NCBI GenBank assembly: GCA_041671505.1 | Contig: JBAZBK010000014.1 | Span: 20,395-84,394, forward strand | Length of the DNA stretch: 64,000 nucleotides | From: Thermoanaerobaculia bacterium | Lineage (GTDB): Bacteria > Acidobacteriota > Thermoanaerobaculia > Gp7-AA8 | Direction: 5' to 3' | Part shown: positions 1 to 64,000 of the stretch, piece after piece | How positions within the stretch are numbered: the first letter of the stretch is position 1 | Layout: each line of letters begins with the position of its first letter | The notes under the pieces: model-generated | The model's input: only the letters and a program-made list of their open reading frames with translations | The model's database searches: none | What the model was told of the DNA's origin: nothing | Translations under genes and position numbers: made by a program

Positions 1-561
1 GTCTGTCTCGACTTCGATCGTCCTGCCGCGCGCCGTCCAGGAAAGCACCGAGACGCCGATCTCCACGCGCGCACCGTTCTTCGTCGCGAGGTCGACGTGC
101 GCGCGAACGCACTCCTCCACGTCGAGGTAACCGGCGCGCGCCTCGAGGACGCCGCACATGCCGTCAGGCACGACGTATCCCGGGAATCGCCGCGCGACGT
201 CGCGGCTCGAGAGCCGCTCGACCTCGAGTCCGTGACGCGACGCGCTGCCGAGCACGCCGCTCACGACGACTCCATCTTCCGGTCCGACCTCGAGGAGCCC
301 CGTTTCGTGGCGCAGAGTCTTTCCGTAGCCGGCTGACAGCTCGTCCCAGAGGTCGTACGACATCCGGCAGAGCGGCACGTAGTCGGGATGCTCGAAGTAT
401 GCCTGGCGGATGATTCGAGTTTCGCCGTGCGAGCTCCCGCGATCGTGCGCGACCGGGAATCGGTCGAGCGCCACCGTCGAGACGCCTCGGCGCGCCAGAT
501 GGTAAAGCGCGGCCGACCCGACTCCGCCGCATCCGATCACGATCACGTCGGCGTGTTGCAT
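1..561 (-). CDS. FAD-dependent oxidoreductase, sarcosine oxidase / N-methyltryptophan oxidase family (N-terminal part; gene continues beyond window start)
   Basis: Reverse-strand translation from ATG at 559-561 gives MQHADVIVIGCGGVGSAALYHLARRG..., a classic GxGxxG FAD-binding N-terminus of MTOX/sarcosine oxidase-like enzymes. The frame is open to position 1. The track's 164..904 ORF is a different frame. Confidence 0.7.
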   Translation of the reverse strand, partial: MQHADVIVIGCGGVGSAALYHLARRGVSTVALDRFPVAHDRGSSHGETRIIRQAYFEHPDYVPLCRMSYDLWDELSAGYGKTLRHETGLLEVGPEDGVVVSGVLGSASRHGLEVERLSSRDVARRFPGYVVPDGMCGVLEARAGYLDVEECVRAHVDLATKNGARVEIGVSVLSWTARGRTIEVETD

Positions 562-761
562 CCCTGTCGCTCTCCGCGCATGCGCAGATTCTCCTTCGTT
601 CGCGCCAGGCCGCAGCATGATCGACTTCCAGACTGCAGACAACATCGTGTCGACCGACGCATCGTCCAAAATCGTCGCCGTCGTTTTCCGAATCGTGATG
701 GCGCGCCGGCGACCGGCTGACTACATTGACGTTAGTCAACTTCACGAGACCGAGGAGAGCG

Positions 762-1184
762 ATGACGCGACGCCGCCCCAGATCGAAGGAAAGCACCGAC
801 AGCTTTCTCCCCGAGGCCGAGCTCGAGACGCTCGCGGCACTGCACGAGCTCGGTGAGGCGGAGGCATCGCAGCTTCGCGAGGCGCTCGCGAAGTTCAGGC
901 CCATGACGCACGCGTCGATGGCGACTCTGCTGCGCCGGCTCGAGGAGCGCGGGCTCGTCAGCCACCGGAAGGCGGAGAGCGGAAAGGCCTTCGTCTACTC
1001 GGCGACCGTCAAACCGACGGCTACGTACAGATCGCTCATGAAGCGCGTCCTCGAGCGCGTCTTCCGCAACGATGCGCTCGCCCTCGTCTCGACGCTCGTC
1101 GACGCGAAGCCGCTAAAGGATGACGAGATCGATCGCCTGCGCACCTTCGTCGACGAGCTCGACTCGCGCCGGAGGAAACGGTGA
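762..1184 (+). CDS. BlaI/MecI/CopY family transcriptional repressor
   Basis: Translation MTRRRPRSKES...LETLAALHELGEAEASQLREAL...ATLLRRLEERGLVSHRKAESGKAFVYSATV shows a winged-helix penicillinase-repressor fold. RBS-like GAGGAGAG lies upstream of the ATG at 762. Its stop overlaps the start of the next gene (ATGA). Confidence 0.75.
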   Translation: MTRRRPRSKESTDSFLPEAELETLAALHELGEAEASQLREALAKFRPMTHASMATLLRRLEERGLVSHRKAESGKAFVYSATVKPTATYRSLMKRVLERVFRNDALALVSTLVDAKPLKDDEIDRLRTFVDELDSRRRKR

Positions 1185-2251
1185 CGGCGTTTGCTGCCTC
1201 CTGGATCTCCCATCTCGCCGTCGGCGGCGTGCAGGCCGCGGCTGTGGGGCTTCTCGTGCTCGCGCTCGTCAGGCTCGCGCCACGATCGAGCGCGACGTGG
1301 AGGCACGCGCTGCTCGCGCTCGCTCTCGTCAAATTCGCGCTGCCTCCGATGATCCCCTTCCCGTCGGGCCTCTTCACAGTAATGACACCCGTTGTCCGGC
1401 CGCCGTTCGGGGAGATGGAATCGGCGCTCCGGGGCGGCGAGCTTGCGATCGCGCTCCTCGTCGCACACGTCGTCGGGATGCTCGTGATGACCGGCCGCGT
1501 CGCGCTCGGGTGGCGCGCGTGGCGGCGATGGATCGCCGCATCGAGCCGCGACCAGGAGCTGTCGGAGCTCGCACGCTCGCTGGCGCTCGAGTCGGGCTGG
1601 CGAGGAGCGTCGCCGGAGGTGCGCATCGGCGCTTCGCTTCCCGTTCCACTCGCGGGCGGAGTCCGCACTCCTGTGATCCTGCTTCCTGCCCGGTTCGCCG
1701 GCAGCGCTGCTCGTGAACGTCTGGAGCTCGTGCTGCGCCACGAGCTCGAGCACATCACCCGGCGCGACCCGCTCTGGAATCTCGCCGGGTCGCTGCTCCG
1801 GACTCTCTGGTGGTGGCATCCCGTGCTCGCGCTCCTGTTGCGAGAGATGCGCCGCGTTCGCGAGGAGCGCTGTGACGACGCGGTCGTCTCGATCGCACCG
1901 GAGCGAGCGCGCGACTACGCGCACGCGCTGATCGATCTCGTTCCCCGCGCCGCATCCATCGCCATCCCGCTGCCGGCCTGCGGCGCGACGGGTTCGCTCT
2001 TCGAGCGGCGACTCCGCCGGCTGCTCGACGACGGCGCCGTGCGACGCCCGGCAATCGGACGTGCTGCGCGGCTTGCGATCGCACTTCTCGCGCTCGTGAC
2101 GCTCCCCGGCTTCGGTCTGGCGAGGCTCGACGTCCTGCGCTTCCCGCGACACCAGGGCGGCGCAGCCGTGGAAGGCGCGACGCCTCACGCGCACGACCAT
2201 CGCCATATCCACGGCCCCGCCGGCCAGCCGCCTGCCGCCTCGCAGCACTGA
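1181..2251 (+). CDS. M56 family peptidase, BlaR1-like signal-transducing antirepressor (membrane/protease domain only; no C-terminal penicillin-binding sensor domain)
   Basis: Multi-TM N-terminus, HExxH motif (RHELEHITRRD) and the WWWHP region typical of M56/BlaR1. At 356 aa it is too short to contain the PBP-like sensor domain. Translationally coupled to the upstream BlaI-like gene. Confidence 0.75.
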   Translation: MTAFAASWISHLAVGGVQAAAVGLLVLALVRLAPRSSATWRHALLALALVKFALPPMIPFPSGLFTVMTPVVRPPFGEMESALRGGELAIALLVAHVVGMLVMTGRVALGWRAWRRWIAASSRDQELSELARSLALESGWRGASPEVRIGASLPVPLAGGVRTPVILLPARFAGSAARERLELVLRHELEHITRRDPLWNLAGSLLRTLWWWHPVLALLLREMRRVREERCDDAVVSIAPERARDYAHALIDLVPRAASIAIPLPACGATGSLFERRLRRLLDDGAVRRPAIGRAARLAIALLALVTLPGFGLARLDVLRFPRHQGGAAVEGATPHAHDHRHIHGPAGQPPAASQH

Positions 2252-2311
2252 CCGCTCCCGGGCGCCACGAACCAGCAACCCTGACCTCGATTTCTCATCG
2301 AAAGGAACCGC

Positions 2312-3898
2312 ATGCAGAAAAATGACATTGGTCGATATTTGTTTTTCGCGCTCGTCGCGCTTTGCTGGATCGGAGCAGCGGAGGCGCACGGCGTGCAGCG
2401 CCTCGTGAACGGGCAGTGGTGGAGCGGGGAAGGCTTCGTCAAACGCGAGATGTACTCGGTGCAGGGAGTGCTGCGGACGGCGTGGGACGGGCCGGTCGAC
2501 GCGACGATCGACCTGCAGGGCAAGTTTGCGGTGCCCGCGTACGGTGACGCGCACAACCACCTCTTCGCCGACAACACGCGCGTCGCCGAGCAGATCGTCG
2601 CCTCGCTGCGCGCGGGCGTCTTCTACGTCGCGAACCCGAACAACACGGTGCGCCTCACCGTCACCGCCCGGACTCTCGTCAACACCTCCGAAAGCGTCGA
2701 CGTCATCTATGCGAACGGCGGCCTGACCGCCTCGGGTGGGCACCCGATCCAGATCTACGATCGCCTCGCGCCTCAGCTCGGGTTGACGCCGAAGGAGATG
2801 GAAGACGAGGCGTACTTCGTCGTCGACGACGCGGCGGCGCTCGACCGGAAATGGCCGAAGATCCTCGAAGGGAAGCCCGACTTCATCAAGGCGTACCTCG
2901 AAACATCCGAGGAGTACGAGAAGCGCGCGAAGGACCCTGCGTACTACGGAAAGCGGGGGCTCGACCCGGCGCTGCTTCCGACGATCGTCGCGAAGGCGCA
3001 CGCGTCAGGGCTCCGCGTCGCCGTCCACATCCGCACGCGCAACGACTTTCGCGTCGCGGTCGAGTCGGGCGCCGACTGGATCGCGCATCTGCCGCTCGAA
3101 CGGCTCACCGCCGATGACGCGGCCCTCGCCCGCGAGCGCGGCACCGTCGTCGTGACGACCGTGCTCTCACATCGTTCGCTCGACGGCATCAGCGATGTCT
3201 CGACGATCCACAAGGAGAACCTCGCGCTGCTTCGCGACGCGCGGGTGAAGCTCGCGGTCGGGGTCGACGGCGGGCACTCCGCGGTCGACGAGGTCGACGC
3301 GATCGCGAAGCTCGGCGTTCTTTCCAACTCCAGGCTCGTCGAGTTGCTCGTTCGCGACACTCCGCAGGTCATCTTCCCGAAACGAAAGCTCGGCTGCCTC
3401 GATGACGGCTGCGAAGCGAGCTTCCTGACCCTCGAAGGCGATCCGCGGCACGACCTCGCCATGCTCCGGAAGATTTCGCTGCGCATGAAGAAGGGACACA
3501 TGCTCGCGATCCCCGCGGAAGCTCCGAAGAAGGCCGGCATCGCCGACGCGATCGCTCCGAAGCTCCAGGCAGGAGACGTCGACGGCGCTTTCGCCGATTA
3601 CGCGCGCCTCAAGAAAGAGCATCCCAGCGACTACGACTTTTCCGAGCCGCAGCTCAACGCCCTCGGGTACGCCGCGCTTCAGCACGGCGCCGTCGACGCG
3701 GCAATCCGCGTCTTCGAGCTCAACACGCAGATCTACCCCGGGTCGTTCAACGTCTGGGACAGCCTGGGAGAGGCGTGGAAGACGAAGGGAGACAAGACGA
3801 AGGCGATCGAGTTCTACCGGAAGGCCGTGGAGCTGAACCCGCACTACGAAGCGGGAAAGAAGATTCTCGCGGAGCTGGAGAGCGAAGGGGAGCGTTAG
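2312..3898 (+). CDS. Secreted metal-dependent amidohydrolase with C-terminal TPR repeats
   Basis: Signal peptide (LFFALVALCWIGAAEAHG). HxH metal motif (AYGDAHNHLF) and amidohydrolase-like core. C-terminal TPR-like helices (AIEFYRKAVELNPHYEAGKKILAELE). Confidence 0.7.
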   Translation: MQKNDIGRYLFFALVALCWIGAAEAHGVQRLVNGQWWSGEGFVKREMYSVQGVLRTAWDGPVDATIDLQGKFAVPAYGDAHNHLFADNTRVAEQIVASLRAGVFYVANPNNTVRLTVTARTLVNTSESVDVIYANGGLTASGGHPIQIYDRLAPQLGLTPKEMEDEAYFVVDDAAALDRKWPKILEGKPDFIKAYLETSEEYEKRAKDPAYYGKRGLDPALLPTIVAKAHASGLRVAVHIRTRNDFRVAVESGADWIAHLPLERLTADDAALARERGTVVVTTVLSHRSLDGISDVSTIHKENLALLRDARVKLAVGVDGGHSAVDEVDAIAKLGVLSNSRLVELLVRDTPQVIFPKRKLGCLDDGCEASFLTLEGDPRHDLAMLRKISLRMKKGHMLAIPAEAPKKAGIADAIAPKLQAGDVDGAFADYARLKKEHPSDYDFSEPQLNALGYAALQHGAVDAAIRVFELNTQIYPGSFNVWDSLGEAWKTKGDKTKAIEFYRKAVELNPHYEAGKKILAELESEGER

Positions 3899-3908
3899 GG
3901 CGAGGCGG

Positions 3909-3936
3909 TGTCATTCCGAGCGCAGCGAGGAATCTG
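3909..3936. repeat. Solo arm of the MITE-like palindromic element family (GTCATTCCGAGCGCAGCGAGGAATCTGC)
   Basis: Matches the terminal arm of the elements at 3995-4160, 19150-19292, 41564-41719 and 43348-43515, but no partner arm follows directly. Confidence 0.4.
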
Positions 3937-3994
3937 CAGAAAGAAACTGCCACGAACCGAGTGGCCCACTCCATCCGAGCGGAGCGTGCAGGGT

Positions 3995-4160
3995 GTCATC
4001 CCGATGACCGAGTCCCGCGAAGCGGGACGAGGAAGGAGGGATCTCGCAGGCTGGTACAGATGAAGTTCAATGCTCCTGCTTCTGCTCGTGGCACATGAGT
4101 ACCAGCCTGCGAGGTCCCTCCTCCTTCCCCCGCTTCGCGGGGTCAGTCGTCGGGACGACA
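3995..4160. mobile_element. MITE-like palindromic repeat element, copy 1 (~165 bp, long imperfect inverted repeat)
   Basis: Left arm GTCATCCCGATGACCGAG...CGCGAAGCGGGACGAGGAAGGAGGGATCTCGCAGGCTGGTAC. Right arm GTACCAGCCTGCGAGGTCCCTCCTCCTTCCCCCGCTTCGCGGGGTCAGTCGTCGGGACGACA. A near-identical copy lies at 41564-41719 and related copies at 43348-43515 and 19150-19292. Sits between the amidohydrolase and the tricorn-like protease gene. Confidence 0.7.
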
Positions 4161-4280
4161 GCTCCATCGAGCGTCGCAACTGGCCGAGTCTCTCGGAAAC
4201 GCCGCTCGCAATGCCCTCTGCGTTCCGCCTCAACGCCTCCGCGCCTATACTGCTCGCCATCCAACGACGGAGGCCGCCCG

Positions 4281-7200
4281 ATGAAACGACTCGCCGCGCT
4301 CGCAACCATGCTCTTTACGACGACGCTCGCCGCTGCAGGAGAGCACACGCTCTACCAGGAGCCGACGATGAGCCGGACGGCGATCGTCTTCGCCTACGCA
4401 GGCGATCTCTGGAGCGTCGCGCGCGCGGGAGGAACGGCCGTGCGGCTGACGACCAGTCCCGGCGTCGAGCGCACGCCGCGATTCTCGCCCGACGGATCGA
4501 CGATCGCGTTCTCGGGCGAGTACGACGGCAACGTCGACGTCTTCGTGATCCCCGCGGCTGGAGGCGTTCCGAAGCGTCTGACCTTCCATCCCGGCGCCGA
4601 CGCGGTGGTCGGATGGACGAGCGATGGCACGCGCGTCCTCTTCCACTCGTCGCGCGAGAGCAGCGCCGGTTACGACCGGCTCTTCACCGTCGGCCTCGAC
4701 GGAGGGCTCGCCGAGGCGCTTCCGCTTCCGCAGGCCTTCGAAGGCTCGTTCTCTCCCGACGGTACGCGAATCGCGTACCAGCCGATCACGAAGTGGCAGC
4801 CCGACTGGAAGAGGGCGCACGGCGGGCAGAACGGTCGCATCTGGATCGCCCGTCTTTCCGACTCGTCGGTCGAGAAGATGTCGTGGGACGGGTCGAACGA
4901 CGTTAGGCCCATCTGGATGGGCGACTCGGTCTACTTCATCTCCGACCGCAACAGCGCGACGGGCGCGCGATCGATCTTCGCCTGGAGCCCGGTGACGAAG
5001 CAGATCAGGCAAGTCATGAAGAATGACGGGCTCGACGTGAAATCGATGTCGGCCGGCCCCGACGCGATCGTGTACGAACAGTTCGGCACGATCTTCGTCC
5101 TCGACCCTGCGACCGCTGTGTCGAAGAAGGTCGACATCCGCGTCGACGGCGACTTCCCCGGCGTGCGCCCGCGCTTCGTGTCGGTCGGCGACTCGCTGCG
5201 CTCGCCGCGCATCTCGCCGACCGGGGCGCGCGCCGTCTTCGCGGCGCGCGGCGAGATCGTCACGGTGCCGGCGGAGAAGGGCGACCCGCGCAACCTAACC
5301 AACTCGCCCGGAGTCATGGAGCGCACTCCCGCCTGGTCTCCCGACGGCAAGTGGCTCGCCTACTTCTCCGACGAGTCGGGCGAGTACGCGCTCCACCTTC
5401 GCGACCAGAAGGGGAGCGGCGAGGTGCGGAAGATCGTCGCGAGCGATCCTCCAAGCTTCTATTTCGATCCGGTCTGGTCGCCCGACAGCAGGAAGATCGC
5501 GTATGCCGACCGGCGGCTGAACCTCTGGTACGTCGACGTCGACAAGCGCACCCCCGTGAAGGTCGACACGAGCGAGGTCGGCTTCACCGAGGCGGCGCTC
5601 GAGCCGGCCTGGTCGCCTGACAGCCAGTGGATTGCCTGGTCGAAGCGCACGCCTAACCTGATGCGCGCCGTCTTCGTCCACTCGATCGCCACCGGAAAGA
5701 CGCAACAACTGACCGACGGCATGAGCGACGTGGCGTTTCCCGTCTTCGACAAGAGCGGGAAGTACCTCTTCGTCGCGGCGAGCACTGACATTGGACGCGG
5801 CCTGAGCTGGGCTGACCTCTCGGGCATCGACAGCGTGTCGACCCGCGCGGTCTACGGCGTCGTGCTGCGCAACGACCTCCCCTCTCCGCTCGCGCCCGAA
5901 AGCGACGAAGAAAAGGGCGACGAGAAGAAGAAGGGCGACGACAAGGACAAGGCAGAGGAGTCGAAGAAGAAGGGTGGCGACAAGGAGAAGGCGGACGAGA
6001 AGAAGCCTGAGCCGGTTCGCATCGACTTCGACGGCATCGGTCAGAGAATCGTCGCGCTGCCGATCGCCGCGGCGAACGTGCGGAGTATCGCCGTGGGCAA
6101 GGAAGGGATCCTCTTCGTCGCGGTCACTCCGCCCAACCACTTCGGTTCCGACGCCGAGAGCTTCGATCTCCGCCGATTCAATCTCGAGAAGCGGAAGGAC
6201 GAGTCGTTCCTCTCCGGCATCAAGAACTTCGACATCTCCGCCAATGGCGAAAAAGTGCTCTTCCGCAAGGGGAAGAAGTGGACGATCGCCTCGACCGACG
6301 GGGAGCCGAAGGGAGACGATGGAACGCTCGCGACCGACGCGGTCGAGGTCCGCGTCGATCCACCGGCCGAGTGGCGCGAGATGTTCCGCGACGCGTGGCT
6401 CGCCGAGCGCGACCACTTCTACGATCCGAATCACCACGGGCTCGACATCGAGGCTGCGAAGAGGCTCTACGCGCCCTACCTCGACGCCGTCGCCCACAGG
6501 GCCGACCTCACCTATCTGTTCCGCGAGATGCTCAACCAGCTGACGATCGGGCACCTCTTCGTCGGCGGCGGCGACATCCCCGAGGTCGACAAGGTGAAAG
6601 GGGGGCTGCTCGGCTGCGACTTCGCGATCGAGAACGCTCGCTACCGGTTCAAGCGCGTCTTCGACGGTGAAAACTGGGACCCGGAGCTCCGCGCCCCACT
6701 GACCGCGCCCGGCGTAAGCGTGAAGACGGGCGATTATCTGCTCGCCGTGAACGGGCGCGATCTCGCAGCATCGGCCAACGTCTATGCCGCCTTCGAGAAT
6801 ACCGCCGACAAGCAGGTGACGATCCGCGTCGGACCGACAGCTGACGGCAAGGGCGCGCGCGACGTCACCGTCGTCCCGGTCGACGACGAGGAAGCGCTGC
6901 GACATCGGGCATGGATCGAGGGCAACCGCAGGAAAGTCAACGAGCTGAGCGGCGGAAAGCTCGCCTACATCTACATCCCTAACACCGGGAACGAGGGCTA
7001 TACGAGCTTCAATCGCTATTTCTTCTCGCAGACAGACAAGCAGGGGGCGGTCGTCGACGAGCGCAACAATCAGGGAGGGCTCCTCGCCGACTACGTAGTC
7101 GACTACCTGACGCGACCGCAGCTGAGCGCGATCACGTTCCGTTACGCGACGCGCGACGTTCGCGTTCCCGCGGGTGCGATCTACGGGCCGAAGGCGATGC

Positions 7201-7583
7201 TGATCAACGGCATGGCGGGAAGCGGCGGCGACGCGATGCCGTGGTACTTCCGGAAGATGAAGGTCGGTCCGCTGATCGGCACGCGCACCTGGGGCGGGCT
7301 CGTCGCGGCGAATCGCGGCCCGACGCTCATGGACGGCGGCTACTACACCGCGCCCGACGCCGCGGTCTACGGCCTCGACGGCAAGTGGGACGTCGAAAAC
7401 GCCGGCGTGCCTCCCGACATCGAAGTCGAGCTCGACCCCGCCGCATGGCGCGCGGGACACGACACGCAGCTCGAGCGCGCGGTGCAGTACCTTCTCGACG
7501 AGCTGGTGAAGAACCCGCGCACCGAGCCTGTGAGGCCGCCCTATCCGACGTACGACAGGTGCTGCGGGCTGAACGGGCAGTAG
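4281..7583 (+). CDS. Tricorn protease homolog: secreted TolB-like beta-propeller repeats fused to a C-terminal S41 (tail-specific) peptidase domain
   Basis: Signal peptide MKRLAALATMLFTTTLAAAG at the internal ATG (4281) of track ORF 4095..7583; upstream residues are translated repeat element. Many TolB/WD40-like SPDG/WSPDG blades. Lys/Asp/Glu-rich linker (DEEKGDEKKKGDDKDKAEESKKKGGDKEKADEKKPEP). C-terminal S41 peptidase region. Confidence 0.8.
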   Translation: MKRLAALATMLFTTTLAAAGEHTLYQEPTMSRTAIVFAYAGDLWSVARAGGTAVRLTTSPGVERTPRFSPDGSTIAFSGEYDGNVDVFVIPAAGGVPKRLTFHPGADAVVGWTSDGTRVLFHSSRESSAGYDRLFTVGLDGGLAEALPLPQAFEGSFSPDGTRIAYQPITKWQPDWKRAHGGQNGRIWIARLSDSSVEKMSWDGSNDVRPIWMGDSVYFISDRNSATGARSIFAWSPVTKQIRQVMKNDGLDVKSMSAGPDAIVYEQFGTIFVLDPATAVSKKVDIRVDGDFPGVRPRFVSVGDSLRSPRISPTGARAVFAARGEIVTVPAEKGDPRNLTNSPGVMERTPAWSPDGKWLAYFSDESGEYALHLRDQKGSGEVRKIVASDPPSFYFDPVWSPDSRKIAYADRRLNLWYVDVDKRTPVKVDTSEVGFTEAALEPAWSPDSQWIAWSKRTPNLMRAVFVHSIATGKTQQLTDGMSDVAFPVFDKSGKYLFVAASTDIGRGLSWADLSGIDSVSTRAVYGVVLRNDLPSPLAPESDEEKGDEKKKGDDKDKAEESKKKGGDKEKADEKKPEPVRIDFDGIGQRIVALPIAAANVRSIAVGKEGILFVAVTPPNHFGSDAESFDLRRFNLEKRKDESFLSGIKNFDISANGEKVLFRKGKKWTIASTDGEPKGDDGTLATDAVEVRVDPPAEWREMFRDAWLAERDHFYDPNHHGLDIEAAKRLYAPYLDAVAHRADLTYLFREMLNQLTIGHLFVGGGDIPEVDKVKGGLLGCDFAIENARYRFKRVFDGENWDPELRAPLTAPGVSVKTGDYLLAVNGRDLAASANVYAAFENTADKQVTIRVGPTADGKGARDVTVVPVDDEEALRHRAWIEGNRRKVNELSGGKLAYIYIPNTGNEGYTSFNRYFFSQTDKQGAVVDERNNQGGLLADYVVDYLTRPQLSAITFRYATRDVRVPAGAIYGPKAMLINGMAGSGGDAMPWYFRKMKVGPLIGTRTWGGLVAANRGPTLMDGGYYTAPDAAVYGLDGKWDVENAGVPPDIEVELDPAAWRAGHDTQLERAVQYLLDELVKNPRTEPVRPPYPTYDRCCGLNGQ

Positions 7584-7585
7584 CG

Positions 7586-8059
7586 ATGCCGCAGCCGGCG
7601 CGATTCGTCGACGAGAAACTGACCCTCACCGAATTCCTCGACGAGGTGCTCGTCGTCTGTCCACGCTGCGGAGCGTGCGCACCGGTGAGGCCGGAGCCGG
7701 GCGGCGATGGGGCGATGTTCGCGCCGCGGCGCCTCGTCTGCGTCTCCTGCGGCCTCACGCGACGGATCAAGGCGAAGACGGTCACCCTCGGCGCTCGCGG
7801 AACGCCGCGCGACCCCTGGTTCGGCGAGCCGCTCTGGCTCCGCGCAAGCTGGGGGCGCAAGACGCTCTGGGCCTACAACGCCCGGCACCTCGCATACCTC
7901 GAGGCGTTCGTTCGCGCCGGGCTGCGCGCGCATTCGCGCACGAACCCGCGCTGCTCCAACTGCAGCCTCATCAGCCGACTGCCGGCCTGGATGAAGGAAG
8001 CGGGAAATCGCGGGCGGATTCTCGCGATGATCGCGAAACTGCGCGCGACGTTAGGCTGA
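7586..8059 (+). CDS. Hypothetical protein with CxxC...CxxC zinc-ribbon-like N-terminus
   Basis: ATG 2 bp after the tricorn stop, in frame within track ORF 7241..8059. Translation MPQPARFVDEKLTLTEFLDEVLVVCPRCGACAP...LVCVSCGL. Coding-like GC3 bias but no family recognised. Confidence 0.45.
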   Translation: MPQPARFVDEKLTLTEFLDEVLVVCPRCGACAPVRPEPGGDGAMFAPRRLVCVSCGLTRRIKAKTVTLGARGTPRDPWFGEPLWLRASWGRKTLWAYNARHLAYLEAFVRAGLRAHSRTNPRCSNCSLISRLPAWMKEAGNRGRILAMIAKLRATLG

Positions 8060-8070
8060 TGCGCAGTAGT

Positions 8071-8196
8071 GGCCACGGCCTCTGGCCGTGGCGCGGAGGC
8101 CGGAGGCCTCCGCCACGAGGGGCCGCTCGTAGCCACGGCATCGCGATCGTGGCCACGGCCTCCGGCCGTGGCGCGGAGGCCGGAGGCCTCCGCCAC
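8071..8196. repeat. REP-like tandem: two copies of a 48-bp double-hairpin unit (GTGGCCACGGCCTCYGGCCGTGGCGCGGAGGCCGGAGGCCTCCGCCAC) separated by ~30 bp
   Basis: Each unit has two 9-bp-stem/3-nt-loop hairpins (GCCACGGCC/GGCCGTGGC and GCGGAGGCC/GGCCTCCGC). Lies between convergent genes (7586..8059 + and 8213..9739 -), so likely a bidirectional terminator or REP. The GGCCGGAGGCC core recurs in the lysC-upstream duplication. Confidence 0.6.
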
Positions 8197-8212
8197 TACG
8201 GACCACTCGCGG

Positions 8213-9739
8213 TCAAGTCAGCAGACACGCTCCTGGCACGAGTCCCATCGGCCTTCGCGCCAACCGATCGGCCGCTGCGCCCTCGCCCGCCTCGCGCAGC
8301 AGCGCGATCTCGAGTGACCTCGCCAGGCGATCCATCCATCCACGCGCCTGCCGCTCCTCGATCGACTCGAACGCGCTCTCCAGCGCGGCGGCTTCTTCGG
8401 GAAGCACGCGCGCGATCCGCGCGAGCGTGATGCGATGCCCCTCGTCCTTATGCGCGGCGCGCAGAGCGTCGAGCGCGAGGATATTCGTCGTCCCTTCCCA
8501 GATCGGAAGAACCTGGGCATCACGCAGCAGCCGCGGCATCGGCGACTCCTCGATGTAGGCGTTTCCGCCGATGAGCTCCATGCACTCCGAGACGACCGGC
8601 ACGGCGAGCTTGCCCGTCACCGCCTTGACGACCGGGGTCAGGAACCGCCGCTCGCGTGCGGCGTTCTCGTCGCCGCGATCCGCCTTTCCCAACAGGTCGA
8701 CCGTCTCAAAGGTCAGATGTAGCGCGCCGAGCTGCTCCGCTTCGGCGTCGAGGAGCGTCTCCTGCGCCAGAGCGTGCTCGATCACCCGCTTCCCGAACGC
8801 GCGCCTCCGCTCGATGTAGTAGCGCGCCTCGTGGATCGCGCGACCCATGACCGCCACCGCAGCGACCGAGTTGTAGAGGCGCGAGAGGTTCAGCATCTCG
8901 GCGATCGAGTGAAAGTCGCCGACTTCGACCGCGGGAACCGACGCGAGCGTCACCTCGCCGGTCGGCATCGACCGGACGCCTATCTTGTCCTTGATGCGGT
9001 CGATCGTCAGCCCGGGCGCCTCGCTGCGGAGAACGAGCCAGGTCTTCAGCCCTTTCGTTCCAGCCGGCGCTCCTTCGGGGCGTGCGGTCGCGAGGATCGC
9101 GTCGGCGTCGACGTTCGAGCAGAACCACTTCGTCCCCGTCAGCCACCAGAGCCCGAGCGAGTCCTGTCGCGCGATCGCCTCGTTCGCGCCGACGTCGGAG
9201 CCGCCGACCTTCTCGGTGAGGAACATCGCACCCGTCCAGAGCGTGCCCGGATCCGTCGACGCCAGCCGGTCGATCGTGGAGGAGAAGCGGTCGCGACCAC
9301 CGAACAGGCTGAGGATTCGCGCCACCCCGTCGGTCATGCAGACGGGGCAGTAGAGCCCCATCTCGCCCATGGCGAAAAGGTAGCCTAACGCGAACCCCGT
9401 GAGCTGGAGCGCATCGGGGTGGGCGGCCAGCGCGGCCGGGTCGTACTTCATCCCGACCATCCCCGAGCCGTACGCGATCGACTGCATCTCGCGGTAGGCG
9501 GGGTGGTAGTCGATCCGGTCGACGCGATTGCCGCGCGCGTCGTGCGTCACCAGGCGCGGTGACTCGCGGTCGGCGATCGCGGCGCGCGGCGCGACCTCTC
9601 GCACGGCCGTCTCCCCCATCGCGGCGAGCTGCGGCTCCGCCCACGCGAGGTCGACTGCGCTCAATTTCGCTTCGAGGATCTTCCGGAGTGCGGGAGATGC
9701 GTCCCAGTAGGAAACGTCAGGCGGTTCGGGAATCGGCAT
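8213..9739 (-). CDS. Acyl-CoA dehydrogenase family protein (AidB-like)
   Basis: Translation from internal Met (MPIPEPPDVSYWDASPALRKILEAKLS...) of track ORF 8213..9823. N-terminal AidB-like region, ACAD middle and C-terminal domains. The upstream 28 codons of the track ORF run into the heptamer-array element. Confidence 0.8.
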   Translation of the reverse strand: MPIPEPPDVSYWDASPALRKILEAKLSAVDLAWAEPQLAAMGETAVREVAPRAAIADRESPRLVTHDARGNRVDRIDYHPAYREMQSIAYGSGMVGMKYDPAALAAHPDALQLTGFALGYLFAMGEMGLYCPVCMTDGVARILSLFGGRDRFSSTIDRLASTDPGTLWTGAMFLTEKVGGSDVGANEAIARQDSLGLWWLTGTKWFCSNVDADAILATARPEGAPAGTKGLKTWLVLRSEAPGLTIDRIKDKIGVRSMPTGEVTLASVPAVEVGDFHSIAEMLNLSRLYNSVAAVAVMGRAIHEARYYIERRRAFGKRVIEHALAQETLLDAEAEQLGALHLTFETVDLLGKADRGDENAARERRFLTPVVKAVTGKLAVPVVSECMELIGGNAYIEESPMPRLLRDAQVLPIWEGTTNILALDALRAAHKDEGHRITLARIARVLPEEAAALESAFESIEERQARGWMDRLARSLEIALLREAGEGAAADRLARRPMGLVPGACLLT

Positions 9740-9774
9740 GAGGTCACCCCCAGCGACAGCGCTGCTGTCGAGTG

Positions 9775-9893
9775 AGAAACGACAAATGACAAATGACAAA
9801 GAGTGACTGCTCCGGGTCAGCAAAACCAGAAGCCTTGCGCTCCCAGTCTCTCTCCCCTTTCGTCATTTGTCATTCGTCATTTGTCATTCGTCT
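9775..9893. repeat. Heptamer-array-flanked cassette A: (CAAATGA/ACGACAA)n - 55-bp core - (TCGTCAT/TTGTCAT)n
   Basis: Left GAAACGACAAATGACAAATGACAAAG. Core GTGACTGCTCCGGGTCAGCAAAACCAGAAGCCTTGCGCTCCCAGTCTCTCTCCCC. Right TCGTCATTTGTCATTCGTCATTTGTCATTCGTC (4.5 heptamers). The arrays are reverse complements of each other. The right array encodes the last residues (..TQTNDK) and TGA stop of the STK gene 9877..12648. Coordinates +/-1. Confidence 0.7.
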
Positions 9894-12648
9894 GCGTCCG
9901 CGCCAGCAGCGGAATCGGGTCGGTGATCACGATCCGCTCCGCCTGGTCGTTCGCCGAGAGCACCATCGTCTTCCCGTCGGGAGAGAGCGAGAAGCTCTCC
10001 GGTGGAGCGAAGAGATCGAACGGCGTCAAATCGCGCCGTGTGGCGCGCGTGTCGCCGCCCGGCTCGAACTTCTGCATCCGAAGTCCGCACGCCCCGCTCT
10101 GTATACAGTCGAGAAATGCGAGCGACTTCCCGTCGGCCGACCATCGCGCCCGACCGGGAGAGAAGTTGCCCTGCATCCCTGCTGCCGGCGGATAGACGAG
10201 CTCGCTGACGCGCTGCACTTCCCCGCCGTCGATGCTCACGACGGACAGGAAACGTGTTCCGACCATCGAGGTCGAGTACGCGACCCACTTCCCGTCGGGC
10301 GAGACCTCAGGGAGCTGCGCCGTGCCTTCACTCGAGATGCGGGTGTCACCCTTCCCGTCGGGGTGGATCTTCCAGACGCCGGCACGAGTAGAGTTGTACG
10401 AGTTGTAGACGACCCATTGTCCGTCGGGGGTCATCGTCGGATTCTCCGCGTCGACGCCGTCGCTCGTCAGCTTGCGCGCGCCGGTGCCGTCCGCGTTCGC
10501 GATCCAGATCTCGTAGTTGCCCGAGCGCCGGGAGCTCCAGAGCAGGTATTTCCCGTCAGGGCTCATCGCCGGATCGAAATCGTCCGCAGGATCCTCGGTT
10601 AGGCGCCGCAGCGCGCCATCTTCGGTCGACACGCTCCAGATGTCGAGGTTCCCGCTCATCGTCGTCGAGAAGACGACGAGCTTGCCGTCGCGCGAGTACG
10701 CCGGCTGGCGATCCTGGCTCGCTCCGCGCGTGAGCCAGCGCCCGGTTCCGCCCGCCGCGCCCGGCAACGGCAGCTCGTGCAGATTTTGCCTAACTACGAT
10801 CTGGTCGACGATCACCCGCCCGTCATTCGTCACGTCGAGACGGAAGACCGGCTCCTGGGTGTAGAAGAGGTTCAGCGACTCGCCTGTCACGAGATTCTTC
10901 AGGAAGACGCGACTCCCCATCCCGCTCGGCGCGTACGTCGTCGAGGTCACCTCGGCCATCACGACGCGGTCGTTGTCGATCCAGGCGACGTTCGAGTGAA
11001 GCCCGGCATTCTGGAGCAGCTTCGGCTCGGTCACCTTCCCGTCGAGCCCGACGAGCGACGGCCGCCGGTTCCGGTAGCCGGGCGACGTGTCGGACACCGC
11101 GATGCGCTTTCCGTCGGGTGACCATCGCGGGTGCTGCCCCGCCATGTTCCTCAGCGTGGCGAGGTCGGTGAGCCCCGAACCGTCGGGATTCACGAGAAGC
11201 ACCTTCGTGTCGTAGCCGTCCTTGCGCTGGACCTGGCGCAGCACTGCGATGCGCGAGCCGTCGGGCGACCAGGCCGCGTCGACGCCGTCCTCGATGATGC
11301 GCCTCGGTGCGCCGCCTAACGCCGGAACCCTAAAGACGTCGGACTTCCCGCTGCCACCCTGCCGAACGAAGAGAACCGTAGCGCCGTCGGGCGAGAAGCT
11401 CGGAGTCCCGTCGGTGCCTTCGGTGAGCGCCAGCTCGCCGCCCCCTTCGATCTGCCGCAGCCAGATTCGCGCGCGACCGTCCCGCGACGACGCGAACGCG
11501 ACCATGCGTCCGTCGGGTGAAGCTGCCGGATGCAGGTCGTGGCCGGAGAACGTGAACGGGCGAAGCACCTGCGCGGGGATGTGGGTCGTGTCCGCACTCC
11601 CTCCGCCTGCACCGCGCTTCGCGATCCAGCCGATCGCGATGCCCGCGAGGAGCGACACGAGCGCGACCACGGCGACGAAACGCCGCGAGGCCCGAGGCCT
11701 CTCCGGCGCAAGGTCGAGCGCCTGCGCCTGCCCCGACATGCTCGAGAGATGGCCGAGCGCGAAGGCGACGTCGTGCATCGCGTGGAAACGCTCGTTGCGG
11801 TTCTTCTCGAGGCAATGCCTGACGATCTGGTCGAGCGCAGGGGAGACGCCCGACGTCGTCGAGCCTCTCGCGCTGGCAAGCTCCGGAGGATCCTCCTTGA
11901 GGATCGCGTTCATCGTCTCCACCTGCGAGTCGCCGCGGAACGCGCGGCGCCCGGTCAGCATCTCGTAGAGGACTGCGCCGAACGAGAAGATGTCGGTGCG
12001 GTGGTCGACAGCCTGTCCACGCACCTGCTCGGGCGACATGTAGCCGACGGTGCCCATCACCGTTCCCGGCGCGGTGTCGCGCTTCTGAGTCGCGGCGTCC
12101 TGATGGTCGCCGCCTTCGATTCCGGTCTGCTTCGCGAGACCGAAGTCGAGAATCTTCACGCGGCCGTCGGTGGTGACGAAGATGTTCTCCGGCTTGAGGT
12201 CGCGATGGACGACGCCGCGATCGTGCGCGGCGGCGAGCCCGGTAGCGATCTGCACGGCGTACTCGATCGCCTTCCGCTGCGGGATCGGAGAGACGCGCGT
12301 CGCATCGTCCTTCGCCGCGCCGGCGGCCTTCTCGTCGAGAAGGCCGCGGAGCGAATGCCCCTCGAGCAGCTCCATCGCGATGAAGGGCCCGCCCTCGTGC
12401 CGCCCCAGCTCGAAAATCGTCACGAGATTCGGATGATTGAGCGCCCCCGCCGCGCGTGCTTCCGACTCGAAGCGCGTCAGGCGGTCCTCGCTCTCGGCGA
12501 ACGACGGCGGCAGGATCTTGATCGCGACGTCACGCCCGATCCGTTCGTCACGCGCGCGATAGACCTCGCCCATGCCTCCGGCGCCGAGCGGCGCAAGGAT
12601 CTCGTAGTTGCCGATGCGGGTTCCGGGAGATACGGGCACGAAGACCAT
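9877..12648 (-). CDS. Serine/threonine protein kinase fused to TolB-like beta-propeller repeats (membrane-anchored)
   Basis: Start at internal Met (MVFVPVSPGTRIGNYEILAPLGAGGMGEVYRARD...) of track ORF. Hanks kinase motifs (VVHRDLKPENIF, DFGLA, GTVGYMSPEQ). A TM segment, then many SPDG/WSPDG TolB-type blades. The C-terminus and stop lie inside heptamer array A. Confidence 0.8.
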   Translation of the reverse strand: MVFVPVSPGTRIGNYEILAPLGAGGMGEVYRARDERIGRDVAIKILPPSFAESEDRLTRFESEARAAGALNHPNLVTIFELGRHEGGPFIAMELLEGHSLRGLLDEKAAGAAKDDATRVSPIPQRKAIEYAVQIATGLAAAHDRGVVHRDLKPENIFVTTDGRVKILDFGLAKQTGIEGGDHQDAATQKRDTAPGTVMGTVGYMSPEQVRGQAVDHRTDIFSFGAVLYEMLTGRRAFRGDSQVETMNAILKEDPPELASARGSTTSGVSPALDQIVRHCLEKNRNERFHAMHDVAFALGHLSSMSGQAQALDLAPERPRASRRFVAVVALVSLLAGIAIGWIAKRGAGGGSADTTHIPAQVLRPFTFSGHDLHPAASPDGRMVAFASSRDGRARIWLRQIEGGGELALTEGTDGTPSFSPDGATVLFVRQGGSGKSDVFRVPALGGAPRRIIEDGVDAAWSPDGSRIAVLRQVQRKDGYDTKVLLVNPDGSGLTDLATLRNMAGQHPRWSPDGKRIAVSDTSPGYRNRRPSLVGLDGKVTEPKLLQNAGLHSNVAWIDNDRVVMAEVTSTTYAPSGMGSRVFLKNLVTGESLNLFYTQEPVFRLDVTNDGRVIVDQIVVRQNLHELPLPGAAGGTGRWLTRGASQDRQPAYSRDGKLVVFSTTMSGNLDIWSVSTEDGALRRLTEDPADDFDPAMSPDGKYLLWSSRRSGNYEIWIANADGTGARKLTSDGVDAENPTMTPDGQWVVYNSYNSTRAGVWKIHPDGKGDTRISSEGTAQLPEVSPDGKWVAYSTSMVGTRFLSVVSIDGGEVQRVSELVYPPAAGMQGNFSPGRARWSADGKSLAFLDCIQSGACGLRMQKFEPGGDTRATRRDLTPFDLFAPPESFSLSPDGKTMVLSANDQAERIVITDPIPLLARTQTNDK

Positions 12649-12879
12649 AGGATAAACCGAACCGGGCGGCTTGTCGGGCAAATCGGTGACCGTCCCACCC
12701 CGCTGCGTCGAGTCGCGTCCGTCGTCAGCGCTCCAGCGCGGCTCGCGCGACGCATGGGGCCTCACGGCCCGTCACGCGGGCAGCTGCGGGTTGCCCGATC
12801 GTCACATTTCTGCTTCAGCCGACGATCGGCCCGACGAACACGGATGCCGCCAACCGCGCTGCTCTGCTACGATCCAGCC

Positions 12880-13707
12880 ATGCCCGATCAACCGAACAAG
12901 CACGCCAGCAGTCCGCAGGCGAAAGAGATGGCGGACGAGTCGATGGTGCGGAACCTCGCGGCGCAGGCGGAGGCGATCTGGCCGCAGGAAGCGCCGGTCT
13001 TCGCGCGCCACCCGTTAGGCGCCGGCTCGGTCCTCGACCTCGGTTGCGGAACGGGCGAGATCGCGGCGAGGCTCGCGGAGATGTTCCCCGGTGCGTCGAT
13101 CGTCGGCGTCGATCTCGAGGAGCCTCACCTCGACCGCGCGCGCGCAAAGTGCGCGCCGTTCGGCGAGCGGGTCCGCTTCCAGACTGGCGACGCGCTCGCC
13201 CTTCCCTTCGCTGACGACCGCCTCGACCTCGTCGTCTGCCGCCACGTCCTCCAGGCAGTCCCCGACGCGCCGCGCGTTCTCGCCGAGATCAGGCGTGTCC
13301 TCCGGCCCGGCGGGCGCGCGCACCTCATCGCCGAGGACTACGGAATGCTCTGGTGCCACCCGACCGAGCTCGACGCCGACGACTTCTGGCAGAAGATTCC
13401 GCCGACGTACGCCGGCGCGGTCGGTTGCGACCTGCACGTGGGACGGAAAATGTTCACCCTGCTGCGAACCCTCGCGATGCGCGACATCGCCGTCGACTAC
13501 ATGGTCATCGACACGCTTCGTGTTCCGCGCGACACCTTCGCACGCATCTGGGAGGCGTGGCGCGACGGCTACACCGACTCGATCGCCGCGTTAGGCGTCA
13601 TCCCGCGCGAGGAAGTCGAGCGGCGCTGGCGCGAGATGATCGACTGCGCCCGCCACCCCAACGGCTACGCCCTCTGGCAGGTCCCGGTCTGGACGGCGAT
13701 GAAGTAG
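12880..13707 (+). CDS. Class I SAM-dependent methyltransferase
   Basis: ATG at 12880 in frame within long GC-rich track ORF 11530..13707. Motif I VLDLGCGTGEIA. Methyltransferase fold-like sequence through the C-terminus. Confidence 0.75.
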   Translation: MPDQPNKHASSPQAKEMADESMVRNLAAQAEAIWPQEAPVFARHPLGAGSVLDLGCGTGEIAARLAEMFPGASIVGVDLEEPHLDRARAKCAPFGERVRFQTGDALALPFADDRLDLVVCRHVLQAVPDAPRVLAEIRRVLRPGGRAHLIAEDYGMLWCHPTELDADDFWQKIPPTYAGAVGCDLHVGRKMFTLLRTLAMRDIAVDYMVIDTLRVPRDTFARIWEAWRDGYTDSIAALGVIPREEVERRWREMIDCARHPNGYALWQVPVWTAMK

Positions 13708-13720
13708 GAGCGACGCTTCC

Positions 13721-14347
13721 TCATTCCGTCGTTTCCGTCGCCAGCATTCCCGGCGACCAGCGGTAGACCATCTCGACCGACCCGAATTCGATCACGCCGC
13801 CGTCGCGCAACACCTCGGTCCGCTCGAGGGCGACGCCGTTGATCCGCGTTCCGTTCTTGCTCACGAGGTCGGTGATCGTCGCGCGCGCGCCGTCGATCGT
13901 AATCGAGGCGTGCTGGCGCGACACCGACGTCGACGCGATCCTCACCCTCGCCGCCGGGTCGCGGCCGACGAGATTCTCCCCGGGTACGAGAAAATACTCG
14001 CGATCGCCGCGGAGCAGTACGTGCTCGGCAGCCGGGGCGCCTTGCGGAGCGTTCGGTCCGGGTGCGCAGGCGTAGCCATGCCGGTGAACGGTGCGGATCG
14101 TCTCCTTGCCTTCGTCTCCCAGGGCCGTGCGAATCTCGCGGATGAGCATTGGGAGATTCGCTTCGACGACGAACGTGTCGGGCCAGAGCTTGTCGTAGAG
14201 CTCCCGCTTCGGCACCGCGCGCGGGCGGGCGGCGACGAGGATCTCGAGAAGGTCGAAGGCCTTGGGTGACAGGTGCACCGCCTCGGCGCCGCGGTGGAGC
14301 TGCCGCGCTTCGACATCGAGCTCACAGCCGCCGATCGTGTAGCGCAT
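13721..14347 (-). CDS. Transcriptional regulator with OmpR/PhoB-type winged-helix DNA-binding domain and C-terminal FHA domain
   Basis: N-terminal trans_reg_C-like (AFDLLEILVAARPRAVPKRELYDKLWPDTFVVEANL...IRTVHRHGY). C-terminal FHA signature (LVGRDPAARVRIASTSVSRQHASITIDG...SKNGTRING). No receiver domain. Sits between two Ser/Thr kinase genes. Confidence 0.7.
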   Translation of the reverse strand: MRYTIGGCELDVEARQLHRGAEAVHLSPKAFDLLEILVAARPRAVPKRELYDKLWPDTFVVEANLPMLIREIRTALGDEGKETIRTVHRHGYACAPGPNAPQGAPAAEHVLLRGDREYFLVPGENLVGRDPAARVRIASTSVSRQHASITIDGARATITDLVSKNGTRINGVALERTEVLRDGGVIEFGSVEMVYRWSPGMLATETTE

Positions 14348-14365
14348 GAGAAATTGTAGGTCTAT

Positions 14366-14791
14366 TCACCGTGAGCGATTCCAGTCGCCGCGGGCTACGA
14401 CTTCGGTCTTCGACCCGTCCGTGAAGGAGACAACCTGGCGGGTCAGCACGTAGACGGGCAGCCCTATCCTCCGCGCGAGCTCGGCGTCGCCACGCGAAGG
14501 GTAGGGCGTCGCGTTTGGATGCGTGTGGACGATTGCCACGGTCCCCTCGGGGATCGTGCCACGATACGTGGCGCGCAGGGTCTCGGCACCGTATTTCCAG
14601 GGGACGAGCTCGAGGCCTCCGTCCGCACCGCGGACGAGAAACGCGGCGCGCTCCGTCGTGGCCCGACCGTATTTCGCGGTTCTGAGCAATTCCCACGACT
14701 GCGAAATTGCACGGCGATCACGCACGAGATCGTTCGCCGACGCGGTGGCGGTGATCGAGAGAAGGGCGACGAGCATGAGTTGTTTCCACAT
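14366..14791 (-). CDS. Secreted small protein with JAB/MPN(+)-like metal motif (putative)
   Basis: Signal peptide MWKQLMLVALLSITATASA. The motif IVHTHPNATPYPSRGD fits the JAMM pattern HxHx7Sx2D. 141 aa. The assignment rests on the motif only. Confidence 0.45.
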   Translation of the reverse strand: MWKQLMLVALLSITATASANDLVRDRRAISQSWELLRTAKYGRATTERAAFLVRGADGGLELVPWKYGAETLRATYRGTIPEGTVAIVHTHPNATPYPSRGDAELARRIGLPVYVLTRQVVSFTDGSKTEVVARGDWNRSR

Positions 14792-14883
14792 GCCCGCAAG
14801 GTCGGTTGAACGGCGACACGAGGTCTATGTAAAGGATAGGGATTCCCTAGGGAGACATCGGGCAACACAGCGATGGCTCTACA

Positions 14884-17541
14884 ATGACTAGCGACCCCAT
14901 GATCGACACCCCGGATCTCGTCGGGACGCGCGTCGGGCGTTATGACGTGCTTTCGCTCCTCGGCCGAGGAGGCATGGGAGCGGTGTACGACGCTGTCGAC
15001 TCGACACTGGGCCGCCATGTCGCGTTGAAGGTTCTTCCCACTGCCGTGGCAGGTGACGCGAAACGACTCGCGCGCTTCGTGCAGGAGGCGCGGGCCGCGT
15101 CGGCGCTCAACCACCCGAACGTCGTGGCAATCTACGAGATCGGTCGTGAGTTGGTCGGCTCGCAAGAGATTTACTTCATCGCGATGGAGAAGGTGGAGGG
15201 ACGAAGCCTTCGCGCAGTCCTCTCAGGATCACGGCTGCCGATTCCTCAAGCGATCGAGCTCGTCGCGCAGATCTCCGATGCGATCGCGGCCGCGCATTCG
15301 GCGGGCATCGTTCACCGCGACCTCAAGCCGGAGAACGTCGTGATGTCGGGGCGCGGGACTCCGAAAGTCCTCGACTTCGGTCTCGCGAAGTTGCGTCTGG
15401 ACGACGAGATCTGGAGTCTCGACGGCGAGACCGCCATACGCTCGACCGCTTCAGGAGTCATCCTCGGCACGGTCGGCTACATGTCGCCCGAGCAAGCGCA
15501 GGGGAAGACGGCGGATCACCGCTCGGACATCTTCTCGCTGGGGTGCATCCTCTACGAAGCGGTCGCGGGACATCGCGCGTTCGCCGCCGGGTCATCGGTC
15601 GAGACACTGAGCGCGATCATCAACGCCGTCCCTTCGCCGCTTCGCGAGTCGAGCCCGTCCGCACCCGCGGAACTGCAGCGCATGGTCAGCAAGGCGATGG
15701 CGAAGCATGCCGACGAGCGATACCAGTCGGCGAAGGAGCTGTCGATCGACCTTCGCGCGATGTTGCGGGAGACCTCGGAGACGTCGACGTCCCCTCCACG
15801 CGCCACACCGCGTCGCTTCGCCGCGATCGCATTCCTCGTCGTGGCCGCGGTCCTCCTGATCGCCGCGATCGCATGGGTCGCTCGCTATCGAAGCGCAAGC
15901 CCCGCCCTGGAGCCTTCGAGCCTCTCGATGACCGTGCGACGCGTCACCGCGCGCGGGAACGTGGTGCACGCTGCGATCTCGCCTGACGGAAGGTTCGTCG
16001 CATTTTCTCTGCTGGACGGCCCCATCCGACTTCGGCAGCTCGCCACGGGCCAGGAGTTGGAGCTGTATCGCCCAGAAGGAACCGGCGTGTGGGGTGTGAC
16101 CTTCACTCCCGACGGCAACTCCGTCGTTTTCGTGGCGAAGGACCCGCAGAATCCTGTCGGATCCTGTTTCCGCATTCCTTCGATCGGAGGACGCCCGGAG
16201 CACCTCTTCGACGGGATCGACAGCGCCCCTTCCTTCTCGCCCGACGGAAGTCAGGTCACCTTCGTGCGCGGCGAGTTTCCGTCGCCTGGAGCGAGCGCGT
16301 TAGTGGTGGCGAACATCGACGGAAGCTCCTACAGGGCCATCGCTATCCGCAGATCGCCCGAGAGGTTCACGCCGAATTCTTTCACGGCACCGTCGTGGTC
16401 TCCCGACGGGAAGTGGATCGCCACCGCCGTGAAGCGCGACGCCGACCCTCAAACGTGCAAGCTGGTTCTGATCGATCCGAAAAGTGGAGCGGAGAAGGTG
16501 TTGCTCGACCGGAACTGGCCCTTCATCACCATGGCGGCGTGGCTGCCTGATGGCGGCGGAATCATCACGGTTGCCTCGAGTGAGAGCAGCGACATGATCG
16601 GCCTGCAATTGTGGCTCGTTTCCTATCCGAGCGGAGACGCGAAAAAGATCACCGGCGAGCTGGCGGCCTATCGTGGAGTCACCATCGCGGCCGACGGAAG
16701 TCAGCTCGTCTCGATCGTGATCGAGGCCAACGCGCAGATGTGGTCGGTGCCTCTCACGGATCCTCGCGCCGCGAAGAAAATATCGGCCGGACGATTCGAC
16801 GGCTGGCGCGGGCTCACGCTGACTCCGGACGGCCGCATTGTGTTCACGAGCGTCGAAGACCGCGTTCAAACGCTCATGATCAGCAATCGAGACGGCACCG
16901 AGCGCTCGCGCCTGACGCGGGATGACTACAGCAACCAATACCCGGCTGCGCTGCGCGACGGGGTTGCCTACGTTTCGTCGACGCCCGCCAGGAATGAAGT
17001 ATGCGTGATCGGATTCGACGGCGAAGAGCGTCGCGTTCTGGCATCCCATGTCGACGCCTCACCGATCGCAATCAGTCGCGATGGCGCCTGGCTCATCTTC
17101 AGGCGAAACCGGCGTCTCTGGAAGATGCCGATGAACGGAGGCGAGGCCAAGCAACTACTCACCGACGTTTCTTCGTCGCCAGAGTGGTCCCCCACGGGGG
17201 ACCGGATTGCGGTCCTTCTTGGAGATCCCGACATTTATGCCGCGCGGCTGGGCGTGATCTCGGCCGCGGACGGTCGTCTGCTCTGGCAGGCGCCGCTGAG
17301 CGGCGTTCGCGTCGGGTCGACGATTCGCTGGCTGCCCGACTCGAGCGGCCTCCTGGTCAACGGAGGTCCCGAAGACACCCGCAATCTCTGGGTCCATCCG
17401 TTCACCGGCAAACCGCGACGCCTGACTGAGTTCAACGACCAGCTCAGCTTCTTCTGGGACCTTTCAGCGGATGGCAAGGACGCGGTGATCGCGCGTGCCA
17501 CGATTTCTCGCGACGCAGTGTTGATCACCGATTTCCGTTAG
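14884..17541 (+). CDS. Serine/threonine protein kinase fused to TolB-like beta-propeller repeats
   Basis: N-terminal Hanks kinase (LGRGGMGAVYDA, IVHRDLKPENVV, DFGLA, GTVGYMSPEQ). TM segment (AIAFLVVAAVLLIAAIAWV). C-terminal repeated SPDG/WSPDG blades. Domain order as in 9877..12648. Confidence 0.85.
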   Translation: MTSDPMIDTPDLVGTRVGRYDVLSLLGRGGMGAVYDAVDSTLGRHVALKVLPTAVAGDAKRLARFVQEARAASALNHPNVVAIYEIGRELVGSQEIYFIAMEKVEGRSLRAVLSGSRLPIPQAIELVAQISDAIAAAHSAGIVHRDLKPENVVMSGRGTPKVLDFGLAKLRLDDEIWSLDGETAIRSTASGVILGTVGYMSPEQAQGKTADHRSDIFSLGCILYEAVAGHRAFAAGSSVETLSAIINAVPSPLRESSPSAPAELQRMVSKAMAKHADERYQSAKELSIDLRAMLRETSETSTSPPRATPRRFAAIAFLVVAAVLLIAAIAWVARYRSASPALEPSSLSMTVRRVTARGNVVHAAISPDGRFVAFSLLDGPIRLRQLATGQELELYRPEGTGVWGVTFTPDGNSVVFVAKDPQNPVGSCFRIPSIGGRPEHLFDGIDSAPSFSPDGSQVTFVRGEFPSPGASALVVANIDGSSYRAIAIRRSPERFTPNSFTAPSWSPDGKWIATAVKRDADPQTCKLVLIDPKSGAEKVLLDRNWPFITMAAWLPDGGGIITVASSESSDMIGLQLWLVSYPSGDAKKITGELAAYRGVTIAADGSQLVSIVIEANAQMWSVPLTDPRAAKKISAGRFDGWRGLTLTPDGRIVFTSVEDRVQTLMISNRDGTERSRLTRDDYSNQYPAALRDGVAYVSSTPARNEVCVIGFDGEERRVLASHVDASPIAISRDGAWLIFRRNRRLWKMPMNGGEAKQLLTDVSSSPEWSPTGDRIAVLLGDPDIYAARLGVISAADGRLLWQAPLSGVRVGSTIRWLPDSSGLLVNGGPEDTRNLWVHPFTGKPRRLTEFNDQLSFFWDLSADGKDAVIARATISRDAVLITDFR

Positions 17542-17549
17542 GCGACGGT

Positions 17550-18743
17550 TCAGATCATCCGCCGGAAGTCGTCGGGGTCGTTCGATCGCGCGATCGCCTC
17601 GTCGGGCGCGATGAGCTTCTTCGCCGCCAGCTCGCGCAGCGAATCGTCGAAGGTGATCATTCCCGAGCGCTTGCCCAGGACCATCTCGTTCGCGAGCCCT
17701 TCGAGCTTCGCGTTTCGGATCTGATTGCGGACCGCGTGGTTCGCGAGCAGCAGCTCGACGGCGGGCACGACGCCGCGGCCATCGGCGCGCGGGATCAGCT
17801 TCTGATTCAGGATCGCGTTGAGGCTGAGCGCCGCCTGCTTGTAGATCTGCGTCTGCTGCGTCGACGGGAAGAGGTCGACGATGCGATGAATCGTCTGCGC
17901 GGGGCTCGTCGTGTGGAGCGTCGACAGGATGAGATGCCCCGTCTCCGCGGCGGTGAGCGCCATCGACATCGTCTCCGCGTCACGGATCTCGCCGACGAGA
18001 ATGACGTCGGGATCCTGCCGCAGTGCGGAGCGCAGCGCGGACGCGAAGGTGGGAGCATCCTTGCCGATCTCGATCTGTTCGACGAGCGACTTCCGGTTCG
18101 GATGGTCGTACTCGAGCGGATCCTCGATCGTGATGATGTGCCTCGCGTCGCGCCCGTTGATCTCGTCGACGAGAGCCGCGAGGGTCGAGCTCTTCCCGCA
18201 GCCGGTCGGGCCGCAGACGAGGACGAGCCCGCGTGACGGCTTCGTCAGCTCGGCGAGCGACGCCGGCAGCTGGAGCTGCGCGAGCGTCGGAATGCGCGTC
18301 GGCAGCACGCGGATCGACGCCGCCAGCAGACCGCGCTGGCGGTGGATGTTGACGCGGAAGCGAAAGCCTCGCTTCTGCTCGTCGTCGACGGACGCGCTGA
18401 GCCCGAGATCGATCGAGCCGCGCGAGGCGAGTTCCTGCGCGAGGTTCTGCACGCCGGGAACGAGCGCGCGGATCTGCGACTCGCCGACCGGCGCGTCGTC
18501 GACGAACCGGATCGCGCCGTTGATCCGCATGACCGCCGGCCCGCCGGCGACGAGATGAAGGTCGGTGGCGTTTTCGCGAAGCATGCGGCCGAGCCACCGG
18601 TCGAGAAGCTCGCGTTCCGCCGGATCGTACGAGCCACTACCCGTGAGCAGCTCGCTTCCCTCTGGAGTCTCCATCGCGGATCCACCGTCGTTCAATTGCC
18701 GCACGAGCTGCTCGAGGTCGGGATCACGCATGAATTTCGACAT
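17550..18743 (-). CDS. pilT: Type IV pilus twitching-motility ATPase PilT
   Basis: Start at Met MSKFMRDPD (ATG 18741-18743) within track ORF. Walker A (GPTGCGKSS), Walker B and the PilT/GspE family core. 398 aa. Confidence 0.85.
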   Translation of the reverse strand: MSKFMRDPDLEQLVRQLNDGGSAMETPEGSELLTGSGSYDPAERELLDRWLGRMLRENATDLHLVAGGPAVMRINGAIRFVDDAPVGESQIRALVPGVQNLAQELASRGSIDLGLSASVDDEQKRGFRFRVNIHRQRGLLAASIRVLPTRIPTLAQLQLPASLAELTKPSRGLVLVCGPTGCGKSSTLAALVDEINGRDARHIITIEDPLEYDHPNRKSLVEQIEIGKDAPTFASALRSALRQDPDVILVGEIRDAETMSMALTAAETGHLILSTLHTTSPAQTIHRIVDLFPSTQQTQIYKQAALSLNAILNQKLIPRADGRGVVPAVELLLANHAVRNQIRNAKLEGLANEMVLGKRSGMITFDDSLRELAAKKLIAPDEAIARSNDPDDFRRMI

Positions 18744-19149
18744 GGCAAATCTCTCCGTGACGGAGCGGCGCGCCCCGCAAACGTCATCTTGGACGCGCGA
18801 ACGCAACGGAAGTTCCCGACGCGGTCGCGGATGGAGAGTTCGGGAGCGCAGGCTCGGCGTGACGAGCTACTTCGACAGCATCCGCGTCCCGTCGGTCATC
18901 AGCGTCAGCCGCGGACGGTTCGCCTGCCGTTCCGGAACGACCAGCAGGAACTCCGTCGGCTCCGATGACATCGGCTCGTACCACCACCAGCCGATCGGCG
19001 GAGTGAAAGGCTCGGTCGGACTCCCCAATAGCGGCATCGGGACGAAGAAAGAGAGGCGACGACGGCTGCGACGATTTGACGCAGACGCGAAGTGCAGCTC
19101 CGAGCCATGCCTGGCGAATCGGCCGTGTCAGCCCGAGCGTAGTCGATCT

Positions 19150-19292
19150 GTCATCCCGAGCGTAAGGAGGGATCTGCTAACACATCAACTTGACCGCCCC
19201 CTTAGATACCACTCTCGCCACATCGTCACAGTTGCTGCTGGGGAACCGATCAGATCAAACGTTTAGCAGATCCCTCGCTTCGCTCGGGATGA
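19150..19292. mobile_element. MITE-like palindromic repeat element, divergent copy (arms GTCATCCCGAGCGTAAGGAGGGATCTGCTAA / TTAGCAGATCCCTCGCTTCGCTCGGGATGAC)
   Basis: ~30-bp inverted arms sharing the GTCATCCCGAGCG...GGGATC motif with the other copies, flanking a ~85-bp core. A partial direct duplicate of the arm start (GTCAGCCCGAGCGTAG) lies just upstream. Confidence 0.6.
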
Positions 19293-19331
19293 CGCGATCG
19301 CGGCTCGAACCTGCCCCTACTCCGCCGCGCC

Positions 19332-19823
19332 TCACTTCTCGCTCGGCAACGCGAGCGACGCCTGGCCGAAGGCGTACTTCCACCCCGTCTTCGTTCGCAC
19401 GTACGTGTCGCTGAACCAGAGCTTCCGCTCGAAGCCCTTGCCGTCCTTCGTCCCCTTGATCCAGAGCTTCGCCGTCACGACGGCGGTATCTCCCCAGACG
19501 CGCACCTTCTGCGAGTCGTCGATCTCCACCTGCTTCTCCCAGATGATCGACTTCGCGCGCGCCTCCTGGAGGAGGTCGTTCTTTCCGTAGACCGTACCGT
19601 TGCCCAGCACGAGCACGAAGTCGTCGGCGAGGATCTTCGCCATCGTCTCCGCGTCGTTCCGTTCGACCGCGGCCTGGTACTCGGTGTCGAGCGCGGCCAC
19701 GATCTCCGCGTCCGTGGCAGCAGCGGCCGGAACGGTGGCCAGAACTGCGCCAAGGCCTCCGATCACCATGGCGGCAACGGCGCTGAACTTGCGGGTGGGG
19801 ACTGAAGTCGGTACTCGGGTCAT
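19332..19823 (-). CDS. Secreted NTF2-like / SnoaL-like (DUF4440-type) domain protein
   Basis: Signal peptide plus Ala-rich cleavage region. The core reads DTEYQAAVERNDAETMAKILADDFVLVLGNGTVYGKNDLL, typical of NTF2-like fold proteins. Confidence 0.5.
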   Translation of the reverse strand: MTRVPTSVPTRKFSAVAAMVIGGLGAVLATVPAAAATDAEIVAALDTEYQAAVERNDAETMAKILADDFVLVLGNGTVYGKNDLLQEARAKSIIWEKQVEIDDSQKVRVWGDTAVVTAKLWIKGTKDGKGFERKLWFSDTYVRTKTGWKYAFGQASLALPSEK

Positions 19824-19978
19824 CTCTCTCTCCTTGGCGGGCAGATTCCACGGGCGACGAACGTCGCCTTGCCTGCTTCACGCCGTTGTATTTCCCCCTT
19901 AACACCTCGAGCGAGCGCGGCGTTCGCGGTGCGGGCAGGGGCCGGCGAAAAATGAGACGCTGCGTCGCGCTACGACGG

Positions 19979-21286
19979 CTACAACCCGAACAGCGCGTAG
20001 AGGATCGCGGGGATCGCGAGACCGATCATTCCCGGCGCGGCGAGGTTCGCCGTGCGGCGCGAGCCGAAGATGTAGGTGTAGGCCATCTTCAGCAGATTGT
20101 TGCTCGCGGTCGCGATGAGAATCGCCTGCACGATCTGGCGATCGTCGATGCCGAAGCTTCCCTGCAGTAACGAGACGACGAACGGGGTGATGTCGGACAT
20201 GCCGACGACGAACGACAGCATGCGAAGACCGAACGCATTCGAATACTCGAGGACGAACTTCGTCGCCAGCGAGACGACGGTGAACATCACCGCGAAGATG
20301 ATCGCGGAGTTGAGCTCCAGCGGGTTCTTCCGCAGCTCCGGCTCCTCGGCAACGTCGGACTCCGACTCCTTGACCGGCGCTCCGTTGTCGGGGAGCTCCC
20401 TTCGCCGGAGCCAGATGGCGAAGAGGCCCGCGAGCCCCGCGAGGACGAAGAACGCCGGACCGATGATGACCACGGCGCGGAAGCGGAAGATCGCGACGAG
20501 CGCGAGCAGCCGCAGGTACATCATCGCTACGGCGAGCAGGATGGCGACCGCCGCCTCGTGAAAGAGGCCCGGATTCGTCTTCGACTTCTTCGAGAGCACG
20601 ACGACCGTCACCGTGCTCGAGTAGATTCCTCCGATCACGCCGGTGAGCAGCAGCCCTTTGTGCGGATAGAGGTAGGTCTGCAGCACGTAACCGAGATACG
20701 AGATGGCGGTCGTGATGACGACGGCCATCCAGATCTGACGCGGGGTGACGGGAAGGACGGCCAGCAGCTGCCCTAACCATCCATCCGCCTGCGACATGTC
20801 GGGAATCAGCGGGAGCACGACGCCGACGATCGCGAGGAACTTGCATACGGTGACGACCTCGCCGGTCTCGAGACGGTCCGTGAACTTGCGGATCTTCCCC
20901 TTCGAGTGGACGACGAAGAGGATCGAGATCCCGAGAAGCACCAGGAACCAGCTCGGCTGCCGGATCGCGATCGGGCCGGTCGCGTAGGTCGTCAGGGCAA
21001 CCATGACCCCGATCAGGCCGGGGCTCTTCTTCTGCATCACCTTGCTGCTGTAGTAGACGAGCAGAAAAAGGGTAAGAGCCCCGAACCCGACGAGGAACGC
21101 GGTCGCGCCGATCTCGGGAAGCTGGTAAAGAACGAAGCCCAGCATCCCGATGAAGACGAAGGTGCGCGCCGTGCCGAAGGTGTCGAACTTCCCCTCGCCC
21201 TCGTAATACTCACGCAGGCCGATGCCGATCAGGAAGCTGACCGCCAGCGTGAGGAAGAACGACGAAACGAGGGACGGCAGGAGCAT
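19979..21286 (-). CDS. MgtC/SapB-family integral membrane protein with DUF4010-like C-terminal half
   Basis: About 12 predicted TM helices and an MgtC-like N-terminal half. The size and two-module layout fit the MgtC+DUF4010 architecture. Last gene of a four-gene minus-strand operon. Confidence 0.55.
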   Translation of the reverse strand: MLLPSLVSSFFLTLAVSFLIGIGLREYYEGEGKFDTFGTARTFVFIGMLGFVLYQLPEIGATAFLVGFGALTLFLLVYYSSKVMQKKSPGLIGVMVALTTYATGPIAIRQPSWFLVLLGISILFVVHSKGKIRKFTDRLETGEVVTVCKFLAIVGVVLPLIPDMSQADGWLGQLLAVLPVTPRQIWMAVVITTAISYLGYVLQTYLYPHKGLLLTGVIGGIYSSTVTVVVLSKKSKTNPGLFHEAAVAILLAVAMMYLRLLALVAIFRFRAVVIIGPAFFVLAGLAGLFAIWLRRRELPDNGAPVKESESDVAEEPELRKNPLELNSAIIFAVMFTVVSLATKFVLEYSNAFGLRMLSFVVGMSDITPFVVSLLQGSFGIDDRQIVQAILIATASNNLLKMAYTYIFGSRRTANLAAPGMIGLAIPAILYALFGL

Positions 21287-21955
21287 CTATTCGATCCCGA
21301 CGACTTTCTTGGCTGCCTTGAGGTAGTTGACGTTAGGCATCGCCGACAGGCCGAGCCCCTCGACCACCCCGCGCATCGCTGCGTAGTTCTCGCTCTCGAC
21401 GCAGGCTGACTCGACCATCGCGCCGTTGAAGAAGACCTGCGCGTACTCGCAGATGATCCCGTCGATGGTAAAGCCGTAGCGCATCTTCTCGACGGTCACC
21501 GGGACGAGCTGCGGATGCTTCCGTGCCATCGCGATGAACTCGTCGATCGTGTACATCTCCGCATCGAGCTTCATCCCGGCCTTCAGGTGGGAAAGGATCG
21601 TCTCGAGGTCGGCCTTCTTCACCGGGAACTGGAACTTCCCGCGCGGCTGGAAGATCTCGTACCCCTCGGGCGTCTCGCCCGTCTTCACCTTGATGTCGAG
21701 GAGGCCGTCGCGAACCTTCACGTTCGCCTCGTTCGTCTCGGTCGAAAGGAAGTAGGTCTCGGCGGGCATCTTCCGCGCCTGGAAGAGGACGGTCTTTCCG
21801 TTCCACATTTTCGCCTTGAGCGGCTCGATGAGGTTCTGGCCGAACGCGCGGAACTCCGCGCGCGGCACGATCTTCGCCGCGTCTTCCGCGGACGTGGCAA
21901 CGTTCTTCGCAGCTTCGTTGGTCATGTCGATCTCCTGTGATTTGGGCCGGCCCAC
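21287..21955 (-). CDS. Hypothetical protein
   Basis: Coding-like codon bias. Contiguous with neighbouring genes (stop abuts the next start). No recognisable domain; start may be the internal Met MTNEAAKN. Confidence 0.4.
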   Translation of the reverse strand: MGRPKSQEIDMTNEAAKNVATSAEDAAKIVPRAEFRAFGQNLIEPLKAKMWNGKTVLFQARKMPAETYFLSTETNEANVKVRDGLLDIKVKTGETPEGYEIFQPRGKFQFPVKKADLETILSHLKAGMKLDAEMYTIDEFIAMARKHPQLVPVTVEKMRYGFTIDGIICEYAQVFFNGAMVESACVESENYAAMRGVVEGLGLSAMPNVNYLKAAKKVVGIE

Positions 21956-21965
21956 ACGGGCGGAG

Positions 21966-22676
21966 TCACTCCGCGCGCGGTGACACGAGATCCCTGAAGT
22001 AAACGAGGTAAAGGACTGAGAGGACGAGACCCGCGATCAGCCATCCCGGAGATCGCGCGTCGTCGACGAGCTCGATCTGCATCGAAGCCGACTGGCCCTG
22101 CAACAGCCGGTCGACGTGAATCCGCGCTCCCGGCTTCGAGTCGACGGCCGAGAGCTGCACGCGGGGTCCCGCTTCGCTCTTTCCGAGCTTCGGCAGCGCC
22201 TCGCGGATCGCGTGCGCGCGCATTCCGTCCGGAAACACGACGCGCGCGCTGTAATTCGCGATCGGCATCGGCTGCGAGTTCAGGCATGTCAGCCGGAGCA
22301 GCTTGTTTCCGCGCGGAAGCGGTTTCTGCTCGTCTCCATCGCCGAACAGCTTTGCGGCGGAGAAGGTAAAGCCGACCTCGACCGCGCCCGGAGTGCCTTC
22401 GGGCAGCGTGATTCCGACCAGCGTATGTCCGTTGAGCGGAGACGCGGAGAGCGTCGTCCCCTCCGGCCCGGCGGCGAGTTGAACGTTCGCGACGTCGGTA
22501 AAGCCGAGGGGGATCGCCACGGGGCCGGGCGCGGCATTCTCGAGCCGGACCGTCGCGACGCCCTTCCCGAAGCCGTCCTCCGCCACCCGGACCGTTACGT
22601 CGTACGAGCTGATCTCGACCGCGCCGGCGAACTGGGCGAAGCAAAGCGAGAGCGCCAGGAGGGCGAGCTTTCTCAC
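21966..22676 (-). CDS. Hypothetical exported protein with C-terminal membrane anchor
   Basis: Signal peptide MRKLALLALSLCFAQFAGA. C-terminal hydrophobic helix (WLIAGLVLSVLYLVYF). Its start overlaps the stop of the upstream transporter gene by 4 bp. Confidence 0.45.
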   Translation of the reverse strand: MRKLALLALSLCFAQFAGAVEISSYDVTVRVAEDGFGKGVATVRLENAAPGPVAIPLGFTDVANVQLAAGPEGTTLSASPLNGHTLVGITLPEGTPGAVEVGFTFSAAKLFGDGDEQKPLPRGNKLLRLTCLNSQPMPIANYSARVVFPDGMRAHAIREALPKLGKSEAGPRVQLSAVDSKPGARIHVDRLLQGQSASMQIELVDDARSPGWLIAGLVLSVLYLVYFRDLVSPRAE

Positions 22677-24238
22677 TTCGCCACCGCCCAGAACGACGGC
22701 GTGATGCCGAGCCAGTGGAACCAGGTCGCGGCCGACAGCACGAGAAGGATCAGGCCGATCGTGCAGGTCGTCATCCCGTACTTGAAGTTGTCGCCCACCG
22801 AATACTGATTCGTCGAAAACAGGATGACGTTAGGCTTTCCGCTGATCGGAAGGCCGACGACCCAGTCGATGCAGAGCGCGGCCGGAAGCGCGAGCGACAG
22901 CGGGTCCCAGCCGAGCGTCTTCGACAGCGTGATGATGATCGGGATCATGATCATCGTCCGCACCGTCTTCGAGGTCGTCAGGAGGTGGCTGTACATCATC
23001 ACCGCCATGATCAACGTGAACACGACGCCGAACGGGAGTTTGTCGAGCGCGAGCCCGCCGAACAGTTTTCGAACCGCCCACTCCGCGGCGCCCGTGTCGT
23101 CCAGCGCGAGCCCGCCTGCATAGGCGCCGGCGCTGAAGATCAGCAGGTGCCACGGTATGTCGGCCTCGGACCACTGCAGCACGCCCCAGCGCGGGAAGAG
23201 CGCGATCACGGCGCCGAGCAGCGCCGCAAACGGCGCGCTGATCTCCACGCCGAACCAGCGCATGTGGAAGATGTCGGTCATCCAGAGAACGAGCACGAGG
23301 CCGAAGATGGCGAGCGCCTTCTTCTCGCCGATGCTCAGTGGCCCCATCTCGTCGTACTTGCGCCGGACGACGTCGAGCCCCCCCTTGATCCGGGGCAACT
23401 GCTCGTCCTCGGGGATCCTGAAAAGGAGCTTCCGCCCGAGGATCATCGTGATCGCGACGGTGACGAGCGCGATCGGCGCGCCGAGGCGGACCCAGTCGAT
23501 GTAGTAGACGCGGTGCCCGCCCATCGTCTCGATCAGCCCGACCGCGATCAGGTTCGCGCTGCTCCCGGTCATCGTCATCGACGACAGGACCGAGATGCAG
23601 ACGAGGTTCAGCAGCATCAGATTCTTTCCGAACGCGTTAGGCGTCTCCTCGGTCGAGCCGTAAATCGCGGCGACCACCAGCATCAGCGGAAGCGTCATCA
23701 CGCATCGCGCGGCGGTCGCCGGAATCAGCGGAGCGAGCAGCATCTGGAGGACGAGAAACGCGAAGAGCGCCCAACCCGCGGTGTGGCCGAAACGGAGTAC
23801 GAGGCCGAGCGCCATCCGTTTCGCCAGCCGCGTCTTCACCAGCATCCCACTCAGGATGAAGGCGAGCAGATTGAGCCAGATCACCTCCATGCCGAGCACG
23901 TCCATGATCGCCTTCGCCCCCGCGGTGCGGGTCACCAGCAGAAGGAACATCAGGACGAGCGAGGTGACGTAGGTCGGAAACGGCTCCGTCACCCACCAGA
24001 CGAGGGCGAGCGCGAAGCAAGCGATGCCCGCCTGCGCCGAAGCTCCGAGCCCCGCGTCGGGAGTGAGGTAGTAGAGAAGCAGAAACGCGACGATGCCGCC
24101 GGGAAAACCGAGGTAGCGCATCCAAAGTTCGGAGCGCCCCTGCGCCGCTCTCATCTTCGACGAGAGCGTCATCTTCTCCATGTCGAGAAGACTGCTGAGC
24201 TGGTCTTCCGCGGACGGCGTCGTCACGGCATTCGTCAT
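22673..24238 (-). CDS. DASS/SLC13-family (CitT/ArsB-NhaD superfamily) anion transporter
   Basis: 521 aa polytopic membrane protein with the two inverted repeat halves and SANL/GSSANL-type hairpin motifs (SSMTMTGSSANLIAVG) typical of divalent-anion:Na+ symporters. Confidence 0.7.
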   Translation of the reverse strand: MTNAVTTPSAEDQLSSLLDMEKMTLSSKMRAAQGRSELWMRYLGFPGGIVAFLLLYYLTPDAGLGASAQAGIACFALALVWWVTEPFPTYVTSLVLMFLLLVTRTAGAKAIMDVLGMEVIWLNLLAFILSGMLVKTRLAKRMALGLVLRFGHTAGWALFAFLVLQMLLAPLIPATAARCVMTLPLMLVVAAIYGSTEETPNAFGKNLMLLNLVCISVLSSMTMTGSSANLIAVGLIETMGGHRVYYIDWVRLGAPIALVTVAITMILGRKLLFRIPEDEQLPRIKGGLDVVRRKYDEMGPLSIGEKKALAIFGLVLVLWMTDIFHMRWFGVEISAPFAALLGAVIALFPRWGVLQWSEADIPWHLLIFSAGAYAGGLALDDTGAAEWAVRKLFGGLALDKLPFGVVFTLIMAVMMYSHLLTTSKTVRTMIMIPIIITLSKTLGWDPLSLALPAALCIDWVVGLPISGKPNVILFSTNQYSVGDNFKYGMTTCTIGLILLVLSAATWFHWLGITPSFWAVAK

Positions 24239-24275
24239 TCGATCCGATCCTGTTCAGTGTCCGGGGCGCGCCCGG

Positions 24276-24749
24276 CTATTTCATCGCCCAGGTACTGTAG
24301 GGATTCTTGAGCAGGTTCGAGTTGAAGTAACGGGGATCGCTCGAGACCTCGGGGCCCGCCCAGGAGGGGAGCTCGAGCTTCTCGTCCTCCGACGCGAGCT
24401 CGATCTCCGCGACGACGAGTCCTTCGTTGTCGCCGTGGAAAACGTCGATCTCCCAATTCTTTCCGCCGTGCAACTCGACGTGGCGATGCTTGTCGATCAG
24501 AGGCTTTTCGCACAGCTGGTCGAGCAGGATCGCGGCGTCGTCGACCGGGATCACGTACTCGAACTCCGACCGCGTCACGCCCGTCGTGACTCCCTTGATC
24601 GTGAGCTTCGCCTTCGTCCCCTCGATCCGGACGCGCACGACGCGCTCCTTCTGCGAGTTGAGGTAACCCTGTTTGAAGTGAATGCCCTCGCCCTGCGGCT
24701 TCCAGGCATCCACCCTCACTAGAAACTTGCGTTCGATTTCCTTGCCCAT
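24276..24749 (-). CDS. CYTH domain protein (CyaB-like adenylate cyclase / triphosphatase family)
   Basis: N-terminal EIERKFLV signature and an acidic E-x-E / E-L-E pattern (VAEIELASEDEKLELP). 157 aa. Confidence 0.8.
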   Translation of the reverse strand: MGKEIERKFLVRVDAWKPQGEGIHFKQGYLNSQKERVVRVRIEGTKAKLTIKGVTTGVTRSEFEYVIPVDDAAILLDQLCEKPLIDKHRHVELHGGKNWEIDVFHGDNEGLVVAEIELASEDEKLELPSWAGPEVSSDPRYFNSNLLKNPYSTWAMK

Positions 24750-25369
24750 GTTCGTTCCCTGGCGTCAGTCGCCGGCAATCCCAGGGCCGTCTTGATGCCC
24801 TGGAGGAAGTTGACGTTGTCCCGCGCGTCGAGCCCGAGCTCGATCAGCAGCTGCTCGATGAGCGCCGGGTCTTCGTGTTCGAGAGACAGGCTTTGCATGG
24901 CCGCCGCCCCTCGAATCTCGACCGCCTCGACCGAGCAGTCGATCCCGTGGAGTCGCCCCTCGCGACGCCAGCGGGTCAGTGTCACCGGAATCACGGTCGG
25001 GTTCGGAGCGATCGCCTCGTCGAGAAACGAGGCGACCGTCCGATACTCTATGTTAGGCGCAGGACCCGGAAGCCCCCACGCCGACCAGAGGCGTGCGAGT
25101 TGTTCTCCACGGAACGGCAGGCTGCTATGAAGCACCGTATCCCAGAGCTCGAAGCCCTCGGGCCCGACCTCTTTGCGCCAGCGGAGCTCGAGCGTGCTCC
25201 CTCGCAGGAACGCGTGGTGCGAGCTCTTGAGGCAGACCAGGTGGATCTCGTCGACTCGCCTCTCGCTCCCCTGTACGAGCTCGGGGAAGCGAAGAGCGAG
25301 CGACGGCAGGTCAGCGGCGAAGGTTCGCCACTGCCACCGCGGGATCGAGACCGGGATCACGGTGCTCAT
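24719..25369 (-). CDS. Hypothetical protein immediately upstream of, and overlapping, the CYTH gene
   Basis: 216-aa ORF with coding-like GC3. Its 3' end overlaps the CYTH start by ~30 bp. No family recognised. Confidence 0.4.
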   Translation of the reverse strand: MSTVIPVSIPRWQWRTFAADLPSLALRFPELVQGSERRVDEIHLVCLKSSHHAFLRGSTLELRWRKEVGPEGFELWDTVLHSSLPFRGEQLARLWSAWGLPGPAPNIEYRTVASFLDEAIAPNPTVIPVTLTRWRREGRLHGIDCSVEAVEIRGAAAMQSLSLEHEDPALIEQLLIELGLDARDNVNFLQGIKTALGLPATDARERTWARKSNASF

Positions 25370-25411
25370 CGTTTGACCGTCTATCGTTTCAGCCGTTCGA
25401 CGGACGCGCCG

Positions 25412-26891
25412 TTAGAAAGCGACCTGGTAGCGCACCGCGAAGATCGTGAAGTCGTCGCCGTACACCGGCACCTGCGCCGTGCTGTTTCCCGGAGGAATCG
25501 GGGCGAAGTCCTTGCCCGGCTTGGCGTATTCGTCGTTGTTGACGGCCGTGACGTCGAACATGATCTTGTGGTTGGGGTTGATGTACCAGTTCAAGGCGGC
25601 GGTGATGTTGTCCGCGGAGCCGCCCTTGATCGCGTCGACCGAGGTGATGTCGTTCAGGTCGAAGTTGCTGTAGCGGAGCGCGACCTCCCAGGCGCCCGCC
25701 TTGCTCTTCGGCATGACGCGTCCGAACTCACCCTCGGACGAGTAGTACGGGCGAGTCTCGCCGGTGATGAACCAGGTCACGTAGCCGTAGTAGCCGGAGA
25801 AGTCGTGGTCGACGACCTTCGCGACGGTGGTCTCGGAACGATTGACCGAGGCCGTCTGATATTCGCCCTGGAAGGTGAACGCGCCGAACACGCCCGCGGC
25901 CTCGAGCCCGAGCAGCTCGTACGAGTCGACGTATTTCATGTCGCCGGTGCTGAGGAATTTCGCGCGGCTGACATGGGACTCGGAACGCGAATCGAACTTG
26001 ACGATCTTCGCCGCGTCCTCGCGGTCATACAGGTCGGCGCCGCTCGTCGGGAGCTTCGAAATATCGGGGTGCATGAGGGCGCCCGCGATGCCGAAGTGGA
26101 GGATGCGGCCGCTCTCGTTGAGCGGGGCGTAGCTGAAGCGGCCAACCCAGTTGAGCGGCTGGTCGGTGCCCGCACCGCCGCCCGTGTAGGTGTCCTTGTC
26201 GTTGAACTCGCCTGCGGGCTGCCCGTACACGCCGGCCGACGCCTGCCAGTTCTCTCCCCAGTAGCTGTAGTTGAGACCGATGCGGCGATCGGGAACCCAC
26301 GCGTCGATGTAGCCACGCTCGATGAAGACGATGTACTTCGACGAGGAGAGGTTCTCGAGGCCGAACGGAGCCTTGTGGTTGCCGAACTTAATCAGGCTGT
26401 TGTCGAAGCCGGCGTAGCCGGCCCAGAGGTCCTTGATCTCGACCGCGTTGTCGGCGAAGTCGACGTCGATCTCGGTGAGCCAGTCCCCGAACAGGGTCGC
26501 CTTCACGCCGATGCGTGCGCGACGGGCTTCGACGCCGTCGTGCAGGCGGTTCTCGGAGCCATCGTAAACGGCCGCGTCGAGATTGAGTCGTCCGTCGAGC
26601 CAGTACTTGAACTCGCCGTCCTTGCTCGCCCAGACGAGATAGCCGTTGTCGTAGAAGCTCCGGAGCGCCACCGGCTCCATCGTCCGCTCCGCTTCGGCGC
26701 CGCTCGCGAGCTTCTGCTCGGGAAGCTTCTCTTCCTCCGCCTTGTCCTTCATCAACTGCTCGATCTTCTTTTCCAGCTCGTTGATGCGCTTGTCAGTGTC
26801 CGTCGGCTCCTGCGCGAATGCCGGATTGACCAGCAGCGCGAGCGCGAATACGACGGTTAAGATCCTTGCGATGCTCTTCATGGAACCCTCC
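25412..26891 (-). CDS. Phosphate-selective porin O/P (OprO/OprP family) outer-membrane protein
   Basis: Start at internal Met MKSIARILTVVFALALLVNPAFAQ (ATG 26889-26891), a signal peptide; the long upstream part of the track ORF is non-coding. Beta-barrel-like alternating pattern and C-terminal ...YQVAF terminal Phe. Resembles porin O/P family. Confidence 0.7.
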
Positions 26892-27074
26892 GAATTAATC
26901 GATGCCGGTGCCTCGTGGCGTCGGCGCCTTCGTGATCGTCGTTCGTCCCGCCCGGATCGGGCAGGACCGATGGAGACGATCAACTGGAAGGAATGTGCCA
27001 ACCGAGGGAACCGAATGACTGGCGATTTCAAAGGAGTTTTCGACGACCGCTGGTGACCGGTGGCTGCTTCGACG

Positions 27075-27106
27075 CGCGGATTCCCGCACTCGCTGCGGAT
27101 TCCCGC
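27075..27106. promoter_or_regulatory. Tandem direct repeat GCGGATTCCCGC x2 (20-bp spacing) upstream of the porin gene; candidate enhancer-binding sites. A weak sigma-54-like -24/-12 (GGCAC-N5-TCGAT) lies nearer the start codon.
   Basis: Sequence gcGCGGATTCCCGCactcgctGCGGATTCCCGCgc at ~27073-27108. It sits between the sigma-54 response-regulator gene and the porin gene, on the upstream side of the porin (minus strand). The -12 element is imperfect (GA instead of GC). Confidence 0.3.
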
Positions 27107-27123
27107 GCGCAGCCGACGCCCGA

Positions 27124-28473
27124 TCACGCCCTGTCCGTCGAAACTCCGAGCGCCTTGATGCGGTCGTAAAGCGTCCGCCGCGCCACGCCGAGAATCACCG
27201 CGGCCTCCGCGACGTTTCCGCCCGTCCGCCGGAGCACCCGTGCGATGTGCAGCCGCTCGTTCTCGCGCAGCGACAGCGAGTCGTCTCCCTGTCCTGCGGC
27301 CTGTGCGCCGCGCGAGCCGAGCCGGAGGTCCTCCGCCCGCAGCCGCTCGCCCCGCTGAAGGATCATCGCCCGCTCGAGGACGTTCGTGAGCTCGCGGATG
27401 TTGCCCGGCCAGGCATAGGCCCGCAACGCCGCGATCGACTCGTCGTCGAGCGCCACTTCGGGTTTGCCCATCCGCGAGCAGATGCCGTGAAGGATCGTCC
27501 GCGCGAGAATCTCGACGTCCGCTCCCCTCTCGCGCAGCGGAGGAATCCGGAGCGTCAGCGTGCTGACGCGGTAGTAAAGGTCGTCCCGGAAGCTCTTCGA
27601 CTTCACGAGATCCTCGAGGTCGAGGTTCGTGCTCGCGATCAGGCGGATGTCGACGTGCCGGTCGCGCACCGCGCCTAACCGCCGGAAGCTCTTTTCCTCG
27701 ATCGCCTTGAGAAGCTTCGGCTGGATCGCGAGATCCATGTCGCCGATCTCGTCGAGAAAGACGATCCCCTTGTTGCCGACCTCGAGCAGCCCCTGCTTCG
27801 CGTTGACTGCGCCGGTGAAGGCGCCGCGCTCGTAGCCGAAGAGCTCGGACTCGAGCAGCTCGCGCGAGAGCCCGGCACAGTTGACGTTGACGAACGGCTC
27901 GTCGGCCCGTGGGCTGTTGGCGTGAATCCATCGCGCGAGCACACCCTTGCCCGCCCCGGTCTCGCCAAGGATCAGGATCGGGCTGTCCCACTCGAGCATG
28001 CGGCGCGCCTGCTGGCCGAGGTCGCGGATCAGCGCGCTCTCGCCGAGGAAGGGATCGGGGCCGCCCGACTGCTCGCGCGCGGCGAGCGCCTGGCGCCGCC
28101 TGAGTTGCCGCTGCTCGATGAGACGGCGGACCAGCACGAGCAGCGTCCTGGAGTCGACCGGCTTCGTCAGAAACTGCTCGGCTCCTTCCTTGATCGCGCG
28201 CACGGCCAGATCGATCGATCCGTGCGCCGTGAGGATGATGAACGGCGTTTCTTCGCTCAATCGCTTCACGTGCGGAAGCATCTCGAGCGAGGTGCCGTCG
28301 GGAAGGCTGTAATCGGCGACGACCACCTCGTGCACCGACTCGCGGAAGCTCTCGATCGCCTGGCGGAGCGTCTCCGCCTCATCGACGTCGATTCCGCTCG
28401 CGCGAAGAAACGCCGCGATTCCGTGGCGCACCGCCGAGTCGTCTTCGACGAGCAGGATCTTCGGGTTAGGCAT
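27124..28473 (-). CDS. Sigma-54-dependent Fis-family response regulator (NtrC-like)
   Basis: Receiver domain (LLVEDD...D). AAA+ sigma-54 interaction domain (GETGAGKGVLARWIH, GAFTGA, ESELFGYERGAFTGA). C-terminal Fis-type HTH. Confidence 0.9.
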   Translation of the reverse strand: MPNPKILLVEDDSAVRHGIAAFLRASGIDVDEAETLRQAIESFRESVHEVVVADYSLPDGTSLEMLPHVKRLSEETPFIILTAHGSIDLAVRAIKEGAEQFLTKPVDSRTLLVLVRRLIEQRQLRRRQALAAREQSGGPDPFLGESALIRDLGQQARRMLEWDSPILILGETGAGKGVLARWIHANSPRADEPFVNVNCAGLSRELLESELFGYERGAFTGAVNAKQGLLEVGNKGIVFLDEIGDMDLAIQPKLLKAIEEKSFRRLGAVRDRHVDIRLIASTNLDLEDLVKSKSFRDDLYYRVSTLTLRIPPLRERGADVEILARTILHGICSRMGKPEVALDDESIAALRAYAWPGNIRELTNVLERAMILQRGERLRAEDLRLGSRGAQAAGQGDDSLSLRENERLHIARVLRRTGGNVAEAAVILGVARRTLYDRIKALGVSTDRA

Positions 28474-30361
28474 GAATCACCTCGAGCGCCGCCGCGTGGG
28501 CGCGGGGCATCGGGAGGCGAAGTGTCAGGAGCGCACCGCCACCCTGCCTGTTCGCCGCGGTGACGCTTCCGCCATGCTCCTCGACGACGCGCCTGACGAT
28601 CGACAGGCCGAGGCCCGTCCCCCCTCTGCGCCGCGTGAAGAACGGCTCGAACGCGCGCGCGAGAGCCTCGGGGTCGAAGCCCGAGCCGCGGTCTTCGACC
28701 GTGAACACCGACCACGCCTGGCGATCGACCTGTTCGGTTCGTCCCGCGACGCTCACGACGCTTCCGGCGGGGGCATGGAACAGCGCGTTCTCGATCAGGT
28801 TGCGGAAGACCTGCTGCAACCGGAAGGCGTGCAGCGGCAGGACCAGGTTGTCGTCCTCGAACTCGACCACGAGCCGGCAGCCCCGCTCGCTCGAGAGCGC
28901 CGCGCACGAGCGGGCCGCCTCGTCGACCAGCGTGCGCACGCGGCACGGCTCCGCGCGCAGCGTCCGCGGCTCGCCATAGTCGCGAAGGTCGTTCATCAGG
29001 CTCAGGATCCTGTTGCAGCTGTCGCGAAGAGCCGCGACGAAGGGGCGGTAGCGCGGCTCGTCGCCGAACGTCGCTTCGAGCGCGTCGAGGTTCACGCCGA
29101 TTCCGAACGCCGGGTTCCGCATCTCGTGAACGACGCCTCCGACGAGCGCGCGCAGCGATTCTTCTGCGCGACGGCGATCGGTGATGTCGGTGCAGAGCCC
29201 CGCGATTCGAGCCGGCCTGCCGTCCTCGGTCCAGCTCACCACCTTGCCGGCGTCGAACAGCCAGAGCCAGTCGCCCGAGCCGGTCAGGATCCGGTACTCG
29301 GCCTGGAACCTCGGGCTATGTCCCTCGACGTGCAGTCGTATCGCGCGCTCGACGCCGTCACGGTCGTCGGGATGGATCTTCGCGAACCCCGCGTCGAGCG
29401 TCCCCTCCACATCGTCGGGAGCAAGGCCGAGCATCTCGAACCAGCGAGGGCTTCTGTAGACCGTCCCGCGCACCACGTCCCAGTCCCAGAGCCCCTGCTG
29501 CGTCCCCTCGAGCGCGTGCGCGAGCCGCTCTTCGCTCGCGCGCAGCGCCGCCTGCGCCTCGCGCAGCACCGTCGTGTCGCGCGAGATCCCGGCAATCCGG
29601 TGAATCCGTCCCCACTTGTTCCGCACCGGCGTGAGAATCGTCTGAAAGCTCCGCGTGCCACCCGCGGCCGACGGCTGCTCTTCCTCGAACTGCAGCGGAC
29701 AGCCCTCGGCGAGCACGCGCTCGATGTGCGAGCGCATGAGCCGTGCACTCTCCGGATGCAGGCACGCTTCGGGAGCCCGGCCGACGTAATCGGGATTGAG
29801 AAAATCGCCCGTCGTGTGCAGCGGCGGATTGACCGTCTCGAAGCTCAGTCCGCCGTCTTCCGCGACGCCCACGACGTAGATCCAGTCGTACAGGTTGGGG
29901 AAGAGTCCCTCGTACGAATGCGATCCCGTCCGCTCGCTCCCGCTTCCCCGGACCGCTTCGGTGAGCAGCTCGACACGTCCCCGAGCGAGCGCGAGCGAGC
30001 GCGGCAGATCGTGCGGACGGTGGATGATCTCCTGCACCCCGGCACTGAGGAGCAATGGCTCGATCGTGCCGGCGCCGCGCGGAACGCGCGCGAGAAGCGG
30101 AACGCGGGGGTAATTCGCGTGAAGCGCGTTCACGCGCGAGAGCTCGATCCGTTCCGGATCGGAGAACCAGAGCAGCACGGCATCGAGAGGTGCGGGAGGG
30201 GGATCACCCAAGGCTCTCGGATCCCATCCCTCGCCGACTTCGACAGTCTCTCCGTCCCAGAGCGCAGCCAGCGACGCGCGTGCGCCGGCGGGCGCATCGA
30301 CGACGAAGAGGCGCGCAGGGCCCGGATCGTGGCGGTCGGACTCGGAGTCGCGGAGGTTCAT
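28466..30361 (-). CDS. PAS-domain sensor histidine kinase
   Basis: Start at internal Met MNLRDSE (ATG 30359-30361). Two PAS-like regions. H-box (VHEMRNP). HATPase_c with N, G1 (DRGSGF) and G2 (GGTGLGLSI) boxes. Stop overlaps the response-regulator start by 8 bp. Confidence 0.85.
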   Translation of the reverse strand: MNLRDSESDRHDPGPARLFVVDAPAGARASLAALWDGETVEVGEGWDPRALGDPPPAPLDAVLLWFSDPERIELSRVNALHANYPRVPLLARVPRGAGTIEPLLLSAGVQEIIHRPHDLPRSLALARGRVELLTEAVRGSGSERTGSHSYEGLFPNLYDWIYVVGVAEDGGLSFETVNPPLHTTGDFLNPDYVGRAPEACLHPESARLMRSHIERVLAEGCPLQFEEEQPSAAGGTRSFQTILTPVRNKWGRIHRIAGISRDTTVLREAQAALRASEERLAHALEGTQQGLWDWDVVRGTVYRSPRWFEMLGLAPDDVEGTLDAGFAKIHPDDRDGVERAIRLHVEGHSPRFQAEYRILTGSGDWLWLFDAGKVVSWTEDGRPARIAGLCTDITDRRRAEESLRALVGGVVHEMRNPAFGIGVNLDALEATFGDEPRYRPFVAALRDSCNRILSLMNDLRDYGEPRTLRAEPCRVRTLVDEAARSCAALSSERGCRLVVEFEDDNLVLPLHAFRLQQVFRNLIENALFHAPAGSVVSVAGRTEQVDRQAWSVFTVEDRGSGFDPEALARAFEPFFTRRRGGTGLGLSIVRRVVEEHGGSVTAANRQGGGALLTLRLPMPRAHAAALEVIHA

Positions 30362-30506
30362 GCGGAGACTCTCTCCGGCGTCAGGAGCTCGTCGTCGCAT
30401 GGTGCAGTGCCACCGTGACGAGTCGCTCCAGCCGGAGCAGCTCCATTGGAAAGGTGAACGAAGGATGCGGCAAGCGTCGCCGTCACATCGAATTGTTCGT
30501 CTCTGT

Positions 30507-30750
30507 CGCCGGGACGTCCCGCCCCGGCCCCCGTCGCTTCGATCGCGTGTCCACCAAACAGCGCGCCTCTCTCCCCTCAATTGCGAAGGCCGGAGGCCTT
30601 CGCTACATGGCGCCCGGATGCGCCTTCCCCACACATCGAGCGTCGCCCCTGTAGCCGGGGCGTCCCGCCCCGGCCCCCGTCGCTTCGATCGCGTGTCCAC
30701 CAAACAGCGCGCCTCTCTCCGCACAATTGCGAAGGCCGGAGGCCTTCGCT
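30507..30750. repeat. Tandem duplication of a ~97-bp unit (two copies ~30507-30605 and ~30655-30750, >95% identical) in the leader region upstream of lysC
   Basis: Unit GCCGGGRCGTCCCGCCCCGGCCCCCGTCGCTTCGATCGCGTGTCCACCAAACAGCGCGCCTCTCTCC..CAATTGCGAAGGCCGGAGGCCTTCGCT. It ends in the hairpin GCGAAGGCC-GGA-GGCCTTCGC, which shares the GGCCGGAGGCC core with the repeats at 8071-8196. Confidence 0.7.
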
Positions 30751-30802
30751 CTAGGACGCCAGGTTGCGCCCCCCGACGCGCGCGGATACGATCGCCGGCG
30801 AC

Positions 30803-32168
30803 CATGATCGTCATCAAATTCGGCGGCACCTCGGTCGGCGAGACGAATCGCCTGCGACAGGCGATCGAGATCGTCGCCGAGCGACGCGACCGCCGTCCGG
30901 TCGTGGTCGTCTCCGCACTCGCCGGCGTCACGAACCAGCTCGTCGCCGCGACCGACGCCGCCGCCGCAGGGCGCTTCGAGGAGGCGCTCGCGCTCGTGGC
31001 CCGCATCCGCGAGCGCCACGAGGAGAGCGGCTTCGCCCTCATCGGCCAGAAGATCGATTTCTACGAATCGTTCACCGCGCAACTCGGCCGTCAGATCGAG
31101 CAGATCACCTCGGTGCTCCGCGGCGTCTCGCTCGTCGGCGAGACGAGCCCGCGCGCGAAAGATCTCGTCGTCGCCCTCGGTGAAAAGCTCTCGTCGGTCC
31201 TCTTCTCGTACGCGATGAGGACCAAGACCCTCACCGGCATCCACGTCGACTCGGGCGATGTCATCGTCACCGACGACCGCTTCGGGCAGGCGACGCCGCT
31301 CATGCCCGAGACGACCGCGGCGGCCGCGCACTCGCTCATCCCCGAGCTCGAGCGAAACCACATCCCCGTCATGGGAGGCTTCTTCGGCCGCTCCGTGTCG
31401 GGCGCCACGACGACCCTCGGCCGCGGCGGCTCCGACTACAGCGCCGCGCTCGTCGGCGCGGCGATCGGCGCCGAAGAGATCCAGATCTGGACCGATGTCG
31501 ACGGGATGATGACGTGCGATCCGCGCGTGATCCCCGCCGCGAAGGTGCTCGACCTGGTGACGTACGACGAGGCGGCGGAGCTCGCCTATTTCGGCGCGAA
31601 GGTGCTCCATCCGAAGACGCTCTGGCCCGCCGTCGACAAACAGATCGCGGTGCGCGTCCTCAACACGCACAACCCGTCGAGTCCCGGCACGTTGATCACC
31701 CGCGACGGAAAGCCGGGCGTCCACGGTGCGCGTGCGCTCGCGATGCGCAGCGGCATCACGATCGTGCAGATGACGACGACGAAGATGCTCGAGGAGTCGG
31801 GCTACCTCGCGCGTCTGTTTGACGTCTTCGGTCGGCACGGCGTCGCCGTCGACCTGGTCACGACCTCGGAAGTTTCCGTCTCGGCGACCGTCGACGATGA
31901 GAAGAAGATCGACGCCCTCGTTCGCGACCTCGCGCCGCTCGCCGCGATCGAGGTGATCCGTGATCGCGCCGTGATCGCGATCGTCGGCCGCGACCTCACG
32001 CGCGAGCCCGATGTCGCCGCGAAGCTCTTCGCGTCGCTGCACGGGATTCCCGTCTCGATGATGACTCTCGCCTCGACCGGGCTTAACCTGAGCATCGCGG
32101 TCGATGCATCGCGCGCCGACGAGGCGCTGCGGTCGATCCATCGCACGCTGTTCGAGGAGCACGCATGA
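30803..32168 (+). CDS. lysC: Aspartate kinase
   Basis: MIVIKFGGTSVG N-terminus, aspartokinase catalytic domain and two C-terminal ACT domains. 455 aa. The upstream part of track ORF 30360..32168 is non-coding repeat. Confidence 0.9.
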
Positions 32169-32845
32169 GAATCGCGCTTCATGGCCGGGGACGGATGGGA
32201 GAGCTCGTCGAGCGGATCGCCGCGGAACGAGGCCACGACGTCGCGGCGAGCTTCGACGTCGACGCGCCGATCTCCGCGGCGCGCCTGCAGGGAGTCGATG
32301 TCGTGATCGACTTCTCGCACGCATCTGCAATCGACGCCGTCGTCGACGCCTGCTGCGGCGGCGGCACGGCGCTCGTCACGGGCACCACCGGCTGGGACGA
32401 CCGGCGCGCAGCGATCGAGGCGCGCGTCCGCGACGCCGGAATCGGCTTCGTCGCGGCAGCGAACTTCTCGCCCGGCGCGACGATCGCTTTCGCGCTCGCG
32501 CGCGAGGCGGCCCGCCTCGTCGCGCTCTTCGGAGGCTACGAAGCGGGGATCGAGGAACGGCACCACTCGAAAAAGAAAGACGCGCCGAGCGGCACCGCAC
32601 TCCGCATCGCGAAGGAAGTGCGCGAAGGAAGCGACGGCGCGCTCGACCCGAAGATCGCGTCGTCGCGCGCAGGCGCCGAAGTCGGGCTCCACACGGTCTT
32701 CTTCGACTCGACCGACGACCTCGTCGAGATATCGCATCGGGCGCGCAGCCGCGAAGGCTTCGCCCGAGGGGCGGTGATCGCGGCCGAGAAGATCGTCGGC
32801 CGCGGCGGCGTCTGGCAGTTCGAGACGCTGGCGGCGGAGCCGTAG
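32165..32845 (+). CDS. dapB: 4-hydroxy-tetrahydrodipicolinate reductase
   Basis: N-terminal Rossmann region (MRIALHGRGRMGELV). Conserved E-x-HH-x-KxDxPSGTA motif (ERHHSKKKDAPSGTA). ATGA overlap with the lysC stop. Confidence 0.85.
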   Translation: MRIALHGRGRMGELVERIAAERGHDVAASFDVDAPISAARLQGVDVVIDFSHASAIDAVVDACCGGGTALVTGTTGWDDRRAAIEARVRDAGIGFVAAANFSPGATIAFALAREAARLVALFGGYEAGIEERHHSKKKDAPSGTALRIAKEVREGSDGALDPKIASSRAGAEVGLHTVFFDSTDDLVEISHRARSREGFARGAVIAAEKIVGRGGVWQFETLAAEP

Positions 32846-32854
32846 GGGCGCGGA

Positions 32855-33116
32855 GTTGTTAGTTGTTAGTTGTTAGTTGTTAGACATGACGCGAGAGGCG
32901 GGCCAGAGGCCAAAGGCCAGAGGCCAAAGCAGGCAGAGCATCGCAACGGCGTTCTCAAGGACTCGACGCTGTCGGTAAAAATGTGAGCCGCCGCACGTTC
33001 GGATGGCGCATCTACTGATACGTTACTTGATTGGATCGAACGACCCTCGACAACTAACAACTAACAACTAACAACTAACAACTAACAACTAACAACTAAC
33101 AACTAACAACTAACAG
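32855..33116. repeat. Heptamer-array-flanked cassette B: (TTGTTAG)x4 - ~170-bp core - (CTAACAA)x8
   Basis: Left GTTGTTAGTTGTTAGTTGTTAGTTGTTAGAC begins 10 bp after the dapB stop. Right CAACTAACAA(CTAACAA)n..CAGCCAACAGC ends 24 bp before the dapA ATG. The core has lower GC and an inner short tandem (GCCAGAGGCCAAAG x2). Confidence 0.75.
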
Positions 33117-33139
33117 CCAACAGCTCCCCAGGTGCACAC

Positions 33140-34039
33140 ATGATCGCTGACAAGTTTCGCGGGCTCGGTACGGCGCTGGTGACCCCCTTCAAGGCCGACG
33201 GGTCGATCGACGAGTACGGACTCGAGAAGCTCGTGACTCTCCAGATCGAAGGAGGCGTCGACTTTCTCGTGCCGTGCGGCACGACGGGAGAGAATCCGGC
33301 GCTCTCGGCGAGCGAGCATCTCCGCGTGATCGAGCTGGTGATCCGGCGCGCGAACGGCAAGGTGCCGGTGCTGGCCGGCGCGGGCAGCAACTCCACCGAC
33401 AAAGCCACCGACCTCGCTCTCGGCGCGCGCGACCTCGGCGCCGACGGCATCCTCTCGATCACCCCGTTCTACAACAAGCCAAACCCCGACGGCCTGCTCC
33501 GCCACTTCGAGACGCAGGCCGACGCGATCGACGACATGCCGATCATCCTTTACAACTGTCCCGGCCGGACCGGGCTCAACATGACCGCGACGACGACGCT
33601 TCGCATCGCGCGCGCGATCCCGAACGTCGTCGGCGTCAAAGAGGCGTCGGCGAATCTCGAGCAGATCCTCCAGATCCTCCGCGACCGGCTGAAGGACTTC
33701 CTCGTCCTCAGCGGCGACGACGCCTGGACGCTTCCCCTCATCGCGGCCGGAGCCGACGGCGTCATCTCCGTCGCCTCGAACGAGATCCCGCGGCTGATGA
33801 GCGAGCTGGTCGACGCCGCGATGCGCGACGACTTCGCCGCCGCGCGCCCGATCCACGAACGAATCCTCCCGCTCATGACCGGCAACTTCATGGAGTCGAA
33901 CCCGATCCCGGTCAAGGCGGCAATGAAGATGCTCGGCATCATCGACAACGACACCGTCCGCCTGCCTCTGGCGCCGATGTCGGACGAGAACTACGCCAGG
34001 ATGCGGGCGATACTGGCCGAATTGAGAATCGAGAACTGA
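33140..34039 (+). CDS. dapA: 4-hydroxy-tetrahydrodipicolinate synthase
   Basis: TIM-barrel DapA family with active-site Lys region (..NVVGVKEASANLEQ..) and GTTGE motif. The last six codons (ELRIEN) and stop are encoded by the first heptamers of cassette C. Confidence 0.9.
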   Translation: MIADKFRGLGTALVTPFKADGSIDEYGLEKLVTLQIEGGVDFLVPCGTTGENPALSASEHLRVIELVIRRANGKVPVLAGAGSNSTDKATDLALGARDLGADGILSITPFYNKPNPDGLLRHFETQADAIDDMPIILYNCPGRTGLNMTATTTLRIARAIPNVVGVKEASANLEQILQILRDRLKDFLVLSGDDAWTLPLIAAGADGVISVASNEIPRLMSELVDAAMRDDFAAARPIHERILPLMTGNFMESNPIPVKAAMKMLGIIDNDTVRLPLAPMSDENYARMRAILAELRIEN

Positions 34040-34174
34040 GAATTGAGAATTGAGAGAACGCAAACCGCAGGCTTCGCGAGCAGCCAGGGCTTGAGAATCT
34101 GAGATGGTCGAGCTCGCGGGTGAGAGCTCGCGCCTCTGCCATCTCTCAATTCTCAATTCCCAATTCTCAATTCC
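34019..34174. repeat. Heptamer-array-flanked cassette C: (GAATTGA/GAATCGA/GAACTGA)n - ~85-bp core - (TCTCAAT/TCCCAAT)n
   Basis: Left GAATTGAGAATCGAGAACTGAGAATTGAGAATTGAGAG overlaps the dapA 3' end. Right CTCTCAATTCTCAATTCCCAATTCTCAATTCCGC. The core has an internal palindrome (GAGCTCGCGGGTGAGAGCTCGCGCC). Same heptamer family as cassette H. Confidence 0.75.
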
Positions 34175-34197
34175 GCGATCCGAAGGAGCGCGTCACA

Positions 34198-35021
34198 TGC
34201 ATCCGACACAACAGAAGCTCGAATCTCTCGACAAGATCCACGACCGGATGGAGCAGGTCCGGATTCTCGGCCACTTCCTCGCCGATCTCGAGAAGGGGAT
34301 CATCCGCGCCGCCGAGCGCGGCGACGACGGCGTATGGGTAGCCCACGCCTGGGTGAAGGAGGGAATCCTCACCGCGTTCCGCATCGGCATCATCAACGAG
34401 TACGCCTCGGGGGCCCTCTCGTTCCTCGACAAGGACACGATTCCGCCGCGCCGCTTCCGGAAGGAAGACGGGGTGCGGGTCGTCCCGGGAGGCACCGCGG
34501 TGAGACGCGGCGCCCACATCGCGAAGGGCGTGGTGCTCATGCCCCCCTCGTACGTCAACGTCGGCGCCTTCGTCGACGAAGACACGATGATCGACTCGCA
34601 CGCCCTCGTCGGCTCGTGCGCGCAGATCGGCAAACGGGTCCACATCAGCGCAGCCGCGCAGATCGGCGGCGTGCTCGAGCCGGTTGGCGCTTTGCCGGTC
34701 GTGATCGAGGACGACGTGATCGTCGGAGGCAATTCGGGTGTCTACGAAGGGACGGTCGTCCGCCCGCGAGCCGTCATCGGCGCCGGCGTCATCCTCACTG
34801 CCTCGACCCCCGTCTACGACGCCGTTCGCCAGCAGGTCTACCGCCGCACCGCCGACCGGCCGCTCGAGATCCCTTACGGCGCCGTCGTCGTTCCCGGCAG
34901 CCGCCCCCTCACGAGCCCCTTCGGCATGGACAACGGCCTCCACATCTCCACCCCCGTCATCGTCAAGTACCGCGACGACAAGACCGACGCGGCGACGTTG
35001 CTGGAGGAGGCGCTGCGGTAG
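34198..35021 (+). CDS. dapD: 2,3,4,5-tetrahydropyridine-2,6-dicarboxylate N-succinyltransferase (DapD-like; left-handed beta-helix acyltransferase)
   Basis: Start MHPTQQKL with AAGGAG RBS 10 bp upstream. N-terminal helical DapD-type domain followed by hexapeptide repeats. 274 aa, the short DapD form. The N-acetyl-transferase DapH is not excluded. Confidence 0.7.
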
Positions 35022-35228
35022 GTCAGTGTTCAGTACTCAGTACTGAGTACTGAGTACTGAGTAAGGGCACCAGAGACGAGAGAAAAGAGAAGAGTTAAAA
35101 GTTGAGTTGACCGGGCTCCTCGGCTCCGCAACTCTTCACTCTTCTCTCTTCACTCTTCTCTCTTAACTTTTTCCGTCTTCCGTGTTCTAAACTCAGTACT
35201 CAGTACTCAGTACTCAGTACTCAGTACT
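35022..35228. repeat. Heptamer-array-flanked cassette D: outer (CAGTACT/CTGAGTA)n arrays enclosing nested element X with (AGAGAAG)/(CACTCTT CTCTCTT)n arrays
   Basis: Outer left GTCAGTGTTCAGTACTCAGTACTGAGTACTGAGTACTGAGTAAGG is itself a perfect palindrome. Outer right (CTCAGTA)x5 ends 6 bp before the aminotransferase ATG. Inner X at 35064-35172 is ~85-90% identical in its arms to 49934-50044. Confidence 0.75.
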
Positions 35229-35234
35229 AAAAAG

Positions 35235-36362
35235 ATGCGCCCCGCCTCCCGCTTCGCCTCGATCGATATCTCGCTCATCCGCAAGATGAACGCGATGGCG
35301 AAGCCGTCGACGCTCAACCTCGGGATCGGGGAGCCTAACGTCGAGCCCGATGCGGGGCTGCTCGCGATGGCGCGGGAAGCGGCGGGAGGCGATTGGCACT
35401 ACTCGCCGAACGCGGGCTACCGCTCGCTCCGAGAGAAGATCGCCGAGCGTCACGGCGGGACGTACGATCCGCGAGGCGAGGTCTGCATCACCGCGGGAAC
35501 GATGGAAGCGCTCTACGCGATCGCGCAGGGCTTCGTGGAGCAGGGTGACGAAGTGCTGGTGCCCGACCCGGGCTTCCTCGCCTATCCCGCGATCGCGACG
35601 CTCACCGGCGCCACGCCCGTCCCCTACCCGCTCGTTCCCGGAACATGGGACGTCGATCTCGACGCGCTCGCACGTCTCGTCACGCCGAAGACGAAGATGA
35701 TCGTCGTCAACACCCCGTCCAATCCCACCGGCGCGATCGTCCCGGAGGCGACGCTCCGCGCGATCGCCGCGCTGGGCGACGAGCGCGACCTCCTCGTCGT
35801 CTCCGACGAGGTCTACAGCGAGGTCTATTACGCGCACCGCCCGCCGTCGATGATCGGCATGGGGCGGAACGTCGTCGTCGTCGACGGCATGTCGAAGAGC
35901 CACGTGATGACGGGGCTGCGCATGGGTTGGATCCTCGCCCGCGCCGAGGTGATGTCGACGATTTACAAATCGCACCAGTACATCGCGACGTGCGCGTCGG
36001 TTTTCGCGCAGCAGTTTGCGGAGAAAATCCTGTCCGACTCGGAATGGAACGGCCGCTGGCTCGACGGCATGCGCGCCCAGTTCCGCGCGCAGCGTGACGC
36101 GCTCGTCACTGCACTCCGACGCGACGCCGGCATCGTGCTCGACCCACCTCTCGGCGCGTTCTACGCCTTCTTTCACGTCGACACCAACGACTCCCTCGCG
36201 CTTGCGACGAAAGCGGCGGCGGAAGCCGACGTGCTCGTGATCCCCGGCATCGCCTTCGGCGAACTGGGCGAAGGCTACCTGCGTGTCTCGTACGCCTCCG
36301 ACGTCGCCACGATCGACGAAGGTATTCGCCGCCTCGCGCCGTACATCAGGGGCGCGTCGTAA
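35235..36362 (+). CDS. Class I/II PLP-dependent aminotransferase (candidate N-succinyl-diaminopimelate aminotransferase, DapC-like)
   Basis: Aminotransferase fold with SKS-type PLP-Lys region (VVVDGMSKSHVMTGLRMGW). Positioned last in the lysC-dapB-dapA-dapD operon. The DapC assignment rests on context. Confidence 0.75.
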   Translation: MRPASRFASIDISLIRKMNAMAKPSTLNLGIGEPNVEPDAGLLAMAREAAGGDWHYSPNAGYRSLREKIAERHGGTYDPRGEVCITAGTMEALYAIAQGFVEQGDEVLVPDPGFLAYPAIATLTGATPVPYPLVPGTWDVDLDALARLVTPKTKMIVVNTPSNPTGAIVPEATLRAIAALGDERDLLVVSDEVYSEVYYAHRPPSMIGMGRNVVVVDGMSKSHVMTGLRMGWILARAEVMSTIYKSHQYIATCASVFAQQFAEKILSDSEWNGRWLDGMRAQFRAQRDALVTALRRDAGIVLDPPLGAFYAFFHVDTNDSLALATKAAAEADVLVIPGIAFGELGEGYLRVSYASDVATIDEGIRRLAPYIRGAS

Positions 36363-36370
36363 TCAGGCCC

Positions 36371-38599
36371 TCACCGCCCCCCGCCGCCTAACGTCCGAAA
36401 CAGCCGCTGCCCCGCACCCTCGCCGCGCTCCTCGAATTCGACACCCGCGCCGGCCACCAGATCGCGGACAGTCCCCGAGGCGACGACTTCGTGCGCGGCG
36501 GCGATGCGCGCGATGCTCCGCGCCACCGTCACCGATCCGCCGCTGAGCGTCTCGCCCACAACGTCGCACTCGCCGGTGTGGACCCCCGCGGCGAGCGAGA
36601 CGCCGGCGCGTCGGGCACTCTCGACGATCGCCACGCCGCAGCGCACCGCGCGCGCCGGGCCGTCGAACGCGGCGTCGATCACGCCATCGGCTGCAGCCGC
36701 GAGTCGTCGTCCCCGGTACCAGTCGAGCTCCCGCTGCGCGAGCCCCTGCAGCCGCGTGCCGAGCTCGCGGTCGGTGACGGGCGCGACGGCGCGGATCGAC
36801 AGGATCGTCGCGAGCACGCGGTCGGGCTCCTCGACGTGTCGCACGCCGGTGAGGAACTCCTCGATCTCGTCGAGAATCTCGTTCTGCTCTCCGACGAAGG
36901 GAAGGTGATCGTTGCCGGGGAGCTCGACGAACTTCGCGCCCGGGATGCGGCTCGCGACGTAGCGGCCTTCCTCGACCTTCAGGCACGCATCGCCCTGTCG
37001 GTGGATCACGAGCGTCGGAACGCGGATCGTCGGAAGGACCGCGCGGATGTCGATCTGCGCGTTCATCTTCGTCAAGGCAACCGCGGCCGAGGGTGACGCG
37101 CCCATGCGGAGGTAGGCGGCCCACCAGTCGCGAAACTCCGGGTCGGCTGCGCGGCTCGGCGCGCGGTCGGCGATTCCGACGGGGCCGCCCCACTCGCGCC
37201 GCATCAGGTCGAAGAATGCCTCGCGCTGCTCCTGCGTCGGCCCCCATGGATAGTCGTCGTCGCGAATCCGTTTCGCGTACGTCCCGATCATGACGAGCGC
37301 CAACGTCTTCTCCGGGTAGGTCGCGGCGAAGAGGCTGCACATCGGCCCCCCTTCGGATACGCCGCAGAGCGCTGCGCGCGCCGACCCCGCTGCCTCCATC
37401 ACCGCGCGCACGTCGTCCATCCGCTGCTCGAGCGACGGAAGCTGGTCGAGCGGGACGCGGTCGGAGAGGCCGGTGCCGCGCTTGTCGAAGAGGATGAGGC
37501 GCGAGAACGACGCGAGCCGCGTCAGGAAGCGCGCGAACGACGGCTCGCGCCAGAAGTACTCGAGATGCGAGACCCACCCCATCACGAAGACGAGGTCGAT
37601 CATGCCGCTGCCGACGACCTGGTAGGCGATATTGACGTCGCCGCTCCGCGCGTAGCGCGTCTCCGGGATCTCGACCTTCGGCTCCTGCCTCACGCGTGAG
37701 AGCGCCGCCGCGGGAAGCTCCGACGATGGCACGCTGCCACTGCCTACGGCGCGAAGCGCGAACGCGAGATCGCGCGCCGACTTGAATCGCTCGTCGGGAT
37801 TCTTGTCGAGGCAGTGGCCGACGACCCGCTCCAGCTCGACCGGAATGGCGATGCCCGCGGTGCGGATCGGCGACGGCTCGCGGTGGAGCACCGCCCAGAG
37901 CGCCTCGACCGGCGTCGGATCGTAGAAGGGAAGCTGCCCGGTCAGCATCTCCTGCAGGAGGCAGCCGAGCGCGAAGATGTCGCTCGCGGGTGTGACCGGT
38001 TCGCCGCGAATCTGCTCGGGTGCCATGTAGCCGATCGTCCCCATCGCGCCTCCCTGGCGCAGCGGATACGGGTTCGTCGGCTCGTCGTCGCTGTCGTGCT
38101 CGTCGTCCGAGGTACCGATCGTGTGGGCGAGACCGAAGTCGAGGAGCTTCACACGCCCGTCGGAGAGGAGGAACGTGTTCTCCGGCTTGAGATCGCGATG
38201 AACGATTCCCTTCCGGTGCGCGGCGTCGAGCCCGTCGGCGATCTCGCCGGCGATCGCGGCCGCGCGGCGCCACGCGATCGACCCCTCGCGCTTCAGGAGC
38301 GCGCGCACGGTCTCCCCTTCGAGCAGCTCGGTCACCGCGTAGGCGATGCCGCCGCTCGTGCCGAAGTCGAAGATCGAGAGAATGTTAGGGTGCGAGAGTG
38401 CGGCGACAGCCTTCGCCTCGCGCTCGAACCGCTCCAGCGCGTCGGCGCTCATCGCGAGGCGCGACGGCAGCACCTTCACCGCCACCTCGCGGTCGAGCCG
38501 CGAGTCGTGCGCCCGCCAGACCTCGCCCATCCCCCCCGCTGCGAGCGGCGCGGTGATCCGATAGGGGCCGAGCATCGTGCCGACCTCGAGCGCGTCCAT
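36371..38599 (-). CDS. Multidomain protein: Ser/Thr kinase - alpha/beta-hydrolase fold - degenerate class III nucleotidyl-cyclase homology domain
   Basis: Start at Met MDALEVGTMLGPYRI. Kinase motifs (IVHRDLKPEN, DFGLA, GTIGYMAPEQ). Middle alpha/beta hydrolase with GVSEGG nucleophile elbow. C-terminal ~180 aa has the cyclase pattern but lacks the canonical F-x-D-x-x-G-F-T metal-binding Asp (..ATILSIRAVAPVTD..). Confidence 0.8.
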   Translation of the reverse strand: MDALEVGTMLGPYRITAPLAAGGMGEVWRAHDSRLDREVAVKVLPSRLAMSADALERFEREAKAVAALSHPNILSIFDFGTSGGIAYAVTELLEGETVRALLKREGSIAWRRAAAIAGEIADGLDAAHRKGIVHRDLKPENTFLLSDGRVKLLDFGLAHTIGTSDDEHDSDDEPTNPYPLRQGGAMGTIGYMAPEQIRGEPVTPASDIFALGCLLQEMLTGQLPFYDPTPVEALWAVLHREPSPIRTAGIAIPVELERVVGHCLDKNPDERFKSARDLAFALRAVGSGSVPSSELPAAALSRVRQEPKVEIPETRYARSGDVNIAYQVVGSGMIDLVFVMGWVSHLEYFWREPSFARFLTRLASFSRLILFDKRGTGLSDRVPLDQLPSLEQRMDDVRAVMEAAGSARAALCGVSEGGPMCSLFAATYPEKTLALVMIGTYAKRIRDDDYPWGPTQEQREAFFDLMRREWGGPVGIADRAPSRAADPEFRDWWAAYLRMGASPSAAVALTKMNAQIDIRAVLPTIRVPTLVIHRQGDACLKVEEGRYVASRIPGAKFVELPGNDHLPFVGEQNEILDEIEEFLTGVRHVEEPDRVLATILSIRAVAPVTDRELGTRLQGLAQRELDWYRGRRLAAAADGVIDAAFDGPARAVRCGVAIVESARRAGVSLAAGVHTGECDVVGETLSGGSVTVARSIARIAAAHEVVASGTVRDLVAGAGVEFEERGEGAGQRLFRTLGGGGR

Positions 38600-38696
38600 G
38601 TCGAGTTTCGCCCATGCTACCGCATGACGGGGATGACGGCGCCCGCCTCGGCGTGTTAAACGGGCGTAAGCTCTCATCGACCCGACGGTTTCCAAA

Positions 38697-39227
38697 ATGC
38701 CAATCTACGAGTTCTACTGCCGCGACTGTCACACGATTTTCAACTTCCTCTCGGCGCGCGTCGACACGACGACGGTGCCTTCGTGCCCGAAGTGCTCGCG
38801 CCCGGCGCTCGAGCGCCAGGTCTCGCGCTTCGCGATCTCGAAAGGGCTTCCCGACCCGTCGCAGGCGCGGCCGGGAGGCGCGAACGACGAGCCGATATCT
38901 CCGCACGAAGAACAGATGATGCGCGCGATGGAGTCGCTCGCGTCCGACGCCGAGTCGCTCGACGAGAATGACCCGCGCCAGATGGCAGGCTTCCTGCGGC
39001 GCCTCTACGGCTCGGCCGATCTTCCCGTCGGCCCCGCAATGGAGGAGGCGATGCGCCGGATGGAAGCAGGAGAGGACCCCGACGCGATCGACGAGGAGCT
39101 CGGCGACCGGCTCGAGTCGGAGATGCCGTTCGGCGACGACGAGTCTCCGCTCACGAAGGAAGGTCGAATCAAGTGGAAGAGCCGTCGGCGGCCTCCCCGT
39201 CACGACGAGACTCTTTATTCTCTGTAG
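38697..39227 (+). CDS. FmdB-family zinc-ribbon protein with acidic C-terminal extension
   Basis: MPIYEFYCRDCHTIFNFL...CPKCS is the FmdB/regulatory zinc-ribbon signature. Divergently oriented from the kinase fusion gene. Confidence 0.7.
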   Translation: MPIYEFYCRDCHTIFNFLSARVDTTTVPSCPKCSRPALERQVSRFAISKGLPDPSQARPGGANDEPISPHEEQMMRAMESLASDAESLDENDPRQMAGFLRRLYGSADLPVGPAMEEAMRRMEAGEDPDAIDEELGDRLESEMPFGDDESPLTKEGRIKWKSRRRPPRHDETLYSL

Positions 39228-39339
39228 CTCGACGTGCGGCTGCCGGACCCCTTCAACCGCCGGAGGAACCAATCCTGTCGCCCGACCGTCTCGTAGACAG
39301 CGGCGTTTCACGACACCGTGACCCATTGGAGGAGACAAC

Positions 39340-40107
39340 ATGACCCGATCGCTTCGAACCATCGCCCTCTCGCTCGTACTGCTCGCGACGGCACTTCCCG
39401 GAATTGCCGCCGAGCCTGACTACTCCGCCTGGAACGGGCTGCTCCAGAAGTACTACAGCCCGCAGAACGGGATGGACTACCAGGGACTGAGGAAGAGCGA
39501 CCTCCCGACATTGGCGACACTCGTCGGCGACCTGTCGAAGGTCGACGCCGCCCAGCTCAGCCGAGAGGAGCAGCTCGCCTACTGGATCAACCTCTACAAC
39601 ATCTCGACCGTGAAGCTGATCTGCGACAACTATCCGAAGAAGTCGATTCGCGACATGTCGACCGACCCGATCATCCGGCTCAACGTCTTCGACAGGAAGG
39701 TCGTGCCACAGGGAGCCGCGACGATCTCGCTCAACGACATCGAGAACGTCAGGCTTCGCGAGGGTTTCAAGGACCCGCGGATTCACTTTGCGATCAATTG
39801 CGCCGCGAAGAGCTGCCCGCCGATGCGCACGGAGGCGTTCGTCGGGGCGCGCGTGAACGAGCAGCTCGACGACCAGGCTCGCCTTTTCTTCAACGGGCCC
39901 GGCACGAAGATCACGAAGAAGAGCGGAAAGACGACCCTCACCGTTACGAAGATCATGGACTGGTTCAAGGAAGACTTCGAAGCCGCAGGCGGCGCCGTCG
40001 CCTTCACGAAGAAGTTCGTGACACCCGACAAGCAGAAGCAGCTCGAGGGTAAGGTCGGAGTTTCGTACTTCGATTACAACTGGGATCTGAACGACTGGAA
40101 GCGGTAG
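39340..40107 (+). CDS. Secreted DUF547 domain protein
   Basis: Signal peptide MTRSLRTIALSLVLLATALPGIAA. DUF547 core (YWINLYNISTV...IHFAINCAAKSCPPM). GGAGGAG RBS upstream. Confidence 0.65.
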   Translation: MTRSLRTIALSLVLLATALPGIAAEPDYSAWNGLLQKYYSPQNGMDYQGLRKSDLPTLATLVGDLSKVDAAQLSREEQLAYWINLYNISTVKLICDNYPKKSIRDMSTDPIIRLNVFDRKVVPQGAATISLNDIENVRLREGFKDPRIHFAINCAAKSCPPMRTEAFVGARVNEQLDDQARLFFNGPGTKITKKSGKTTLTVTKIMDWFKEDFEAAGGAVAFTKKFVTPDKQKQLEGKVGVSYFDYNWDLNDWKR

Positions 40108-40108
40108 C

Positions 40109-40879
40109 TCAGAGCCGTCCGGCGTGGACGACCGCGTCGTAGACGAAGCGGACGCGTCCGTTCTCCGCGCGTCGCTCGAAGAGCTGGGCGAGCTCGGCGA
40201 ACAGAGGCTCGTGGCCCGGGTCTCCCGGAGCGGGAACGTACGACGCCGAGGAGATGCGGCCGCGGAGGCCGTCGAGATCGAACTCCTGCGCGTGCTCGAA
40301 GGTTCGCTTGCCGTAGTCGCGCGTCAGGAAGGCGCGCACGACCTCGTCGGTCACGTTTTCGTGGCGGATGCGCGCGTAGTCGATCGAATAGTCGAGAAGC
40401 AGCGCCTCGAGCTCCTGCAGGAACTCGCTCGAGGCCGTCTGCCGCACGTTCCAGATCAGCGCGACCCAGCCGTCGGGGCGCAGAACGCGCGCCATCTCCG
40501 CGCGCGCCGCGTCGCGATCGAACCAGTGGAACGCCTGCGCCGCGACGACGAGATCCACCGAGCCGGGATCGAGCCCCGTCGCCTCCGCCGTTCCGTCCAC
40601 GCTGTGAAAGTCGGGGCGCGATCCGAGCATCGACTCCGCCGCCTCCCGCATATCCTTGTTAGGCTCGACGGCGAAGACCTCGTGTCCCGCCTCGAGGAGA
40701 GCCGCGGTCGAGATGCCGGTTCCCGACCCGAGGTCGGCGACGCGCCAGCCCGGCGCCAGCCCCGTCAGCTCTCGAAGCAGCGCCACAACCTGCGGCGGGT
40801 AGCCGGGACGGTACCGGACGTAGTCGCCGACACGATTCGAGAACCGCTCGGTCGGCGCCGCGCGATGGTCATGGCTCAT
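40109..40879 (-). CDS. Class I SAM-dependent methyltransferase
   Basis: Motif I VADLGSGTGIST. Motif post-I and methyltransferase-11-like core. 256 aa. Confidence 0.75.
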   Translation of the reverse strand: MSHDHRAAPTERFSNRVGDYVRYRPGYPPQVVALLRELTGLAPGWRVADLGSGTGISTAALLEAGHEVFAVEPNKDMREAAESMLGSRPDFHSVDGTAEATGLDPGSVDLVVAAQAFHWFDRDAARAEMARVLRPDGWVALIWNVRQTASSEFLQELEALLLDYSIDYARIRHENVTDEVVRAFLTRDYGKRTFEHAQEFDLDGLRGRISSASYVPAPGDPGHEPLFAELAQLFERRAENGRVRFVYDAVVHAGRL

Positions 40880-40945
40880 GACGTTCGCGACGATGGTATC
40901 AGGGGCTGGGGCATCGGGGGGAGACCTGCCCCGGCAGGGGGAGTT

Positions 40946-41428
40946 TCAGACGGCCGGCGCGCTCACGTATTCGACCTTCGCGCCGTCGTGCGCGTCGAAG
41001 ATTTCGCGGTGCGCCCGATACGACCAGCCGTCTCCGCGCGTGTAGTAGCCAGCGACCCACTCCTGCAGGTTCGCGAGCATCGTCTCCTGCTCCTCCTTCG
41101 ACGCGTACTTGTGCGGCTCCCAGGGACGCCGCCGGTTGTTCGCGAGGCACGCCTCCAGGCCGGGGTTGAGGAAGACGAGCTCCGTCGAGTGCGGCGCCGC
41201 GAGCTGGACGAGCTCGCCGTAGCAGCCTTCGATTACCCACGCCTCGTTGCGCTGGAGAAACCTGTCGAGCGACGCGCGGATCTCCTGGTGGGACCGCTGC
41301 ACCGCGATCTTCCCCGGCTCCCAGACGATGCTGTCGAGATCGAGATGCGCGAGCCCGTGCCTCGCGGCGAGCGCCTTCGCGTAGGTGCTCTTTCCCGAGC
41401 CGGAGTTCCCGAAAACCACGATTCTCAT
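40946..41428 (-). CDS. P-loop NTPase (AAA/adenylate-kinase-like; topology-modulation FlaR-like)
   Basis: Walker A MRIVVFGNSGSGKST at the N-terminus. 160 aa, no other domains. Confidence 0.65.
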   Translation of the reverse strand: MRIVVFGNSGSGKSTYAKALAARHGLAHLDLDSIVWEPGKIAVQRSHQEIRASLDRFLQRNEAWVIEGCYGELVQLAAPHSTELVFLNPGLEACLANNRRRPWEPHKYASKEEQETMLANLQEWVAGYYTRGDGWSYRAHREIFDAHDGAKVEYVSAPAV

Positions 41429-41563
41429 GCCAGGCGCAGTGTAGCGCGAGCGCCCTAACCCGACGAGACCGCCGTTCGGTTCGCCCCGGAGGGGCGCCGG
41501 ATAGTAGCCGGTGGCAAGCCGCGAGGCGGCGCCGCTCGCTTAATGTCGAGGAGCGTGCGGATC

Positions 41564-41719
41564 GTCATCCCGACGACCGAGCACCGCGAGGGAGGAGGGA
41601 TCTCGCAGGCTGGTACAGTCGAGGTTCGGCGCGAACTACCCGGCCAGTGGCACGTGAGTACCAGCCTGCGAGGTCCCTCCTCCTTCCCCCGCTTCGCGGA
41701 GTCAGTCGTCGGGACGACA
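41564..41719. mobile_element. MITE-like palindromic repeat element, copy 3 (near-identical to 3995-4160)
   Basis: GTCATCCCGACGACCGAGCACCGCGAGGGAGGAGGGATCTCGCAGGCTGGTAC ... GTACCAGCCTGCGAGGTCCCTCCTCCTTCCCCCGCTTCGCGGAGTCAGTCGTCGGGACGACA. It creates the spurious N-terminal extension of track ORF 41543..43261. Confidence 0.7.
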
Positions 41720-41812
41720 ACGCAAGCGTGCGTTAGCCAAACGTACCGCCGCTCCGCCCGAAAACCCGCTTCCGATCCGAATACTCCCGCTTCACGCCTC
41801 GTTGTCTCCGTC

Positions 41813-43261
41813 GTGATCCGAAGACTCGCCCTCGCTGCACTTCTCATCGCCCCGCTCGCAGCGACGCAGCAGATCGTCAAGCCCGACGCAGAGTCGATCC
41901 GCGCGTCGCTGCCGCAGCCGGAGAACCCGGTACGGATCACCCTCCGCCCGGCGGGGATCGTATTCGGCGACTACTCGCTGCCGGTCAGCGTGACCCCCGC
42001 GGTGGAGAAGGTGGTTCTCTTCATCAACGGAAATCGTCACTCCGAGGCGACCGGCCGTTCGATGGTCTTCCACGTCCGCATCGGCAAGTACCTTCGCCGG
42101 CTCCGCTTCCGGGTTGCCGGATATGACGCGGCCGGAAACGAGATCGGGAGCGACGAGGTCGTCATCAACGACCCGCAGCCGCCGTTCCGCGTTCGCGCCC
42201 TCGTGCCGGCAACGCTCCCCGGCGAAGGGCTCGCCCGCGTCTCCGCCGCGGTCTCGGCTCCCCCGACCGATCCGGTGCGCGAGGTCGAGTTCTTTCTCGG
42301 GGAGACCTCGCTCGGCACCGACCCTTCCGAACCGTACGAGGCGAGCTTCGACCCCTCGAAGTTCGAACCCCTCCCGGCGTACGTGCGGGTCACCGCGCGC
42401 TCGGCGTCGGGCAACGAGAGCCACGACGTCCGCTTCCTCGGGGGCGCCGCGGCCGAGCGGATGGACGTCCTCGTGCAGGAGATCCCGCTCTCTGTGAAGG
42501 GGCGCCTCTCCCGCCCGCTCGAAACGGCAGACCTGACCCTCATGGACTCCGGCGAGCCGCGTGCGATCGATTCCCTGCTGCGCGCGAGCGACCGGCCCCT
42601 GGACGTCATCCTGCTGATCGACTCCTCGCAGAGCATGCTCGAAGAGCTGCCCGTCGTGAAACGCGCGGCCGCCGGCTTCGCCCGCAGCATTCTCGGCGGC
42701 GGGAACCGGATTGCAGTCGTCGCGTTCCGCGAGCGGACGATCTGGCTCACCGGATTCACCGGCGACATCGCGACGGTCGAGCGCGCCCTCGATAGGCTCA
42801 AGCCGGAGGGACAGACTCACCTGTACGACGCGACGATCGAGATGCTCTACACGCTTCAGACGATGCCGGGCAGGCGCGCTCTCGTCATCCTCAGCGACGG
42901 GGTGAACGAAGGTGGAGACTTCGAGCTCGATCACGTCGCGCACTACGCGCGCTACTCGGGCGTGCCGCTCTATCCGATCATCCGGAACGGACTCCTGCTG
43001 AAGCTGAAGTGGATCCCGCTCGCGAAGTTCGACGCCGAGCGTTACGCGAAGATCGCGGAGTCGGCGGGTGCGTCGTACTTCCTGATCAGGAAGCCGGCCG
43101 AGCTCGAGGGGGTCTACAGGCAGATCGCGGACGAGCTGAAGAACCAGTACATCATGCGATTCAGGACAGAGTCGGACGGGCGCGACATCTGGCACTCGCT
43201 CGCGGTGAGCAGCTCGCGAGAGGGAATCACGCTCCGCGCGCCGCGGGGATATTTTCCGTAG
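41813..43261 (+). CDS. Secreted von Willebrand factor type A (VWA) domain protein
   Basis: Probable GTG start (VIRRLALAALLIAPLAA signal peptide), in frame with the track ORF and downstream of the repeat element. C-terminal VWA with MIDAS motif (DVILLIDSSQSM..) and the conserved T/D positions. Confidence 0.7.
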   Translation: MIRRLALAALLIAPLAATQQIVKPDAESIRASLPQPENPVRITLRPAGIVFGDYSLPVSVTPAVEKVVLFINGNRHSEATGRSMVFHVRIGKYLRRLRFRVAGYDAAGNEIGSDEVVINDPQPPFRVRALVPATLPGEGLARVSAAVSAPPTDPVREVEFFLGETSLGTDPSEPYEASFDPSKFEPLPAYVRVTARSASGNESHDVRFLGGAAAERMDVLVQEIPLSVKGRLSRPLETADLTLMDSGEPRAIDSLLRASDRPLDVILLIDSSQSMLEELPVVKRAAAGFARSILGGGNRIAVVAFRERTIWLTGFTGDIATVERALDRLKPEGQTHLYDATIEMLYTLQTMPGRRALVILSDGVNEGGDFELDHVAHYARYSGVPLYPIIRNGLLLKLKWIPLAKFDAERYAKIAESAGASYFLIRKPAELEGVYRQIADELKNQYIMRFRTESDGRDIWHSLAVSSSREGITLRAPRGYFP

Positions 43262-43347
43262 GGCGTCGTCGTGCCGGACGAGGAGAGGCTGGCGACATAC
43301 GGCTTCGGGATCGATGCTCGATCGAGCTGACGCGACCTGTACGACTT

Positions 43348-43515
43348 GTCGTTCCGAGAAGCGACCCCGCGAAGCGGGGGAGCGACGAGGAACCTCGCCG
43401 GCTGGTACATTCGCGCAACGAGCGAGAACGCCGGGGCGAGCAGACCTCATCTGTACCAGCCTGAGAGGTCCCTCCTCCCCGCTCCCGCTTCGCGGGATCG
43501 GTCGTCGGGACGACA
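43348..43515. mobile_element. MITE-like palindromic repeat element, copy 4 (divergent arms, same GGCTGGTAC...GTACCAGCCTGAGAGGTCCCTCCTCC core)
   Basis: GTCGTTCCGAGAAGCGACCCCGCGAAGCGGGGGAGCGACGAGGAACCTCGCCGGCTGGTAC ... GTACCAGCCTGAGAGGTCCCTCCTCCCCGCTCCCGCTTCGCGGGATCGGTCGTCGGGACGACA. 3' of the VWA gene. Confidence 0.65.
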
Positions 43516-43586
43516 AGTTGTGAGTGTCGCGCTCGAATCGAATTCATCTCGATCCGGCAAGCGCGCCCGCCTGCACTCCCCGCGCC

Positions 43587-44474
43587 CTAACGACCGCGTT
43601 TGATCGCGAGGCGAAGGGCGTTCCTGACCTCACCGAACATCGTCTCGGGTGCAACGCCGTCGTCGCGGTGACTCCACGCCTTCTTCGTCATCACCTCGAG
43701 CTTCCGCTCGTCGAGGACCTTGCCGTCGATCGTCGCGCCGTTCAGCTCGCAGAAGACGAGCAGAGAAACGAGCGCGACGCGGCGGTTGCCGTCCTTGAAG
43801 GGCCGGTCACGGAGAAGGCCCCAATAGAGCACCGCGGCCTTGTCGGAAAAGGCCTGGTAGGCCTCGCGACCAAGGAATGTCGACTGGGGGATCTGGACGG
43901 CGCGGACGAGCCCGAACTGCGACTCGACGACGCCCGGACTTGCATTGCGGCCGCCGATCTCGCGGTCGACTGCGATATGGAGCTCGACGAGCTCCTCGAC
44001 GGTCAGGTAGCGGATCCCGCTAGTCGGCGAGGCGACGGAGGGCGTCGGGGTACTTTTTGAGAGCCCGGGCGAAGGCTGCGGAGACGTCGGGGCGGAGACC
44101 GCCGCTGACGGCCGCGCCTTTGTTTCGGCTGTCGCCTGAGGCTGAGCCTTGGGCGCCGCTGCCTTTGCCACCGGCTGGGGCTGCGCCTTTGATGCCTTTG
44201 GCTGCGGGAGCGGCTTTGTCACCAGCTTTGACGGCGGGAGCGGCTTTGACCCCGCCTTTGACGGCGGGAGCAGCTTTGACACCGGCTTTGACGGCGGGAG
44301 CGACTTTGACGCCTTCTTTGGGGCGGACTTCGACTGGGGCTTTGACGGGTTTGGGGGGCTTTTCGGCTTTGGGGACGGCTTGGGCGACGACTTTTTTACC
44401 GCTTTTGCTGGTGGCCTGGCTTTTGAGGGCTTCGTGGCTACCTTTGGCGTGGCCTTTGCTTGCTTTTTTGCCAT
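43587..44474 (-). CDS. Doc/Fic-family (death-on-curing) protein with N-terminal Lys/Pro/Ala/Ser-rich histone-H1-like repeat region
   Basis: C-terminal Fic motif HIAVDREIGG...FKDGNRRVALVSLLVFCELNG. The N-terminal ~150 aa is low complexity (PPSKPVSKLLPPSKAGSKPLPPSKLVTKPLPQPKASK), encoded by ~33-bp tandem DNA repeats. Lys is mostly AAG as elsewhere in this genome; the overlapping alternative frame 44020..44481 uses AAA. Confidence 0.7.
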   Translation of the reverse strand: MAKKQAKATPKVATKPSKARPPAKAVKKSSPKPSPKPKSPPNPSKPQSKSAPKKASKSLPPSKPVSKLLPPSKAGSKPLPPSKLVTKPLPQPKASKAQPQPVAKAAAPKAQPQATAETKARPSAAVSAPTSPQPSPGLSKSTPTPSVASPTSGIRYLTVEELVELHIAVDREIGGRNASPGVVESQFGLVRAVQIPQSTFLGREAYQAFSDKAAVLYWGLLRDRPFKDGNRRVALVSLLVFCELNGATIDGKVLDERKLEVMTKKAWSHRDDGVAPETMFGEVRNALRLAIKRGR

Positions 44475-44847
44475 GCTTCATTTTTCAACCCCGGTGCGAT
44501 CGTAAACTTGTTGACCGAAAGCGTCAAGGGGGTCAGTGCATGGACGTGGCAACCCTCGCTATCCGATGACCCGGCCCCATCGCATCCAACAATCTGAAAC
44601 CAAGAAACTTAGCAAACATCAAGACCAGACCCCGATGCACAAGGTCGTGTGCAAGTTCCCTCAACGCCGTCAGAGGCTCCGCCTGCGACCGGCGCGAGGC
44701 CTTGCCGGTACGGGCCGTGCGCGGATGAGCCTTACAAGCGGCTTTGATTCAGGGAGTTGCGGAGCGACATGGGAACGCGTCGCCTTCCGGGTCGAATCCC
44801 GGCGAAACGAGGCGCGGCGCTGTTTCAGAACGAGAAACTTCCGGAAG

Positions 44848-45123
44848 TCAGGCTTTGGCAGACGCCGATTCGCCTTCGGCGCCAGCCGGCGCCGGCTTCT
44901 CGGCGAGAAGCGTCTTCGCCTTGTCGGTCAGGCCGAATCCGGTCCCTTCCGCCGCAGCCTTGAGATAGCCCTTCGCGGCGAGAGAACGGGCCGGCTCGCC
45001 CCCCCCTCCGTGCGGGTGCTTGATCCCGGCGATCTCCTCTTCGGTCAGTTCGTCCTTCTCGACGCGTCGATACTCCTGGAGGACGCGGAGCTCCTGTGGG
45101 GTGAGGCCGTGCGGAAGTTTCAT
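44848..45123 (-). CDS. Hypothetical small protein (91 aa)
   Basis: ORF with acceptable GC3 bias. No recognisable family; not Phd-like. Cassette E begins 18 bp upstream of its start. Confidence 0.35.
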   Translation of the reverse strand: MKLPHGLTPQELRVLQEYRRVEKDELTEEEIAGIKHPHGGGGEPARSLAAKGYLKAAAEGTGFGLTDKAKTLLAEKPAPAGAEGESASAKA

Positions 45124-45140
45124 GGTCGAAGTCTTCGGGT

Positions 45141-45331
45141 GTCAGTTGTTAGTTGTCAGTTGTTAGTTGTCAGACAGAAGCAGTGGTCGCCATCGGTGTC
45201 ATCGTGCAGTCGTGATGAGAGAAAGTCCATGGGGCATGTCACGGTTTCGAGTGCGCGTCGCGATGGAGGCAACCGGGTGTCATACAACTCTGCCGCTGCC
45301 TATCTAACAACTAACAACTAAAAACTAACAA
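45141..45331. repeat. Heptamer-array-flanked cassette E: (GTTGTTA/GTTGTCA)n - ~130-bp core - (CTAACAA)n
   Basis: Left GTCAGTTGTTAGTTGTCAGTTGTTAGTTGTCAG. Right CTAACAACTAACAACTAAAAACTAACAACC. Same TTGTTAG family as cassette B with an unrelated core. Lies between the lhr stop and the start of the 91-aa ORF. Confidence 0.75.
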
Positions 45332-45339
45332 CCCTCCCT

Positions 45340-48300
45340 CTACGTAGGACCGCGTCCAATCCGTAGCTGATACCCCATCGCCGTCGGCCGGAAGCCTTCG
45401 GCTTCGAGCGCCGCGGCCAGCGGCGATTCGGCGACGGGCCGGCCGTTCACTTCCGCGACGAAGACCGTGCGAAGGCGCTCAGCGTCACGCGCCAGTATGG
45501 ATGCAAGCGCTTTCATCGCGGCGGAGCGTTTCGGCTCGTCCTCTTCGGGGATCACCTGCAATGCGTTGCCTCCCTTGTAGAGGTACGCGACGAGCGCGCC
45601 GTCGACGAGCACGACCCTCGCGCCGACGGCGCGGGCGAGCGTTCGCCCATCCGCAGTGGCCGGCCACGGAAGGAGCGCTCCGTACGGATTCCCAGGGTCG
45701 GTCGCCGCGAGCACGAGCGCCTCGACCGTCGCGGAGTCGGCACGGAGCGATCGCAGGAGATCGATCGCGCCGCCGAGCGCGAACTGTCCGGCGGCGATCC
45801 CTTCGACGAAGTAGCCGCGTCGGATCTTCCCTGCCTCCTCCATCCGCTTGAGCACCTCGTACGCCGCAGAGAATCCGCCGCGCAGCGACTCCGCGTCGGC
45901 GACGTCGCGTGCGACGATCCCGTAGCGCGCGAGAAGCTGCTGCGCGAGCGCCGCCGCCCGCTCGGTGCTCCCCGCCGGGGCCCCTCCGATCGACTCCGCG
46001 AGCGACCATCGTCCCTCGCTTCCCTGCGGCGCGATACGCCGCGCGAGCGACGGCCTGCGAAGCGGCACGAGCGCGGGCCCGCGCGAGGCTCCGGTCCGCG
46101 CGCGAAGCGCGTGAAGGCTGTCGTTCGTGACGACGCCCTTCCAGACGAGGCTCCAGATCGCGTCGAGCGTGTCGTTAGGAAAGCCCCCGCCGAGTCCTTC
46201 GTGAATCCGGTCGAAGAACGATGCGCCAGTTGCTCGGAGAAGATCGACGACGCGCGATTCCATGCCATCGATCGATGGCTCATCCGCATCCCTGCGCAGC
46301 AATGGGAACTGCCCCCCGAGGTAGAGCGCGATGCGGCCGTCCTTCTCGCCGAGCGGCGCGACGCCGCTCCAGGTCACGTCGCCTGTCGCGATCAGCCGGT
46401 CGAGGTCACCCGGCAGATAGTCCTTTACCCGCGCCGGCAGGATCTCCGACTCGAGCAGCGACGCCGCGATCGGCAGCCCCTGCAACGAGTCGATCGCCTC
46501 GACGAGCGATGCCGCTCCCTTCCCCGGCGCCGCCACCCCCTGCCAATGTGCGAGCATTCGCGCGAAGTGCCGCGGCTCCACCGGCTCAATTTCCTTTCGC
46601 AGCTTCGCGAGAGACTGGCGGCGGATCCTCGCGAGCACGTCGGCGTGACAGAGCTCGCGCTGGCTTCCGCGGGGGCGGAACTCGCCTTCGACGATCTTTC
46701 CTTCGATCACGAGCCCGCGCAGCGCTTCGTCGATCTTCCTGCGATCGGTCCCGAGCCTCGCGGCAGCTTCTGCCGCGGTGAACGGGCCGTGCGTTCTCGC
46801 GTATCGCGACACGAGGTCGCGCAGGGGATCATCGACGGGCCGGAGGAACGCCTCGGCCACGCCGCTCGCAATCGTCGCGCCGAGCGCGTCACGATAGCGC
46901 GCGGCATCCTCGATCGCGATGAGACGCCGCTCGCCGGCGACGTCGACCTCGAGCGCGCGGCGCGCACCGAGGAGTGCGCCGACCACAGCGTCGATGCCAT
47001 CGCCCGCGAACCGGAGCGCGAGCTCCTCGCGGCTCAGGTCGCCTAACGACAGCCGCGTGTCGTGCACGGCGTCCGGGGTCGCCTCGCCGTTCGGTTCGTC
47101 GAGGCGCTGCAGCCTCGCCAGGGTCGTCGCGGTGATCTCCTCGTCGAGCAGCTCGCGGAGAGCCGCCTCCCCGAGGAGCTCGCGAAGGCGCGACTGGTCG
47201 ATCGCGAGCGCGTGCGCGCGGCGCTCCGCGAGCGGCGCGTCGCCGTCGTAGAGATAGTTCGCGACGTAGCGGAAGAGTACCGAGCCGGCGAACGGCGACG
47301 GGCGCTCCGTGTCAGAGACGACGAGCCGCGTCTCGCGCCGCTCGAGGCTGCGCATCAGCGCGACGAGCGCCGGCACGTCGAAGAGGTCGCGAAGGCATTC
47401 GCGGTACGCCTCGAGGACGATCGGAAACGAGCCGAACTTCGCGGCGACGTGGAGCAGATCGGACGCCCGTTTGCGCTGGCGCCAGAGTGGTGTCCGCTCG
47501 CGCCCCGCGCGGCGCGGAAGAAGGAGAGCGCGCGCGGCCGACTCGCGAAAGCGCGCGGCGAAGAGCGACGTGCCGGCGAGCTGCCCGACGAGCAGCTCTT
47601 CCACTTCTTCCGCGCCGGGGATGAGCGATTCGACGGCCGGCGGCGAGTCGGTATCGGGAAATCGGATCACGAAGCCGTCGTCGCCCCACATCGCGTCGAC
47701 GTCGAGCCCGCGCTCGCGCCGGACCTTCGCGATCGCGGCCATCGCCCAGGGAGCGATCACGCGACCGCCGAGCGGGCTGAGCACGCAAACGAGCCAGTCG
47801 CCGAGCTCGTCGCGCACGCGTTCGACGACGACAGTGCGGTCGTCGGGGATCGCGCCTCCCGACTCCTTCTGATCGGCGAGGTACTGCACGAGATTTCGCG
47901 CCGCGAGCTCGTCGAGCCCGTGTTTCGAGGTGAGCGTCGCGCGCGCCTTCGCCGGAGGGAGCGCCGCGAGCGAGCGCGTCAGCGCGCCGATCCGCTCGCC
48001 GAATTCGACGGGGCGCGACGCGGAGTCGGCCTTCCAGAACGGCATCTTCCCCGGCTGGCCGGGCGCGGGGATGACGATCACGCGGTCGCGCGTGATCTCT
48101 TCGACGCGCCAGGTCGACGCGCCGAGAACGAACGCATCGCCGACGGCCGTCTCGAAGACCATCTCCTCGTCGAGCTCGCCGACGCGCCCCTGGCCCTTGT
48201 CGGCTCCCGCGAGAAAAACGCCGTAGAGACCGCGATCGGGAATCGTGCCGGCGTTGAGCACGGCCACGCGACGCGCGCCGGCGCGCGAGGAGAGCTGGTC

Positions 48301-49869
48301 GCTCTCGCGATCCCAGAGGATGCGAGGACGAAGCTCCGCGAAGTCGTCCGACGGGTAGAGCCCCGCGAGCATGTCGAGGAGTTGCTCGAACGTCGCGCGG
48401 GAGAGCTGCGCCCAGGGGGCCGCGCGGCGGACCGTCTCGTAGAGCTCGCCGACGCCGTAGTCCTCGACTGCGACCATCGCGACGATCTGCTGCGCGAGGA
48501 CGTCGAGCGGATTGCGCGGAAAGCGCGTCTCCTCGATCTCGCCGCGCGTCATCGCGCGGGAGACGGCGGCGGAAGCGAGCAGGTCGCCGCGGAACTTCGG
48601 AAAGACGATGCCATGGCTCGTCTCGCCGACCTGGTGGCCGGCGCGGCCGATCCGCTGCATCCCGCTTGCGACGGAAGGCGGCGCTTCGATCTGCACGACG
48701 AGGTCGATCGACCCCATGTCGATGCCGAGCTCGAGCGTGGAGGTCGCGACGAGGCCGCGGATCGCGCCGCGCTTGAGCGCATCCTCGATCAGGAGCCGTT
48801 GCTCGCGCGCGATCGAGCCGTGGTGCGCGGCGACGAGCTCCTCGCCCGCGAGCTCGTTGAGCGCGCCGGCGAGCCGTTCCGCGAGCCGCCGCGCATTGAC
48901 GAAAAGCAGCGTGGTCCGGTGTGCGCGGATGAGCTCGACGAGGCGCGGGTGAATCGAGGGCCAGATCGACGGAGACGAGGGGAAGCGGGAGCCATCCTCG
49001 CGCGGCGACGCGCCCGGCTCGTCGAGTGCGGCCATGTCCTCGACCGGGACCTCGACGGTGATCGCGAGCGACTTCCGCTCGCCCGTGTCGACGACGGTGA
49101 CCGGGCGCCACGACTGTTCGCTCGATTCGTCGGCGGGCGTGGTGATCGGATCGGTGGAGTCGTTCTCGCGGCGCCTCACAGCGGCACTCCCGCTCGCCAC
49201 GCCGCCGAGGAAGTGCGCGACCTCCTCGAGCGGCCGCTGCGTTGCCGAGAGGCCGATTCGCTGCAGCGGGCGACCCGCGAGGCGCTCGAGCCGCTCGAGC
49301 GAGAGCGCGAGATGCGCGCCTCGCTTGGTCGGCACGAGCGAGTGGATCTCGTCGACGATCACCGTGTCGACCGAGGCGAGCGACGAGCGCGCCGCCGATG
49401 TCAGGATCAGATAGAGCGACTCGGGCGTCGTGATCAGGATGTCGGCCGGAGCGCGGCGGAATCGGGCGCGTTCGCTCTGAGGCGTGTCGCCGGTGCGGAT
49501 CGCGACGGCGGGAGCGTGGTGACGGGCGCCCAGCGACTGCGCGACGCGCGCGATGCCCTCGAGCGGCTCGCGCAGGTTCCGCTCGATGTCGACGGCAAGC
49601 GCTTTGAGCGGCGAGACGTAGACGACGCGGCAGCGCTCGCGCGCGGGAGGGAGCGGCGAGAACATCAACCGGTCGATGCACCAGAGAAACGCGGTCAGCG
49701 TCTTGCCCGACCCGGTCGGCGCGGTGAGCAGCACCGACTCTCCCTTCGCGATAGCCGGCCACCCGAGCGCCTGCGCGCGCGTCAGCCCCTCGAACGAGGC
49801 GCGAAACCACTCGGCGACGGGAGAGGCGAAGAGACCGAGCGGATCGGGCGAGGACATCGAGGGAACCAT
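45340..49869 (-). CDS. lhr: Lhr-family large ATP-dependent DEAD/DEAH-box helicase
   Basis: 1509 aa. Walker A APTGSGKTL, DEIH box, helicase C domain and the long Lhr-specific C-terminal extension. Confidence 0.85.
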   Translation of the reverse strand: MVPSMSSPDPLGLFASPVAEWFRASFEGLTRAQALGWPAIAKGESVLLTAPTGSGKTLTAFLWCIDRLMFSPLPPARERCRVVYVSPLKALAVDIERNLREPLEGIARVAQSLGARHHAPAVAIRTGDTPQSERARFRRAPADILITTPESLYLILTSAARSSLASVDTVIVDEIHSLVPTKRGAHLALSLERLERLAGRPLQRIGLSATQRPLEEVAHFLGGVASGSAAVRRRENDSTDPITTPADESSEQSWRPVTVVDTGERKSLAITVEVPVEDMAALDEPGASPREDGSRFPSSPSIWPSIHPRLVELIRAHRTTLLFVNARRLAERLAGALNELAGEELVAAHHGSIAREQRLLIEDALKRGAIRGLVATSTLELGIDMGSIDLVVQIEAPPSVASGMQRIGRAGHQVGETSHGIVFPKFRGDLLASAAVSRAMTRGEIEETRFPRNPLDVLAQQIVAMVAVEDYGVGELYETVRRAAPWAQLSRATFEQLLDMLAGLYPSDDFAELRPRILWDRESDQLSSRAGARRVAVLNAGTIPDRGLYGVFLAGADKGQGRVGELDEEMVFETAVGDAFVLGASTWRVEEITRDRVIVIPAPGQPGKMPFWKADSASRPVEFGERIGALTRSLAALPPAKARATLTSKHGLDELAARNLVQYLADQKESGGAIPDDRTVVVERVRDELGDWLVCVLSPLGGRVIAPWAMAAIAKVRRERGLDVDAMWGDDGFVIRFPDTDSPPAVESLIPGAEEVEELLVGQLAGTSLFAARFRESAARALLLPRRAGRERTPLWRQRKRASDLLHVAAKFGSFPIVLEAYRECLRDLFDVPALVALMRSLERRETRLVVSDTERPSPFAGSVLFRYVANYLYDGDAPLAERRAHALAIDQSRLRELLGEAALRELLDEEITATTLARLQRLDEPNGEATPDAVHDTRLSLGDLSREELALRFAGDGIDAVVGALLGARRALEVDVAGERRLIAIEDAARYRDALGATIASGVAEAFLRPVDDPLRDLVSRYARTHGPFTAAEAAARLGTDRRKIDEALRGLVIEGKIVEGEFRPRGSQRELCHADVLARIRRQSLAKLRKEIEPVEPRHFARMLAHWQGVAAPGKGAASLVEAIDSLQGLPIAASLLESEILPARVKDYLPGDLDRLIATGDVTWSGVAPLGEKDGRIALYLGGQFPLLRRDADEPSIDGMESRVVDLLRATGASFFDRIHEGLGGGFPNDTLDAIWSLVWKGVVTNDSLHALRARTGASRGPALVPLRRPSLARRIAPQGSEGRWSLAESIGGAPAGSTERAAALAQQLLARYGIVARDVADAESLRGGFSAAYEVLKRMEEAGKIRRGYFVEGIAAGQFALGGAIDLLRSLRADSATVEALVLAATDPGNPYGALLPWPATADGRTLARAVGARVVLVDGALVAYLYKGGNALQVIPEEDEPKRSAAMKALASILARDAERLRTVFVAEVNGRPVAESPLAAALEAEGFRPTAMGYQLRIGRGPT

Positions 49870-49884
49870 AGCAATAGGGATAGG

Positions 49885-50118
49885 CGGAAGGCGAGGGGCG
49901 AGAGGCGATGAGCAACGGTAAGTGACGGAACGGCAGAGAAGAGTGAAAAGAGAGAAGAGAAGAGTTGAGAGTTGGGAGAGCCGGGCACCCTTGATGACGA
50001 GGTCAACTCTTCACTCTTCTCTCTTCACTCTTAACTCTTCTCTGCCTCCAGCTCCCGCGCTCCGGCTCATGCTCGCCCGCATCCGCCGACTCGCCTCTCG
50101 CCCCTCGCCTTTCGCCTC
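49885..50118. repeat. Composite cassette F: outer (GGCGAGG)n/(TCGCCTC)n heptamer arrays enclosing a second copy of nested element X (49934-50044)
   Basis: Outer left GGCGGAAGGCGAGGGGCGAGAGGCGATGAG. Outer right TCGCCTCTCGCCCCTCGCCTTTCGCCTCG. Inner X arms CAGAGAAGAGTGAAAAGAGAGAAGAGAAGAGTTGAGAGTTG / TCAACTCTTCACTCTTCTCTCTTCACTCTTAACTCTTCTCTG. Starts 15 bp upstream of the lhr start codon, in the divergent lhr/PDE promoter region. Confidence 0.7.
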
Positions 50119-50184
50119 GTGCTAGACACGGCCCCTCGCCACTGCAAGAATAGGTCGCACGACTTCCCACCGACGGACTACGCG

Positions 50185-50949
50185 ATGAGACTGAAAGTGC
50201 TGGGGGCCTACGGGTCAGCGGACGCGACGCATAACCTCACCGGTTACGTGATCGACGACCGCATCGCGATCGACGCGGGAACGCTCGGGTCGAAACTGAC
50301 GCTGCTTCAGCAGTCGAAGATCGAGATCGTCTTCGTCACCCACGTCCACGCCGACCACATCCGCGACCTGCCGACGCTGATCGAGAACCGCTTCCATTCC
50401 GATGCCGCGCCGCTCGAGGTCGTCGCCGAGAAGAGCGTCATGGAGATGCTCCATGCCGACCTCTTCAACGGAAGAGTCTGGCCCGACTTCGAGAAGTTCT
50501 CGTCGCCTCACACGGGGAAGGCGGCGGTCCACTACCGGGCACTCAGCGCGGGCAAGCGGACCGTGATCGCGGGGGCGGCGTTCACCGCGGCGCTCGTCGA
50601 CCACACCGTTGCGACGGCGGGCGCGATCATCGAGCTCGGCGGGCAGGCGATCGCCTTCACCGGCGACACCGGGCCGACTGCCGCGATCTGGAAGAAAGTG
50701 AACAAGACACCCGGCATGGTCGCGATGATCAGCGAGGCGTCGTATCCGAACGACTTCGCCACGATCGCGAAGGAAAGCGGCCACCTGACTCCCGAGCTGT
50801 TCGGCGCGGAGCTCGCGAAGATCGAGGTCGACGCCCCGCTCTACGCGAGCCACCGGAAGCTCCCCTACGAGCGGAAGATCGAGTCGGAGATCCGGAACAT
50901 CCGCGACCGCCGGGCACGGATCCTCGTCGAGAAGCAGTACACGTTCTGA
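50185..50949 (+). CDS. Class II 3',5'-cyclic-nucleotide phosphodiesterase-like MBL-fold hydrolase
   Basis: Start MRLKVLGAYGS (ATG 50185). Metal-binding motif VTHVHADHIRDLP and downstream His/Asp ligands of the CpdP/PDE class II family. 254 aa. Confidence 0.7.
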   Translation: MRLKVLGAYGSADATHNLTGYVIDDRIAIDAGTLGSKLTLLQQSKIEIVFVTHVHADHIRDLPTLIENRFHSDAAPLEVVAEKSVMEMLHADLFNGRVWPDFEKFSSPHTGKAAVHYRALSAGKRTVIAGAAFTAALVDHTVATAGAIIELGGQAIAFTGDTGPTAAIWKKVNKTPGMVAMISEASYPNDFATIAKESGHLTPELFGAELAKIEVDAPLYASHRKLPYERKIESEIRNIRDRRARILVEKQYTF

Positions 50950-51102
50950 AGAATTGAAAATTTGAAATTGAACATTGAAGCTTGAACGCGGGCCAGGCAG
51001 ATCCACCCGCGGAATGTTGCGCCCTCCCCGGGAGGTTGACCGCGACGCCAGAAGCGCGATTCGTGCCTCCCGGCTCTTTTCAATTTTCAATTTTCAATTT
51101 CG
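50948..51102. repeat. Heptamer-array-flanked cassette G: (GAATTGA/AAATTGA-like)n - ~90-bp core - (TTTCAAT)x3
   Basis: Left GAAGAATTGAAAATTTGAAATTGAACATTGAAGCTTGAA starts at the PDE stop codon. Right TTTTCAATTTTCAATTTTCAATTTC ends 4 bp before the GT2 ATG. The core has a CCTCCCCGGGAGG palindrome. Confidence 0.7.
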
Positions 51103-51105
51103 CCC

Positions 51106-51957
51106 ATGCCAAGACCTCGAATCAGCGCACTCGTCACGACGTACAACGAAGCCGAGCACGTGGAGCCATGCCTCCTCTCGCTCGAGTGGGCCGACGAGAT
51201 CGTCCTCGTCGACTCGTTTTCCAACGACGGCACGGCCGAGCTCGTCCGCGACCGCTTCCCGAAGGTCAAGTTCATCCAGCGCGAGTACCTCGGCTCCGCC
51301 GCGCAGAAGAACTTCGGCCTCGACTCGGTCTCGAACGACTGGGTCCTGGTCGTCGACGCCGACGAGCAGGTCACCCCGGAGCTGCGCGACGAGATCCTCC
51401 GCGTCCTGGAGGAAGGGCCGAAGTACTGGGCCTACTGGATCGGCCGATCGAACTTCGTTCTCGGCAAACCGGTGCGCTACAGCGGGCTCCAGCGGGACGG
51501 CGTCCGCCGTCTCATGCACCGGAAGAACGCTCGCTACCCGAACCGCCGCGTCCACACCGACCTCGCGGTCAACGGCCCCGTAGGACGCCTGCGCGGCAAG
51601 TTCAAGCACCTCTACATCCGCTCGTTCGACCACCAGGTCGAGAAGATGACGCGCTACGGTCTCTGGGGCGGCACGCAGCTCCACATCGAAGGGCGCGAAG
51701 TCTCGGCACCCGGAATCCTCGGCCACTCCTTCGCCCGCTTCTTCCGCGACTACGTCGTCAATCTCGGCTTCCTCGACGGAGCCCCCGGTCTCATCACCGT
51801 CGGCCTCCACACCTTCTACACCTTCTGGAAGTACTCCAAGCTCTGGGAGTTCAACCGCCTCAAGGAGCAGGGCAGGGCGCCGAAGCTCCCGAAGATCGAG
51901 ACCGATGAGGAAGTGTGGAAGATGCCTTGGGAAGAGGACGAAGGAGAGACGAATTGA
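51106..51957 (+). CDS. Family 2 glycosyltransferase
   Basis: N-terminal GT-A fold (ISALVTTYNEAEHV...DEIVLVDSFSNDGT...VVDADE DxD). The last three codons (ETN) and stop lie in cassette H. Confidence 0.8.
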   Translation: MPRPRISALVTTYNEAEHVEPCLLSLEWADEIVLVDSFSNDGTAELVRDRFPKVKFIQREYLGSAAQKNFGLDSVSNDWVLVVDADEQVTPELRDEILRVLEEGPKYWAYWIGRSNFVLGKPVRYSGLQRDGVRRLMHRKNARYPNRRVHTDLAVNGPVGRLRGKFKHLYIRSFDHQVEKMTRYGLWGGTQLHIEGREVSAPGILGHSFARFFRDYVVNLGFLDGAPGLITVGLHTFYTFWKYSKLWEFNRLKEQGRAPKLPKIETDEEVWKMPWEEDEGETN

Positions 51958-52062
51958 GAATTGAGAATTGAGAGACATAAAAGAGATATCAATTAGAGAC
52001 TGTTACCGTAGTCAATAATTGAGAATCGTTTCACGTCTCTCAATTCTCAATTCTCAATTCCG
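51951..52062. repeat. Heptamer-array-flanked cassette H: (GAATTGA)x3GAG - 60-bp AT-rich core - CTC(TCAATTC)x3
   Basis: Left GAATTGAGAATTGAGAATTGAGAGAC. Core ATAAAAGAGATATCAATTAGAGACTGTTACCGTAGTCAATAATTGAGAATCGTTTCACGT (~33% GC). Right CTCTCAATTCTCAATTCTCAATTCC. Lies between convergent GT2 and sigma-54 RR genes; the arms are near-perfect reverse complements. Confidence 0.75.
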
Positions 52063-52066
52063 CCCT

Positions 52067-53485
52067 CTACCCCTTCTCTCGCTCGATCGCGAACGCCTTC
52101 ATGCGCGATTCGAGCGTCGACGGGCTCAGCCCGAGCAGTTCCGCTGCGCCGCTCTTCCCCGAGATCTTCCAGTTGCAGCGCGCGAGCGCGTTCACGATGT
52201 TCCTCCGCTCCAGCCTCCGCCAATCGGACGCGGCGACCACCTCGCCGTCGCCCAGTGCATCGTCGAGCGAGCGGCTTCCCGCCGGCGACTCCGGGCCAGA
52301 CGCTTCCGAATGCGGATCGATGAGCGTCTCACGCCCCAGTATTTCTGCCTTGAGTCGCGCCAGCGCATCGAACACGATCGCTCGAAGCTCGCGCACGTTG
52401 CCGGGAAACGAGCAGTGACCGAGCGCGCGAACGAACTCGGGCGAGACCGGCGGCACCTGCTTGCCGAGATCAGCCGCAGCCTCGGCGACGAAGTGCTCCA
52501 CGAGAAGCGGCAGGTCGCCAAGCCGCTCGCGGAGCGGCGGAATCGAGACGTGATACGAACGAAGCCGGTAGTAGAGATCCTTCCGCAGCGCCGAGGTGTT
52601 CTGGTGCGTCGCGGCGACGACGCGGGCGTCCATCCGCTTCGGCGAGTCGGCGCCGAGCGGGAAATACTCCCGCTCCTGGAGCAGCCGGAGCAGCTTGACC
52701 TGGCTGCTCTCGGGCAGGTCGCCGATCTCGTCGAGAAAGAGCGTGCCACCCGCAGCCTGCTCGACCATGCCGCTTCGCGCCGTCGTTGCGCCCGTGAAGG
52801 CGCCCACTCGATGGCCGAACAGCGTGTCTGAGAACATCGCGTCGTCGAGCCCCGCGACGTTTACCGCGATGAACGGCCCCTTCCTCCCGCTCGCGCGGTG
52901 GAGAGCGCGCGCGATCAGTTCCTTTCCCGTTCCGGTCTCTCCGGTGATCAGCACCGGGTGCGCTCCGCGCGCGACCGTTTCGAGATACGAGAAGATGCGC
53001 TCCATCGCCTCGTCGACGGTGAAGATCGACTGGAACGCGGCGCTCCTCGGCGCCTGCCGGTCGAGCAGCGACGCCCGGAGACTCCTGTTCTCCTCCATCA
53101 GCTCCCAGTGCTCGAGCGCGCGACTGATCGTCGCGATGAGCTCATCGACCGGAGCTGGCTTGAGCAAGTAGTCGTACGCGCCGAGCTTCATGCACTCGAC
53201 GGCAGTTCGCGCGTCCTGCTCGGCGGTCACGACGATCACCATCACTTCGGGATTCGACTGCCTAACGATCTCGAGGATCTGCTTCCCTCCCATTCGGGGC
53301 ATGACGAGGTCGAGCAGAAGCACCGCCGGCGGATTGCCGGCGACCAGCCCGGGGACCGCAGGCGCATCGCTCGTCGTCGCCACGTTCTCGAAACCGTTCG
53401 CGCGGAGGATTCTGCTCACGCCGCGCACGACCTGCTCCTCGTCGTCGACGACGAGAATCAGGCGGCTCGCTCTGTCTTCAGCCAA
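52067..53485 (-). CDS. Sigma-54-dependent Fis-family response regulator (NtrC-like)
   Basis: Receiver (ILVVDDEEQ...D). AAA+ sigma-54 activator (GETGTGKELIARALH, GAFTGA). C-terminal HTH. The stop/start overlaps the upstream kinase gene. Confidence 0.9.
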   Translation of the reverse strand: MAEDRASRLILVVDDEEQVVRGVSRILRANGFENVATTSDAPAVPGLVAGNPPAVLLLDLVMPRMGGKQILEIVRQSNPEVMVIVVTAEQDARTAVECMKLGAYDYLLKPAPVDELIATISRALEHWELMEENRSLRASLLDRQAPRSAAFQSIFTVDEAMERIFSYLETVARGAHPVLITGETGTGKELIARALHRASGRKGPFIAVNVAGLDDAMFSDTLFGHRVGAFTGATTARSGMVEQAAGGTLFLDEIGDLPESSQVKLLRLLQEREYFPLGADSPKRMDARVVAATHQNTSALRKDLYYRLRSYHVSIPPLRERLGDLPLLVEHFVAEAAADLGKQVPPVSPEFVRALGHCSFPGNVRELRAIVFDALARLKAEILGRETLIDPHSEASGPESPAGSRSLDDALGDGEVVAASDWRRLERRNIVNALARCNWKISGKSGAAELLGLSPSTLESRMKAFAIEREKG

Positions 53486-55937
53486 CGTCGATCTCCTTCC
53501 AGACCGGAAGCCTGACGGTCGCCGTCGTCCCCTTCCCCGGCGCGCTCTCGAAGAGGAGCTGCCCGCCGTGATCGGTCACGATCCTGTGGGAGATCGGAAG
53601 CCCGAGCCCGGTGCCTCCCTCCGCTCGCTTGGTCGTGAAGAACGGGTCGAAGAGATGATTCATATGCTCGGGAGCGATGCCCGTACCCTGATCGCGCACC
53701 TCGATGACCACCTCGTCTCCATCCTGGCGCGTCGCGACGACGATCGTGCCGCGCGTTTCGGCGAGCGCATCGCACGCATTCTGGATGAGGTTGATCACCA
53801 CCTGCTCGAGTCGTCGCGGATTTCCAGCGACGGAAGGCAACCCGGGACCGAGCTCCGATCGGAAATTGTCGGTCGCCTTCCGGATCCTGCTCCCGAGCAG
53901 CCGCTGCGCCCCGCGAACGATGTCGTTGACGTCGATGCGCGTTTCACTGCCCGGCTCCGCGTCACGCGTGAATCCTTTGAGGTCGGAGACGATCGTGTTG
54001 ATTCGATCGGCACCGGCCAGAATGTCGGATGCGATCTCGTGCGCCTCGGCGCGCATCTCGCTCCACGGAAGCCCGCCCACCCGGAGCGCCGGATGCGTCT
54101 GGGCCCATGCGTCGACGATCGGCACGATCTCGTCCCACGCCTTCTGAATCAACGGAGCGTTGAGCATGATGAAGTGATTGGGATTGTTGATCTCGTGCGC
54201 AACGCCGGAGACGAGCGTGCCGAGGGAGATGAGCTTGTCGGCGCGGATGAGCTGCTCACGCTGCCGCTCGGCGGCCGCTTCCGCGATCTTCTGCTCGGTC
54301 ACGTCGGTCAGCACACCGTAGCCGGAGGCGATGTGGCCGTCCTCGTTCCGGCGGAAGAAGCTGCGCGCGAGCACCGTCCGAACCGTCCCGTCGGGTCGGA
54401 TGATACGGAACTCGGTCGACGTGCTCGCATCCGTCTCGATATCGACGTCGGTCCGCAGCTCGATGCGCTGGGCAACTTTCTGGATGTCGTCGGGATGAAT
54501 CCGGTCGAAGAAGGCGGAGTCGTCTCTCGTGCCGGCGCCCGAGGAGACGCCGTAGAGGACGTTCCAGTACTCGCGCGATCCGAAGATGAGCTTCTTCGCC
54601 GCGTCCCACTCCCAGCTGCCGACGTGCGCGATCGTCTCCGCCTGCTCGAGGATGCTGCGCTGCCGCTCGAGGTGCCGCTCCGCGGCGCGGCGGCGCGTCA
54701 CGTCGATGCCGGTCGACACGACGCGCCAGGGACCATCGTTGCTCGCGATCCGGGCCCACTCGACGATCAGGTCGATCTGGCGCCCTTCGACGTCGCGAAC
54801 CGTGACCTCGGCAGTCGCGACGCCCCCGGGGCTGAAGACCAGCGCACCCGCGCTCTCGGTCAGGTCTGCCGGATTCGCCACCGCCCAGACGTACGACATC
54901 GCCTTTCGGTAATCGGCGAGGCTGTCGACGCCGAACATCTCGAGCGCCTTCCTGTTCACGTCGAGCGTCCGGATTCGCGAGATCACTTCCATCATCATCG
55001 ACGGCGCGATCCCGATGCGCCGCCTCAACTCCTCCTGGTCGTGGACACCGCGCGAACGGAGGAACTCGACCATGCCGCTCCAGTCGCTCTCCCACGCCGC
55101 GATCGGGAGGTCGCGGAAGAGCCTGCGGAAGCGCTCCTCGCTCGCGGCAACGCTCGCCTGCGCGAGCTTCTCTTCCGTGATGTCGCGTCCCACCGACTGG
55201 AGAAGTCGGACTCGCCCCTCGTCGTCGAAGAAGGCGCGGTCGCTCCATTGCTGCCAGCGCAGCTCCCCCTCCGCGGTCCGTGCCTGGTGCTGGTTCGTCG
55301 CGATCGGGTTCGCCGGCGTGAGGGAGGCGATCTTCTGCCTAACCGTCTGGCGATCGGCCTCGTCGAGGATCAGCGGGAAGAACGACGTGCCGAGGAGCTC
55401 CGCGGCAGGGCGGCCGACATAACGCGCGTAGGCTTCGTTGACGAAGGTGCGCGTCCCGTCCGGAAGCCAGCGGACGATGTACTCTCCCTGGTCCTCGACG
55501 ATGGTGCGGTAACGCAGCTCGCTCTCGCGCAGGGCGCGTTCCGCCTCGAGGATCGGGCCGACATCCTCGATGAGCTCGACCGCGCAGACCAGTTCGCGGC
55601 TCCGCGACCGCACGGTCGATCCTGTGACGCGGGTCGAGACGACGCCGCCGTCCGCGGCGCGATAGTGGCGGCTGACGCGGTAACTCTCGCGCTCGCCCTG
55701 AACCAGCTGCTCGAACAGCGCGCCGACTTCCGCTTTGTCCGCGGCATCGACGAAGTCGAGCATGGCGCGTGTGAGCACCCGCGACGGATCGGCGTCGAGA
55801 ATCCGGCAGAAGGCGCCATTCGCCTCGAGGATCATCCCGCGCAGATCGAGCAGCACGAAGCCGATCTCCGCATTGCGAAAGATTTCGTGGAGGATCTCCT
55901 CGCTCCACTCGAGCGGAGTCGAATCGCCGGCAGCCAT
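53478..55937 (-). CDS. Multi-PAS sensor histidine kinase (cytoplasmic)
   Basis: Three or four PAS/PAC-like modules. H-box (VAHEINNP). HATPase_c with N, G1 (DQGTGI) and G2 (GGTGLGLPIS). No TM segments. Confidence 0.85.
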   Translation of the reverse strand: MAAGDSTPLEWSEEILHEIFRNAEIGFVLLDLRGMILEANGAFCRILDADPSRVLTRAMLDFVDAADKAEVGALFEQLVQGERESYRVSRHYRAADGGVVSTRVTGSTVRSRSRELVCAVELIEDVGPILEAERALRESELRYRTIVEDQGEYIVRWLPDGTRTFVNEAYARYVGRPAAELLGTSFFPLILDEADRQTVRQKIASLTPANPIATNQHQARTAEGELRWQQWSDRAFFDDEGRVRLLQSVGRDITEEKLAQASVAASEERFRRLFRDLPIAAWESDWSGMVEFLRSRGVHDQEELRRRIGIAPSMMMEVISRIRTLDVNRKALEMFGVDSLADYRKAMSYVWAVANPADLTESAGALVFSPGGVATAEVTVRDVEGRQIDLIVEWARIASNDGPWRVVSTGIDVTRRRAAERHLERQRSILEQAETIAHVGSWEWDAAKKLIFGSREYWNVLYGVSSGAGTRDDSAFFDRIHPDDIQKVAQRIELRTDVDIETDASTSTEFRIIRPDGTVRTVLARSFFRRNEDGHIASGYGVLTDVTEQKIAEAAAERQREQLIRADKLISLGTLVSGVAHEINNPNHFIMLNAPLIQKAWDEIVPIVDAWAQTHPALRVGGLPWSEMRAEAHEIASDILAGADRINTIVSDLKGFTRDAEPGSETRIDVNDIVRGAQRLLGSRIRKATDNFRSELGPGLPSVAGNPRRLEQVVINLIQNACDALAETRGTIVVATRQDGDEVVIEVRDQGTGIAPEHMNHLFDPFFTTKRAEGGTGLGLPISHRIVTDHGGQLLFESAPGKGTTATVRLPVWKEIDVG

Positions 55938-56043
55938 CGGGAGCCACCATTTTAGTGGCGCCGGGGCCGTAATTGCGCACGGCGAGTCAGAAAGGCGACG
56001 CTCGCGACCTGGAATTCACACGACTGGCAGCGCACTCACGCCG

Positions 56044-57090
56044 TCAGACCGGCGGAAGCGCCCCGGCGATCCGGGAGAGCGGCAGCACCTTCGTCGCGGC
56101 GCCGCGCCGGACCGCCTCGCGAGGCATCCCGTAAACGACGCTCGATTCCTCGTCCTGCGCGATCGTCAACGCTCCCCGCCCCTTCATCGCCAGCAGCCCG
56201 TCCGCACCGTCGCTGCCCATTCCCGTGAGCAGGACGCCGACCGCGCGCGCGCCTGCCGCCGCGGCGACCGAGCGGAACATCACGTCGACGCTCGGCCGGT
56301 GACGCGACACGAGAGGCCCGCCGCTCACGCTCACCTGGAACCCCGCGCCATCGAGCGATCGCTCCACCGTCATGTGCATGTCTCCCGGTGCGATGAGGAC
56401 GCGTCCGCGCTCGACACGGTCGCCGCTCGCGGCTTCGCCGACGCTCACGGCGCAATGCCGGTCGAGCGACTTCGCGAACTCGCGCGTGAAGAGACGTGGC
56501 ATGTGCTGCACCACCACGACTCCGGGCGCGTCGGCATCAAGCTGTTCGAGCAGGAGGTGGAGCGCCTCGGGGCCTCCGGTCGACGCGCCGATCGCGATGA
56601 CGAGCTCCGACGCCGTTCGTGCCGCCGCTCTCGCGGGACGAGGTCGCGGCACCGCGGCCGCCGATGCCGCCGCGTGCGGACGTCGCCGCGCGACGGCGGC
56701 GCCGCGGATCGAGTCGGTTAGGCGGATGACCGACTCCTGCAGGAACTCGCGCACGGCCACGCGCGGCTTCTCGACGATGTCGACCGCGCCGAGCTCGAGC
56801 GCGCGCATCGCCATCTCCGTTCCCCGGCCCGCGACCGCCGAGCAGACGATGACCGGAACGGGATCGTCCGCCATCACCTTCTCGAGAAACGTCAGCCCGT
56901 CCATCCTCGGCATCTCGAGATCGAGAAGGATCACGTCGGGGCGCGCCTGGCGCATCTTCTCGGCCGCGATGATCGGGTCTGCGGCGGTCGTCACCGCGAT
57001 CCCTTCTGCTTCGAGGATCGCGAGCATCGTCTGCCGTACGACCGCCGAGTCGTCGACCACGAGGACGCGGAGCGAGAGCGACTCGCTCAT
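56044..57090 (-). CDS. cheB: Chemotaxis protein-glutamate methylesterase/deamidase CheB
   Basis: Receiver (RVLVVDDSAVVRQ...D). C-terminal CheB methylesterase with catalytic S/H/D region (IAIGASTGGPEAL). Confidence 0.9.
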   Translation of the reverse strand: MSESLSLRVLVVDDSAVVRQTMLAILEAEGIAVTTAADPIIAAEKMRQARPDVILLDLEMPRMDGLTFLEKVMADDPVPVIVCSAVAGRGTEMAMRALELGAVDIVEKPRVAVREFLQESVIRLTDSIRGAAVARRRPHAAASAAAVPRPRPARAAARTASELVIAIGASTGGPEALHLLLEQLDADAPGVVVVQHMPRLFTREFAKSLDRHCAVSVGEAASGDRVERGRVLIAPGDMHMTVERSLDGAGFQVSVSGGPLVSRHRPSVDVMFRSVAAAAGARAVGVLLTGMGSDGADGLLAMKGRGALTIAQDEESSVVYGMPREAVRRGAATKVLPLSRIAGALPPV

Positions 57091-57947
57091 GCCCGTTTCA
57101 CCCAGATCGTCGGCCGCGCGCTCTCGACGCGCCCGCTGACGCCGTGCAGCGTCTCCGCGTGCCCGACGAGCAGATAGCCGCCGCGCTCGCAGCGGTCGAT
57201 GAGACCGTCGACGACGCCGCGCCGCGTCTCTCCGTCGAAGTACATCATCACGTTGCGGCAGAGGACGAGCTCGAACGGCCCGCCGGCGGTGTCGATCTCG
57301 TCGATCAGATTCAGGCGGCGGAAGGTGATCATCCGCTTCAGGTCGTCGCTCGCGGCGAACGTTCCCTCGCGCTTGCCGATGCCGCGAAGCATGTATCTCC
57401 GGAGAAACGCGGGAGGGATGTCGCCGGCGCGCGCGATCGGCCAGATGCCGGAGCGCGCGCGGTCGAGGACCCGCGTCGAGATGTCCGACGCGAGAATCTC
57501 GATCCGGAACCCCTCCATCTGCGCGGCGAGGAGCATCGCGACCGAGTACGGCTCCTCACCCGACGAGCAGGCCGCGCTCCAGACCCGGATCACCCGCTCG
57601 CGTTTTCCCTCGTCGGCTTCGCGCTTCCAGCGGGGAATCGCGACCTGCTCGAGAAACTCGAACTGCGTCGGCTCGCGAAAGAAGCTCGTCTCGTTCGTCG
57701 TGACGAGATCGAGCATGCGAACCCTCTCGTCCCCGTCACGCTTCACGAGTGAGAGATAGTCGCCGTAGGTGGCGCTCTTCGTTTCGCGCAGCCTTTTCGA
57801 GAGCCTGCCGACAAGCAGGGCGCGCTTGGTCTCGTTGAGCCGGATTCCGGTCTCCTGCATCACGAAATCGCGGAAGCGCGCGAGCTCGGAATCGCTCATC
57901 GCCCCTTCCACGCCACGCGCGAACCGCTCGATGATCTCGATGCTCAT
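57087..57947 (-). CDS. cheR: Chemotaxis protein methyltransferase CheR
   Basis: Start at Met MSIEIIERF (ATG 57945-57947); the upstream part of the track ORF is Arg-rich junk. CheR N-terminal helical domain plus SAM-binding motif (IRVWSAACSSGEEPYS). Confidence 0.85.
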   Translation of the reverse strand: MSIEIIERFARGVEGAMSDSELARFRDFVMQETGIRLNETKRALLVGRLSKRLRETKSATYGDYLSLVKRDGDERVRMLDLVTTNETSFFREPTQFEFLEQVAIPRWKREADEGKRERVIRVWSAACSSGEEPYSVAMLLAAQMEGFRIEILASDISTRVLDRARSGIWPIARAGDIPPAFLRRYMLRGIGKREGTFAASDDLKRMITFRRLNLIDEIDTAGGPFELVLCRNVMMYFDGETRRGVVDGLIDRCERGGYLLVGHAETLHGVSGRVESARPTIWVKRA

Positions 57948-58327
57948 CGCCTCACCTCCAGCATCGCGGCGGGATCGACGATCGCAACGTCTCCGCCGCG
58001 TCCCACCACCCACGACCGCCGCTCTTCGTCGTCGGGCTTCGACACTTCGAGCGTCGTCGTCGACTCGACGACGTCGACGACCATCGCGAGCGGTGCTCCC
58101 TCGCTCCCGCTCACGACGATCGTCGCGCCACGCGCTGCCGGGCAGGTGCCCGACAGCGCGCGGAAATCGACGACCGGCAGCAGAGTTCCACGATGATCGA
58201 TCACGCCGGGCAGAAACGGCGGCAGCTCCGGGAGAGCGACCACCGCCGCGTCGTCGAGAATCTCCAGCACGCTGGAGACGTCGACGGCCCAACGCGACGA
58301 GCCTGTCCGAAAGAGAAGTGCTTCCAT
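57944..58327 (-). CDS. cheW: CheW-like chemotaxis coupling protein
   Basis: 127-aa single CheW domain (WAVDVSSVLEI...LLPVVDFRAL). Translationally coupled to cheR. Confidence 0.8.
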   Translation of the reverse strand: MEALLFRTGSSRWAVDVSSVLEILDDAAVVALPELPPFLPGVIDHRGTLLPVVDFRALSGTCPAARGATIVVSGSEGAPLAMVVDVVESTTTLEVSKPDDEERRSWVVGRGGDVAIVDPAAMLEVRR

Positions 58328-58335
58328 CGTCGTCC

Positions 58336-59859
58336 TCAGAAGCGCTCGTACTCGACCGACTCGACCGGAGTGAGCGGCATCGGCATCTCGGAGGCGACGG
58401 TTCGCGGCGAGAACGCCGGAGTCCGCACGCCCGCGCTCGCCGCGACATTGTGAAGCGGCCTGCGGGCGTTCTGGCCCCTGCCGCCGCCGTGGCTCATGAA
58501 GTAACGCATCGACTCCTTGAGCGACTCCGCCTGCGCCGAGAGCTCCTCGGCCGTGCTCGCGAGCTCTTCGGCCGCCGCGGAGTTGCGCTGCGTGACCTCG
58601 CTGACGAGCGACATCGCGCGGTTCATCTGTCCGACGCCGGTTGCCTGCTCGGCCGAGGCCGCGGTCACTTCCTGGACGAGGTCCGACGTCTGCCGGATCG
58701 TCGGCTGGAGATCGGTGAGAAGCTGCCCCGAGGTCTCCGCGATGCCGACGCTCGACGCCGCGAGGGCGCTGATCTCGGCCGACGACGACTGGCTCCGCTC
58801 GGCGAGCTTGCGCACCTCGGTCGCGACGACCGCGAAGCCGCGGCCATGCTCGCCGGCGCGCGCCGCCTCGATCGCGGCGTTGAGCGCGAGGAGATTCGTC
58901 TGGTAGGCGATCTCCTCGACGATCCTGATCTTCCCGGCGATCTGCTTCATCGCCACGACGGTCTCCTTGACCGAGCCGCTCGCGGTTTCCGTGTCGCGCG
59001 AGGCGTTCGCCGCCATCGATTCCATCTGGCGGCTGTTGCCGGCGTTCTGCGAGATCGACGCGGCCATCTCCTCGAGACTCGCCGACGTCTCCTCGACGCT
59101 CGCGGCCTGCTCGCTCGTTCCCTGCGAGAGCGACTGCGACGTGGAGGCAACCTGCGCGGCGGCGGAGGCGATACCGTCCGCGGTCTCGACGACGCTGTAG
59201 ATCCGCATCGAGATCCCGCGCGTGATCAGCCAGGCGACGAGCACGCCGATGACGAACGCGAGCGCGACGAGCGTCGCCATGACGGTGAGCGTGCGCGACT
59301 TGAGCGCCACGATCGACTCGGTGCCCTTCGCCATGCGCTCCTTGTTGAGGAGCGAGAACTGCTCGGCTTCGTCCTCGAGGGCGCGGATCGCGTCCTTGAC
59401 GCCGCCGATCTCGTGATTTGCGTCCTGCGTCGTCTTGATCGTGCCCGCTTCGATTCCGGCCATCACCTGGTCGAATCCGCTCGTGTAGGCCTCGAGCCCG
59501 TTCTGCATCGCGGTGACCGTCTCCGTGTCACCGGTGCGCTGCGCGATCGGACTGATCGCCTTGAAGTCAGCGACCAGCTCCTCGCGCTCCTTCTTCCACT
59601 TCGCGACGTACGACGCCCGCTTCTCGGCGTCGTCCATGTTGATGAAGGAATCCTTCTCGAAACGGCGCAGTCCGAGGACGTGGGCGCGAATGTTCTCGGC
59701 GCCGCCGGAGAGCGTGGCTTCCGTATTCATGATGCCGAGCGTCGAGCCGACGATCCGGTCGAAGCCCCAGTAACCGGTGCCGGCTACCGCGAGCATCATG
59801 ATGAGTACTGCGCCGAAGCCGAGGCTGAGGCGAACTCCAATGGACATTTCTTTCTTCAT
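58336..59859 (-). CDS. Methyl-accepting chemotaxis protein
   Basis: N-terminal TM, periplasmic sensor, second TM, HAMP and a highly conserved MCP signalling domain (..[41 protein letters not shown]..). Confidence 0.85.
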
Positions 59860-59869
59860 GACAGGCCTT

Positions 59870-60385
59870 TCAAGAGTTTTCTGATGTGTTGGTTTCGTTC
59901 GTTTGCACCGCTGCGCTCACTTCCATCAGATCGGCGGCGGAGAGAAAGCGGTCGGCCGCGAGGACGATCGTCAGACCGCGGTCGGTGCGAAGCAGCCCGG
60001 CGAGGTAGTCGAGCCGGATGCTCGTACCGAAGCTCGGCGCAGCCTCGAGGCCCGGCGCCTCGACGACGTCGTGCACCTCGTCGACGAGCAGACCGACGGA
60101 GATCGTCCCGCGCTCCTGGCGGGCCGCGACGATCACGATGCAGCTCCTGCGCGATGCGGGCGCCGGCGATCCCGTGAGCTTCGCGTGGAGGTCGACGACC
60201 GGCACGATCGTCCCTGCGTGGTTGAAGACGCCGCAGACGAGGCTCGAGCTCCCGGGGACGCGATTCATCTCGCGGCTCTCGAGAATCTCGATGACGTCGC
60301 CGATCGGCAGCCCGTAATGACTCGAGGAGACGCCGAAGGTCAGGTAATTGCCGGCGGCCGCCGGCGTCTGCATGGTTGCGCTCAT
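59870..60385 (-). CDS. cheW: CheW-like chemotaxis coupling protein (second copy)
   Basis: Start at Met MSATMQTP (ATG 60383-60385). Single CheW domain ([21 protein letters not shown]...[10 protein letters not shown]). Confidence 0.8.
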
Positions 60386-62001
60386 CACGCGACCTCCTTG
60401 AGGTGATGCTGAAGAAGACGGGGAACGTCGAGCACGAAGGCGACGGAGCCGTCGCCGAGCACCGTGGCCCCGCCGATGCCGGCGTGGCGCGGCAGCGAGC
60501 CGTCGAGCGGCTTGAGCACGGCCTGGACGCGACCTAACAACTCGTCGAGCACGATGCCCGCCTGCACGTCGCCGTGACGCACGAGCACCAGGCTGCGCCG
60601 GGAGTGGCCGCCGTCCGACGGCACGCCAAACGACGACGAGAGACGCAGGAACGGCACGGCGCGCCCGCGCACGTCGGTAAGCCCGGAAGCGGCCTCCCCG
60701 ATCGCCGCGGCGTCGACGTCGATGCACTCGGTGACGTAGTCGAGCGGAAGCACGAATGTCTCCTCGCCGGCCCGCACCGCGAGAGAATCGATGATTGCAA
60801 TCGTGAGCGGCAGCCGGAACACGATCGACGTTCCCTTCCCCGCTTCGCTCCGGAGCGCGACACTGCCGCGGAGCTCGGTGATCTTCCGGTGGACGACATC
60901 CATGCCGACGCCCCGGCCCGAGACCTCCGTCACCCGCTCGGCGGTGGAGAAGCCGGGCGAGAAGACGAGCCGGTTCATGTCGGCGTCCGAAATGGAGCTC
61001 GCGGCACGATCGACGAGCCCGAGCTCGATGCCCCGCGCGAGAATCCGCGCCCGGTCGAGCCCCCTGCCGTCGTCCGAAACTTCGACCGCGATCATCCCGG
61101 CGTCGTGCCAGGCGCGAAGCGTGAGCGTGCCGCTCATCGGCTTGCCCGACTCCATCCGCTGCTGCGGCGGCTCGATCCCGTGGTCGACCGCGTTGCGCAC
61201 GACGTGAAGCAGCACGTCACGCAGCTGTTCGGCGATCGAGGTGTCGATGTCGACCTCCTCGCCGCTGATCTGAAGCTGCACGAGCTTCCCCTGCGCTCGC
61301 GCCACGTCGCGCACCTGGCGCGCGCAACGCCGGAAGACCGGCTCGAGCGTCACCATCCGCAGCCGGAGCACGTGCGACTGGAGCTCGTCGGCGAGCCGAT
61401 CGAGATGCTCCTGAACGTCGAGGAGCGCCTGCGGAGTGTTCTGGAGCGCTTCGATCAGCGTGCGAAGGCGGCCTCGAGCGATCGCGATCTCGCCCGTCGC
61501 ATTGACGATCGCGTCGAGCCGCACCGCGGGAACGCGAAGCGTCGCCGCCTGCTGGTCCACGTCGAGATGATCGATCTGCGCGACCGGCGTCTCGTCACAG
61601 CTTCCCGTCTCGATCGCCTGTGCGAGACCCGCCATCAGCGACGGCTCGCGCACGGCGTCGTGATCGCCGCCGATTGCCGCTCCCACCGTCTGGCGCAGGT
61701 GATCGACCGAGCGGAGCAGGAGACTGATGACCGCGGGCGTCGCGACGAACTGCCCGAGGCGAAGACGGTCGAGCAACTCCTCGATCCGGTGCGCAAACTC
61801 CACCACCGTGTCGACGCCGACCGTCGCCGCGCCCCCCTTGAGCGTGTGCGCCGCGCGGAAAATCGTGTGCAGAAGCTCCGGGTCGCGAGGCGATGCCTCG
61901 AGACGCAGAAGGGCCGTCTCCATCTCTCCCAGGTTCTCTTCGGTCTCGCTTCGGAAAGCGTCGAGAAGCGCCTCGAGATCGAATCCGTCGTCAGGCGTCA
62001 T
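60385..62001 (-). CDS. cheA: Chemotaxis histidine kinase CheA
   Basis: HPt P1 domain (HTLKGGAATVG), dimerisation and HATPase_c (DDGRGLD, GRGVGMDVV) domains, C-terminal CheW-like domain. 538 aa. Confidence 0.9.
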   Translation of the reverse strand: MTPDDGFDLEALLDAFRSETEENLGEMETALLRLEASPRDPELLHTIFRAAHTLKGGAATVGVDTVVEFAHRIEELLDRLRLGQFVATPAVISLLLRSVDHLRQTVGAAIGGDHDAVREPSLMAGLAQAIETGSCDETPVAQIDHLDVDQQAATLRVPAVRLDAIVNATGEIAIARGRLRTLIEALQNTPQALLDVQEHLDRLADELQSHVLRLRMVTLEPVFRRCARQVRDVARAQGKLVQLQISGEEVDIDTSIAEQLRDVLLHVVRNAVDHGIEPPQQRMESGKPMSGTLTLRAWHDAGMIAVEVSDDGRGLDRARILARGIELGLVDRAASSISDADMNRLVFSPGFSTAERVTEVSGRGVGMDVVHRKITELRGSVALRSEAGKGTSIVFRLPLTIAIIDSLAVRAGEETFVLPLDYVTECIDVDAAAIGEAASGLTDVRGRAVPFLRLSSSFGVPSDGGHSRRSLVLVRHGDVQAGIVLDELLGRVQAVLKPLDGSLPRHAGIGGATVLGDGSVAFVLDVPRLLQHHLKEVA

Positions 62002-62513
62002 CCGATCCTCCTGACCGACGCCTCACCGGTGTCGGTGCGAAACACGACGCGCCGTCCATGGTTGCCGCGCACGCTGTGCTCGACGACCACGATTTTCATT
62101 TCTTCGAGGATCTCGAACGCGGCCGCCGCGTTGCGCAGCCCGAGATCGTTCGACCCAGTGACTCCGGCGAGCATCGTTCCGCCGCCGAAGACTCTCGCTT
62201 CGAACCGGCTCCGCGAGCCTCCCGCCGCTTCGACCCGCTCGACGAGCTCGCGCGTGGCGAACGTCGCGTAGCGCGGTGTGCTGCCGGGACCCGACACCTC
62301 GAACGGGAGCATGAAGTGATTCATCCCTCCCACCTGCGCCGCCGCGTCCCAGACGCAGATCGCGACGCACGAGCCGAGAACCGTCGTGATCTCGGTCGGG
62401 TATGACGAGGCATGAAGCTGTCCGGCGTGAAGGTAGAGCGTCTGAAGTCCGCTCCCCGAAGGCTGCGGACGCTCGCGCTGGAGGTTCGATGCCGCGAGTA
62501 GGGCGTCGATCGA
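61998..62513 (-). CDS. cheD: Chemoreceptor glutamine deamidase CheD
   Basis: Start at Met MSSIDALL (ATG 62511-62513). Conserved CheD core (..TVLGSCVAICVWD...GGMNHFMLP..). ~171 aa. Confidence 0.8.
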   Translation of the reverse strand, partial: SIDALLAASNLQRERPQPSGSGLQTLYLHAGQLHASSYPTEITTVLGSCVAICVWDAAAQVGGMNHFMLPFEVSGPGSTPRYATFATRELVERVEAAGGSRSRFEARVFGGGTMLAGVTGSNDLGLRNAAAAFEILEEMKIVVVEHSVRGNHGRRVVFRTDTGEASVRRIG

Positions 62514-62515
62514 GC

Positions 62516-63241
62516 TCATGCCACGGCTCCTGAGGAGGTGCTGCTGCGCTCGCGCATGGCAGAGCAGAAGAGGGCAGTCGACGCGTGCGACGCGAGAAGC
62601 TCGAAGAGCTCGCGATCGAGCGCCTCGAAACTGGTCTTGTGCGGCAGGAGGCCGCGGATAGCGATCGCTCCGATCACGTCGCCGTCGAGCGTGAGCGGGA
62701 TGCATGCCGGCACCGGATCGCTCGCCGGCTCGTCCGCGACGTGAATCGCGCCGGTCGTGAACGCCCGCACCACGTCGGTATCGTCGGCGGCGACCGCATG
62801 GCCCAGCGCGCCGACCGACGCGATCCGCTCGATCGCTCCCGACTCGAGGTCGCGCTCGAGAATCGCGAACTCTTCCGAGCCGACGAGATTCACGACGATC
62901 TCCTGGATCGCGTCGAGCACCGTTCCCCGATGCAGAGTTCCGTGAAGCTGATAGGTCGCGACGTAGAGATTCGCGAGGTTCGTGTTGTGCTGCTCGAGCT
63001 GGCTGAACTGCGCGAGAAACGCCTCGCTCTCGACTCGAACTTCCGCGAGCTTCTGAGCGAGCATTGCCTCGCGCTTCTCGCGCGCGTTCAATTCCGACTC
63101 GAGGAACGAGCGCTCCCCTTCGAGGCGCGCCATCGCCGTCGTGAGCGTCTCGATCTCCGTGAGGAGGCGCTTGACGTAGGCGGAGGTCTGTTCGCGCACC
63201 TGGTCGATGTAGCTGCCGGGCCGGCCGTCGTTCTGGTTCAT
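62516..63241 (-). CDS. GAF-domain protein with N-terminal coiled-coil, embedded in the chemotaxis operon
   Basis: N-terminal ~100 aa heptad-rich (LEGERSFLESELNAREKREAMLAQKLAEVR). C-terminal GAF-like fold (..EFAILERDLESGAIERIASVG...IPLTLDGDVIGAIAI..). Confidence 0.6.
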   Translation of the reverse strand: MNQNDGRPGSYIDQVREQTSAYVKRLLTEIETLTTAMARLEGERSFLESELNAREKREAMLAQKLAEVRVESEAFLAQFSQLEQHNTNLANLYVATYQLHGTLHRGTVLDAIQEIVVNLVGSEEFAILERDLESGAIERIASVGALGHAVAADDTDVVRAFTTGAIHVADEPASDPVPACIPLTLDGDVIGAIAIRGLLPHKTSFEALDRELFELLASHASTALFCSAMRERSSTSSGAVA

Positions 63242-63251
63242 CGCGGCCTCC

Positions 63252-63659
63252 TTACTCGCCCACCAGGCTGCGCAGCTTCGCGACGAGCTCGGTTCCGTTC
63301 ACCGGCTTGGTGACGTAGTCGTTGCAACCGCTGGAGAAGCCTTCCTCGACGTTCTCCATCTCGCTGCGGGTCGTGACCATGATGATCGGGGTCAGAGCGA
63401 GGTGCTCGACCTCCCGGATCCTGCGAACGGCCTCGAATCCGTTCATCTTCGGCATGACGACGTCCATCAGGATCGCGTCGGGACGATCGCTCGCCGCTTT
63501 CTGCCACGCCTCTTCGCCGTTCGAGGCGGTGATGATCTCGTACTGCGCCTTGGCGAGAATCATCTTCTCCATCATGAGCACCGTGCTCGAGTCGTCGACT
63601 ACCAGGATTCTCTTTCGCTTCACAATGACCTCCTCGTCATCTCGTCTGTTCGTTGGCAT
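63252..63659 (-). CDS. cheY: CheY-like single-domain response regulator
   Basis: Start at Met MPTNRRDDE (ATG 63657-63659). Receiver with DD...D57-like (ILMDVVMP) and conserved T/K positions. 135 aa. Confidence 0.8.
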   Translation of the reverse strand: MPTNRRDDEEVIVKRKRILVVDDSSTVLMMEKMILAKAQYEIITASNGEEAWQKAASDRPDAILMDVVMPKMNGFEAVRRIREVEHLALTPIIMVTTRSEMENVEEGFSSGCNDYVTKPVNGTELVAKLRSLVGE

Positions 63660-64000
63660 GCTGTCCGTCCCGTACGGGATCGTGATTCCTGTAGTGAGCG
63701 TCGGGAGCAGTGGAAGGGGAGGCTGCACCCGCCTGCACCGCGGAACCCGCGCCGCAGACGAAGGCGGGGATGTCGCGCGCCGGCATCGGCATCGCGAGAT
63801 GAAATCCCTGCCCGACCGTGCAGCCCGATGCGAAGAGTGATTCCGCCACGGTCGCGCTCGACACGCCTTCTCCGACCGTCGTGATGCCGAGCTCGCGCGC
63901 GAGTTTCGTCAGGGCCGCGACGATTCTCCGAGCGCGCGCGTCCGCCGGCATCGCTTCGACGAACGAGCGGTCGATCTTCACCTCGCAGATCTCGAAGTCG
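63637..64000 (-). CDS. EAL-domain (c-di-GMP phosphodiesterase-like) protein, C-terminal part; gene continues beyond window end
   Basis: Translation contains EAL-domain C-terminal motifs (KIDRSFV, GITTVGEGVSS, QGFHLAMPMP). The frame is open to position 64000. Confidence 0.65.
   Translation of the reverse strand, partial: DFEICEVKIDRSFVEAMPADARARRIVAALTKLARELGITTVGEGVSSATVAESLFASGCTVGQGFHLAMPMPARDIPAFVCGAGSAVQAGAASPSTAPDAHYRNHDPVRDGQHANEQTR

What the first reader, a model, noticed from the sequence alone, without database searches (positions are those of the whole stretch)
3909..4160. Second repeat family: ~150-190-bp palindromic MITE-like elements (4 copies plus a solo arm)
Copies at 3995-4160, 41564-41719 (near-identical), 43348-43515 and 19150-19292 (divergent), plus a solo arm at 3909-3936. 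They share termini GTCATYCCGA...GGGACGACA and an internal GGCTGGTAC/GTACCAGCC palindrome. All are intergenic, immediately 5' or 3' of genes (tricorn protease, VWA gene, pilT region). They generate spurious long ORF extensions in the six-frame track (MSTSLRGPSSFPRFA... appears twice). Multiple near-identical dispersed copies indicate recent mobility or a REP-like amplification system; no transposase or RAYT gene is in this window.
Basis: seen in the sequence. Interest (0 to 1): 0.55.

Follow-up and report, generated by a model that had tools for sequence, protein, structure and literature searches.

The report
TGTC-tagged REP hairpin dimers (not MITEs)
The repeats are real. They are pairs of small self-folding "REP" hairpins facing each other in an uncultured acidobacterium: a new variant of a known, widespread class of bacterial intergenic repeats, not miniature transposons.

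Summary
Three ~165-nt elements (3994-4160, 41563-41719, 43347-43515) each fold into a ~60-bp hairpin. A shorter relative lies at 19149-19294 and a solo arm at 3909-3936.

They are less alike than claimed: 3995 vs 41564 is 81% identical overall (right arm 98%, spacer 61%).

Each arm is itself a REP-like unit: (T/C)GTC tag, a 5-bp stem, a GA/GA step, an apical GCGNAGC mini-hairpin or an expanded interior, then CTC. On 35 distinct arms the stem is 98.9% Watson-Crick. Four of its 5 pairs show compensatory double changes, and there are no G·U intermediates.

The elements are tags-outside ("HH") dimers whose spacer has complementary ends. No target-site duplications were found. Orthologous sites in relatives are empty.

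The 26-nt core occurs in more than 120 viral contigs of 32-70% GC.

The closest known kinds are CGTC-tagged REPs (Di Nocera 2013) and the NTS/SRM hairpins cut by Ssn GIY-YIG ssDNA nucleases (Chenal 2025). The arms keep the critical GTC and 3' C, but fail the published SRM pattern. No ssn or Y1 gene lies in the DNA I hold.

Verdict: a new variant of a known kind, of moderate interest.

The parts
3909..3936 (+). Solo short REP arm (A-type): TGTC tag, stem ATTCC/GGAAT, GA-GCGCAGC-GA interior, CTG tail. It begins 11 nt after the stop codon of the TPR gene.
   Evidence: Zero mismatches to GTCRTYCCGAGCGNAGCGAGGRAYC.
3994..4045 (+). Dimer 1, left long arm (A-type): TGTC, stem ATCCC/GGGAT, interior holding the TCCCGCGAAGCGGGA hairpin, CTC tail.
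4046..4110 (.). Dimer 1 spacer. Its complementary ends are GCAGGCTGGTAC / GTACCAGCCTGC, around a ~41-nt variable loop.
   Evidence: The loop is only 61% identical to that of dimer 2.
4111..4160 (-). Dimer 1, right long arm (G-type, read on the - strand): TGTC, stem GTCCC/GGGAC, CCCCGCGAAGCGGGG interior, CTC tail. The tricorn protease gene starts at 4281.
41563..41604 (+). Dimer 2, left arm (A-type, CGTC tag). A 10-nt deletion removes the inner GCGAAGC hairpin.
41605..41669 (.). Dimer 2 spacer, with the same complementary ends. It lies between the divergent AAA-kinase (-) and VWA (+) genes.
41670..41719 (-). Dimer 2, right long arm (G-type). It is 98% identical to the dimer 1 right arm.
   Evidence: (D10).
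43347..43396 (+). Dimer 3, left long arm (G-type variant). Its stem GTTCC/GGAAC is a compensated C-G to T-A change.
43397..43464 (.). Dimer 3 spacer (GCCGGCTGGTAC ... GTACCAGCCTGA). It lies between the convergent VWA and Fic genes. The palindrome extends about 17 nt beyond both tags.
   Evidence: (I8).
43465..43515 (-). Dimer 3, right long arm (G-type).
19149..19176 (+). Short-arm dimer, left arm (A-type; the apical hairpin has decayed to GCGTAAGG).
19267..19294 (-). Short-arm dimer, right arm (A-type, CGTC tag, perfect GCGAAGC). A 90-nt unrelated spacer separates the two arms. The dimer lies downstream of the DUF4440 gene and upstream of the PilT-type gene.

Best explanation
These are head-to-head (tags-outside) dimers of a (T/C)GTC-tagged repetitive extragenic palindrome, plus one solo unit.

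The unit under constraint is the single 27-51-nt arm. Read 5' to 3', it has:
- an unpaired GTC;
- a 5-bp stem (RTYCY/RGRAY);
- a tandem G·A/A·G step;
- an apical GCGNAGC mini-hairpin, or an expanded interior holding CCCGCGAAGCGGG;
- an unpaired C(TC).

Two arms, usually one 'A-type' and one 'G-type', face each other across a ~40-nt spacer with complementary ends. When the DNA is single-stranded, or is transcribed, the whole ~165 nt can zip into one hairpin (shown).

Inferred: they are the acidobacterial counterpart of CGTC-tagged REPs / Ssn-related motifs. On this reading they are bound and nicked as single-stranded DNA hairpins by a small structure-specific nuclease encoded elsewhere in the genome, most likely an Ssn-type GIY-YIG enzyme. 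That interaction would account for their spread, homogenised arms and persistence. They are not TIR/TSD transposon derivatives.
For: Shown here:
- Arm grammar in 41 arms from the window, two MAGs and a JGI contig: tag TGTC 37, CGTC 3, CCTC 1; tail CTC 35, CTG 5; GCGNAGC in 32.
- The basal stem is 98.9% paired. Four of 5 pairs have changes on both sides, with 0 one-sided (G·U) states. Shuffles reach this 0/500 times, and slid controls give 13-59% paired.
- A-type/G-type heterodimers keep intra-arm pairing perfect, while inter-arm pairing is mismatched at exactly those positions.
- The same covariation holds in 132 of 145 core units from IMG/VR contigs of 32-70% GC. The loop N takes all four bases.
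- There are no TSDs.
- The VWA-Fic site is filled in the window and in L031, but is only 6-9 nt long in L029 and L030.
- Four 95-98% identical copies sit at unrelated sites in MAG JACPDH01.

From the literature:
- CGTC REPs have CGTC/TGTC/CCTC tags, stems starting AT, short tails, mostly HH dimers, frequent heterodimers, and spacers with complementary ends (PMC3733652).
- Ssn cuts such hairpins only as ssDNA. The 3 nt upstream of the palindrome matter for cleavage, and the C just after it matters for binding (PMC11893778). Those are exactly the invariant unpaired bases here.
- GCGNAGC is the extraordinarily stable DNA mini-hairpin (PMC13037366).

My own check: Ssn-family genes recovered from viral contigs and from Chloroflexi, Elusimicrobia, Deferrisomatales and Deltaproteobacteria MAGs are flanked by (C/T)GTC hairpins. 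Some of these have expanded interiors like the long arms here.
Against: - No Ssn/GIY-YIG gene was found in the window, in 3.5 kb beyond its end, or in about 1.4 Mb of REP-bearing loci.
- The arms do not match the published SRM search pattern. The GA/GA step breaks it, and the only hit in the window is an unrelated site at 34507.
- Gapped REP + Ssn-peptide patterns found nothing in IMG/VR.
- Nearest-neighbour DNA folding of single arms is not better than shuffles: z -0.04 to -1.9 for long arms and about 0 for short arms. The arm structure therefore rests on covariation alone.
- Sequences are related, so some of the covariation counts are inherited rather than independent. I count at least 6 independent events by eye.
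- One dimer sits in a divergent promoter region. That location is atypical for REPs.
Confidence: 0.6

Rival explanations
1. Classical MITEs. On this reading they are deletion derivatives of a DDE-type insertion sequence. The transposase would bind the TGTCATCCCGA... terminal inverted repeats, mobilise the elements in trans and create target-site duplications.
For: - The ends are inverted repeats, and the size (140-170 bp) is typical of MITEs.
- Sites differ between relatives by presence or absence.
- In MAG JACPDH01, a short TGTC dimer sits inside a 215-nt element with TA-flanked ends. That outer element does look like a MITE.
Against: - No direct repeats flank 18 copies.
- The 'TIR' is a self-complementary unit with compensatory changes, which transposase-binding sites do not need.
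- Solo arms are common.
- The same 26-nt unit occurs across contigs of 32-70% GC.
- No transposase gene bounded by these ends was found in any held locus.
Confidence: 0.08
2. True REPINs, mobilised by a Y1 HUH transposase. The candidates are RAYT/TnpA_REP, or the class 3 TnpA_Y1 reported in Acidobacteria and Planctomycetes.
For: - The inverted doublet forming a hairpin is the REPIN architecture (PMC3116915).
- Class 3 TnpA_Y1 genes in Acidobacteria are flanked by hairpins of the same build: stem, GA/GA step, 2 bp, small loop, e.g. CAGAGCCGCGACCGTTAGGGAGCG (PMC6006769, supplement read).
- The window also holds GT[AG]G-type REPs at 8062-8220, so a RAYT is probably in this genome.
Against: - The tag is (T/C)GTC, not GT[AG]G or CnGA.
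- In contig L074, which carries both repeat kinds, the RAYT-like gene is flanked by GT[AG]G REPINs and not by the TGTC units.
- Di Nocera et al. found no tyrosine transposase flanked by CGTC REPs (PMC3733652).
- No Y1 gene lies in the window or in the acidobacterial loci. These queries were recalled from memory and are approximate.
Confidence: 0.15
3. Primarily RNA elements. The hairpins would be selected as 3' mRNA stabilisers, factor-independent terminators or small RNAs, and the DNA-level repeat would be a by-product.
For: - Four of the 5 sites lie downstream of a gene's 3' end. The solo arm starts 11 nt after a stop codon.
- The transcripts would fold very stably.
- REPs are known to act this way in E. 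coli (reviewed in PMC6006769 and PMC3733652).
Against: - No U-tract follows any copy on either strand (sequence).
- One copy lies between divergent genes.
- No Rfam family matches; the only hits are generic miRNA-hairpin matches far below threshold.
- The covarying stem shows no G·U states among 35 distinct arms.
- Mismatches in the long hairpin are U·G on one strand and A·C on the same strand elsewhere, so no strand is favoured.
- GCGNAGC is noted for stability as DNA (PMC13037366).
Confidence: 0.15
4. Chance similarity or a segmental duplication.
For: None beyond the shared sequence itself.
Against: - Motif counts are far above shuffles.
- Flanks are unrelated (54-61% identity, i.e. background).
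- Copies occur in other genomes at other sites.
Confidence: 0.01

Closest known systems
CGTC-tagged REPs (Di Nocera, De Gregorio & Rocco 2013, PMC3733652), including Neisseria dRS3 and Rickettsia RPE-4/6
   Same: - Unpaired tag CGTC, often TGTC or CCTC, at one end.
- Stem starting A-T.
- Short unpaired tail beginning with C.
- Mostly tags-outside (HH) dimers, with frequent heterodimers.
- 20-100-nt spacers with complementary ends.
- Intergenic, mostly 3' of genes.
- No transposase next to them.
   Different: - Described stems are 8-9 contiguous bp with 4-5-nt loops and a CCA tail. Here the stem is 5 bp + GA/GA + 2 bp with a GNA triloop, or a 20-30-nt structured interior, and the tail is CTC/CTG.
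- Half of the arms start G-T rather than A-T.
- Reported in 5 phyla, not in Acidobacteria.
Ssn-related motifs (NTS/SRM) and Ssn GIY-YIG ssDNA nucleases (Chenal et al. 2025, PMC11893778)
   Same: - A hairpin repeat with conserved GTC 5' of the palindrome and C 3' of it. These are the bases found critical for cleavage and binding.
- Many dispersed copies.
- Some SRMs next to ssn genes that I retrieved have expanded interiors with an inner hairpin (L249, L252, L253).
   Different: - The arms fail the SRM search pattern.
- No ssn gene was found in the DNA available.
- The NTS-ssn-NTS arrangement was not seen for this repeat type.
REPINs / BIMEs with RAYT (Bertels & Rainey 2011, PMC3116915; PMC6006769)
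   Same: - Two REP units in inverted orientation forming a long hairpin as the apparent unit.
- Solo units that look like remnants.
- Two arm subtypes, like Y and Z in E. coli BIMEs.
- Presumed action on single-stranded DNA.
   Different: - The tag is not GT[AG]G.
- The RAYT seen in L074 is flanked by the other repeat family.
Class 3 TnpA_Y1-associated hairpins of Acidobacteria/Planctomycetes (Quentin et al. 2018, PMC6006769)
   Same: - Same host phylum.
- Same hairpin build: basal stem, tandem GA/GA, 2 G-C pairs, small purine-rich loop.
- High copy number reported (~600 in Solibacter).
   Different: - The foot is CnGA(G) rather than TGTC.
- The stem and loop sequences are unrelated (CCGC-GA-CC-GTAA-GG-GA-GCGG).
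Bacterial MITEs such as Correia (Neisseria) or ERIC
   Same: Size of 130-170 bp, terminal inverted repeats, intergenic location, long-hairpin transcripts.
   Different: Those have TA target duplications and IS-related ends. Neither was found here.

Membership tests
CGTC-tagged REP superfamily (PMC3733652) | Unpaired terminal tag CGTC (variants TGTC, CCTC) at one end of a stem-loop | tested here: met
   41 arms: TGTC 37, CGTC 3, CCTC 1. T and C of the GTC are invariant and G nearly so in alignment A4.
CGTC-tagged REP superfamily (PMC3733652) | Stem of 8-9 bp with complementary A-T in the first two positions; loop of 4-5 nt | tested here: not met
   The stem is 5 bp, then a GA/GA mismatch, then 2 bp. 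The loop is a 3-nt GNA, or is replaced by a 20-30-nt interior. The first pair is A-T in 17 and G-C in 18 of 35 distinct arms.
CGTC-tagged REP superfamily (PMC3733652) | Short unpaired tail (consensus CCA) | tested here: inconclusive
   A conserved 3-nt tail exists but reads CTC (35) or CTG (5). Only the first C is shared with CCA.
CGTC-tagged REP superfamily (PMC3733652) | Predominantly HH dimers (tags outside), spacers of 20-100 nt, often with complementary ends | tested here: met
   All 4 dimers in the window, and 14 or more in related loci, have their tags outside. Spacers are 40-90 nt, with GGCTGGTAC/GTACCAGCC ends.
CGTC-tagged REP superfamily (PMC3733652) | Many dispersed copies per genome | tested here: inconclusive
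   There are 9 arms in 64 kb, at least 20 arms in 11 loci of MAG JACPDH01, and 5 loci in JAMPYE01. The source genome as a whole is not available.
Ssn-related motif / Ssn system (PMC11893778) | Match to HGTCWYN(0-2)YYVSBRHN(0-5)WNVSBRGN(0-2)RNCYNB | tested here: not met
   None of the arms matches. The single hit in the window (34507, - strand) is unrelated.
Ssn-related motif / Ssn system (PMC11893778) | Conserved 3 nt upstream of the palindrome and C immediately after it | tested here: met
   GTC upstream and C downstream are the most conserved unpaired positions.
Ssn-related motif / Ssn system (PMC11893778) | A cd10448-type ~95-aa GIY-YIG gene in the genome, typically flanked by the repeats | not testable with these tools
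   None in the window, none 3.5 kb beyond its end, and none in the REP-bearing loci. This used an HMM of real Ssn homologues at E<=10. The rest of the genome cannot be reached.
Ssn-related motif / Ssn system (PMC11893778) | Cleavage of the hairpin strand as ssDNA only | not testable with these tools
   Needs biochemistry.
REPIN / RAYT | GT[AG]G tetranucleotide 5' of the hairpin foot | tested here: not met
   The tag is (T/C)GTC.
REPIN / RAYT | Single-copy RAYT gene flanked by the same REPs | tested here: not met
   No Y1 gene lies near any copy. In L074 the RAYT-like gene is flanked by GT[AG]G REPINs, while the TGTC units lie 1.2 kb or more away.
MITE (DDE transposon derivative) | Target-site duplications flanking terminal inverted repeats | tested here: not met
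   Flanks of 18 copies show no direct repeats. Several flanks are weakly inverted instead.
MITE (DDE transposon derivative) | A related autonomous IS with the same ends | tested here: inconclusive
   No tag pairs enclose a transposase-sized ORF in the loci held. Whole genomes were not searchable.
Intrinsic terminator | GC-rich hairpin followed by a U-tract | tested here: not met
   No T-run follows any copy on either strand (sequence).

The most novel reading that the evidence does not exclude
The TGTC-ATYCY-GA-GCGNAGC-GA-RGRAT-CTC unit is an undescribed, cross-phylum REP family that is also found in phage genomes. It would have its own dedicated ssDNA-hairpin enzyme: a divergent Ssn clade or another small nuclease. 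In this Thermoanaerobaculia lineage it would have been built up into 165-nt A/G heterodimers that replicate as units. That would make it a GIY-YIG-driven analogue of the REPIN-RAYT partnership.
Probability: 0.25. Interest if true: 0.6.

Novelty: new variant of a known kind. Interest (0 to 1): 0.4.

Why it matters
CGTC-type REPs had no known partner enzyme until 2025, when Ssn nucleases were found to cut them as single-stranded DNA.

This window shows a variant of that repeat class in a phylum where it had not been described. The variant has a distinct stem design (tandem G·A plus the GCGNAGC DNA mini-hairpin) and unusually large, two-type dimers. Its 26-nt core turns out to be common in environmental and phage contigs.

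If an Ssn-like gene proves to be its partner, two things follow:
- The known specificity range of a potentially useful family of programmable ssDNA nucleases would widen.
- There would be a second system, beside REPIN-RAYT, for studying long-lived intragenomic replicators.

Practically, these repeats break assemblies and create false ORF extensions. Annotators of such MAGs should mask them.

Tried and rejected
Searches that found nothing useful:
- Rfam at gathering and E-value thresholds: only generic miRNA-precursor hairpin hits, far below threshold.
- Literature search for the motif as a string: no relevant paper.
- PLSDB plasmids: the core is absent.

Enzyme hunts:
- tblastn with Y1 transposase queries recalled from memory: nothing near any copy. 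The one RAYT-like gene (L074) belongs to the GT[AG]G repeat family.
- My first GIY-YIG consensus turned out to be the UPF0213 type. 80 metagenome loci with such genes carry no tagged hairpins.
- A second recalled consensus did recover real Ssn-family genes with flanking (C/T)GTC hairpins. None of these carries the GAGCGNAGCGA-type arm.
- A third recalled GIY-YIG type gave too few hits.
- Gapped REP + Ssn-peptide DNA patterns in IMG/VR: 0 hits.
- Recurrent genes next to the core in viral contigs are phage structural genes, not enzymes.
- Extending the window through a Logan contig added 3.5 kb, with no repeat and no nuclease.

Methods that proved uninformative:
- My generic 'tagged hairpin' detector is too noisy to use genome-wide: 111 hits against 62 in shuffles.
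- Single-arm thermodynamic folding is not informative.

Rejected explanations: segmental duplication, integron attC, intrinsic terminator and CRISPR-like array. The sequence features do not fit any of them.

Full report
**Observation.** The window holds three long palindromic elements at 3994-4160, 41563-41719 and 43347-43515.
- Each folds as a single strand into one ~60-bp hairpin with a ~40-nt loop. RNA MFE is -105 to -122 kcal/mol, z is -6.9 to -12.5, and no shuffle folds as well, on either strand.
- The inner motif GAGGRAYCTCNCNGGCTGGTAC occurs six times, against 0.03 expected.
- The terminal TGTCRTYCCGA occurs seven times, against 0.26 expected.
- A fourth element at 19149-19294 and a solo unit at 3909-3936 share only the terminal ~27 nt.
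The spurious ORF extensions are real.
- 'Near-identical' is overstated. 3995 vs 41564 is 81% identical overall: right arm 98%, left arm 78% with a 10-nt deletion, spacer 61%, flanks at background.

**Anatomy.** I collected 41 arms from the window, two acidobacterial MAGs and a JGI contig. All follow one grammar:
- the tag (T/C)GTC;
- a 5-nt half-stem RTYCY;
- GA;
- an interior;
- GA;
- the complementary half-stem RGRAY;
- the tail CTC or CTG.

The tags are TGTC 37, CGTC 3 and CCTC 1. The tails are CTC 35 and CTG 5. The interior is either GCGNAGC alone (short arms) or a 20-30-nt expansion that usually contains CCCGCGAAGCGGG. GCGNAGC is present in 32 of the 41 arms.

On 35 distinct arms the 5-bp stem is 98.9% Watson-Crick. 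Four of its five pairs show changes on both sides, and none shows a one-sided G·U state. No shuffle out of 500 reaches these values, and sliding the partner drops pairing to 13-59%. The variants seen are ATCCC/GGGAT, GTCCC/GGGAC, ATTCC/GGAAT, GTTCC/GGAAC, ATCCT/AGGAT, GTCCT/AGGAC and GCCCT/AGGGC. By eye that is at least six independent compensated events.

Most dimers join an A-type arm to a G-type arm. Pairing within each arm is therefore perfect, while pairing between arms is mismatched at exactly those positions. The unit under constraint is thus the single arm, not the long hairpin.

One caveat applies. Nearest-neighbour DNA folding of single arms is not better than shuffles. Such parameters do not model tandem sheared G·A pairs or the GCGNAGC mini-hairpin, whose exceptional stability as DNA is documented (PMC13037366).

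**Dimers.** In all four dimers the tags point outward. The three long dimers have a spacer whose ends are complementary (GCAGGCTGGTAC / GTACCAGCCTGC) around a poorly conserved loop. None of 18 copies has flanking direct repeats, and several flanks are weakly inverted.

**Relatives and turnover.** The window itself is not in the genome collection. Only two Logan contigs from run SRR18595301 match it, and one of them ends inside an element.
- The long element occurs at 70-94% identity in MAGs JACPDH01 (Acidobacteria, groundwater) and JAMPYE01 (Thermoanaerobaculia), at unrelated sites.
- Synteny around the VWA gene is conserved. The VWA-Fic spacer is 325 nt with the element in the window, and 280 nt with a diverged element in a 93%-identical relative (L031). 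It is only 6 nt and 9 nt in two more distant relatives (L029, L030).
- In JACPDH01, four 95-98% identical copies of a 215-nt composite carrying a short dimer lie at unrelated sites.

The family is therefore gained or lost over time. Segmental duplication is excluded.

**Breadth of the core.** My estimate of the chance expectation is about 0.03. The contigs span 32-70% GC.
- Of 145 units, 132 have perfectly complementary half-stems: ATTCT 63, ATCCT 39, ATTCC 16, ATCCC 10, GTCCT 3, GTTCT 1.
- The tag is TGTC in 128.
- The loop N takes all four bases.
- In one phage clade the units sit between structural genes.
- The core is absent from PLSDB plasmids, and no paper in the library contains it as a string.

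**What is known.** Di Nocera et al. 2013 (PMC3733652) defined CGTC-tagged REPs. These have the following features:
- a CGTC tag, often TGTC or CCTC;
- stems starting A-T;
- short tails;
- mostly tags-outside (HH) dimers, with frequent heterodimers;
- spacers with complementary ends;
- occurrence in five phyla, not including Acidobacteria;
- no associated transposase.

Chenal et al. 2025 (PMC11893778) showed that such hairpins (Neisseria NTS, generalised as SRM) are bound and cut, only as single-stranded DNA, by Ssn. Ssn is a ~95-aa GIY-YIG nuclease whose gene is typically flanked by the repeats. The three bases upstream of the palindrome govern cleavage, and the C just after it governs binding. 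In the arms here, those are the invariant unpaired bases.

Quentin et al. 2018 (PMC6006769) describe class 3 Y1 proteins of Acidobacteria flanked by hairpins of the same build. Their foot (CnGA) and sequence are different.

**Tests of the enzyme link.**
- No Y1 gene lies near any copy. In L074, which carries both repeat kinds, the RAYT-like gene is flanked by GT[AG]G REPINs.
- My first GIY-YIG query retrieved the UPF0213 type. 80 such loci carry no tagged hairpins.
- A second query recovered genuine Ssn-family genes. In seven of sixteen viral loci, and in MAGs of Chloroflexi, Elusimicrobia, Deferrisomatales and Deltaproteobacteria, the gene is flanked by (C/T)GTC hairpins. One is identical to the Neisseria NTS. 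Several have expanded interiors with an inner hairpin, like the long arms here.
- None of these carries the GAGCGNAGCGA-type arm.
- The arms fail the published SRM pattern.
- An HMM of real Ssn proteins finds nothing in the window or in any REP-bearing locus.
- Gapped REP + Ssn-peptide patterns found nothing in IMG/VR.

The Ssn partnership is therefore an inference from motif grammar and the literature. It has not been shown.

**Verdict.** These are tags-outside dimers of a TGTC-tagged REP. They are a new variant within a known superfamily, in a phylum where that superfamily had not been reported.

The MITE reading fails for three reasons: there are no TSDs, the ends are hairpins, and solo units exist. 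An RNA role is possible but unsupported, because there is no U-tract, no strand bias, no G·U state and no Rfam match.

The most likely mechanism is recognition as an ssDNA hairpin by a small nuclease encoded elsewhere. I give this overall picture a probability of 0.6, and about 0.4-0.5 to Ssn specifically.

Noticed in passing
window 32854-33126, 34016-34176, 35023-35242, 45130-45334, 49932-50062, 51944-52067: Tandem arrays of 7-nt units (ACAACTA, AATTGAG, AGTACTC, ...) pair up as inverted blocks 70-200 nt apart. The same ACAACTA array abuts a repeat in MAG locus L017. A Logan contig of this organism ends in an AATTGAG-type array (L259). A (GGGTTAT)n array lies just 3' of an ssn gene in L252.
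   Followed up: partly
window 8062-8220: Two 79-nt units, each a pair of GC-rich hairpins tagged GTAG / GTGG (classical GT[AG]G REP type). There is a 94% match in MAG locus L022 5471-5522. The genome therefore carries both REP superfamilies, and probably a RAYT somewhere.
   Followed up: partly
window 30497-30770: A 128-nt tandem duplication, 91% identical.
   Followed up: no
L010 5851-6065, L012 5854-6073, L017 3529-3743, L015 6724-6895: A 215-nt composite element in MAG JACPDH01. Its TA-flanked ends read CTGACAAGTCGGCGGTTTG..., and it carries a short TGTC-REP dimer inside. Four copies are 95-98% identical at unrelated sites. The outer shell looks like a true MITE.
   Followed up: partly
window 41429-41812 vs L031 1672-2371, L029 8829-10000: Where the window has the REP dimer between the AAA-kinase and VWA genes, relatives carry an extra gene: an acetyltransferase in L031, and a nucleoside hydrolase in L029 and L030. 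Gene content differs at a REP site.
   Followed up: partly
window 3980-3990 and 41549-41559; L002, L015, L022, L024 left flanks: A loosely conserved GCGTGCGG motif lies 2-4 nt upstream of the tag of A-type arms. AGCGTGCG appears again 6 nt 3' of the 41563-41719 dimer. It could be a target preference or part of the element.
   Followed up: no
window 44194-44343: 30-nt periodic repeats lie inside the proline/lysine-rich N-terminal region of the Fic-domain gene, on the coding strand (-).
   Followed up: no
L074 5335-5424: In a viral contig, the portal-like ORF reads through a TGTC-REP pair (peptides VIPSEARNL ... RPRNDK). This is either an intragenic REP or an over-extended ORF.
   Followed up: no
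L086 4232-4257 and 7561-7586; L053, L054, L098: The 26-nt core sits at the same intergenic positions of a conserved phage structural-gene cassette (SU10-type adaptor and neighbours) in several viral contigs.
   Followed up: partly

Follow-up and report, generated by a model that had tools for sequence, protein, structure and literature searches.

Hairpin-forming cassettes of paired heptanucleotide arrays at gene junctions of an uncultured Thermoanaerobaculia bacterium

Intergenic arrays of tandem heptamers are known from several bacterial groups, among them the STRR of cyanobacteria, the TAACTGA arrays of Beggiatoaceae, cyanobacteria and Bacteroidetes (PMC4679880), and arrays in Geobacter metallireducens (PMC2700814). 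As relayed in PMC4679880, Mrazek et al. 2007 reported that, in many genomes, no long simple repeat is as common as the heptanucleotide kind, and gave a general expansion tendency as the cause. A paired arrangement has been described in Xanthomonas, where two genomes carry 186 and 183 GGGAATC arrays, with 70 and 75 cases of two nearby convergent arrays; the authors recognised these pairs as inverted repeats that could form stem-loops or cruciforms (Rehm et al. 2015, PMC4692102).

We analysed a 64,000-nucleotide stretch (hereafter, the window) of a metagenome-assembled genome from an uncultured member of the Thermoanaerobaculia (Acidobacteriota). A preliminary description had reported eight intergenic cassettes, A to H, with an architecture unlike any described class. 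All eight loci, when read, lie where it placed them, and its anatomy is correct: period 7 throughout, inverted arms, a unique core and multiple heptamer families. Its claim of novelty was overstated, since paired convergent heptamer arrays are known from Xanthomonas. The cassettes resemble the GGGAATC arrays in this arrangement, and several units in the window and its relatives (CAACTAA, CAACTGA, GTACTCA, GGACTCA) share an NNACTNA core close to the TAACTGA of Beggiatoaceae. Rather than founding a new class of element, the cassettes represent the Thermoanaerobaculia version of the heptamer repeats already known between bacterial genes.

Each locus runs from a period-7 tandem array through a non-repetitive core to the reverse-complement array (Table 1), and Tandem Repeats Finder detects period-7 arrays to the left and right of every cassette. 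The reverse-complementarity attributed to the arms holds, at 79–100%, and two cassettes, D and F, are nested, with inner arms lying within outer arms. The window contains seven exact period-7 arrays with three or more copies and none of period 5, 6 or 8–11, while 30 dinucleotide shuffles of the window contained no such period-7 array; at the same copy threshold it holds 3 exact arrays of period 4 against 2.0 in shuffles. Independent assemblies (other MAGs, Logan contigs and JGI contigs) contain the same arrays, which excludes an assembly artefact, although copy numbers may be imprecise, as short-read contigs (L007, L117) break within arrays. The cassettes are genuine hairpin-forming intergenic elements whose arms are mirror-image heptanucleotide microsatellite arrays. 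A further, ninth cassette arm, (TCAATTC)n, precedes a CYTH gene by 11 nt, ~3.5 kb outside the window on its right side.

Table 1. Arms and arrays of cassettes A to H (window coordinates) and their immediate surroundings
Part	Units	Position	Strand	Surroundings
A left arm	(GACAAAT)n	9774..9800	.	
A right arm	(TTCGTCA/TTTGTCA)n	9859..9892	.	contains TGA stop (9877-9879) of minus-strand Ser/Thr kinase gene
B left arm	(TTGTTAG) x4.3	32854..32883	.	begins 9 nt past dapB stop
B inner array, unpaired, within core	GGCCAGA/GGCCAAA	32901..32929	.	unit family also at L003 17878-17909
B right arm	(CTAACAA) x9.4 + two degenerate units	33050..33124	.	ends 15-23 nt upstream of dapA ATG (33140)
C left arm	(GAATTGA)n	34019..34055	.	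encodes final DapA residues; contains dapA TGA stop (34037-34039)
C right arm	CATCTC(TCAATTC)n, variant unit CCAATTC	34140..34173	.	followed by AAGGAG Shine-Dalgarno motif, then dapD ATG (34197); arm-to-ATG gap 23 nt
D outer left arm	(CAGTACT/GAGTACT)n	35022..35063	.	immediately 3' of dapD TAG stop
D inner left arm	AGAGAAG/AGAGTTA-type	35072..35104	.	
D inner right arm	(CTCTTCA/CTCTTCT)n then CCGTCTT CCGTGTT	35129..35187	.	
D outer right arm	(ACTCAGT) x5.4	35191..35230	.	4-6 nt to aminotransferase ATG (35235), no Shine-Dalgarno motif
E left arm	(TGTCAGT/TGTTAGT)n	45140..45173	.	16 nt from start (45123) of minus-strand 91-aa gene
E right arm	(CTAACAA)n	45302..45332	.	7 nt from stop (45340) of minus-strand Lhr helicase gene
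F outer left arm	AGGCGGAAGGCGAGGGGCGAGAGGCGA, GC-rich units	49882..49908	.	~13 nt from Lhr start
F inner left arm	AGAGAAG/AGAGTGA-type	49932..49974	.	
F inner right arm		50004..50046	.	shares exact 29-mer CAACTCTTCACTCTTCTCTCTTCACTCTT with D
F outer right arm	TCGCCTCTCGCCCCTCGCCTTTCGCCT	50091..50117	.	96% complementary to F outer left arm, including variant units
G left arm	AATTGAA-type	50950..50987	.	begins 0-2 nt past TGA stop of MBL phosphodiesterase gene
G right arm	(TTTTCAA)n	51074..51101	.	4 nt to glycosyltransferase ATG (51106), no Shine-Dalgarno motif
H left arm	(GAATTGA) x3.3	51951..51973	.	glycosyltransferase TGA stop (51955-51957) inside first unit
H right arm	(TCAATTC) x3.3	52038..52060	.	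6 nt from stop (52067) of convergent sigma-54 response-regulator gene

The window measures 66.4% GC, below the ~69% background first given for it, and cassettes account for 15 of its 23 stretches under 45% GC, including every long one. The arrays had been characterised as AT-rich with 3–8 copies each; the outer arrays of F (GGCGAGG), at ~80% GC, depart from the former and the 3' arm of B, with 9.4 copies, from the latter. The long hairpins predicted earlier do fold, with RNA-fold z-scores against shuffles of −7.2 (B), −10.6 (D) and −10.0 (F). No strand-specific RNA signal was found: RNA folds of the two strands are equal in stability, sense and antisense differing by −11 to +9 kcal/mol without a consistent sign, and therefore the constraint on the stem could act on DNA rather than RNA. 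No terminator was found at the cassettes, and an Rfam search of them matched no family. The cassette is no terminator.

Cassettes fill their spacers whole, as reported, but the 4–25 bp said to separate them from flanking start and stop codons does not hold: at A, C and H the stop codon sits inside an array, and F ends on the right ~66 nt short of the MBL gene start (254-aa form). Elsewhere, arrays start 0–9 nt 3' of stop codons. The DapA C-terminus is array-encoded in the window (...ILAELRIEN*) and reads ...ILEECGLLA* in outgroups. Arms also have polarity. Read inward they close 46 of 60 reading frames, compared with 19 of 60 when read outward, and the G-rich arm is the first arm in 20 of 23 inverted pairs (all sets pooled). 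In 96 stretches of viral contigs, a long ORF begins no more than 40 nt downstream of the C/A-rich strand in 26 of 63 and 19 of 51 arrays, and of the opposite strand in 12 of 63 and 4 of 51. GC-rich families, namely the F outer arms and those of L010 and L016, violate this stop and leader rule. Neighbouring genes are functionally mixed (dap operon, helicase, kinase, glycosyltransferase), and host junctions may be co-directional, divergent or convergent.

Comparison with relatives shows that constraint falls on the arms alone, with neutral drift in the cores. Fourfold-degenerate sites are 56–63% identical between the window and relatives L001–L003, near saturation. In cassette C, identity is 81% in the 5' arm, 68% in the 3' arm and 45% in the core, and for cassette G, L013 and L014 agree at 37 of 37 positions in the 5' arm and 27 of 46 in the core. 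Across eight GAATTGA-family stems, 88% of cells are paired, and three stem pairs changed on both sides, for example from GAGAGA/TCTCTC to GAGCGA/TCGCTC in L002; with only eight related sequences, the covariation score was matched or exceeded by 4 of 500 shuffles. An intercistronic RNA hairpin, one of the roles floated in the preliminary description, gains from the conserved arms and few compensatory changes and loses from the lack of a sense-strand RNA advantage. Stem selection alone does not account for identical unit sequence (TTGTTAG, GAATTGA) at near-saturated divergence, and it leaves conservation of the mismatched variant unit CCCAATT unexplained.

Cassettes occupy gene junctions that are just 0–60 bp long in outgroups. 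The dapA–dapD spacer is ~40–60 nt in outgroups; dapB and dapA overlap (ATGA) in L004, are 20 bp apart in L006 and 294 bp apart in the window. At a given junction, a sister species may carry the same cassette, one of another heptamer or none, showing that the heptamer at a junction can drift, be swapped or be missing. Downstream of the gene at 38697–39227 the window has no array; its ortholog in L002 is followed by ~20 AGTCCTG copies and a GGACTCA/GCACTCA-type partner array, while the array is of GAGGCCA units in L003 and of GGCGAGA units in L001, all three beginning 2–9 nt past the stop codon. At junction B, the heptamer of L002 differs from that of the window. In L013 and L014, the H ortholog is built of GAATTTC and GGATTTT units and the E arms have decayed. 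Array length is unchanged between two strains 99.76% identical, so slippage is not fast.

Arm families carrying variant units at set positions reappear at loci unrelated to one another and in sister species: AGGCGGAAGGCGAG(G/A)GGCGAGAGGCGATGAGC is found at F and at a different junction of L001 (8003), and CCATCTCTCAATTCTCAATTCCCAATTCTC at C and at the pgk/CYTH junction of L014. Identical variants shared in this way by different species are what non-autonomous mobile elements (MITE- or REPIN-like) would leave if heptad arrays served as terminal inverted repeats for a transposase elsewhere in the genome, the selfish copies surviving only at junctions. Their sharp ends (GAATTGAG...CTCAATTC), their confinement to the lineage, with none in outgroups, and the variation in presence and heptamer family among sister species at one junction fit that account, as do the homologous inner palindromic elements of D and F, which resemble nested insertions within differing outer arms. 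Yet no target-site duplication was seen at the array boundaries read, and a scan of 30 window proteins, like the gene tables of contigs fetched by protein look-up, yielded neither a transposase nor a RAYT gene. Same-family cores within the window (B vs E; C vs G vs H) are unrelated, with no significant score between them, and old orthologous copies retain arms and randomise cores, which is unexpected of a dead selfish insertion. With at least eight different terminal sequences, moreover, either many transposases would be needed or a single one guided by structure rather than sequence. We consider mobility, also among the roles first suggested, unlikely but a serious competitor.

Two further accounts are less probable. 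The arrays could be bound by proteins that assemble as polymers along contiguous heptads of double-stranded DNA or RNA, making the cassettes operators or regulons. The omega repressor of plasmid pSM19035, a ribbon-helix-helix protein, works on heptads arranged directly or inverted, and cold-shock and S1-type RNA binders each cover ~7 nt. Unit sequence kept beyond pairing needs, the strict period of 7, the common NNACTNA core so near the Beggiatoaceae unit and the same heptamers at fixed positions beside start codons on unrelated viral contigs all favour binding, and a binding partner has been proposed in the literature (PMC4679880; bioRxiv 10.1101/2022.06.06.494920). But at least eight unit families in one genome, GC-rich and AT-rich, are beyond one protein, the flanking genes share no common function, no candidate binding-protein gene was found in the window, and binding sites do not need a same-family inverted partner every time; we regard this account as very improbable. 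A replication or repair quirk of the lineage might instead expand 7-nt units in AT-rich spacers and invert them by quasi-palindrome templating, leaving functionless, immobile by-products. The expansion tendency attributed to Mrazek et al. 2007 in PMC4679880, the indifference to junction orientation, the in-place drift of units and the decay of some arms, such as E in L013 and L014, agree with this. Arm conservation far above fourfold sites and cores does not, and neither do the same variant-bearing arms at unrelated loci, which are unexpected if born independently in place, the consistent stop-flush placement and polarity, or 0.25% divergence without length polymorphism. We find such neutrality distinctly improbable. 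A templated repeat-adding enzyme, the remaining earlier suggestion, is without support, and a fixed template is unlikely because many different units occur.

The reading we favour, tentatively, is that these are hairpin-forming heptamer-microsatellite cassettes, maintained through slippage and hairpin templating, and tolerated or exploited as punctuation between cistrons. It does not account for the exact period of 7. Replication slippage in a 7-nt register would create and resize the arrays, intrastrand hairpin templating (quasi-palindrome correction) together with selection for the stem would keep the arms mirror images, and copies of existing arms may seed new junctions. Probably co-transcribed with the neighbouring genes, the cassette would zip the spacer out of the way as a stem. 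The arm facing the incoming gene would shut nearly all reading frames within ~40 nt, and we propose that insertion into last codons is harmless for that reason. The arm facing the outgoing gene would provide a G-poor, largely stop-free leader that can abut the start codon directly. With a zipped stem, a frame-closing arm and a largely stop-free leader, the cassette would therefore be a tolerated, perhaps mildly useful, form of intercistronic punctuation.

The heptamer cassettes are real and striking. At all eight loci that a preliminary description of this stretch had grouped by architecture, reading of the sequence bore the grouping out: each cassette consists of a tandem 7-nt array (an arm), a non-repetitive core, and the reverse-complement array. 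Tandem Repeats Finder called period-7 arrays at both ends of each cassette. Restricting the count to exact arrays with three or more copies leaves seven in the window at period 7 and zero at periods 5, 6 and 8–11; 30 dinucleotide shuffles produced none at period 7. The units stand head to tail in at least three copies, above chance, and in 8/8 cassettes one unit occurs on opposite strands, close together. Complementarity between the arms is 79–100%, as expected from the inversion that had been proposed, and the suggested long hairpins are likewise upheld by RNA fold z-scores of −7.2 (B), −10.6 (D) and −10.0 (F). The same cassettes are found in independent metagenome-assembled genomes (MAGs), Logan contigs and JGI contigs, which rules out an assembly artefact.

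Coordinates of the cassettes and of the other features discussed
Feature	Sequence	Position (strand)	Setting
Cassette A	window	9774–9892	co-directional
Cassette B	window	32854–33124	co-directional, dapB/dapA
Cassette C	window	34019–34173	co-directional, dapA/dapD
Cassette D	window	35022–35230	co-directional, dapD/aminotransferase
Cassette E	window	45140–45332	co-directional
Cassette F	window	49882–50117	divergent
Cassette G	window	50950–51101	co-directional, MBL phosphodiesterase/glycosyltransferase
Cassette H	window	51951–52060	convergent
Gene with a plain 3′ spacer	window	38697–39227	
Arm variant shared with F	L001	8003	
Array start before CYTH gene	L117	1–40	~3.5 kb past right window edge
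Sigma-70-like match	window	34022–34050 (+)	
Sigma-70-like match	window	52043–52015 (−)	
Sigma-70-like match	window	51112–51083 (−)	
Second dispersed repeat	window	3910–3934 (+)	
Second dispersed repeat	window	19269–19293 (−)	
REPIN-like pair	L003	14818–15010	convergent aminotransferase/kinase junction
REPIN-like pair	L001	5036–5150	convergent aminotransferase/kinase junction
Repeat in Fic-domain ORF	window	44194–44394	
Repeat in tricorn-like protease ORF	window	5902–6005	
MBL-fold phosphodiesterase	window	50185–50949 (+)	between F and G
Region from E to F	window	45140–50120	Lhr helicase gene present
Equivalent region	L013	8950–9290	Lhr helicase gene missing
Equivalent region	L014	3770–4100	Lhr helicase gene missing
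Extra ~1.8-kb gene	L003	11863–13689	between dapD and aminotransferase gene

Several particulars of the preliminary description needed revision. The window is 66.4% GC rather than ~69%; the right arm of B reaches 9.4 copies, beyond the stated 3–8; and the arrays, called AT-rich throughout, are mostly so, but the outer arrays of F are GC-rich. The units in the window are TTGTTAG, GAATTGA, CAGTACT, GACAAAT, AGAGAAG and GGCGAGG. Cassettes D and F are nested: outer CAGTACT (D) or GGCGAGG (F) arrays surround inner ones whose units are AGAGAAG/AGAGTGA. The D and F inner elements are homologous, with one 29-mer identical in both, and no further copies of them were found in 117 loci or in the viral contigs. 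The cores are not decayed heptamer arrays, having a lag-7 signal of 0.26 against a baseline of ~0.25. Within the window, core comparisons of B with E, and of C, G and H with one another, yielded no significant similarity.

The cassettes occupy ordinary genomic surroundings and show regularities of position. Flanking genes include dapB, dapA, dapD, an aminotransferase, an Lhr helicase, an MBL-fold phosphodiesterase, a glycosyltransferase, kinases and two-component regulators, with six junctions co-directional, one divergent and one convergent. All arrays separate Pfam-supported genes, and the three that overlap a gene do so only over its last codons and stop codon. Eight gene 3′ ends adjoin a cassette; each is followed by an array that begins 0–9 nt past the stop codon, and in A, C and H the stop codon, previously placed 4–25 bp away, lies within the array itself. 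Indeed, the final residues of DapA (...ILAELRIEN*) are array-encoded, and the outgroup DapA tail at this position is unrelated. At the opposite side, the right arms end 4–33 nt short of start codons, and no Shine-Dalgarno motif is present where a right arm ends within 6 nt of the start (D and G).

The arms are also polar. Read inward, from the flanking gene into the cassette, they close 46 of 60 frames, versus 19 of 60 when read outward; for the outer arms without F, inward closure rises to 39 of 42. Put equivalently, whichever strand is read, the leading arm is the G-rich one in 20 of 23 inverted pairs across all sequence sets examined. The GAATTGA-type arrays additionally yield inward sigma-70-like matches, with TTGAGA or TTGGCA followed after 17–18 nt by GAGAAT, AATTAT or GAAAAT, and the 20-kb region that holds them has five promoter-like sites versus 1.2 expected. 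We treat these weak matches as a probable by-product of the GAATTGA unit sequence.

We compared the cassette junctions with those of relatives. By its DapA relatives, the window falls in an uncultured lineage of Thermoanaerobaculia (Acidobacteriota). In outgroups (~67% DapA identity), dapB and dapA overlap or are separated by a 20-bp spacer, and no arrays are present, so the cassettes were added to compact junctions specifically within this lineage. Between the window and three sister genomes (L001–L003; ~92% DapA identity), 37–44% of fourfold-degenerate sites differ, a level near saturation in view of the strong G/C bias there. Cassette C is present in all four genomes, with mean pairwise identities of 81% in the 5′ arm, 68% in the 3′ arm and 45% in the core. 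Similarly, the left arm of cassette G is identical at 37 of 37 positions between two other relatives, L013 and L014, including a variant GAATGTA unit, and their cores agree at 27 of 46. The TTGTTAG/CTAACAA arms of B are common to the window, L001 and L003, with unalignable cores, and the B junction of L002 holds GAGTCCT/AGGACTC arrays instead. A metagenome scan with DapA returned distant relatives only.

Arrays also differ where the window has none. Downstream of one gene the window carries a plain 112-bp spacer, and its ortholog is followed in L002 by ~20 AGTCCTG copies and a partner array of GGACTCA/GCACTCA type, in L003 by a GAGGCCA array, and in L001 by a GGCGAGA array, each beginning 2–9 nt past the stop. 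In the H ortholog of L013 and L014, GAATTTC and GGATTTT units are mixed with GAATTGA, indicating that units drift in place. GC-rich pairs occur in more distant relatives: L010 has GCGAGCA...CTGCTCG and L016 has CCTCGGC arrays. Array lengths are identical in two strains that are themselves 99.76% identical, and a hypervariable contingency locus is not supported.

Gene content at cassette sites varies as well. The 4.5-kb Lhr helicase gene is missing from L013 and L014, where a decayed cassette E is joined to a remnant of the right arm of cassette F, as if a 4.5-kb deletion had both its end points inside cassettes; in the more distant L016, Lhr still adjoins the MBL gene. In all three sister genomes, an extra ~1.8-kb gene with no Pfam match occupies the exact site of window cassette D, and outgroups have neither. 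The MBL-fold phosphodiesterase has precomputed matches to Pfam PF23023 (Anti-Pycsar_Apyc1) and is kept at 60–100% identity across hundreds of Thermoanaerobaculia contigs, and is for that reason a predicted host-encoded Apyc1-like enzyme.

The arms are more than pure microsatellites, since unrelated loci carry the same position-specific variants. The variant AGGCGGAAGGCGAG(G/A)GGCGAGAGGCGATGAGC is present at window F and in L001, and its complement adjoins an acetyltransferase gene in L013. Members of the GAATTGA family have the same left (GAGAGA) and right (CCATCTCTC) inner junctions, and even the mismatched unit CCCAATT is present in window C and all three of its orthologs as well as at the L014 pgk/CYTH junction. 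The pgk/CYTH cassette is also present in the window's own genome, just past the right window edge, where the same-sample short-read contig L117 begins with TCAATTCTCAATTCTTAATTCTCAATTC, 11 nt before the CYTH gene. Another short-read contig, L007, has the right arms of B and C as its two ends. Because same-sample short-read contigs begin or end inside arrays, the arrays fragment assemblies, and MAG copy numbers need to be read with caution. The cores do not follow the recurring-arm pattern.

Other repeats accompany the cassettes. A second dispersed repeat, GTCATTCCGAGCGCAGCGAGGAATC, has two copies in the window, the second with three mismatches. A same-sample Logan contig (L116) carries this motif at both ends, indicating that the repeat is multicopy in the genome, and a similar motif lies within cassette cores of the viral contig L045. 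L003 and L001 hold a REPIN-like pair of inverted 25-nt palindromic units, GTGGCGCAGGCACTCCTGCCTGCGC ... GCGCAGACAGGAGTGTCTGCGCCAC, which has no match at that junction in the window or L002, nor elsewhere in the window. Two open reading frames contain tandem repeats, with a 30/60-nt period (CTTTGACGGCGGGAGCGG...) in the Fic-domain ORF and an 18/39-nt period (GAAGAAGAAGGGCGACGA) in the tricorn-like protease ORF; these periods are multiples of three, and the repeats presumably encode low-complexity protein segments.

Heptamer arrays extend to viral contigs. On scanning, (GAATTGA)3 turned up in 45 viral stretches and (TTGTTAG)3 in 51; these arrays are mostly unpaired and show a bias in orientation. 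In 26 of 63 and 19 of 51 viral-contig arrays, a long ORF starts no more than 40 nt downstream of the array on its C/A-rich strand, versus 12 of 63 and 4 of 51 for the opposite strand. Five IMG/VR contigs of 53–59% GC (L035, L020, L027, L026 and L031) each carry four to six (GAATTGA)n arrays on one strand. Read in gene sense, many are (TCAATTC)n placed 0–6 nt upstream of a start with no Shine-Dalgarno motif. Paired cassettes of the window design also occur in viral contigs, for example L045.

Reports of tandem heptanucleotide repeats in bacterial genomes go back to ~1990. In that year Mazel et al. reportedly described STRR (short tandemly repeated repetitive) sequences in heterocystous cyanobacteria, said to comprise several different heptanucleotide units, tandem and intergenic within one genome, and to form direct arrays for which an inverted partner is not obligatory. 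The multiplicity of units in one genome is alike here, whereas phylum, base composition and inverted pairing differ. In Xanthomonas campestris and X. axonopodis, GGGAATC forms intergenic tandem arrays, 2–26 units long, in a high-GC genome; roughly three in four belong to close convergent pairs, called inverted repeats able to form stem-loops or cruciforms, and the arrays lie nearer the upstream gene (mean 28 nt) than the downstream gene at positions poorly conserved between sister species (Rehm et al. 2015, PMC4692102). The cassettes resemble these arrays in all such respects, being intergenic, in a high-GC genome, paired and convergent, nearer the upstream gene and poorly kept in position, and the Xanthomonas "convergent" pairs have the same arm order as the G-rich-first cassettes. 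However, the Xanthomonas repeat is a single G-tract unit studied as a G-quadruplex former, whereas the present lineage has at least eight families of unit, most of them AT-rich and lacking G-tracts. A GGGANTN-type unit is excluded here, as no regularly spaced tracts of three or more G occur and the one GGGG lies in a variant GGCGAGG unit. Nested arrays, in-array stop codons and arms flush with both neighbouring genes are further points in which the cassettes differ.

The start-proximal arms recall a different system. TAACTGA direct repeats of marine Beggiatoaceae, cyanobacteria and Bacteroidetes occur in 2–6 or more "forward" copies immediately upstream of starts, often with no Shine-Dalgarno motif, and are nearly all unpaired (169 direct sets and one indirect), with a single unit in a low-GC genome (MacGregor 2015, PMC4679880). 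The right arms of B, E and D, together with arms of L002 (CAACTAA, CAACTGA, GTACTCA and GGACTCA), fit NNACTNA and are oriented to the downstream start as TAACTGA is; unlike TAACTGA, every gene-adjoining array here has a reverse-complement partner. Geobacter metallireducens has families of four or five tandem heptanucleotides, GGACCGG and MTYCTGA, and putative global-regulator site classes, including MTYCTGA, that are "mostly found in pairs"; the elements are absent from the sister species and were read as IHF/HU-type regulator sites (Aklujkar et al. 2009, PMC2700814). They have a fixed copy number per site and are partly intragenic, unlike the cassettes (PMC2700814). The architecture that the preliminary description did not recognise is thus already on record, as paired inverted arrays in Xanthomonas (PMC4692102) and as start-flush forward arrays (PMC4679880). 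The cassettes are members of an established class, that of intergenic heptamer repeats in bacteria, and not a new one; the literature searched contained no report of heptamer cassettes in this phylum.

Other repeat and RNA classes do not fit. CRISPR arrays have direct repeats of 23–50 nt with spacers of similar length, and the repeats here are 7 nt, contiguous and inverted between arms. The arms contain no R″/R′ core site (GTTRRRY) of an integron attC, and their neighbours are housekeeping operons. No intrinsic (Rho-independent) terminator-like site falls on any arm, and the total of 13 compares with a shuffle expectation of 11.6. Rfam returned no matches at gathering thresholds, and a permissive search gave only sub-threshold eukaryotic miRNA-precursor models on both strands, a generic long-hairpin result.

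We favour an account that combines slippage, arm copying and an intercistronic stem, with function that we infer. Slippage in a 7-nt register, the period being taken as given, would create and maintain the arrays, and hairpin templating would hold the two arms as mirror images. Arms would spread by being copied into new junctions. They would be retained because the stem takes the spacer out of the linear path of the transcript, the inward arm halts translation whatever the reading frame, and the outward arm provides a leader. Consistent with a constrained stem, 88% of cells across eight stems of the GAATTGA family are paired, three pairs have changed on both sides, and the observed covariation score was reached by 4 of 500 shuffles; this support is modest. 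The sense and antisense strands showed no consistent free-energy difference of the kind that selection on a sense-strand RNA would leave through G-U pairs versus A-C mismatches, so the constraint on the stem could act on DNA hairpins. We consider it less likely that the cassettes are a purely neutral by-product.

The main rival is that the cassettes are mobile elements, a reading favoured by arm families common to unrelated loci and by nesting. The arms, at the complementarity observed, are indeed terminal inverted repeats of the kind found in MITEs, but the cores are unrelated and only the inner elements of D and F share internal sequence. No target-site duplication was seen outside the arms of C, H, the L013 copy of G or the L014 pgk cassette, where the flanks read cc/cg, ac/cg and tg/ga; this is a weak test, as genes gained or lost at the sister-species junctions leave no clean pairs of empty and filled sites. 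Neither a transposase nor another candidate enzyme was found among 30 scanned window proteins, nor a transposase in two short extensions (~71 kb read). The survival of the arms in ancient orthologous copies also speaks against mobility. REPINs/BIMEs are hairpin-forming REP doublets mobilised by RAYT transposases (Bertels & Rainey 2011, PMC3116915). Like them, the cassettes are ~100-bp hairpins of two inverted repeats and a spacer, extragenic only, with several families per genome. A REP unit, however, is a single imperfect palindrome of ~20–25 nt with a GTAG/GTGG head, whereas the cassettes are built of tandem heptamers with no such head, no internal palindrome except the AGTACT core of D, and no RAYT gene seen among the 30 scanned window proteins; the GTGGCGCAGGCACTCCTGCCTGCGC element of the sister genomes likewise looks quite unlike them. 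Less likely, too, is that the arrays are protein-binding heptad operators. The omega repressor of plasmid pSM19035 reads operator/centromere arrays of contiguous 7-bp units, direct and inverted, cooperatively as a dimeric protein, and this heptad reading is a molecular reason for a 7-bp period. Omega heptads use a single unit, WATCACW, at a few plasmid promoters. They lack the long core that separates the two orientations in the cassettes, and there is no sign of such a protein here.

A broader reading, which goes beyond the favoured account of slippage, copying and stem formation and which we regard as improbable, is that the cassettes represent an unrecognised class of bacterial genome punctuation, in which diverse heptad arrays spread as paired hairpin arms and are retained as stops, leaders and stem. 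The copying mechanism would then work in steps of exactly 7 nt, and arrays would be retained because they provide frame-independent stops inward, Shine-Dalgarno-independent leaders outward, and a bridging stem. If true, this would also account for heptamer arrays that stand unpaired in cyanobacteria, Beggiatoaceae, Xanthomonas and many phages. The Thermoanaerobaculia lineage is an unusually informative case, combining many unit families per genome, obligatory inverted pairing, nesting and near-saturated sister genomes, which together allow constrained arms to be separated from neutral cores. Its regularities can be tested with reporters: stop-flush arrays, arms that are stop-rich inward and mostly open outward, and a C/A-rich strand just upstream of starts, a placement that extends to unrelated viral contigs. 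Finally, because the arrays break short-read assemblies and appear to contain the end points of a 4.5-kb deletion in a sister lineage, they affect both the quality of MAGs and the plasticity of genomes among soil and groundwater Acidobacteriota.

Follow-up and report, generated by a model that had tools for sequence, protein, structure and literature searches.

Inverted pairs of heptamer arrays in three consecutive junctions of a lysine-biosynthesis operon from an uncultured member of the Thermoanaerobaculia

Unexplained heptamer repeats have reportedly been on record since 1990, as the STRR, and again since Mrazek in 2007. No other long simple repeats are as over-represented in bacteria as heptamers, whose origin and function lack an explanation (Rehm et al., PMC4692102). 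In particular, GGGAATC heptamer repeats form convergent (inverted) pairs in Xanthomonas campestris and X. axonopodis (Rehm et al. 2015, PMC4692102). The two tandem arrays of a pair lie near each other on opposite strands, and their G-rich strand points inward. About 90% of the pairs are intergenic, near the 3' end of the upstream ORF, and co-directional junctions are occupied most often, convergent ones less and divergent ones least. Their locations are common to related genomes, whereas their length and sequence vary. The GGGAATC repeats are mostly transcribed, and their function is unknown (PMC4692102).

Several other classes of intergenic repeat are relevant for comparison. The cyanobacterial STRR (GGGGAYT) and the TAACTGA repeats of Beggiatoaceae are intergenic 7-nt arrays, with several heptamers per genome (PMC4679880, PMC4692102). 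They often adjoin start or stop codons, provide stops in each of the three frames when read forward, and face shorter, repeat-free spacers in related genomes; they are nearly always single direct arrays (169 direct sets versus 1 inverted in BOGUAY, and few pairs in Nostoc). The Correia elements (CREE/NEMIS) of Neisseria and other bacterial MITEs are intergenic, 100-280 nt long and bounded by inverted terminal arms; they are present or absent between relatives, are co-transcribed with their neighbours and form hairpins (PMC2649163, PMC2229807, PMC10969869). CREE have a conserved core, TA target duplications and defined 26-bp terminal inverted repeats. The REP/BIME sequences of enterobacteria and pseudomonads are extragenic palindromes at gene 3' ends or between cistrons, often clustered, for which roles in mRNA stabilisation, termination and DNA topology have been proposed (PMC3733652); REPs are GC-rich single palindromes of 20-40 bp with a GTAG/CGTC tag and a link to RAYT transposases. 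Finally, fungal and algal mitochondria contain intergenic palindromes built of short repeats (palindromic microsatellite repeats and double-hairpin elements), which are optional between close species, associated with indels and suspected of being mobile or of serving as transcript-processing sites (PMC7218506).

The window analysed here is a 64-kb stretch of the genome of an uncultured member of the Thermoanaerobaculia (Acidobacteriota), in which genes were called with NCBIfam profiles (Table 1). It contains the operon lysC-dapB-dapA-dapD-aminotransferase, in which the lysC stop codon overlaps the dapB start in an ATGA (32165-32168). The last three spacers of the operon each hold one different cassette (B, C and D), in which a unique core is flanked by a heptamer array on the 5' side and by an array of its reverse complement on the 3' side. 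The initial annotation had described both the overlap and the three cassettes; the former is present, and the latter are borne out by the sequence, TRF and inverted-repeat detection.

Table 1. Coordinates of the operon genes, cassettes and their parts in the 64-kb window
Feature	Coordinates	Strand	Evidence or remark
lysC (aspartate kinase), first operon gene	30804-32168	+	NCBIfam TIGR00657, 359 bits
dapB (4-hydroxy-tetrahydrodipicolinate reductase)	32165-32845	+	TIGR00036, 123.7 bits; stop TAG 32843-32845
dapA	33140-34039	+	TIGR00674, 325 bits; last codons ELRIEN-stop encoded by C 5' arm
dapD (tetrahydrodipicolinate N-succinyltransferase)	34197-35021	+	NF008808, 300 bits
Class I/II PLP-dependent aminotransferase (putative DapC-type)	35235-36362	+	NCBIfam subfamily/equivalog matches, all under cut-offs
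dapA partial Shine-Dalgarno AGGTG	33130-33134	+	5 nt upstream of ATG
dapD Shine-Dalgarno AAGGAG	34183-34188	+	sequence; outside hairpin
Cassette A, TGACAAA family, Ser/Thr kinase gene / acyl-CoA dehydrogenase gene	9774-9888	-	array detection
Cassette B, whole predicted hairpin, dapB/dapA	32852-33129	+	inverted repeats I5-I10; MFE -100.9 kcal/mol, z = -6.7
B 5' arm, four perfect TTGTTAG units	32856-32883	+	TRF score 60, 100% matches
B unique core	32884-33049	+	between arms
B orphan inner array GGCCAGA/GGCCAAA (module Y), in core	32901-32929	+	TRF; no inverted partner
B 3' arm, 9.4 CTAACAA units to 33115, then decayed CTAACAG, CCAACAG	33050-33124	+	TRF score 132
Cassette C, whole predicted hairpin, dapA/dapD	34016-34176	+	I1: 42-nt arms, 81% complementary; z = -5.6
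C 5' arm, GAATTGA-type, 5.3 units	34019-34055	+	TRF
C 3' arm, TCAATTC-type, 4.3 units	34144-34173	+	TRF
Cassette D, whole nested predicted hairpin, dapD/aminotransferase	35021-35231	+	I2/I3; MFE -100 kcal/mol, 55 long-range pairs
D outer 5' arm, [C/G]AGTACT-type	35021-35063	+	TRF 35032-35063; array detection
D outer 3' arm, 5.4 ACTCAGT units	35191-35228	+	TRF score 76, 100% matches
Element X nested in D	35069-35168	+	I11, 33-nt arms, 85% complementary; AGAGAAG-type arm 35069-35104, 24-nt loop, CTCTTCA-type arm 35129-35168
Cassette E, TTGTYAG/CTAACAA family	45138-45328	-	arms as in B, core unrelated
Cassette F, AGGCGAG arms with nested X	49890-50117	no strand	between divergent Lhr helicase and MBL-fold genes
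Second copy of X, in F	49935-50040		29-nt identical arm in common, core different
Cassette G, ATTGAAA family	50953-51100	+	between MBL-fold gene and GT2 glycosyltransferase gene
Cassette H, GAATTGA family	51951-52060	no strand	between convergent genes; arms as in C, core unrelated; gives GT2 gene its stop codon

The arms of B are 100% complementary across 30 nt, those of C 81-86% and the outer arms of D 89-100%. The 5' array of B begins 10 nt past the dapB stop codon, and the outermost predicted pair of the cassette lies at that stop codon and 10 nt before the dapA ATG. The dapA stop codon (34037-34039) falls within the 5' arm of C; the last dapA codons are therefore encoded by the repeat. The C-terminal tail of DapA is repeat-encoded in all four close genomes and different in relatives with about 67% DapA identity. 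The last perfect cassette unit precedes the next ATG by 24, 23 and 6 nt (B, C and D), in agreement with the initial annotation. Its statement that only dapD has a clear Shine-Dalgarno sequence holds for the AAGGAG motif, which is kept in relatives as GGAGGAG/AGGAGA (tblastn matches to dapD begin there at residue 1), but dapA has a partial one. Among the starts of dapA, dapD and the aminotransferase gene, which closes the conserved cluster in every relative, only the last has none.

Detection of period-7 arrays of 21 nt or more yielded 19 across the window, whereas 100 first-order Markov simulations gave 1.2 on average and 4 at most, and the excess at period 7 is far above that at the other periods tested (5-11). 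The arrays form eight cassettes (A-H) of 110-280 nt, each with an inverted partner array within 24-212 nt. Their arms are 23-75 nt long, comprise 3.3-9.4 units and are 81-100% complementary, so that terminal inverted repeats are present. All eight lie in intergenic DNA or extend into no more than the final codons of a gene; an arm of A, for example, contains the stop codon of the upstream gene (9877-9879). At least 14 heptamer families, ranging from 13% to 79% GC, were seen; most arms stand out as AT-rich islands from a genome with 66% GC, and in 14/14 families the 5' arm has more G than C. The vocabulary of arm families (TTGTTAG, GAATTGA, ATTGAAA, AGGCGAG, GGCCARA and X) is common to loci and genomes. 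The single array without an inverted partner is the GGCCARA orphan in the core of B, whose sequence, GGCCAGAGGCCAAAGCAGGC, is also found in two cassettes of the relative L062. As every other array is paired, assignment to the class of single direct arrays (STRR/TAACTGA) was rejected. It had been proposed that the cassettes prefer intercistronic junctions; however, F is divergent and H convergent, and the split of 6 co-directional to 1 divergent to 1 convergent resembles the ordinary mix of junction types, which leaves no special preference.

These properties make the cassettes a multi-family, nested version of the paired heptamer repeats of Xanthomonas, which are their closest precedent. The arrangement of the arrays, the location near upstream 3' ends, a similar ranking of junction types and, for B, C and H, conserved position with variable length and sequence are shared. 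In contrast to the single G-rich, G-quadruplex-prone family of Xanthomonas, at least 14 families are present here, mostly AT-rich and without G-tracts: TTGTTAG, GAATTGA, CAGTACT and AGAGAAG lack G3 tracts and thus do not match a GGGAATC-type G-quadruplex unit, and only a cassette of the relative L063 (GGGACGT) is rich in them. Moreover, the pairs described here enclose cores of 24-170 nt and can nest in two or three layers, several of them occupy consecutive junctions of one operon and overlap stop codons, and the host belongs to a different phylum. STRR and TAACTGA arrays share the intergenic 7-nt arrays, the adjoining start or stop codons and the stops in every frame, as well as the shorter, repeat-free spacers of relatives, but inverted pairing is the rule here. 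CREE and other MITEs resemble the cassettes in position, size, inverted ends, presence or absence between relatives and hairpin formation, and offer a functional model for cleavage or protection by RNase III; they differ in that the cassettes have heptamer arms of variable copy number, unrelated cores and no visible target duplication. The cassettes share with REP/BIME their position and clustering; identity with them was rejected, since the cassettes are 110-280 nt long and end in different heptamers without a common tetranucleotide, and no transposase gene adjoins them. The mitochondrial palindromes are organellar, AT-rich throughout and of another unit structure, and no homology with them is implied.

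The closest relatives are metagenome-assembled genomes (MAGs) of Thermoanaerobaculia. An independent Logan contig (L001) has the same dapA with the same repeat ends of B and C, and cassettes occupy these junctions in four further MAGs; the cassettes are thus not an assembly artefact. The operon order is kept in 9 related loci, and the junctions of distant relatives are mostly tight or overlapping. The heptamer families of B and C occupy their respective junctions also in genomes with only 52-60% identity at four-fold sites. B is found in L004 and L002 with altered copy number but perfect units (5'/3' arms of 4/9.4 units in the window and about 6/16 in L004; 7 in the 3' arm in L002). C is orthologous in L002, L003 and L004, and a variant unit of its 3' arm (CCCAATTC/CCCGATTC) is common to 4/4 genomes. 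Because of this sharing of families and unit variants, the comparison indicates that B and C are old and inherited rather than recent independent insertions. By the same kind of comparison D is the only lineage-specific cassette of the three: it is missing from L002-L004, which have a 603-aa ORF (a 1.8 kb gene) in its place, and no remnant of this gene was found at the D locus of the window. In relatives with about 67% DapA identity, the dap junctions range from overlapping genes (dapD|aminotransferase in L005 and L066) to about 100 nt, with a dapD|aminotransferase spacer of up to about 1.3 kb in L068; no heptamer arrays were found at them, save a small hairpin in L006. These short or empty junctions support the arrival of the dap cassettes as insertions or expansions. 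The idea of repeated independent insertion into the operon, advanced from the window alone, therefore survives as insertion or expansion but applies as a lineage-specific event only to D. It had also been proposed that short junctions in relatives would speak for insertion and the same cassettes at the same junctions in distant genomes for an ancient fixed structure; the former was observed at about 67% DapA identity, and the latter in part, for B and C.

It is possible, though rather unlikely, that the cassettes are selfish or neutral non-autonomous mobile DNA of the MITE type, tolerated where harmless and without a role in dap expression. Such a nature would fit the absence of B and C from the 67% relatives and the presence or absence of D and G (in L062, which has a GT2 of 89% identity, the G junction is empty, with a spacer of 9 nt). 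It would also fit the small shared vocabulary of arms, the nesting, the occupation of all junction types, the encroachment on gene 3' ends with supply of stop codons, and the clustering of occupied junctions along the window (P about 5e-4), as expected of local hopping. However, where arms are shared (B/E, C/H and the two X copies), the cores are unrelated, unlike in copy-and-paste MITEs, and blastn of all cores against about 200 kb (the window and relatives) found in common only the X arms and the AGGCGAG module. No transposase occurs among the genes adjoining cassettes, the only genes scanned for one. No direct repeat indicative of a target-site duplication is visible at the cassette borders, including G, where the filled site (TGA AG[...]TCGCCC ATG) and the empty site of L062 (TAG CCCGTTCCA ATG) were compared, albeit between diverged genomes. 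Moreover, the arms of C and H (H has an orthologous copy in L062) are kept well above the neutral level, and AT-rich arms persist in a 66% GC genome. In particular, the mean pairwise identity of C across four genomes is 0.81 in the 5' arm and 0.75 in the 3' arm but 0.51 in the core. Any constraint on C is not absolute, because the cassette has decayed in L003 (z = -2.3).

B, C and D are each predicted to form a long hairpin (z = -5.6 to -9.6 for the window and orthologues), with 19-55 long-range pairs. The upstream stop codon lies at the 5' arm or within it. In 6/6 co-directional junctions the stem begins within -2 to +3 nt of this codon, and 5-41 nt separate its end from the start codon; by prediction, the stem base leaves just 6-39 nt between the two, and the Shine-Dalgarno sequence, where present, is unpaired and just outside the stem. 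If the ancestral spacer was tiny, stems flush with stop and start codons are partly trivial. No site resembling an intrinsic (Rho-independent) terminator, with a GC-rich stem and a U-tract, was found at the + strand 3' end of B, C or D, whose 3' arms are followed by CAGCTCCCC, CGCGATCC and AAAAAG. Likewise, neither a lysine riboswitch nor any other Rfam family matched at the gathering score in 64 kb, and the only hits at E<=1 were far sub-threshold miRNA-hairpin matches.

The initial annotation had offered, besides hairpin-mediated differential mRNA stability on a read-through operon, promoter or ribosome-binding functions embedded in the cassettes, so that each dap gene would be expressed from its own cassette. 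This second proposal is now very improbable. Correia elements can create promoters (PMC2649163), and the aminotransferase gene starts just after D without a Shine-Dalgarno sequence; yet 6.4 kb yielded a single weak sigma-70-like match (TTGAGA-17-GAGAAT, 34022-34050), which lies in the 5' arm of C and points into the hairpin. Moreover, neither dapA nor dapD has its Shine-Dalgarno sequence within an arm, the 3' arms differ between junctions, and between genomes at one junction, and hence offer no common signal, and cassette-free relatives express the same gene order from tight junctions.

Read-through with effects of the hairpins on the mRNA is plausible, and the cassettes are probably RNase III sites or barriers to decay. 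The full reading that we favour, at a probability of about 0.45, is that B, C and D are old palindromic inserts of a lineage-wide class of intergenic palindromes, some nested, whose fold would keep each stop codon close to the next start. The cassettes would have entered, or expanded in, the very short spacers of an ancestrally compact operon, B and C before the split of the four sampled close genomes and D later, in the lineage of the window, where the 1.8 kb gene was lost. The operon would still be read through as a single mRNA, in which the fold may loop out the insert, preserve initiation of the next cistron and leave no long naked untranslated RNA for Rho. The stems (30 bp and perfect in B, 25-38 bp in D) are long enough for RNase III, which requires dsRNA of about 22 bp or more; their cleavage, or the blocking of exonucleases, could give the cistrons unequal stabilities. 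Selection against unfolding would conserve the arms while the cores drift, and slippage may keep some arrays perfect while altering their copy number. A functional precedent is given by the Correia elements, whose co-transcribed hairpins are bound or cut by RNase III (PMC2649163). Against the favoured reading, arguments from coupling and polarity fail for F and H because of their junction types, and no regulatory role was found for the analogous pairs of Xanthomonas (PMC4692102). Furthermore, the antisense strands of B, C and D fold equally well as or better than the sense strands, and the fold therefore does not point specifically to selection on the sense RNA.

An improbable alternative is that the arrays act at the DNA level, as binding sites for a nucleoid-associated or sequence-specific protein or as cruciform or other non-B structures shaping supercoiling or transcription, as proposed for BIMEs and G4-forming GGGAATC repeats. 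The primary sequence of both C arms is kept rather than undergoing compensatory turnover (only 2/31 pairs changed on both sides), and single-side changes on the sense strand (7 A.C and 8 G.U) show no G.U bias; the two strands are symmetrical in polarity, AT-rich islands form most of the arms, and divergent and convergent positions are occupied. However, at least 14 heptamers of such different GC content would need many binding specificities, and no candidate binding protein was found. Long spacers (24-170 nt here) disfavour cruciform extrusion.

An entirely speculative alternative, which we hold to be a long shot, is that the cassettes are not transposons but repair scars, left by end addition akin to telomere-like healing: one heptamer would be polymerised, by templated or slippage synthesis, on both 3' ends at an intergenic break before these are joined over filler DNA. 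If true, this single idea would cover the polarity of G toward the centre, the unrelated cores between identical arms, the nesting, the 7-nt units and the coincidence of D with the loss of a 1.8 kb gene; gene 3' ends replaced by arrays also fit. The G-rich strands indeed run 5' to 3' toward the centre in all families, as they do in Xanthomonas (PMC4692102). However, no candidate enzyme or template was found, and variant units mirrored in equal order in both arms (an inner F-type cassette of L062 and the outer one of the window) fit inverted duplication or template-switch correction better than separate additions at the two ends.

The value of this lineage lies in its many heptamer families side by side, often nested, and in the operon that carries them, which is essential and conserved and allows orthologous junctions to be compared between genomes. 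Arms that evolve more slowly than neutral sites around freely drifting cores, the strict polarity and the clustering of occupied junctions provide handles on the problem, as does the turnover that the heptamer can undergo at a fixed junction. If the hairpins do keep stop and start together over inserts of 150-280 nt, they would show in what way compact operons tolerate, and then come to depend on, inserted DNA. The cassettes also break short-read assemblies: dapA was found alone on a contig of 1,079 nt, both ends of which lie inside cassettes B and C.

The genes lysC, dapB, dapA, dapD and a PLP aminotransferase gene lie in one cluster, in which lysC and dapB are joined by an ATGA overlap and the three subsequent spacers (dapB/dapA, dapA/dapD and dapD/aminotransferase) are 294, 157 and 213 nt long. 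Each of these spacers is almost wholly taken up by a single cassette (B, C and D, respectively), and all three are of one design: a 5' tandem heptamer array, a unique core and a 3' array of reverse-complement units. The arms of B show 100% complementarity over 30 nt and those of C 81-86%. The stop codon of dapA (34037-34039) is located within the 5' arm of C, and thus the final DapA residues, ELRIEN, are repeat-encoded. The initial annotation described the feature correctly, with three corrections, and the distances it gave from cassette to ATG (24, about 24 and 6 nt) are right. It regarded only the Shine-Dalgarno sequence of dapD as clear; that sequence (AAGGAG, 34183-34188) is indeed present, but dapA also possesses a partial one (AGGTG, 33130-33134).

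Genes of the dap operon and heptamer cassettes in the window
Feature	Position	Unit, length or assignment	Context
lysC	30804-32168	NCBIfam	
dapB	32165-32845	NCBIfam	
dapA	33140-34039	NCBIfam	
dapD	34197-35021	NCBIfam	
PLP aminotransferase	35235-36362	NCBIfam	
Cassette A	9774-9888, minus strand	TGACAAA	co-directional: kinase then acyl-CoA dehydrogenase
Cassette B		TTGTTAG	co-directional, dap operon
B, 5' arm	32856-32883	four TTGTTAG units	
B, core	between 5' and 3' arms	166 nt	
B, 3' arm	33050-33115, decaying to 33124	9.4 CTAACAA units	
Cassette C		GAATTGA	co-directional, dap operon
C, 5' arm	34019-34055	GAATTGA-type array	
C, core		about 88 nt	
C, 3' arm	34144-34173	TCAATTC-type array	
Cassette D		CAGTACT + X	co-directional, dap operon
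D, outer arms	35021-35063 and 35191-35228	[C/G]AGTACT-type	
D, nested pair X	35069-35104 and 35129-35168	second inverted pair	
Cassette E	45138-45328	TTGTTAG (family of B)	co-directional: after Lhr helicase gene
Cassette F	49890-50117	AGGCGAG arms + second X copy	divergent: Lhr / MBL-fold gene
Cassette G	50953-51100	ATTGAAA	co-directional: MBL-fold gene then GT2
Cassette H	51951-52060	GAATTGA (family of C)	convergent: GT2 / sigma-54 response regulator

The cassettes are more than a product of chance and are not an artefact. Period-7 arrays of 21 nt or more number 19 in the window, whereas Markov simulations gave an expectation of 1.2 and a maximum of 4, and none of the other periods from 5 to 11 comes near period 7; most arrays have a GC content of 19-44%, compared with 66.4% for the window. 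An independent Logan assembly holds an identical dapA on a 1,079-nt contig, both ends of which lie within the B and C repeats, and four other MAGs carry cassettes at the same junctions. The eight cassettes of the 64 kb window occupy three runs of junctions (A; B-C-D; E-F-G-H), a pattern whose low probability (P = 3-8 x 10^-4, taking 45-55 junctions) points to local clustering. Since co-directional, divergent and convergent contexts are all occupied, the cassettes are general intergenic elements rather than intercistronic specialists. As in C, the 5' arms of A and H contain the stop codon of the upstream gene. Equal arms enclose unrelated cores in B and E, in C and H, and in the two copies of X. 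It is unlikely that the cassettes are purely selfish, MITE-like DNA: in contrast to copy-and-paste MITEs, they have no cores in common when all cores are compared by blastn with the window and its relatives, and target-site duplication is not seen.

The history of the dap cassettes can be followed in related genomes. A DapA scan of the genome collection yielded six loci, all from Thermoanaerobaculia/Acidobacteriota MAGs, of which L002-L004 share 91-92% and L005-L007 about 67% DapA identity; a metagenome scan added four loci of the same gene order (59-68%) and a fifth, more distant match (L070, 39%), which was left out of the junction comparison. The order lysC-dapB-dapA-dapD-aminotransferase is kept in all compared loci. 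In the distant relatives, the genes at the dap junctions overlap or lie up to about 100 nt apart, and heptamer arrays are lacking; the two exceptions are L006, which has a small hairpin, and L068, in which dapD and the aminotransferase gene are separated by about 1.3 kb. Among the metagenome relatives, all distant (at most 68% identity), no heptamer arrays were found at dap junctions. Small heptamer hairpins occur elsewhere in distant loci, namely in L005 and L066 and just upstream of lysC in L068. The latter (L068 3726-3813; 66% DapA identity) is GC-rich, consists of four GCGAGCA units, a 28-nt loop and TGCTCGC-type units, and lies 19 nt upstream of lysC; the dap cluster thus draws such elements in more than one lineage.

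Among the three close relatives, TTGTTAG cassettes occupy the dapB/dapA junction of L004 (about 6 and 16 units) and of L002 (3' arm of 7 units), and L003 has another heptamer there, TGAGTSC/GGACTCA (about 5 and 13 units), with an unalignable core. The GAATTGA cassette is found at dapA/dapD in all three (3/3), partly decayed, and these orthologues of C have unit-level variants in common at identical positions, e.g., CCCAATTC/CCCGATTC. B and C are therefore inherited, and array copy number varies between genomes. At dapD/aminotransferase, L002-L004 have no cassette; instead, they carry a 603-aa multi-pass, membrane-protein-like ORF without a Pfam match (L002 2083-3900, L003 7876-9687, L004 7860-9680). 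Neither the window nor the relatives of 59-68% DapA identity whose gene order was compared (L005-L007, L066-L069) have this ORF, and a search of D and the rest of the window revealed no remnant of the 1.8 kb gene. Four-fold degenerate sites are 52-60% identical among the window and L002-L004, with L003 being the most distant. On the most parsimonious history, B and C would be older than the split of these four genomes, and the 1.8 kb gene would have been lost in the window's lineage, at the present D site. Thus, the earlier proposal of repeated independent insertion with a preference for intercistronic junctions is only partly right, because B and C probably predate the split, F is divergent and H convergent. 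Mean pairwise identity in C is 0.81 and 0.75 for the arms but 0.51 for the core and 0.55 for the 3' flank; hence the arms evolve more slowly than neutral sites, whereas the core does not.

A second set of loci was compared through the GT2 gene. In L062 (GT2 89% identical to that of the window, four-fold identity 0.60), H is orthologous with conserved arms, and the G junction is empty, with a 9-nt spacer; G, like D, is thus present in some genomes and absent from others. The L062 junction matching F contains other heptamers (outer arms GGCCARA, inner arms AATGTCG/AATGAAG/AATGAGG), and the unit variants of the inner arms are mirrored one by one across both arms. Such mirrored variants could arise by template-switching at quasi-palindromes, as known from E. 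coli genetics, and slippage would account for perfect arrays with differing copy numbers; that the cassettes are scars of break healing is highly improbable. Families of the window recur elsewhere in L062 (ATTGAAA at 19.5 kb, AGGCGAG-TGAGCA-GGCCARA at 18.1 kb), and a GGCCAGAGGCCAAAGCAGGC module is common to the core of B and L062 cassettes. In L063 (73% identical), a GC-rich GGGACGT cassette occupies the site of the L062 ATTGAAA cassette. Arm perfection gives conflicting evidence on the age of nested layers (the outer layer looks younger in D and B, the inner one in the L062 F cassette), and slippage can renew arrays.

The same loci offer several further observations. Just outside cassette F, upstream of the MBL-fold gene, three genomes (window 50112-50150, L062 9160-9200, L063 4225-4265) share a conserved motif, (C)TGGACAC-N13-TGCAAGAATAG; it is likely a sigma-70-type promoter (TGGACA-17-AAGAAT) left intact by the cassettes. 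The MBL-fold gene between F and G (50185-50949; orthologues L062 9227-9991 and L063 4316-5080) matches, in the relatives, Pfam Anti-Pycsar_Apyc1 (PF23023) besides Lactamase_B_2. Many homologues of the GT2 gene (51106-51957) lie on contigs of only 1-2 kb, perhaps because repeats in flanking cassettes broke the assembly, as for dapA on the Logan contig.

All 14 independent heptamer families (14/14, p = 1e-4) have more G than C in the 5' arm and more C than G in the 3' arm. As the arms are reverse complements, this polarity is valid on both strands, and on either side the G-rich strand points to the centre. Stop codons contain no C, and they are confined to the 5' arm in nine families, against one with the opposite arrangement (p = 0.02). 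This bias agrees with the survival of insertions in which a gene end is cut short, such as those at dapA, L004 dapB, the GT2 gene and the kinase gene. The 'convergent' GGGAATC pairs of Xanthomonas have the same polarity without stop codons (PMC4692102); stop codons thus cannot be the whole explanation.

These 70-75 Xanthomonas pairs of heptamer arrays are the closest precedent: they are intergenic, lie near the ends of upstream ORFs, are transcribed, have no known function, and are shared between species with varying length (PMC4692102). The cassettes described here share all of their structural features except the G4-prone unit, and differ in having numerous families, most of them AT-rich, as well as long cores, nesting, clustering, donation of stop codons and a measured excess of arm over core conservation. 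Heptamer arrays of cyanobacteria and Beggiatoaceae are almost always unpaired (PMC4679880), unlike those studied here, and REPs differ in size and tag. Literature searches turned up no account of such elements in Acidobacteriota. The cassettes are real and striking, and are a novel form of an element type already known but unexplained.

All cassettes are predicted to form long hairpins (B -101, C -74 and D -100 kcal/mol), with z-scores of -5.6 to -9.6 where the orthologues are better kept and of -2.3 in L003, whose C is decayed. When each co-directional junction was folded from stop to start codon, the outermost predicted pair had one partner at -2 to +3 nt relative to the stop codon and the other 5-41 nt ahead of the start codon. 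Looping out would leave spacers of 9 (B), 23 (C), 9 (D), 6 (G), 14 (E) and 39 nt (A), which match those of cassette-free relatives, and dapA and dapD have their Shine-Dalgarno sequences immediately outside the predicted stems. No U-tract was found 3' of the B, C and D hairpins, and the only promoter-like site, a weak one, is in the 5' arm of C; terminators were rejected, and promoters embedded in the cassettes are very improbable. The cores do not contain a recognizable RNA: Rfam gave no match at gathering score across the window (only chance miRNA-like matches at E<=1), and the tRNA/tmRNA search gave none. Moreover, the cores are unconserved between orthologues, which argues against a riboswitch or sRNA.

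We tentatively propose, with a probability of roughly 0.45, that the cassettes are old inherited inserts acting as read-through hairpins that keep stop and start codons close and serve as RNase III or decay-barrier sites. The ATGA overlap and the tight or overlapping junctions in relatives suggest that the dap cluster is one transcript. Hairpins forming on it would hold stop and start codons together and make the C-rich 3' arm inaccessible to Rho. Perfect stems of 25-38 bp may be RNase III substrates or barriers to 3'-exonucleases, an analogy drawn with Correia elements (PMC2649163) and REPs. Selection against unfolding after insertion would conserve the arms while the cores drift. The conservation of the arms is real, and its level could be RNA, DNA or protein binding. 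Folding energy shows no consistent strand preference: the sense strand is better in A, the two are equal in E and G, and in B, C and D the antisense strand leads by some 7 kcal/mol. If sense RNA were selected, G.U should exceed A.C among single-side arm changes; in C they number 8 and 7. These two comparisons speak mildly against the sense RNA being under strong selection. A role of the cassettes at the DNA level seems improbable.

A scan of viral contigs with three TTGTTAG units matched 51 contigs, which are mostly low-GC with unpaired arrays and therefore uninformative. The exception is L030 (IMG/VR contig 3300001533_002218, 66% GC, unrelated), which has a paired cassette at 195-305: 5-6 units of TTGTTAG and an array of CTAGCAA/CTAACAA units flank a core of 38 nt, and on the strand shown the arms differ by U.G wobbles. 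The X-arm pattern matched three contigs, all with unpaired arrays.

Other repeats were noted in the window. A GC-rich unit of about 80 nt is present twice at 8066-8199, in a 629-nt intergenic gap, with two short palindromes per copy (GCCACGGCCTCYGGCCGTGGC and GCGGAGGCCGGAGGCCTCCGC); it is REP/BIME-like and unrelated to the heptamer cassettes. An inverted repeat at 19150-19293 (31-nt arms GTCATCCCGAGCGTAAGGAGGGATCTGCTAA, 90% complementary, 82-nt spacer, 525-nt intergenic gap) resembles a conventional MITE-like element. A nested non-heptamer palindrome (43331-43531), located downstream of the 41543-43261 gene, has outer arms of 48 nt (79% complementary) and inner arms of 26 nt (85%). The 295-aa protein encoded at 43587-44474 (minus strand) has a repetitive, Lys/Pro/Ser/Ala-rich N-terminal half, encoded by 30/60-nt tandem repeats (44194-44394), and a C-terminal part with a putative Fic/Doc-like motif, RPFKDGNRRVAL, recognized by eye. 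Finally, an 18/39-nt tandem repeat (GAAGAAGAAGGGCGACGA...) at 5902-6005, within a 1162-aa ORF (4095-7583), encodes a low-complexity stretch rich in Lys/Glu/Gly/Asp.
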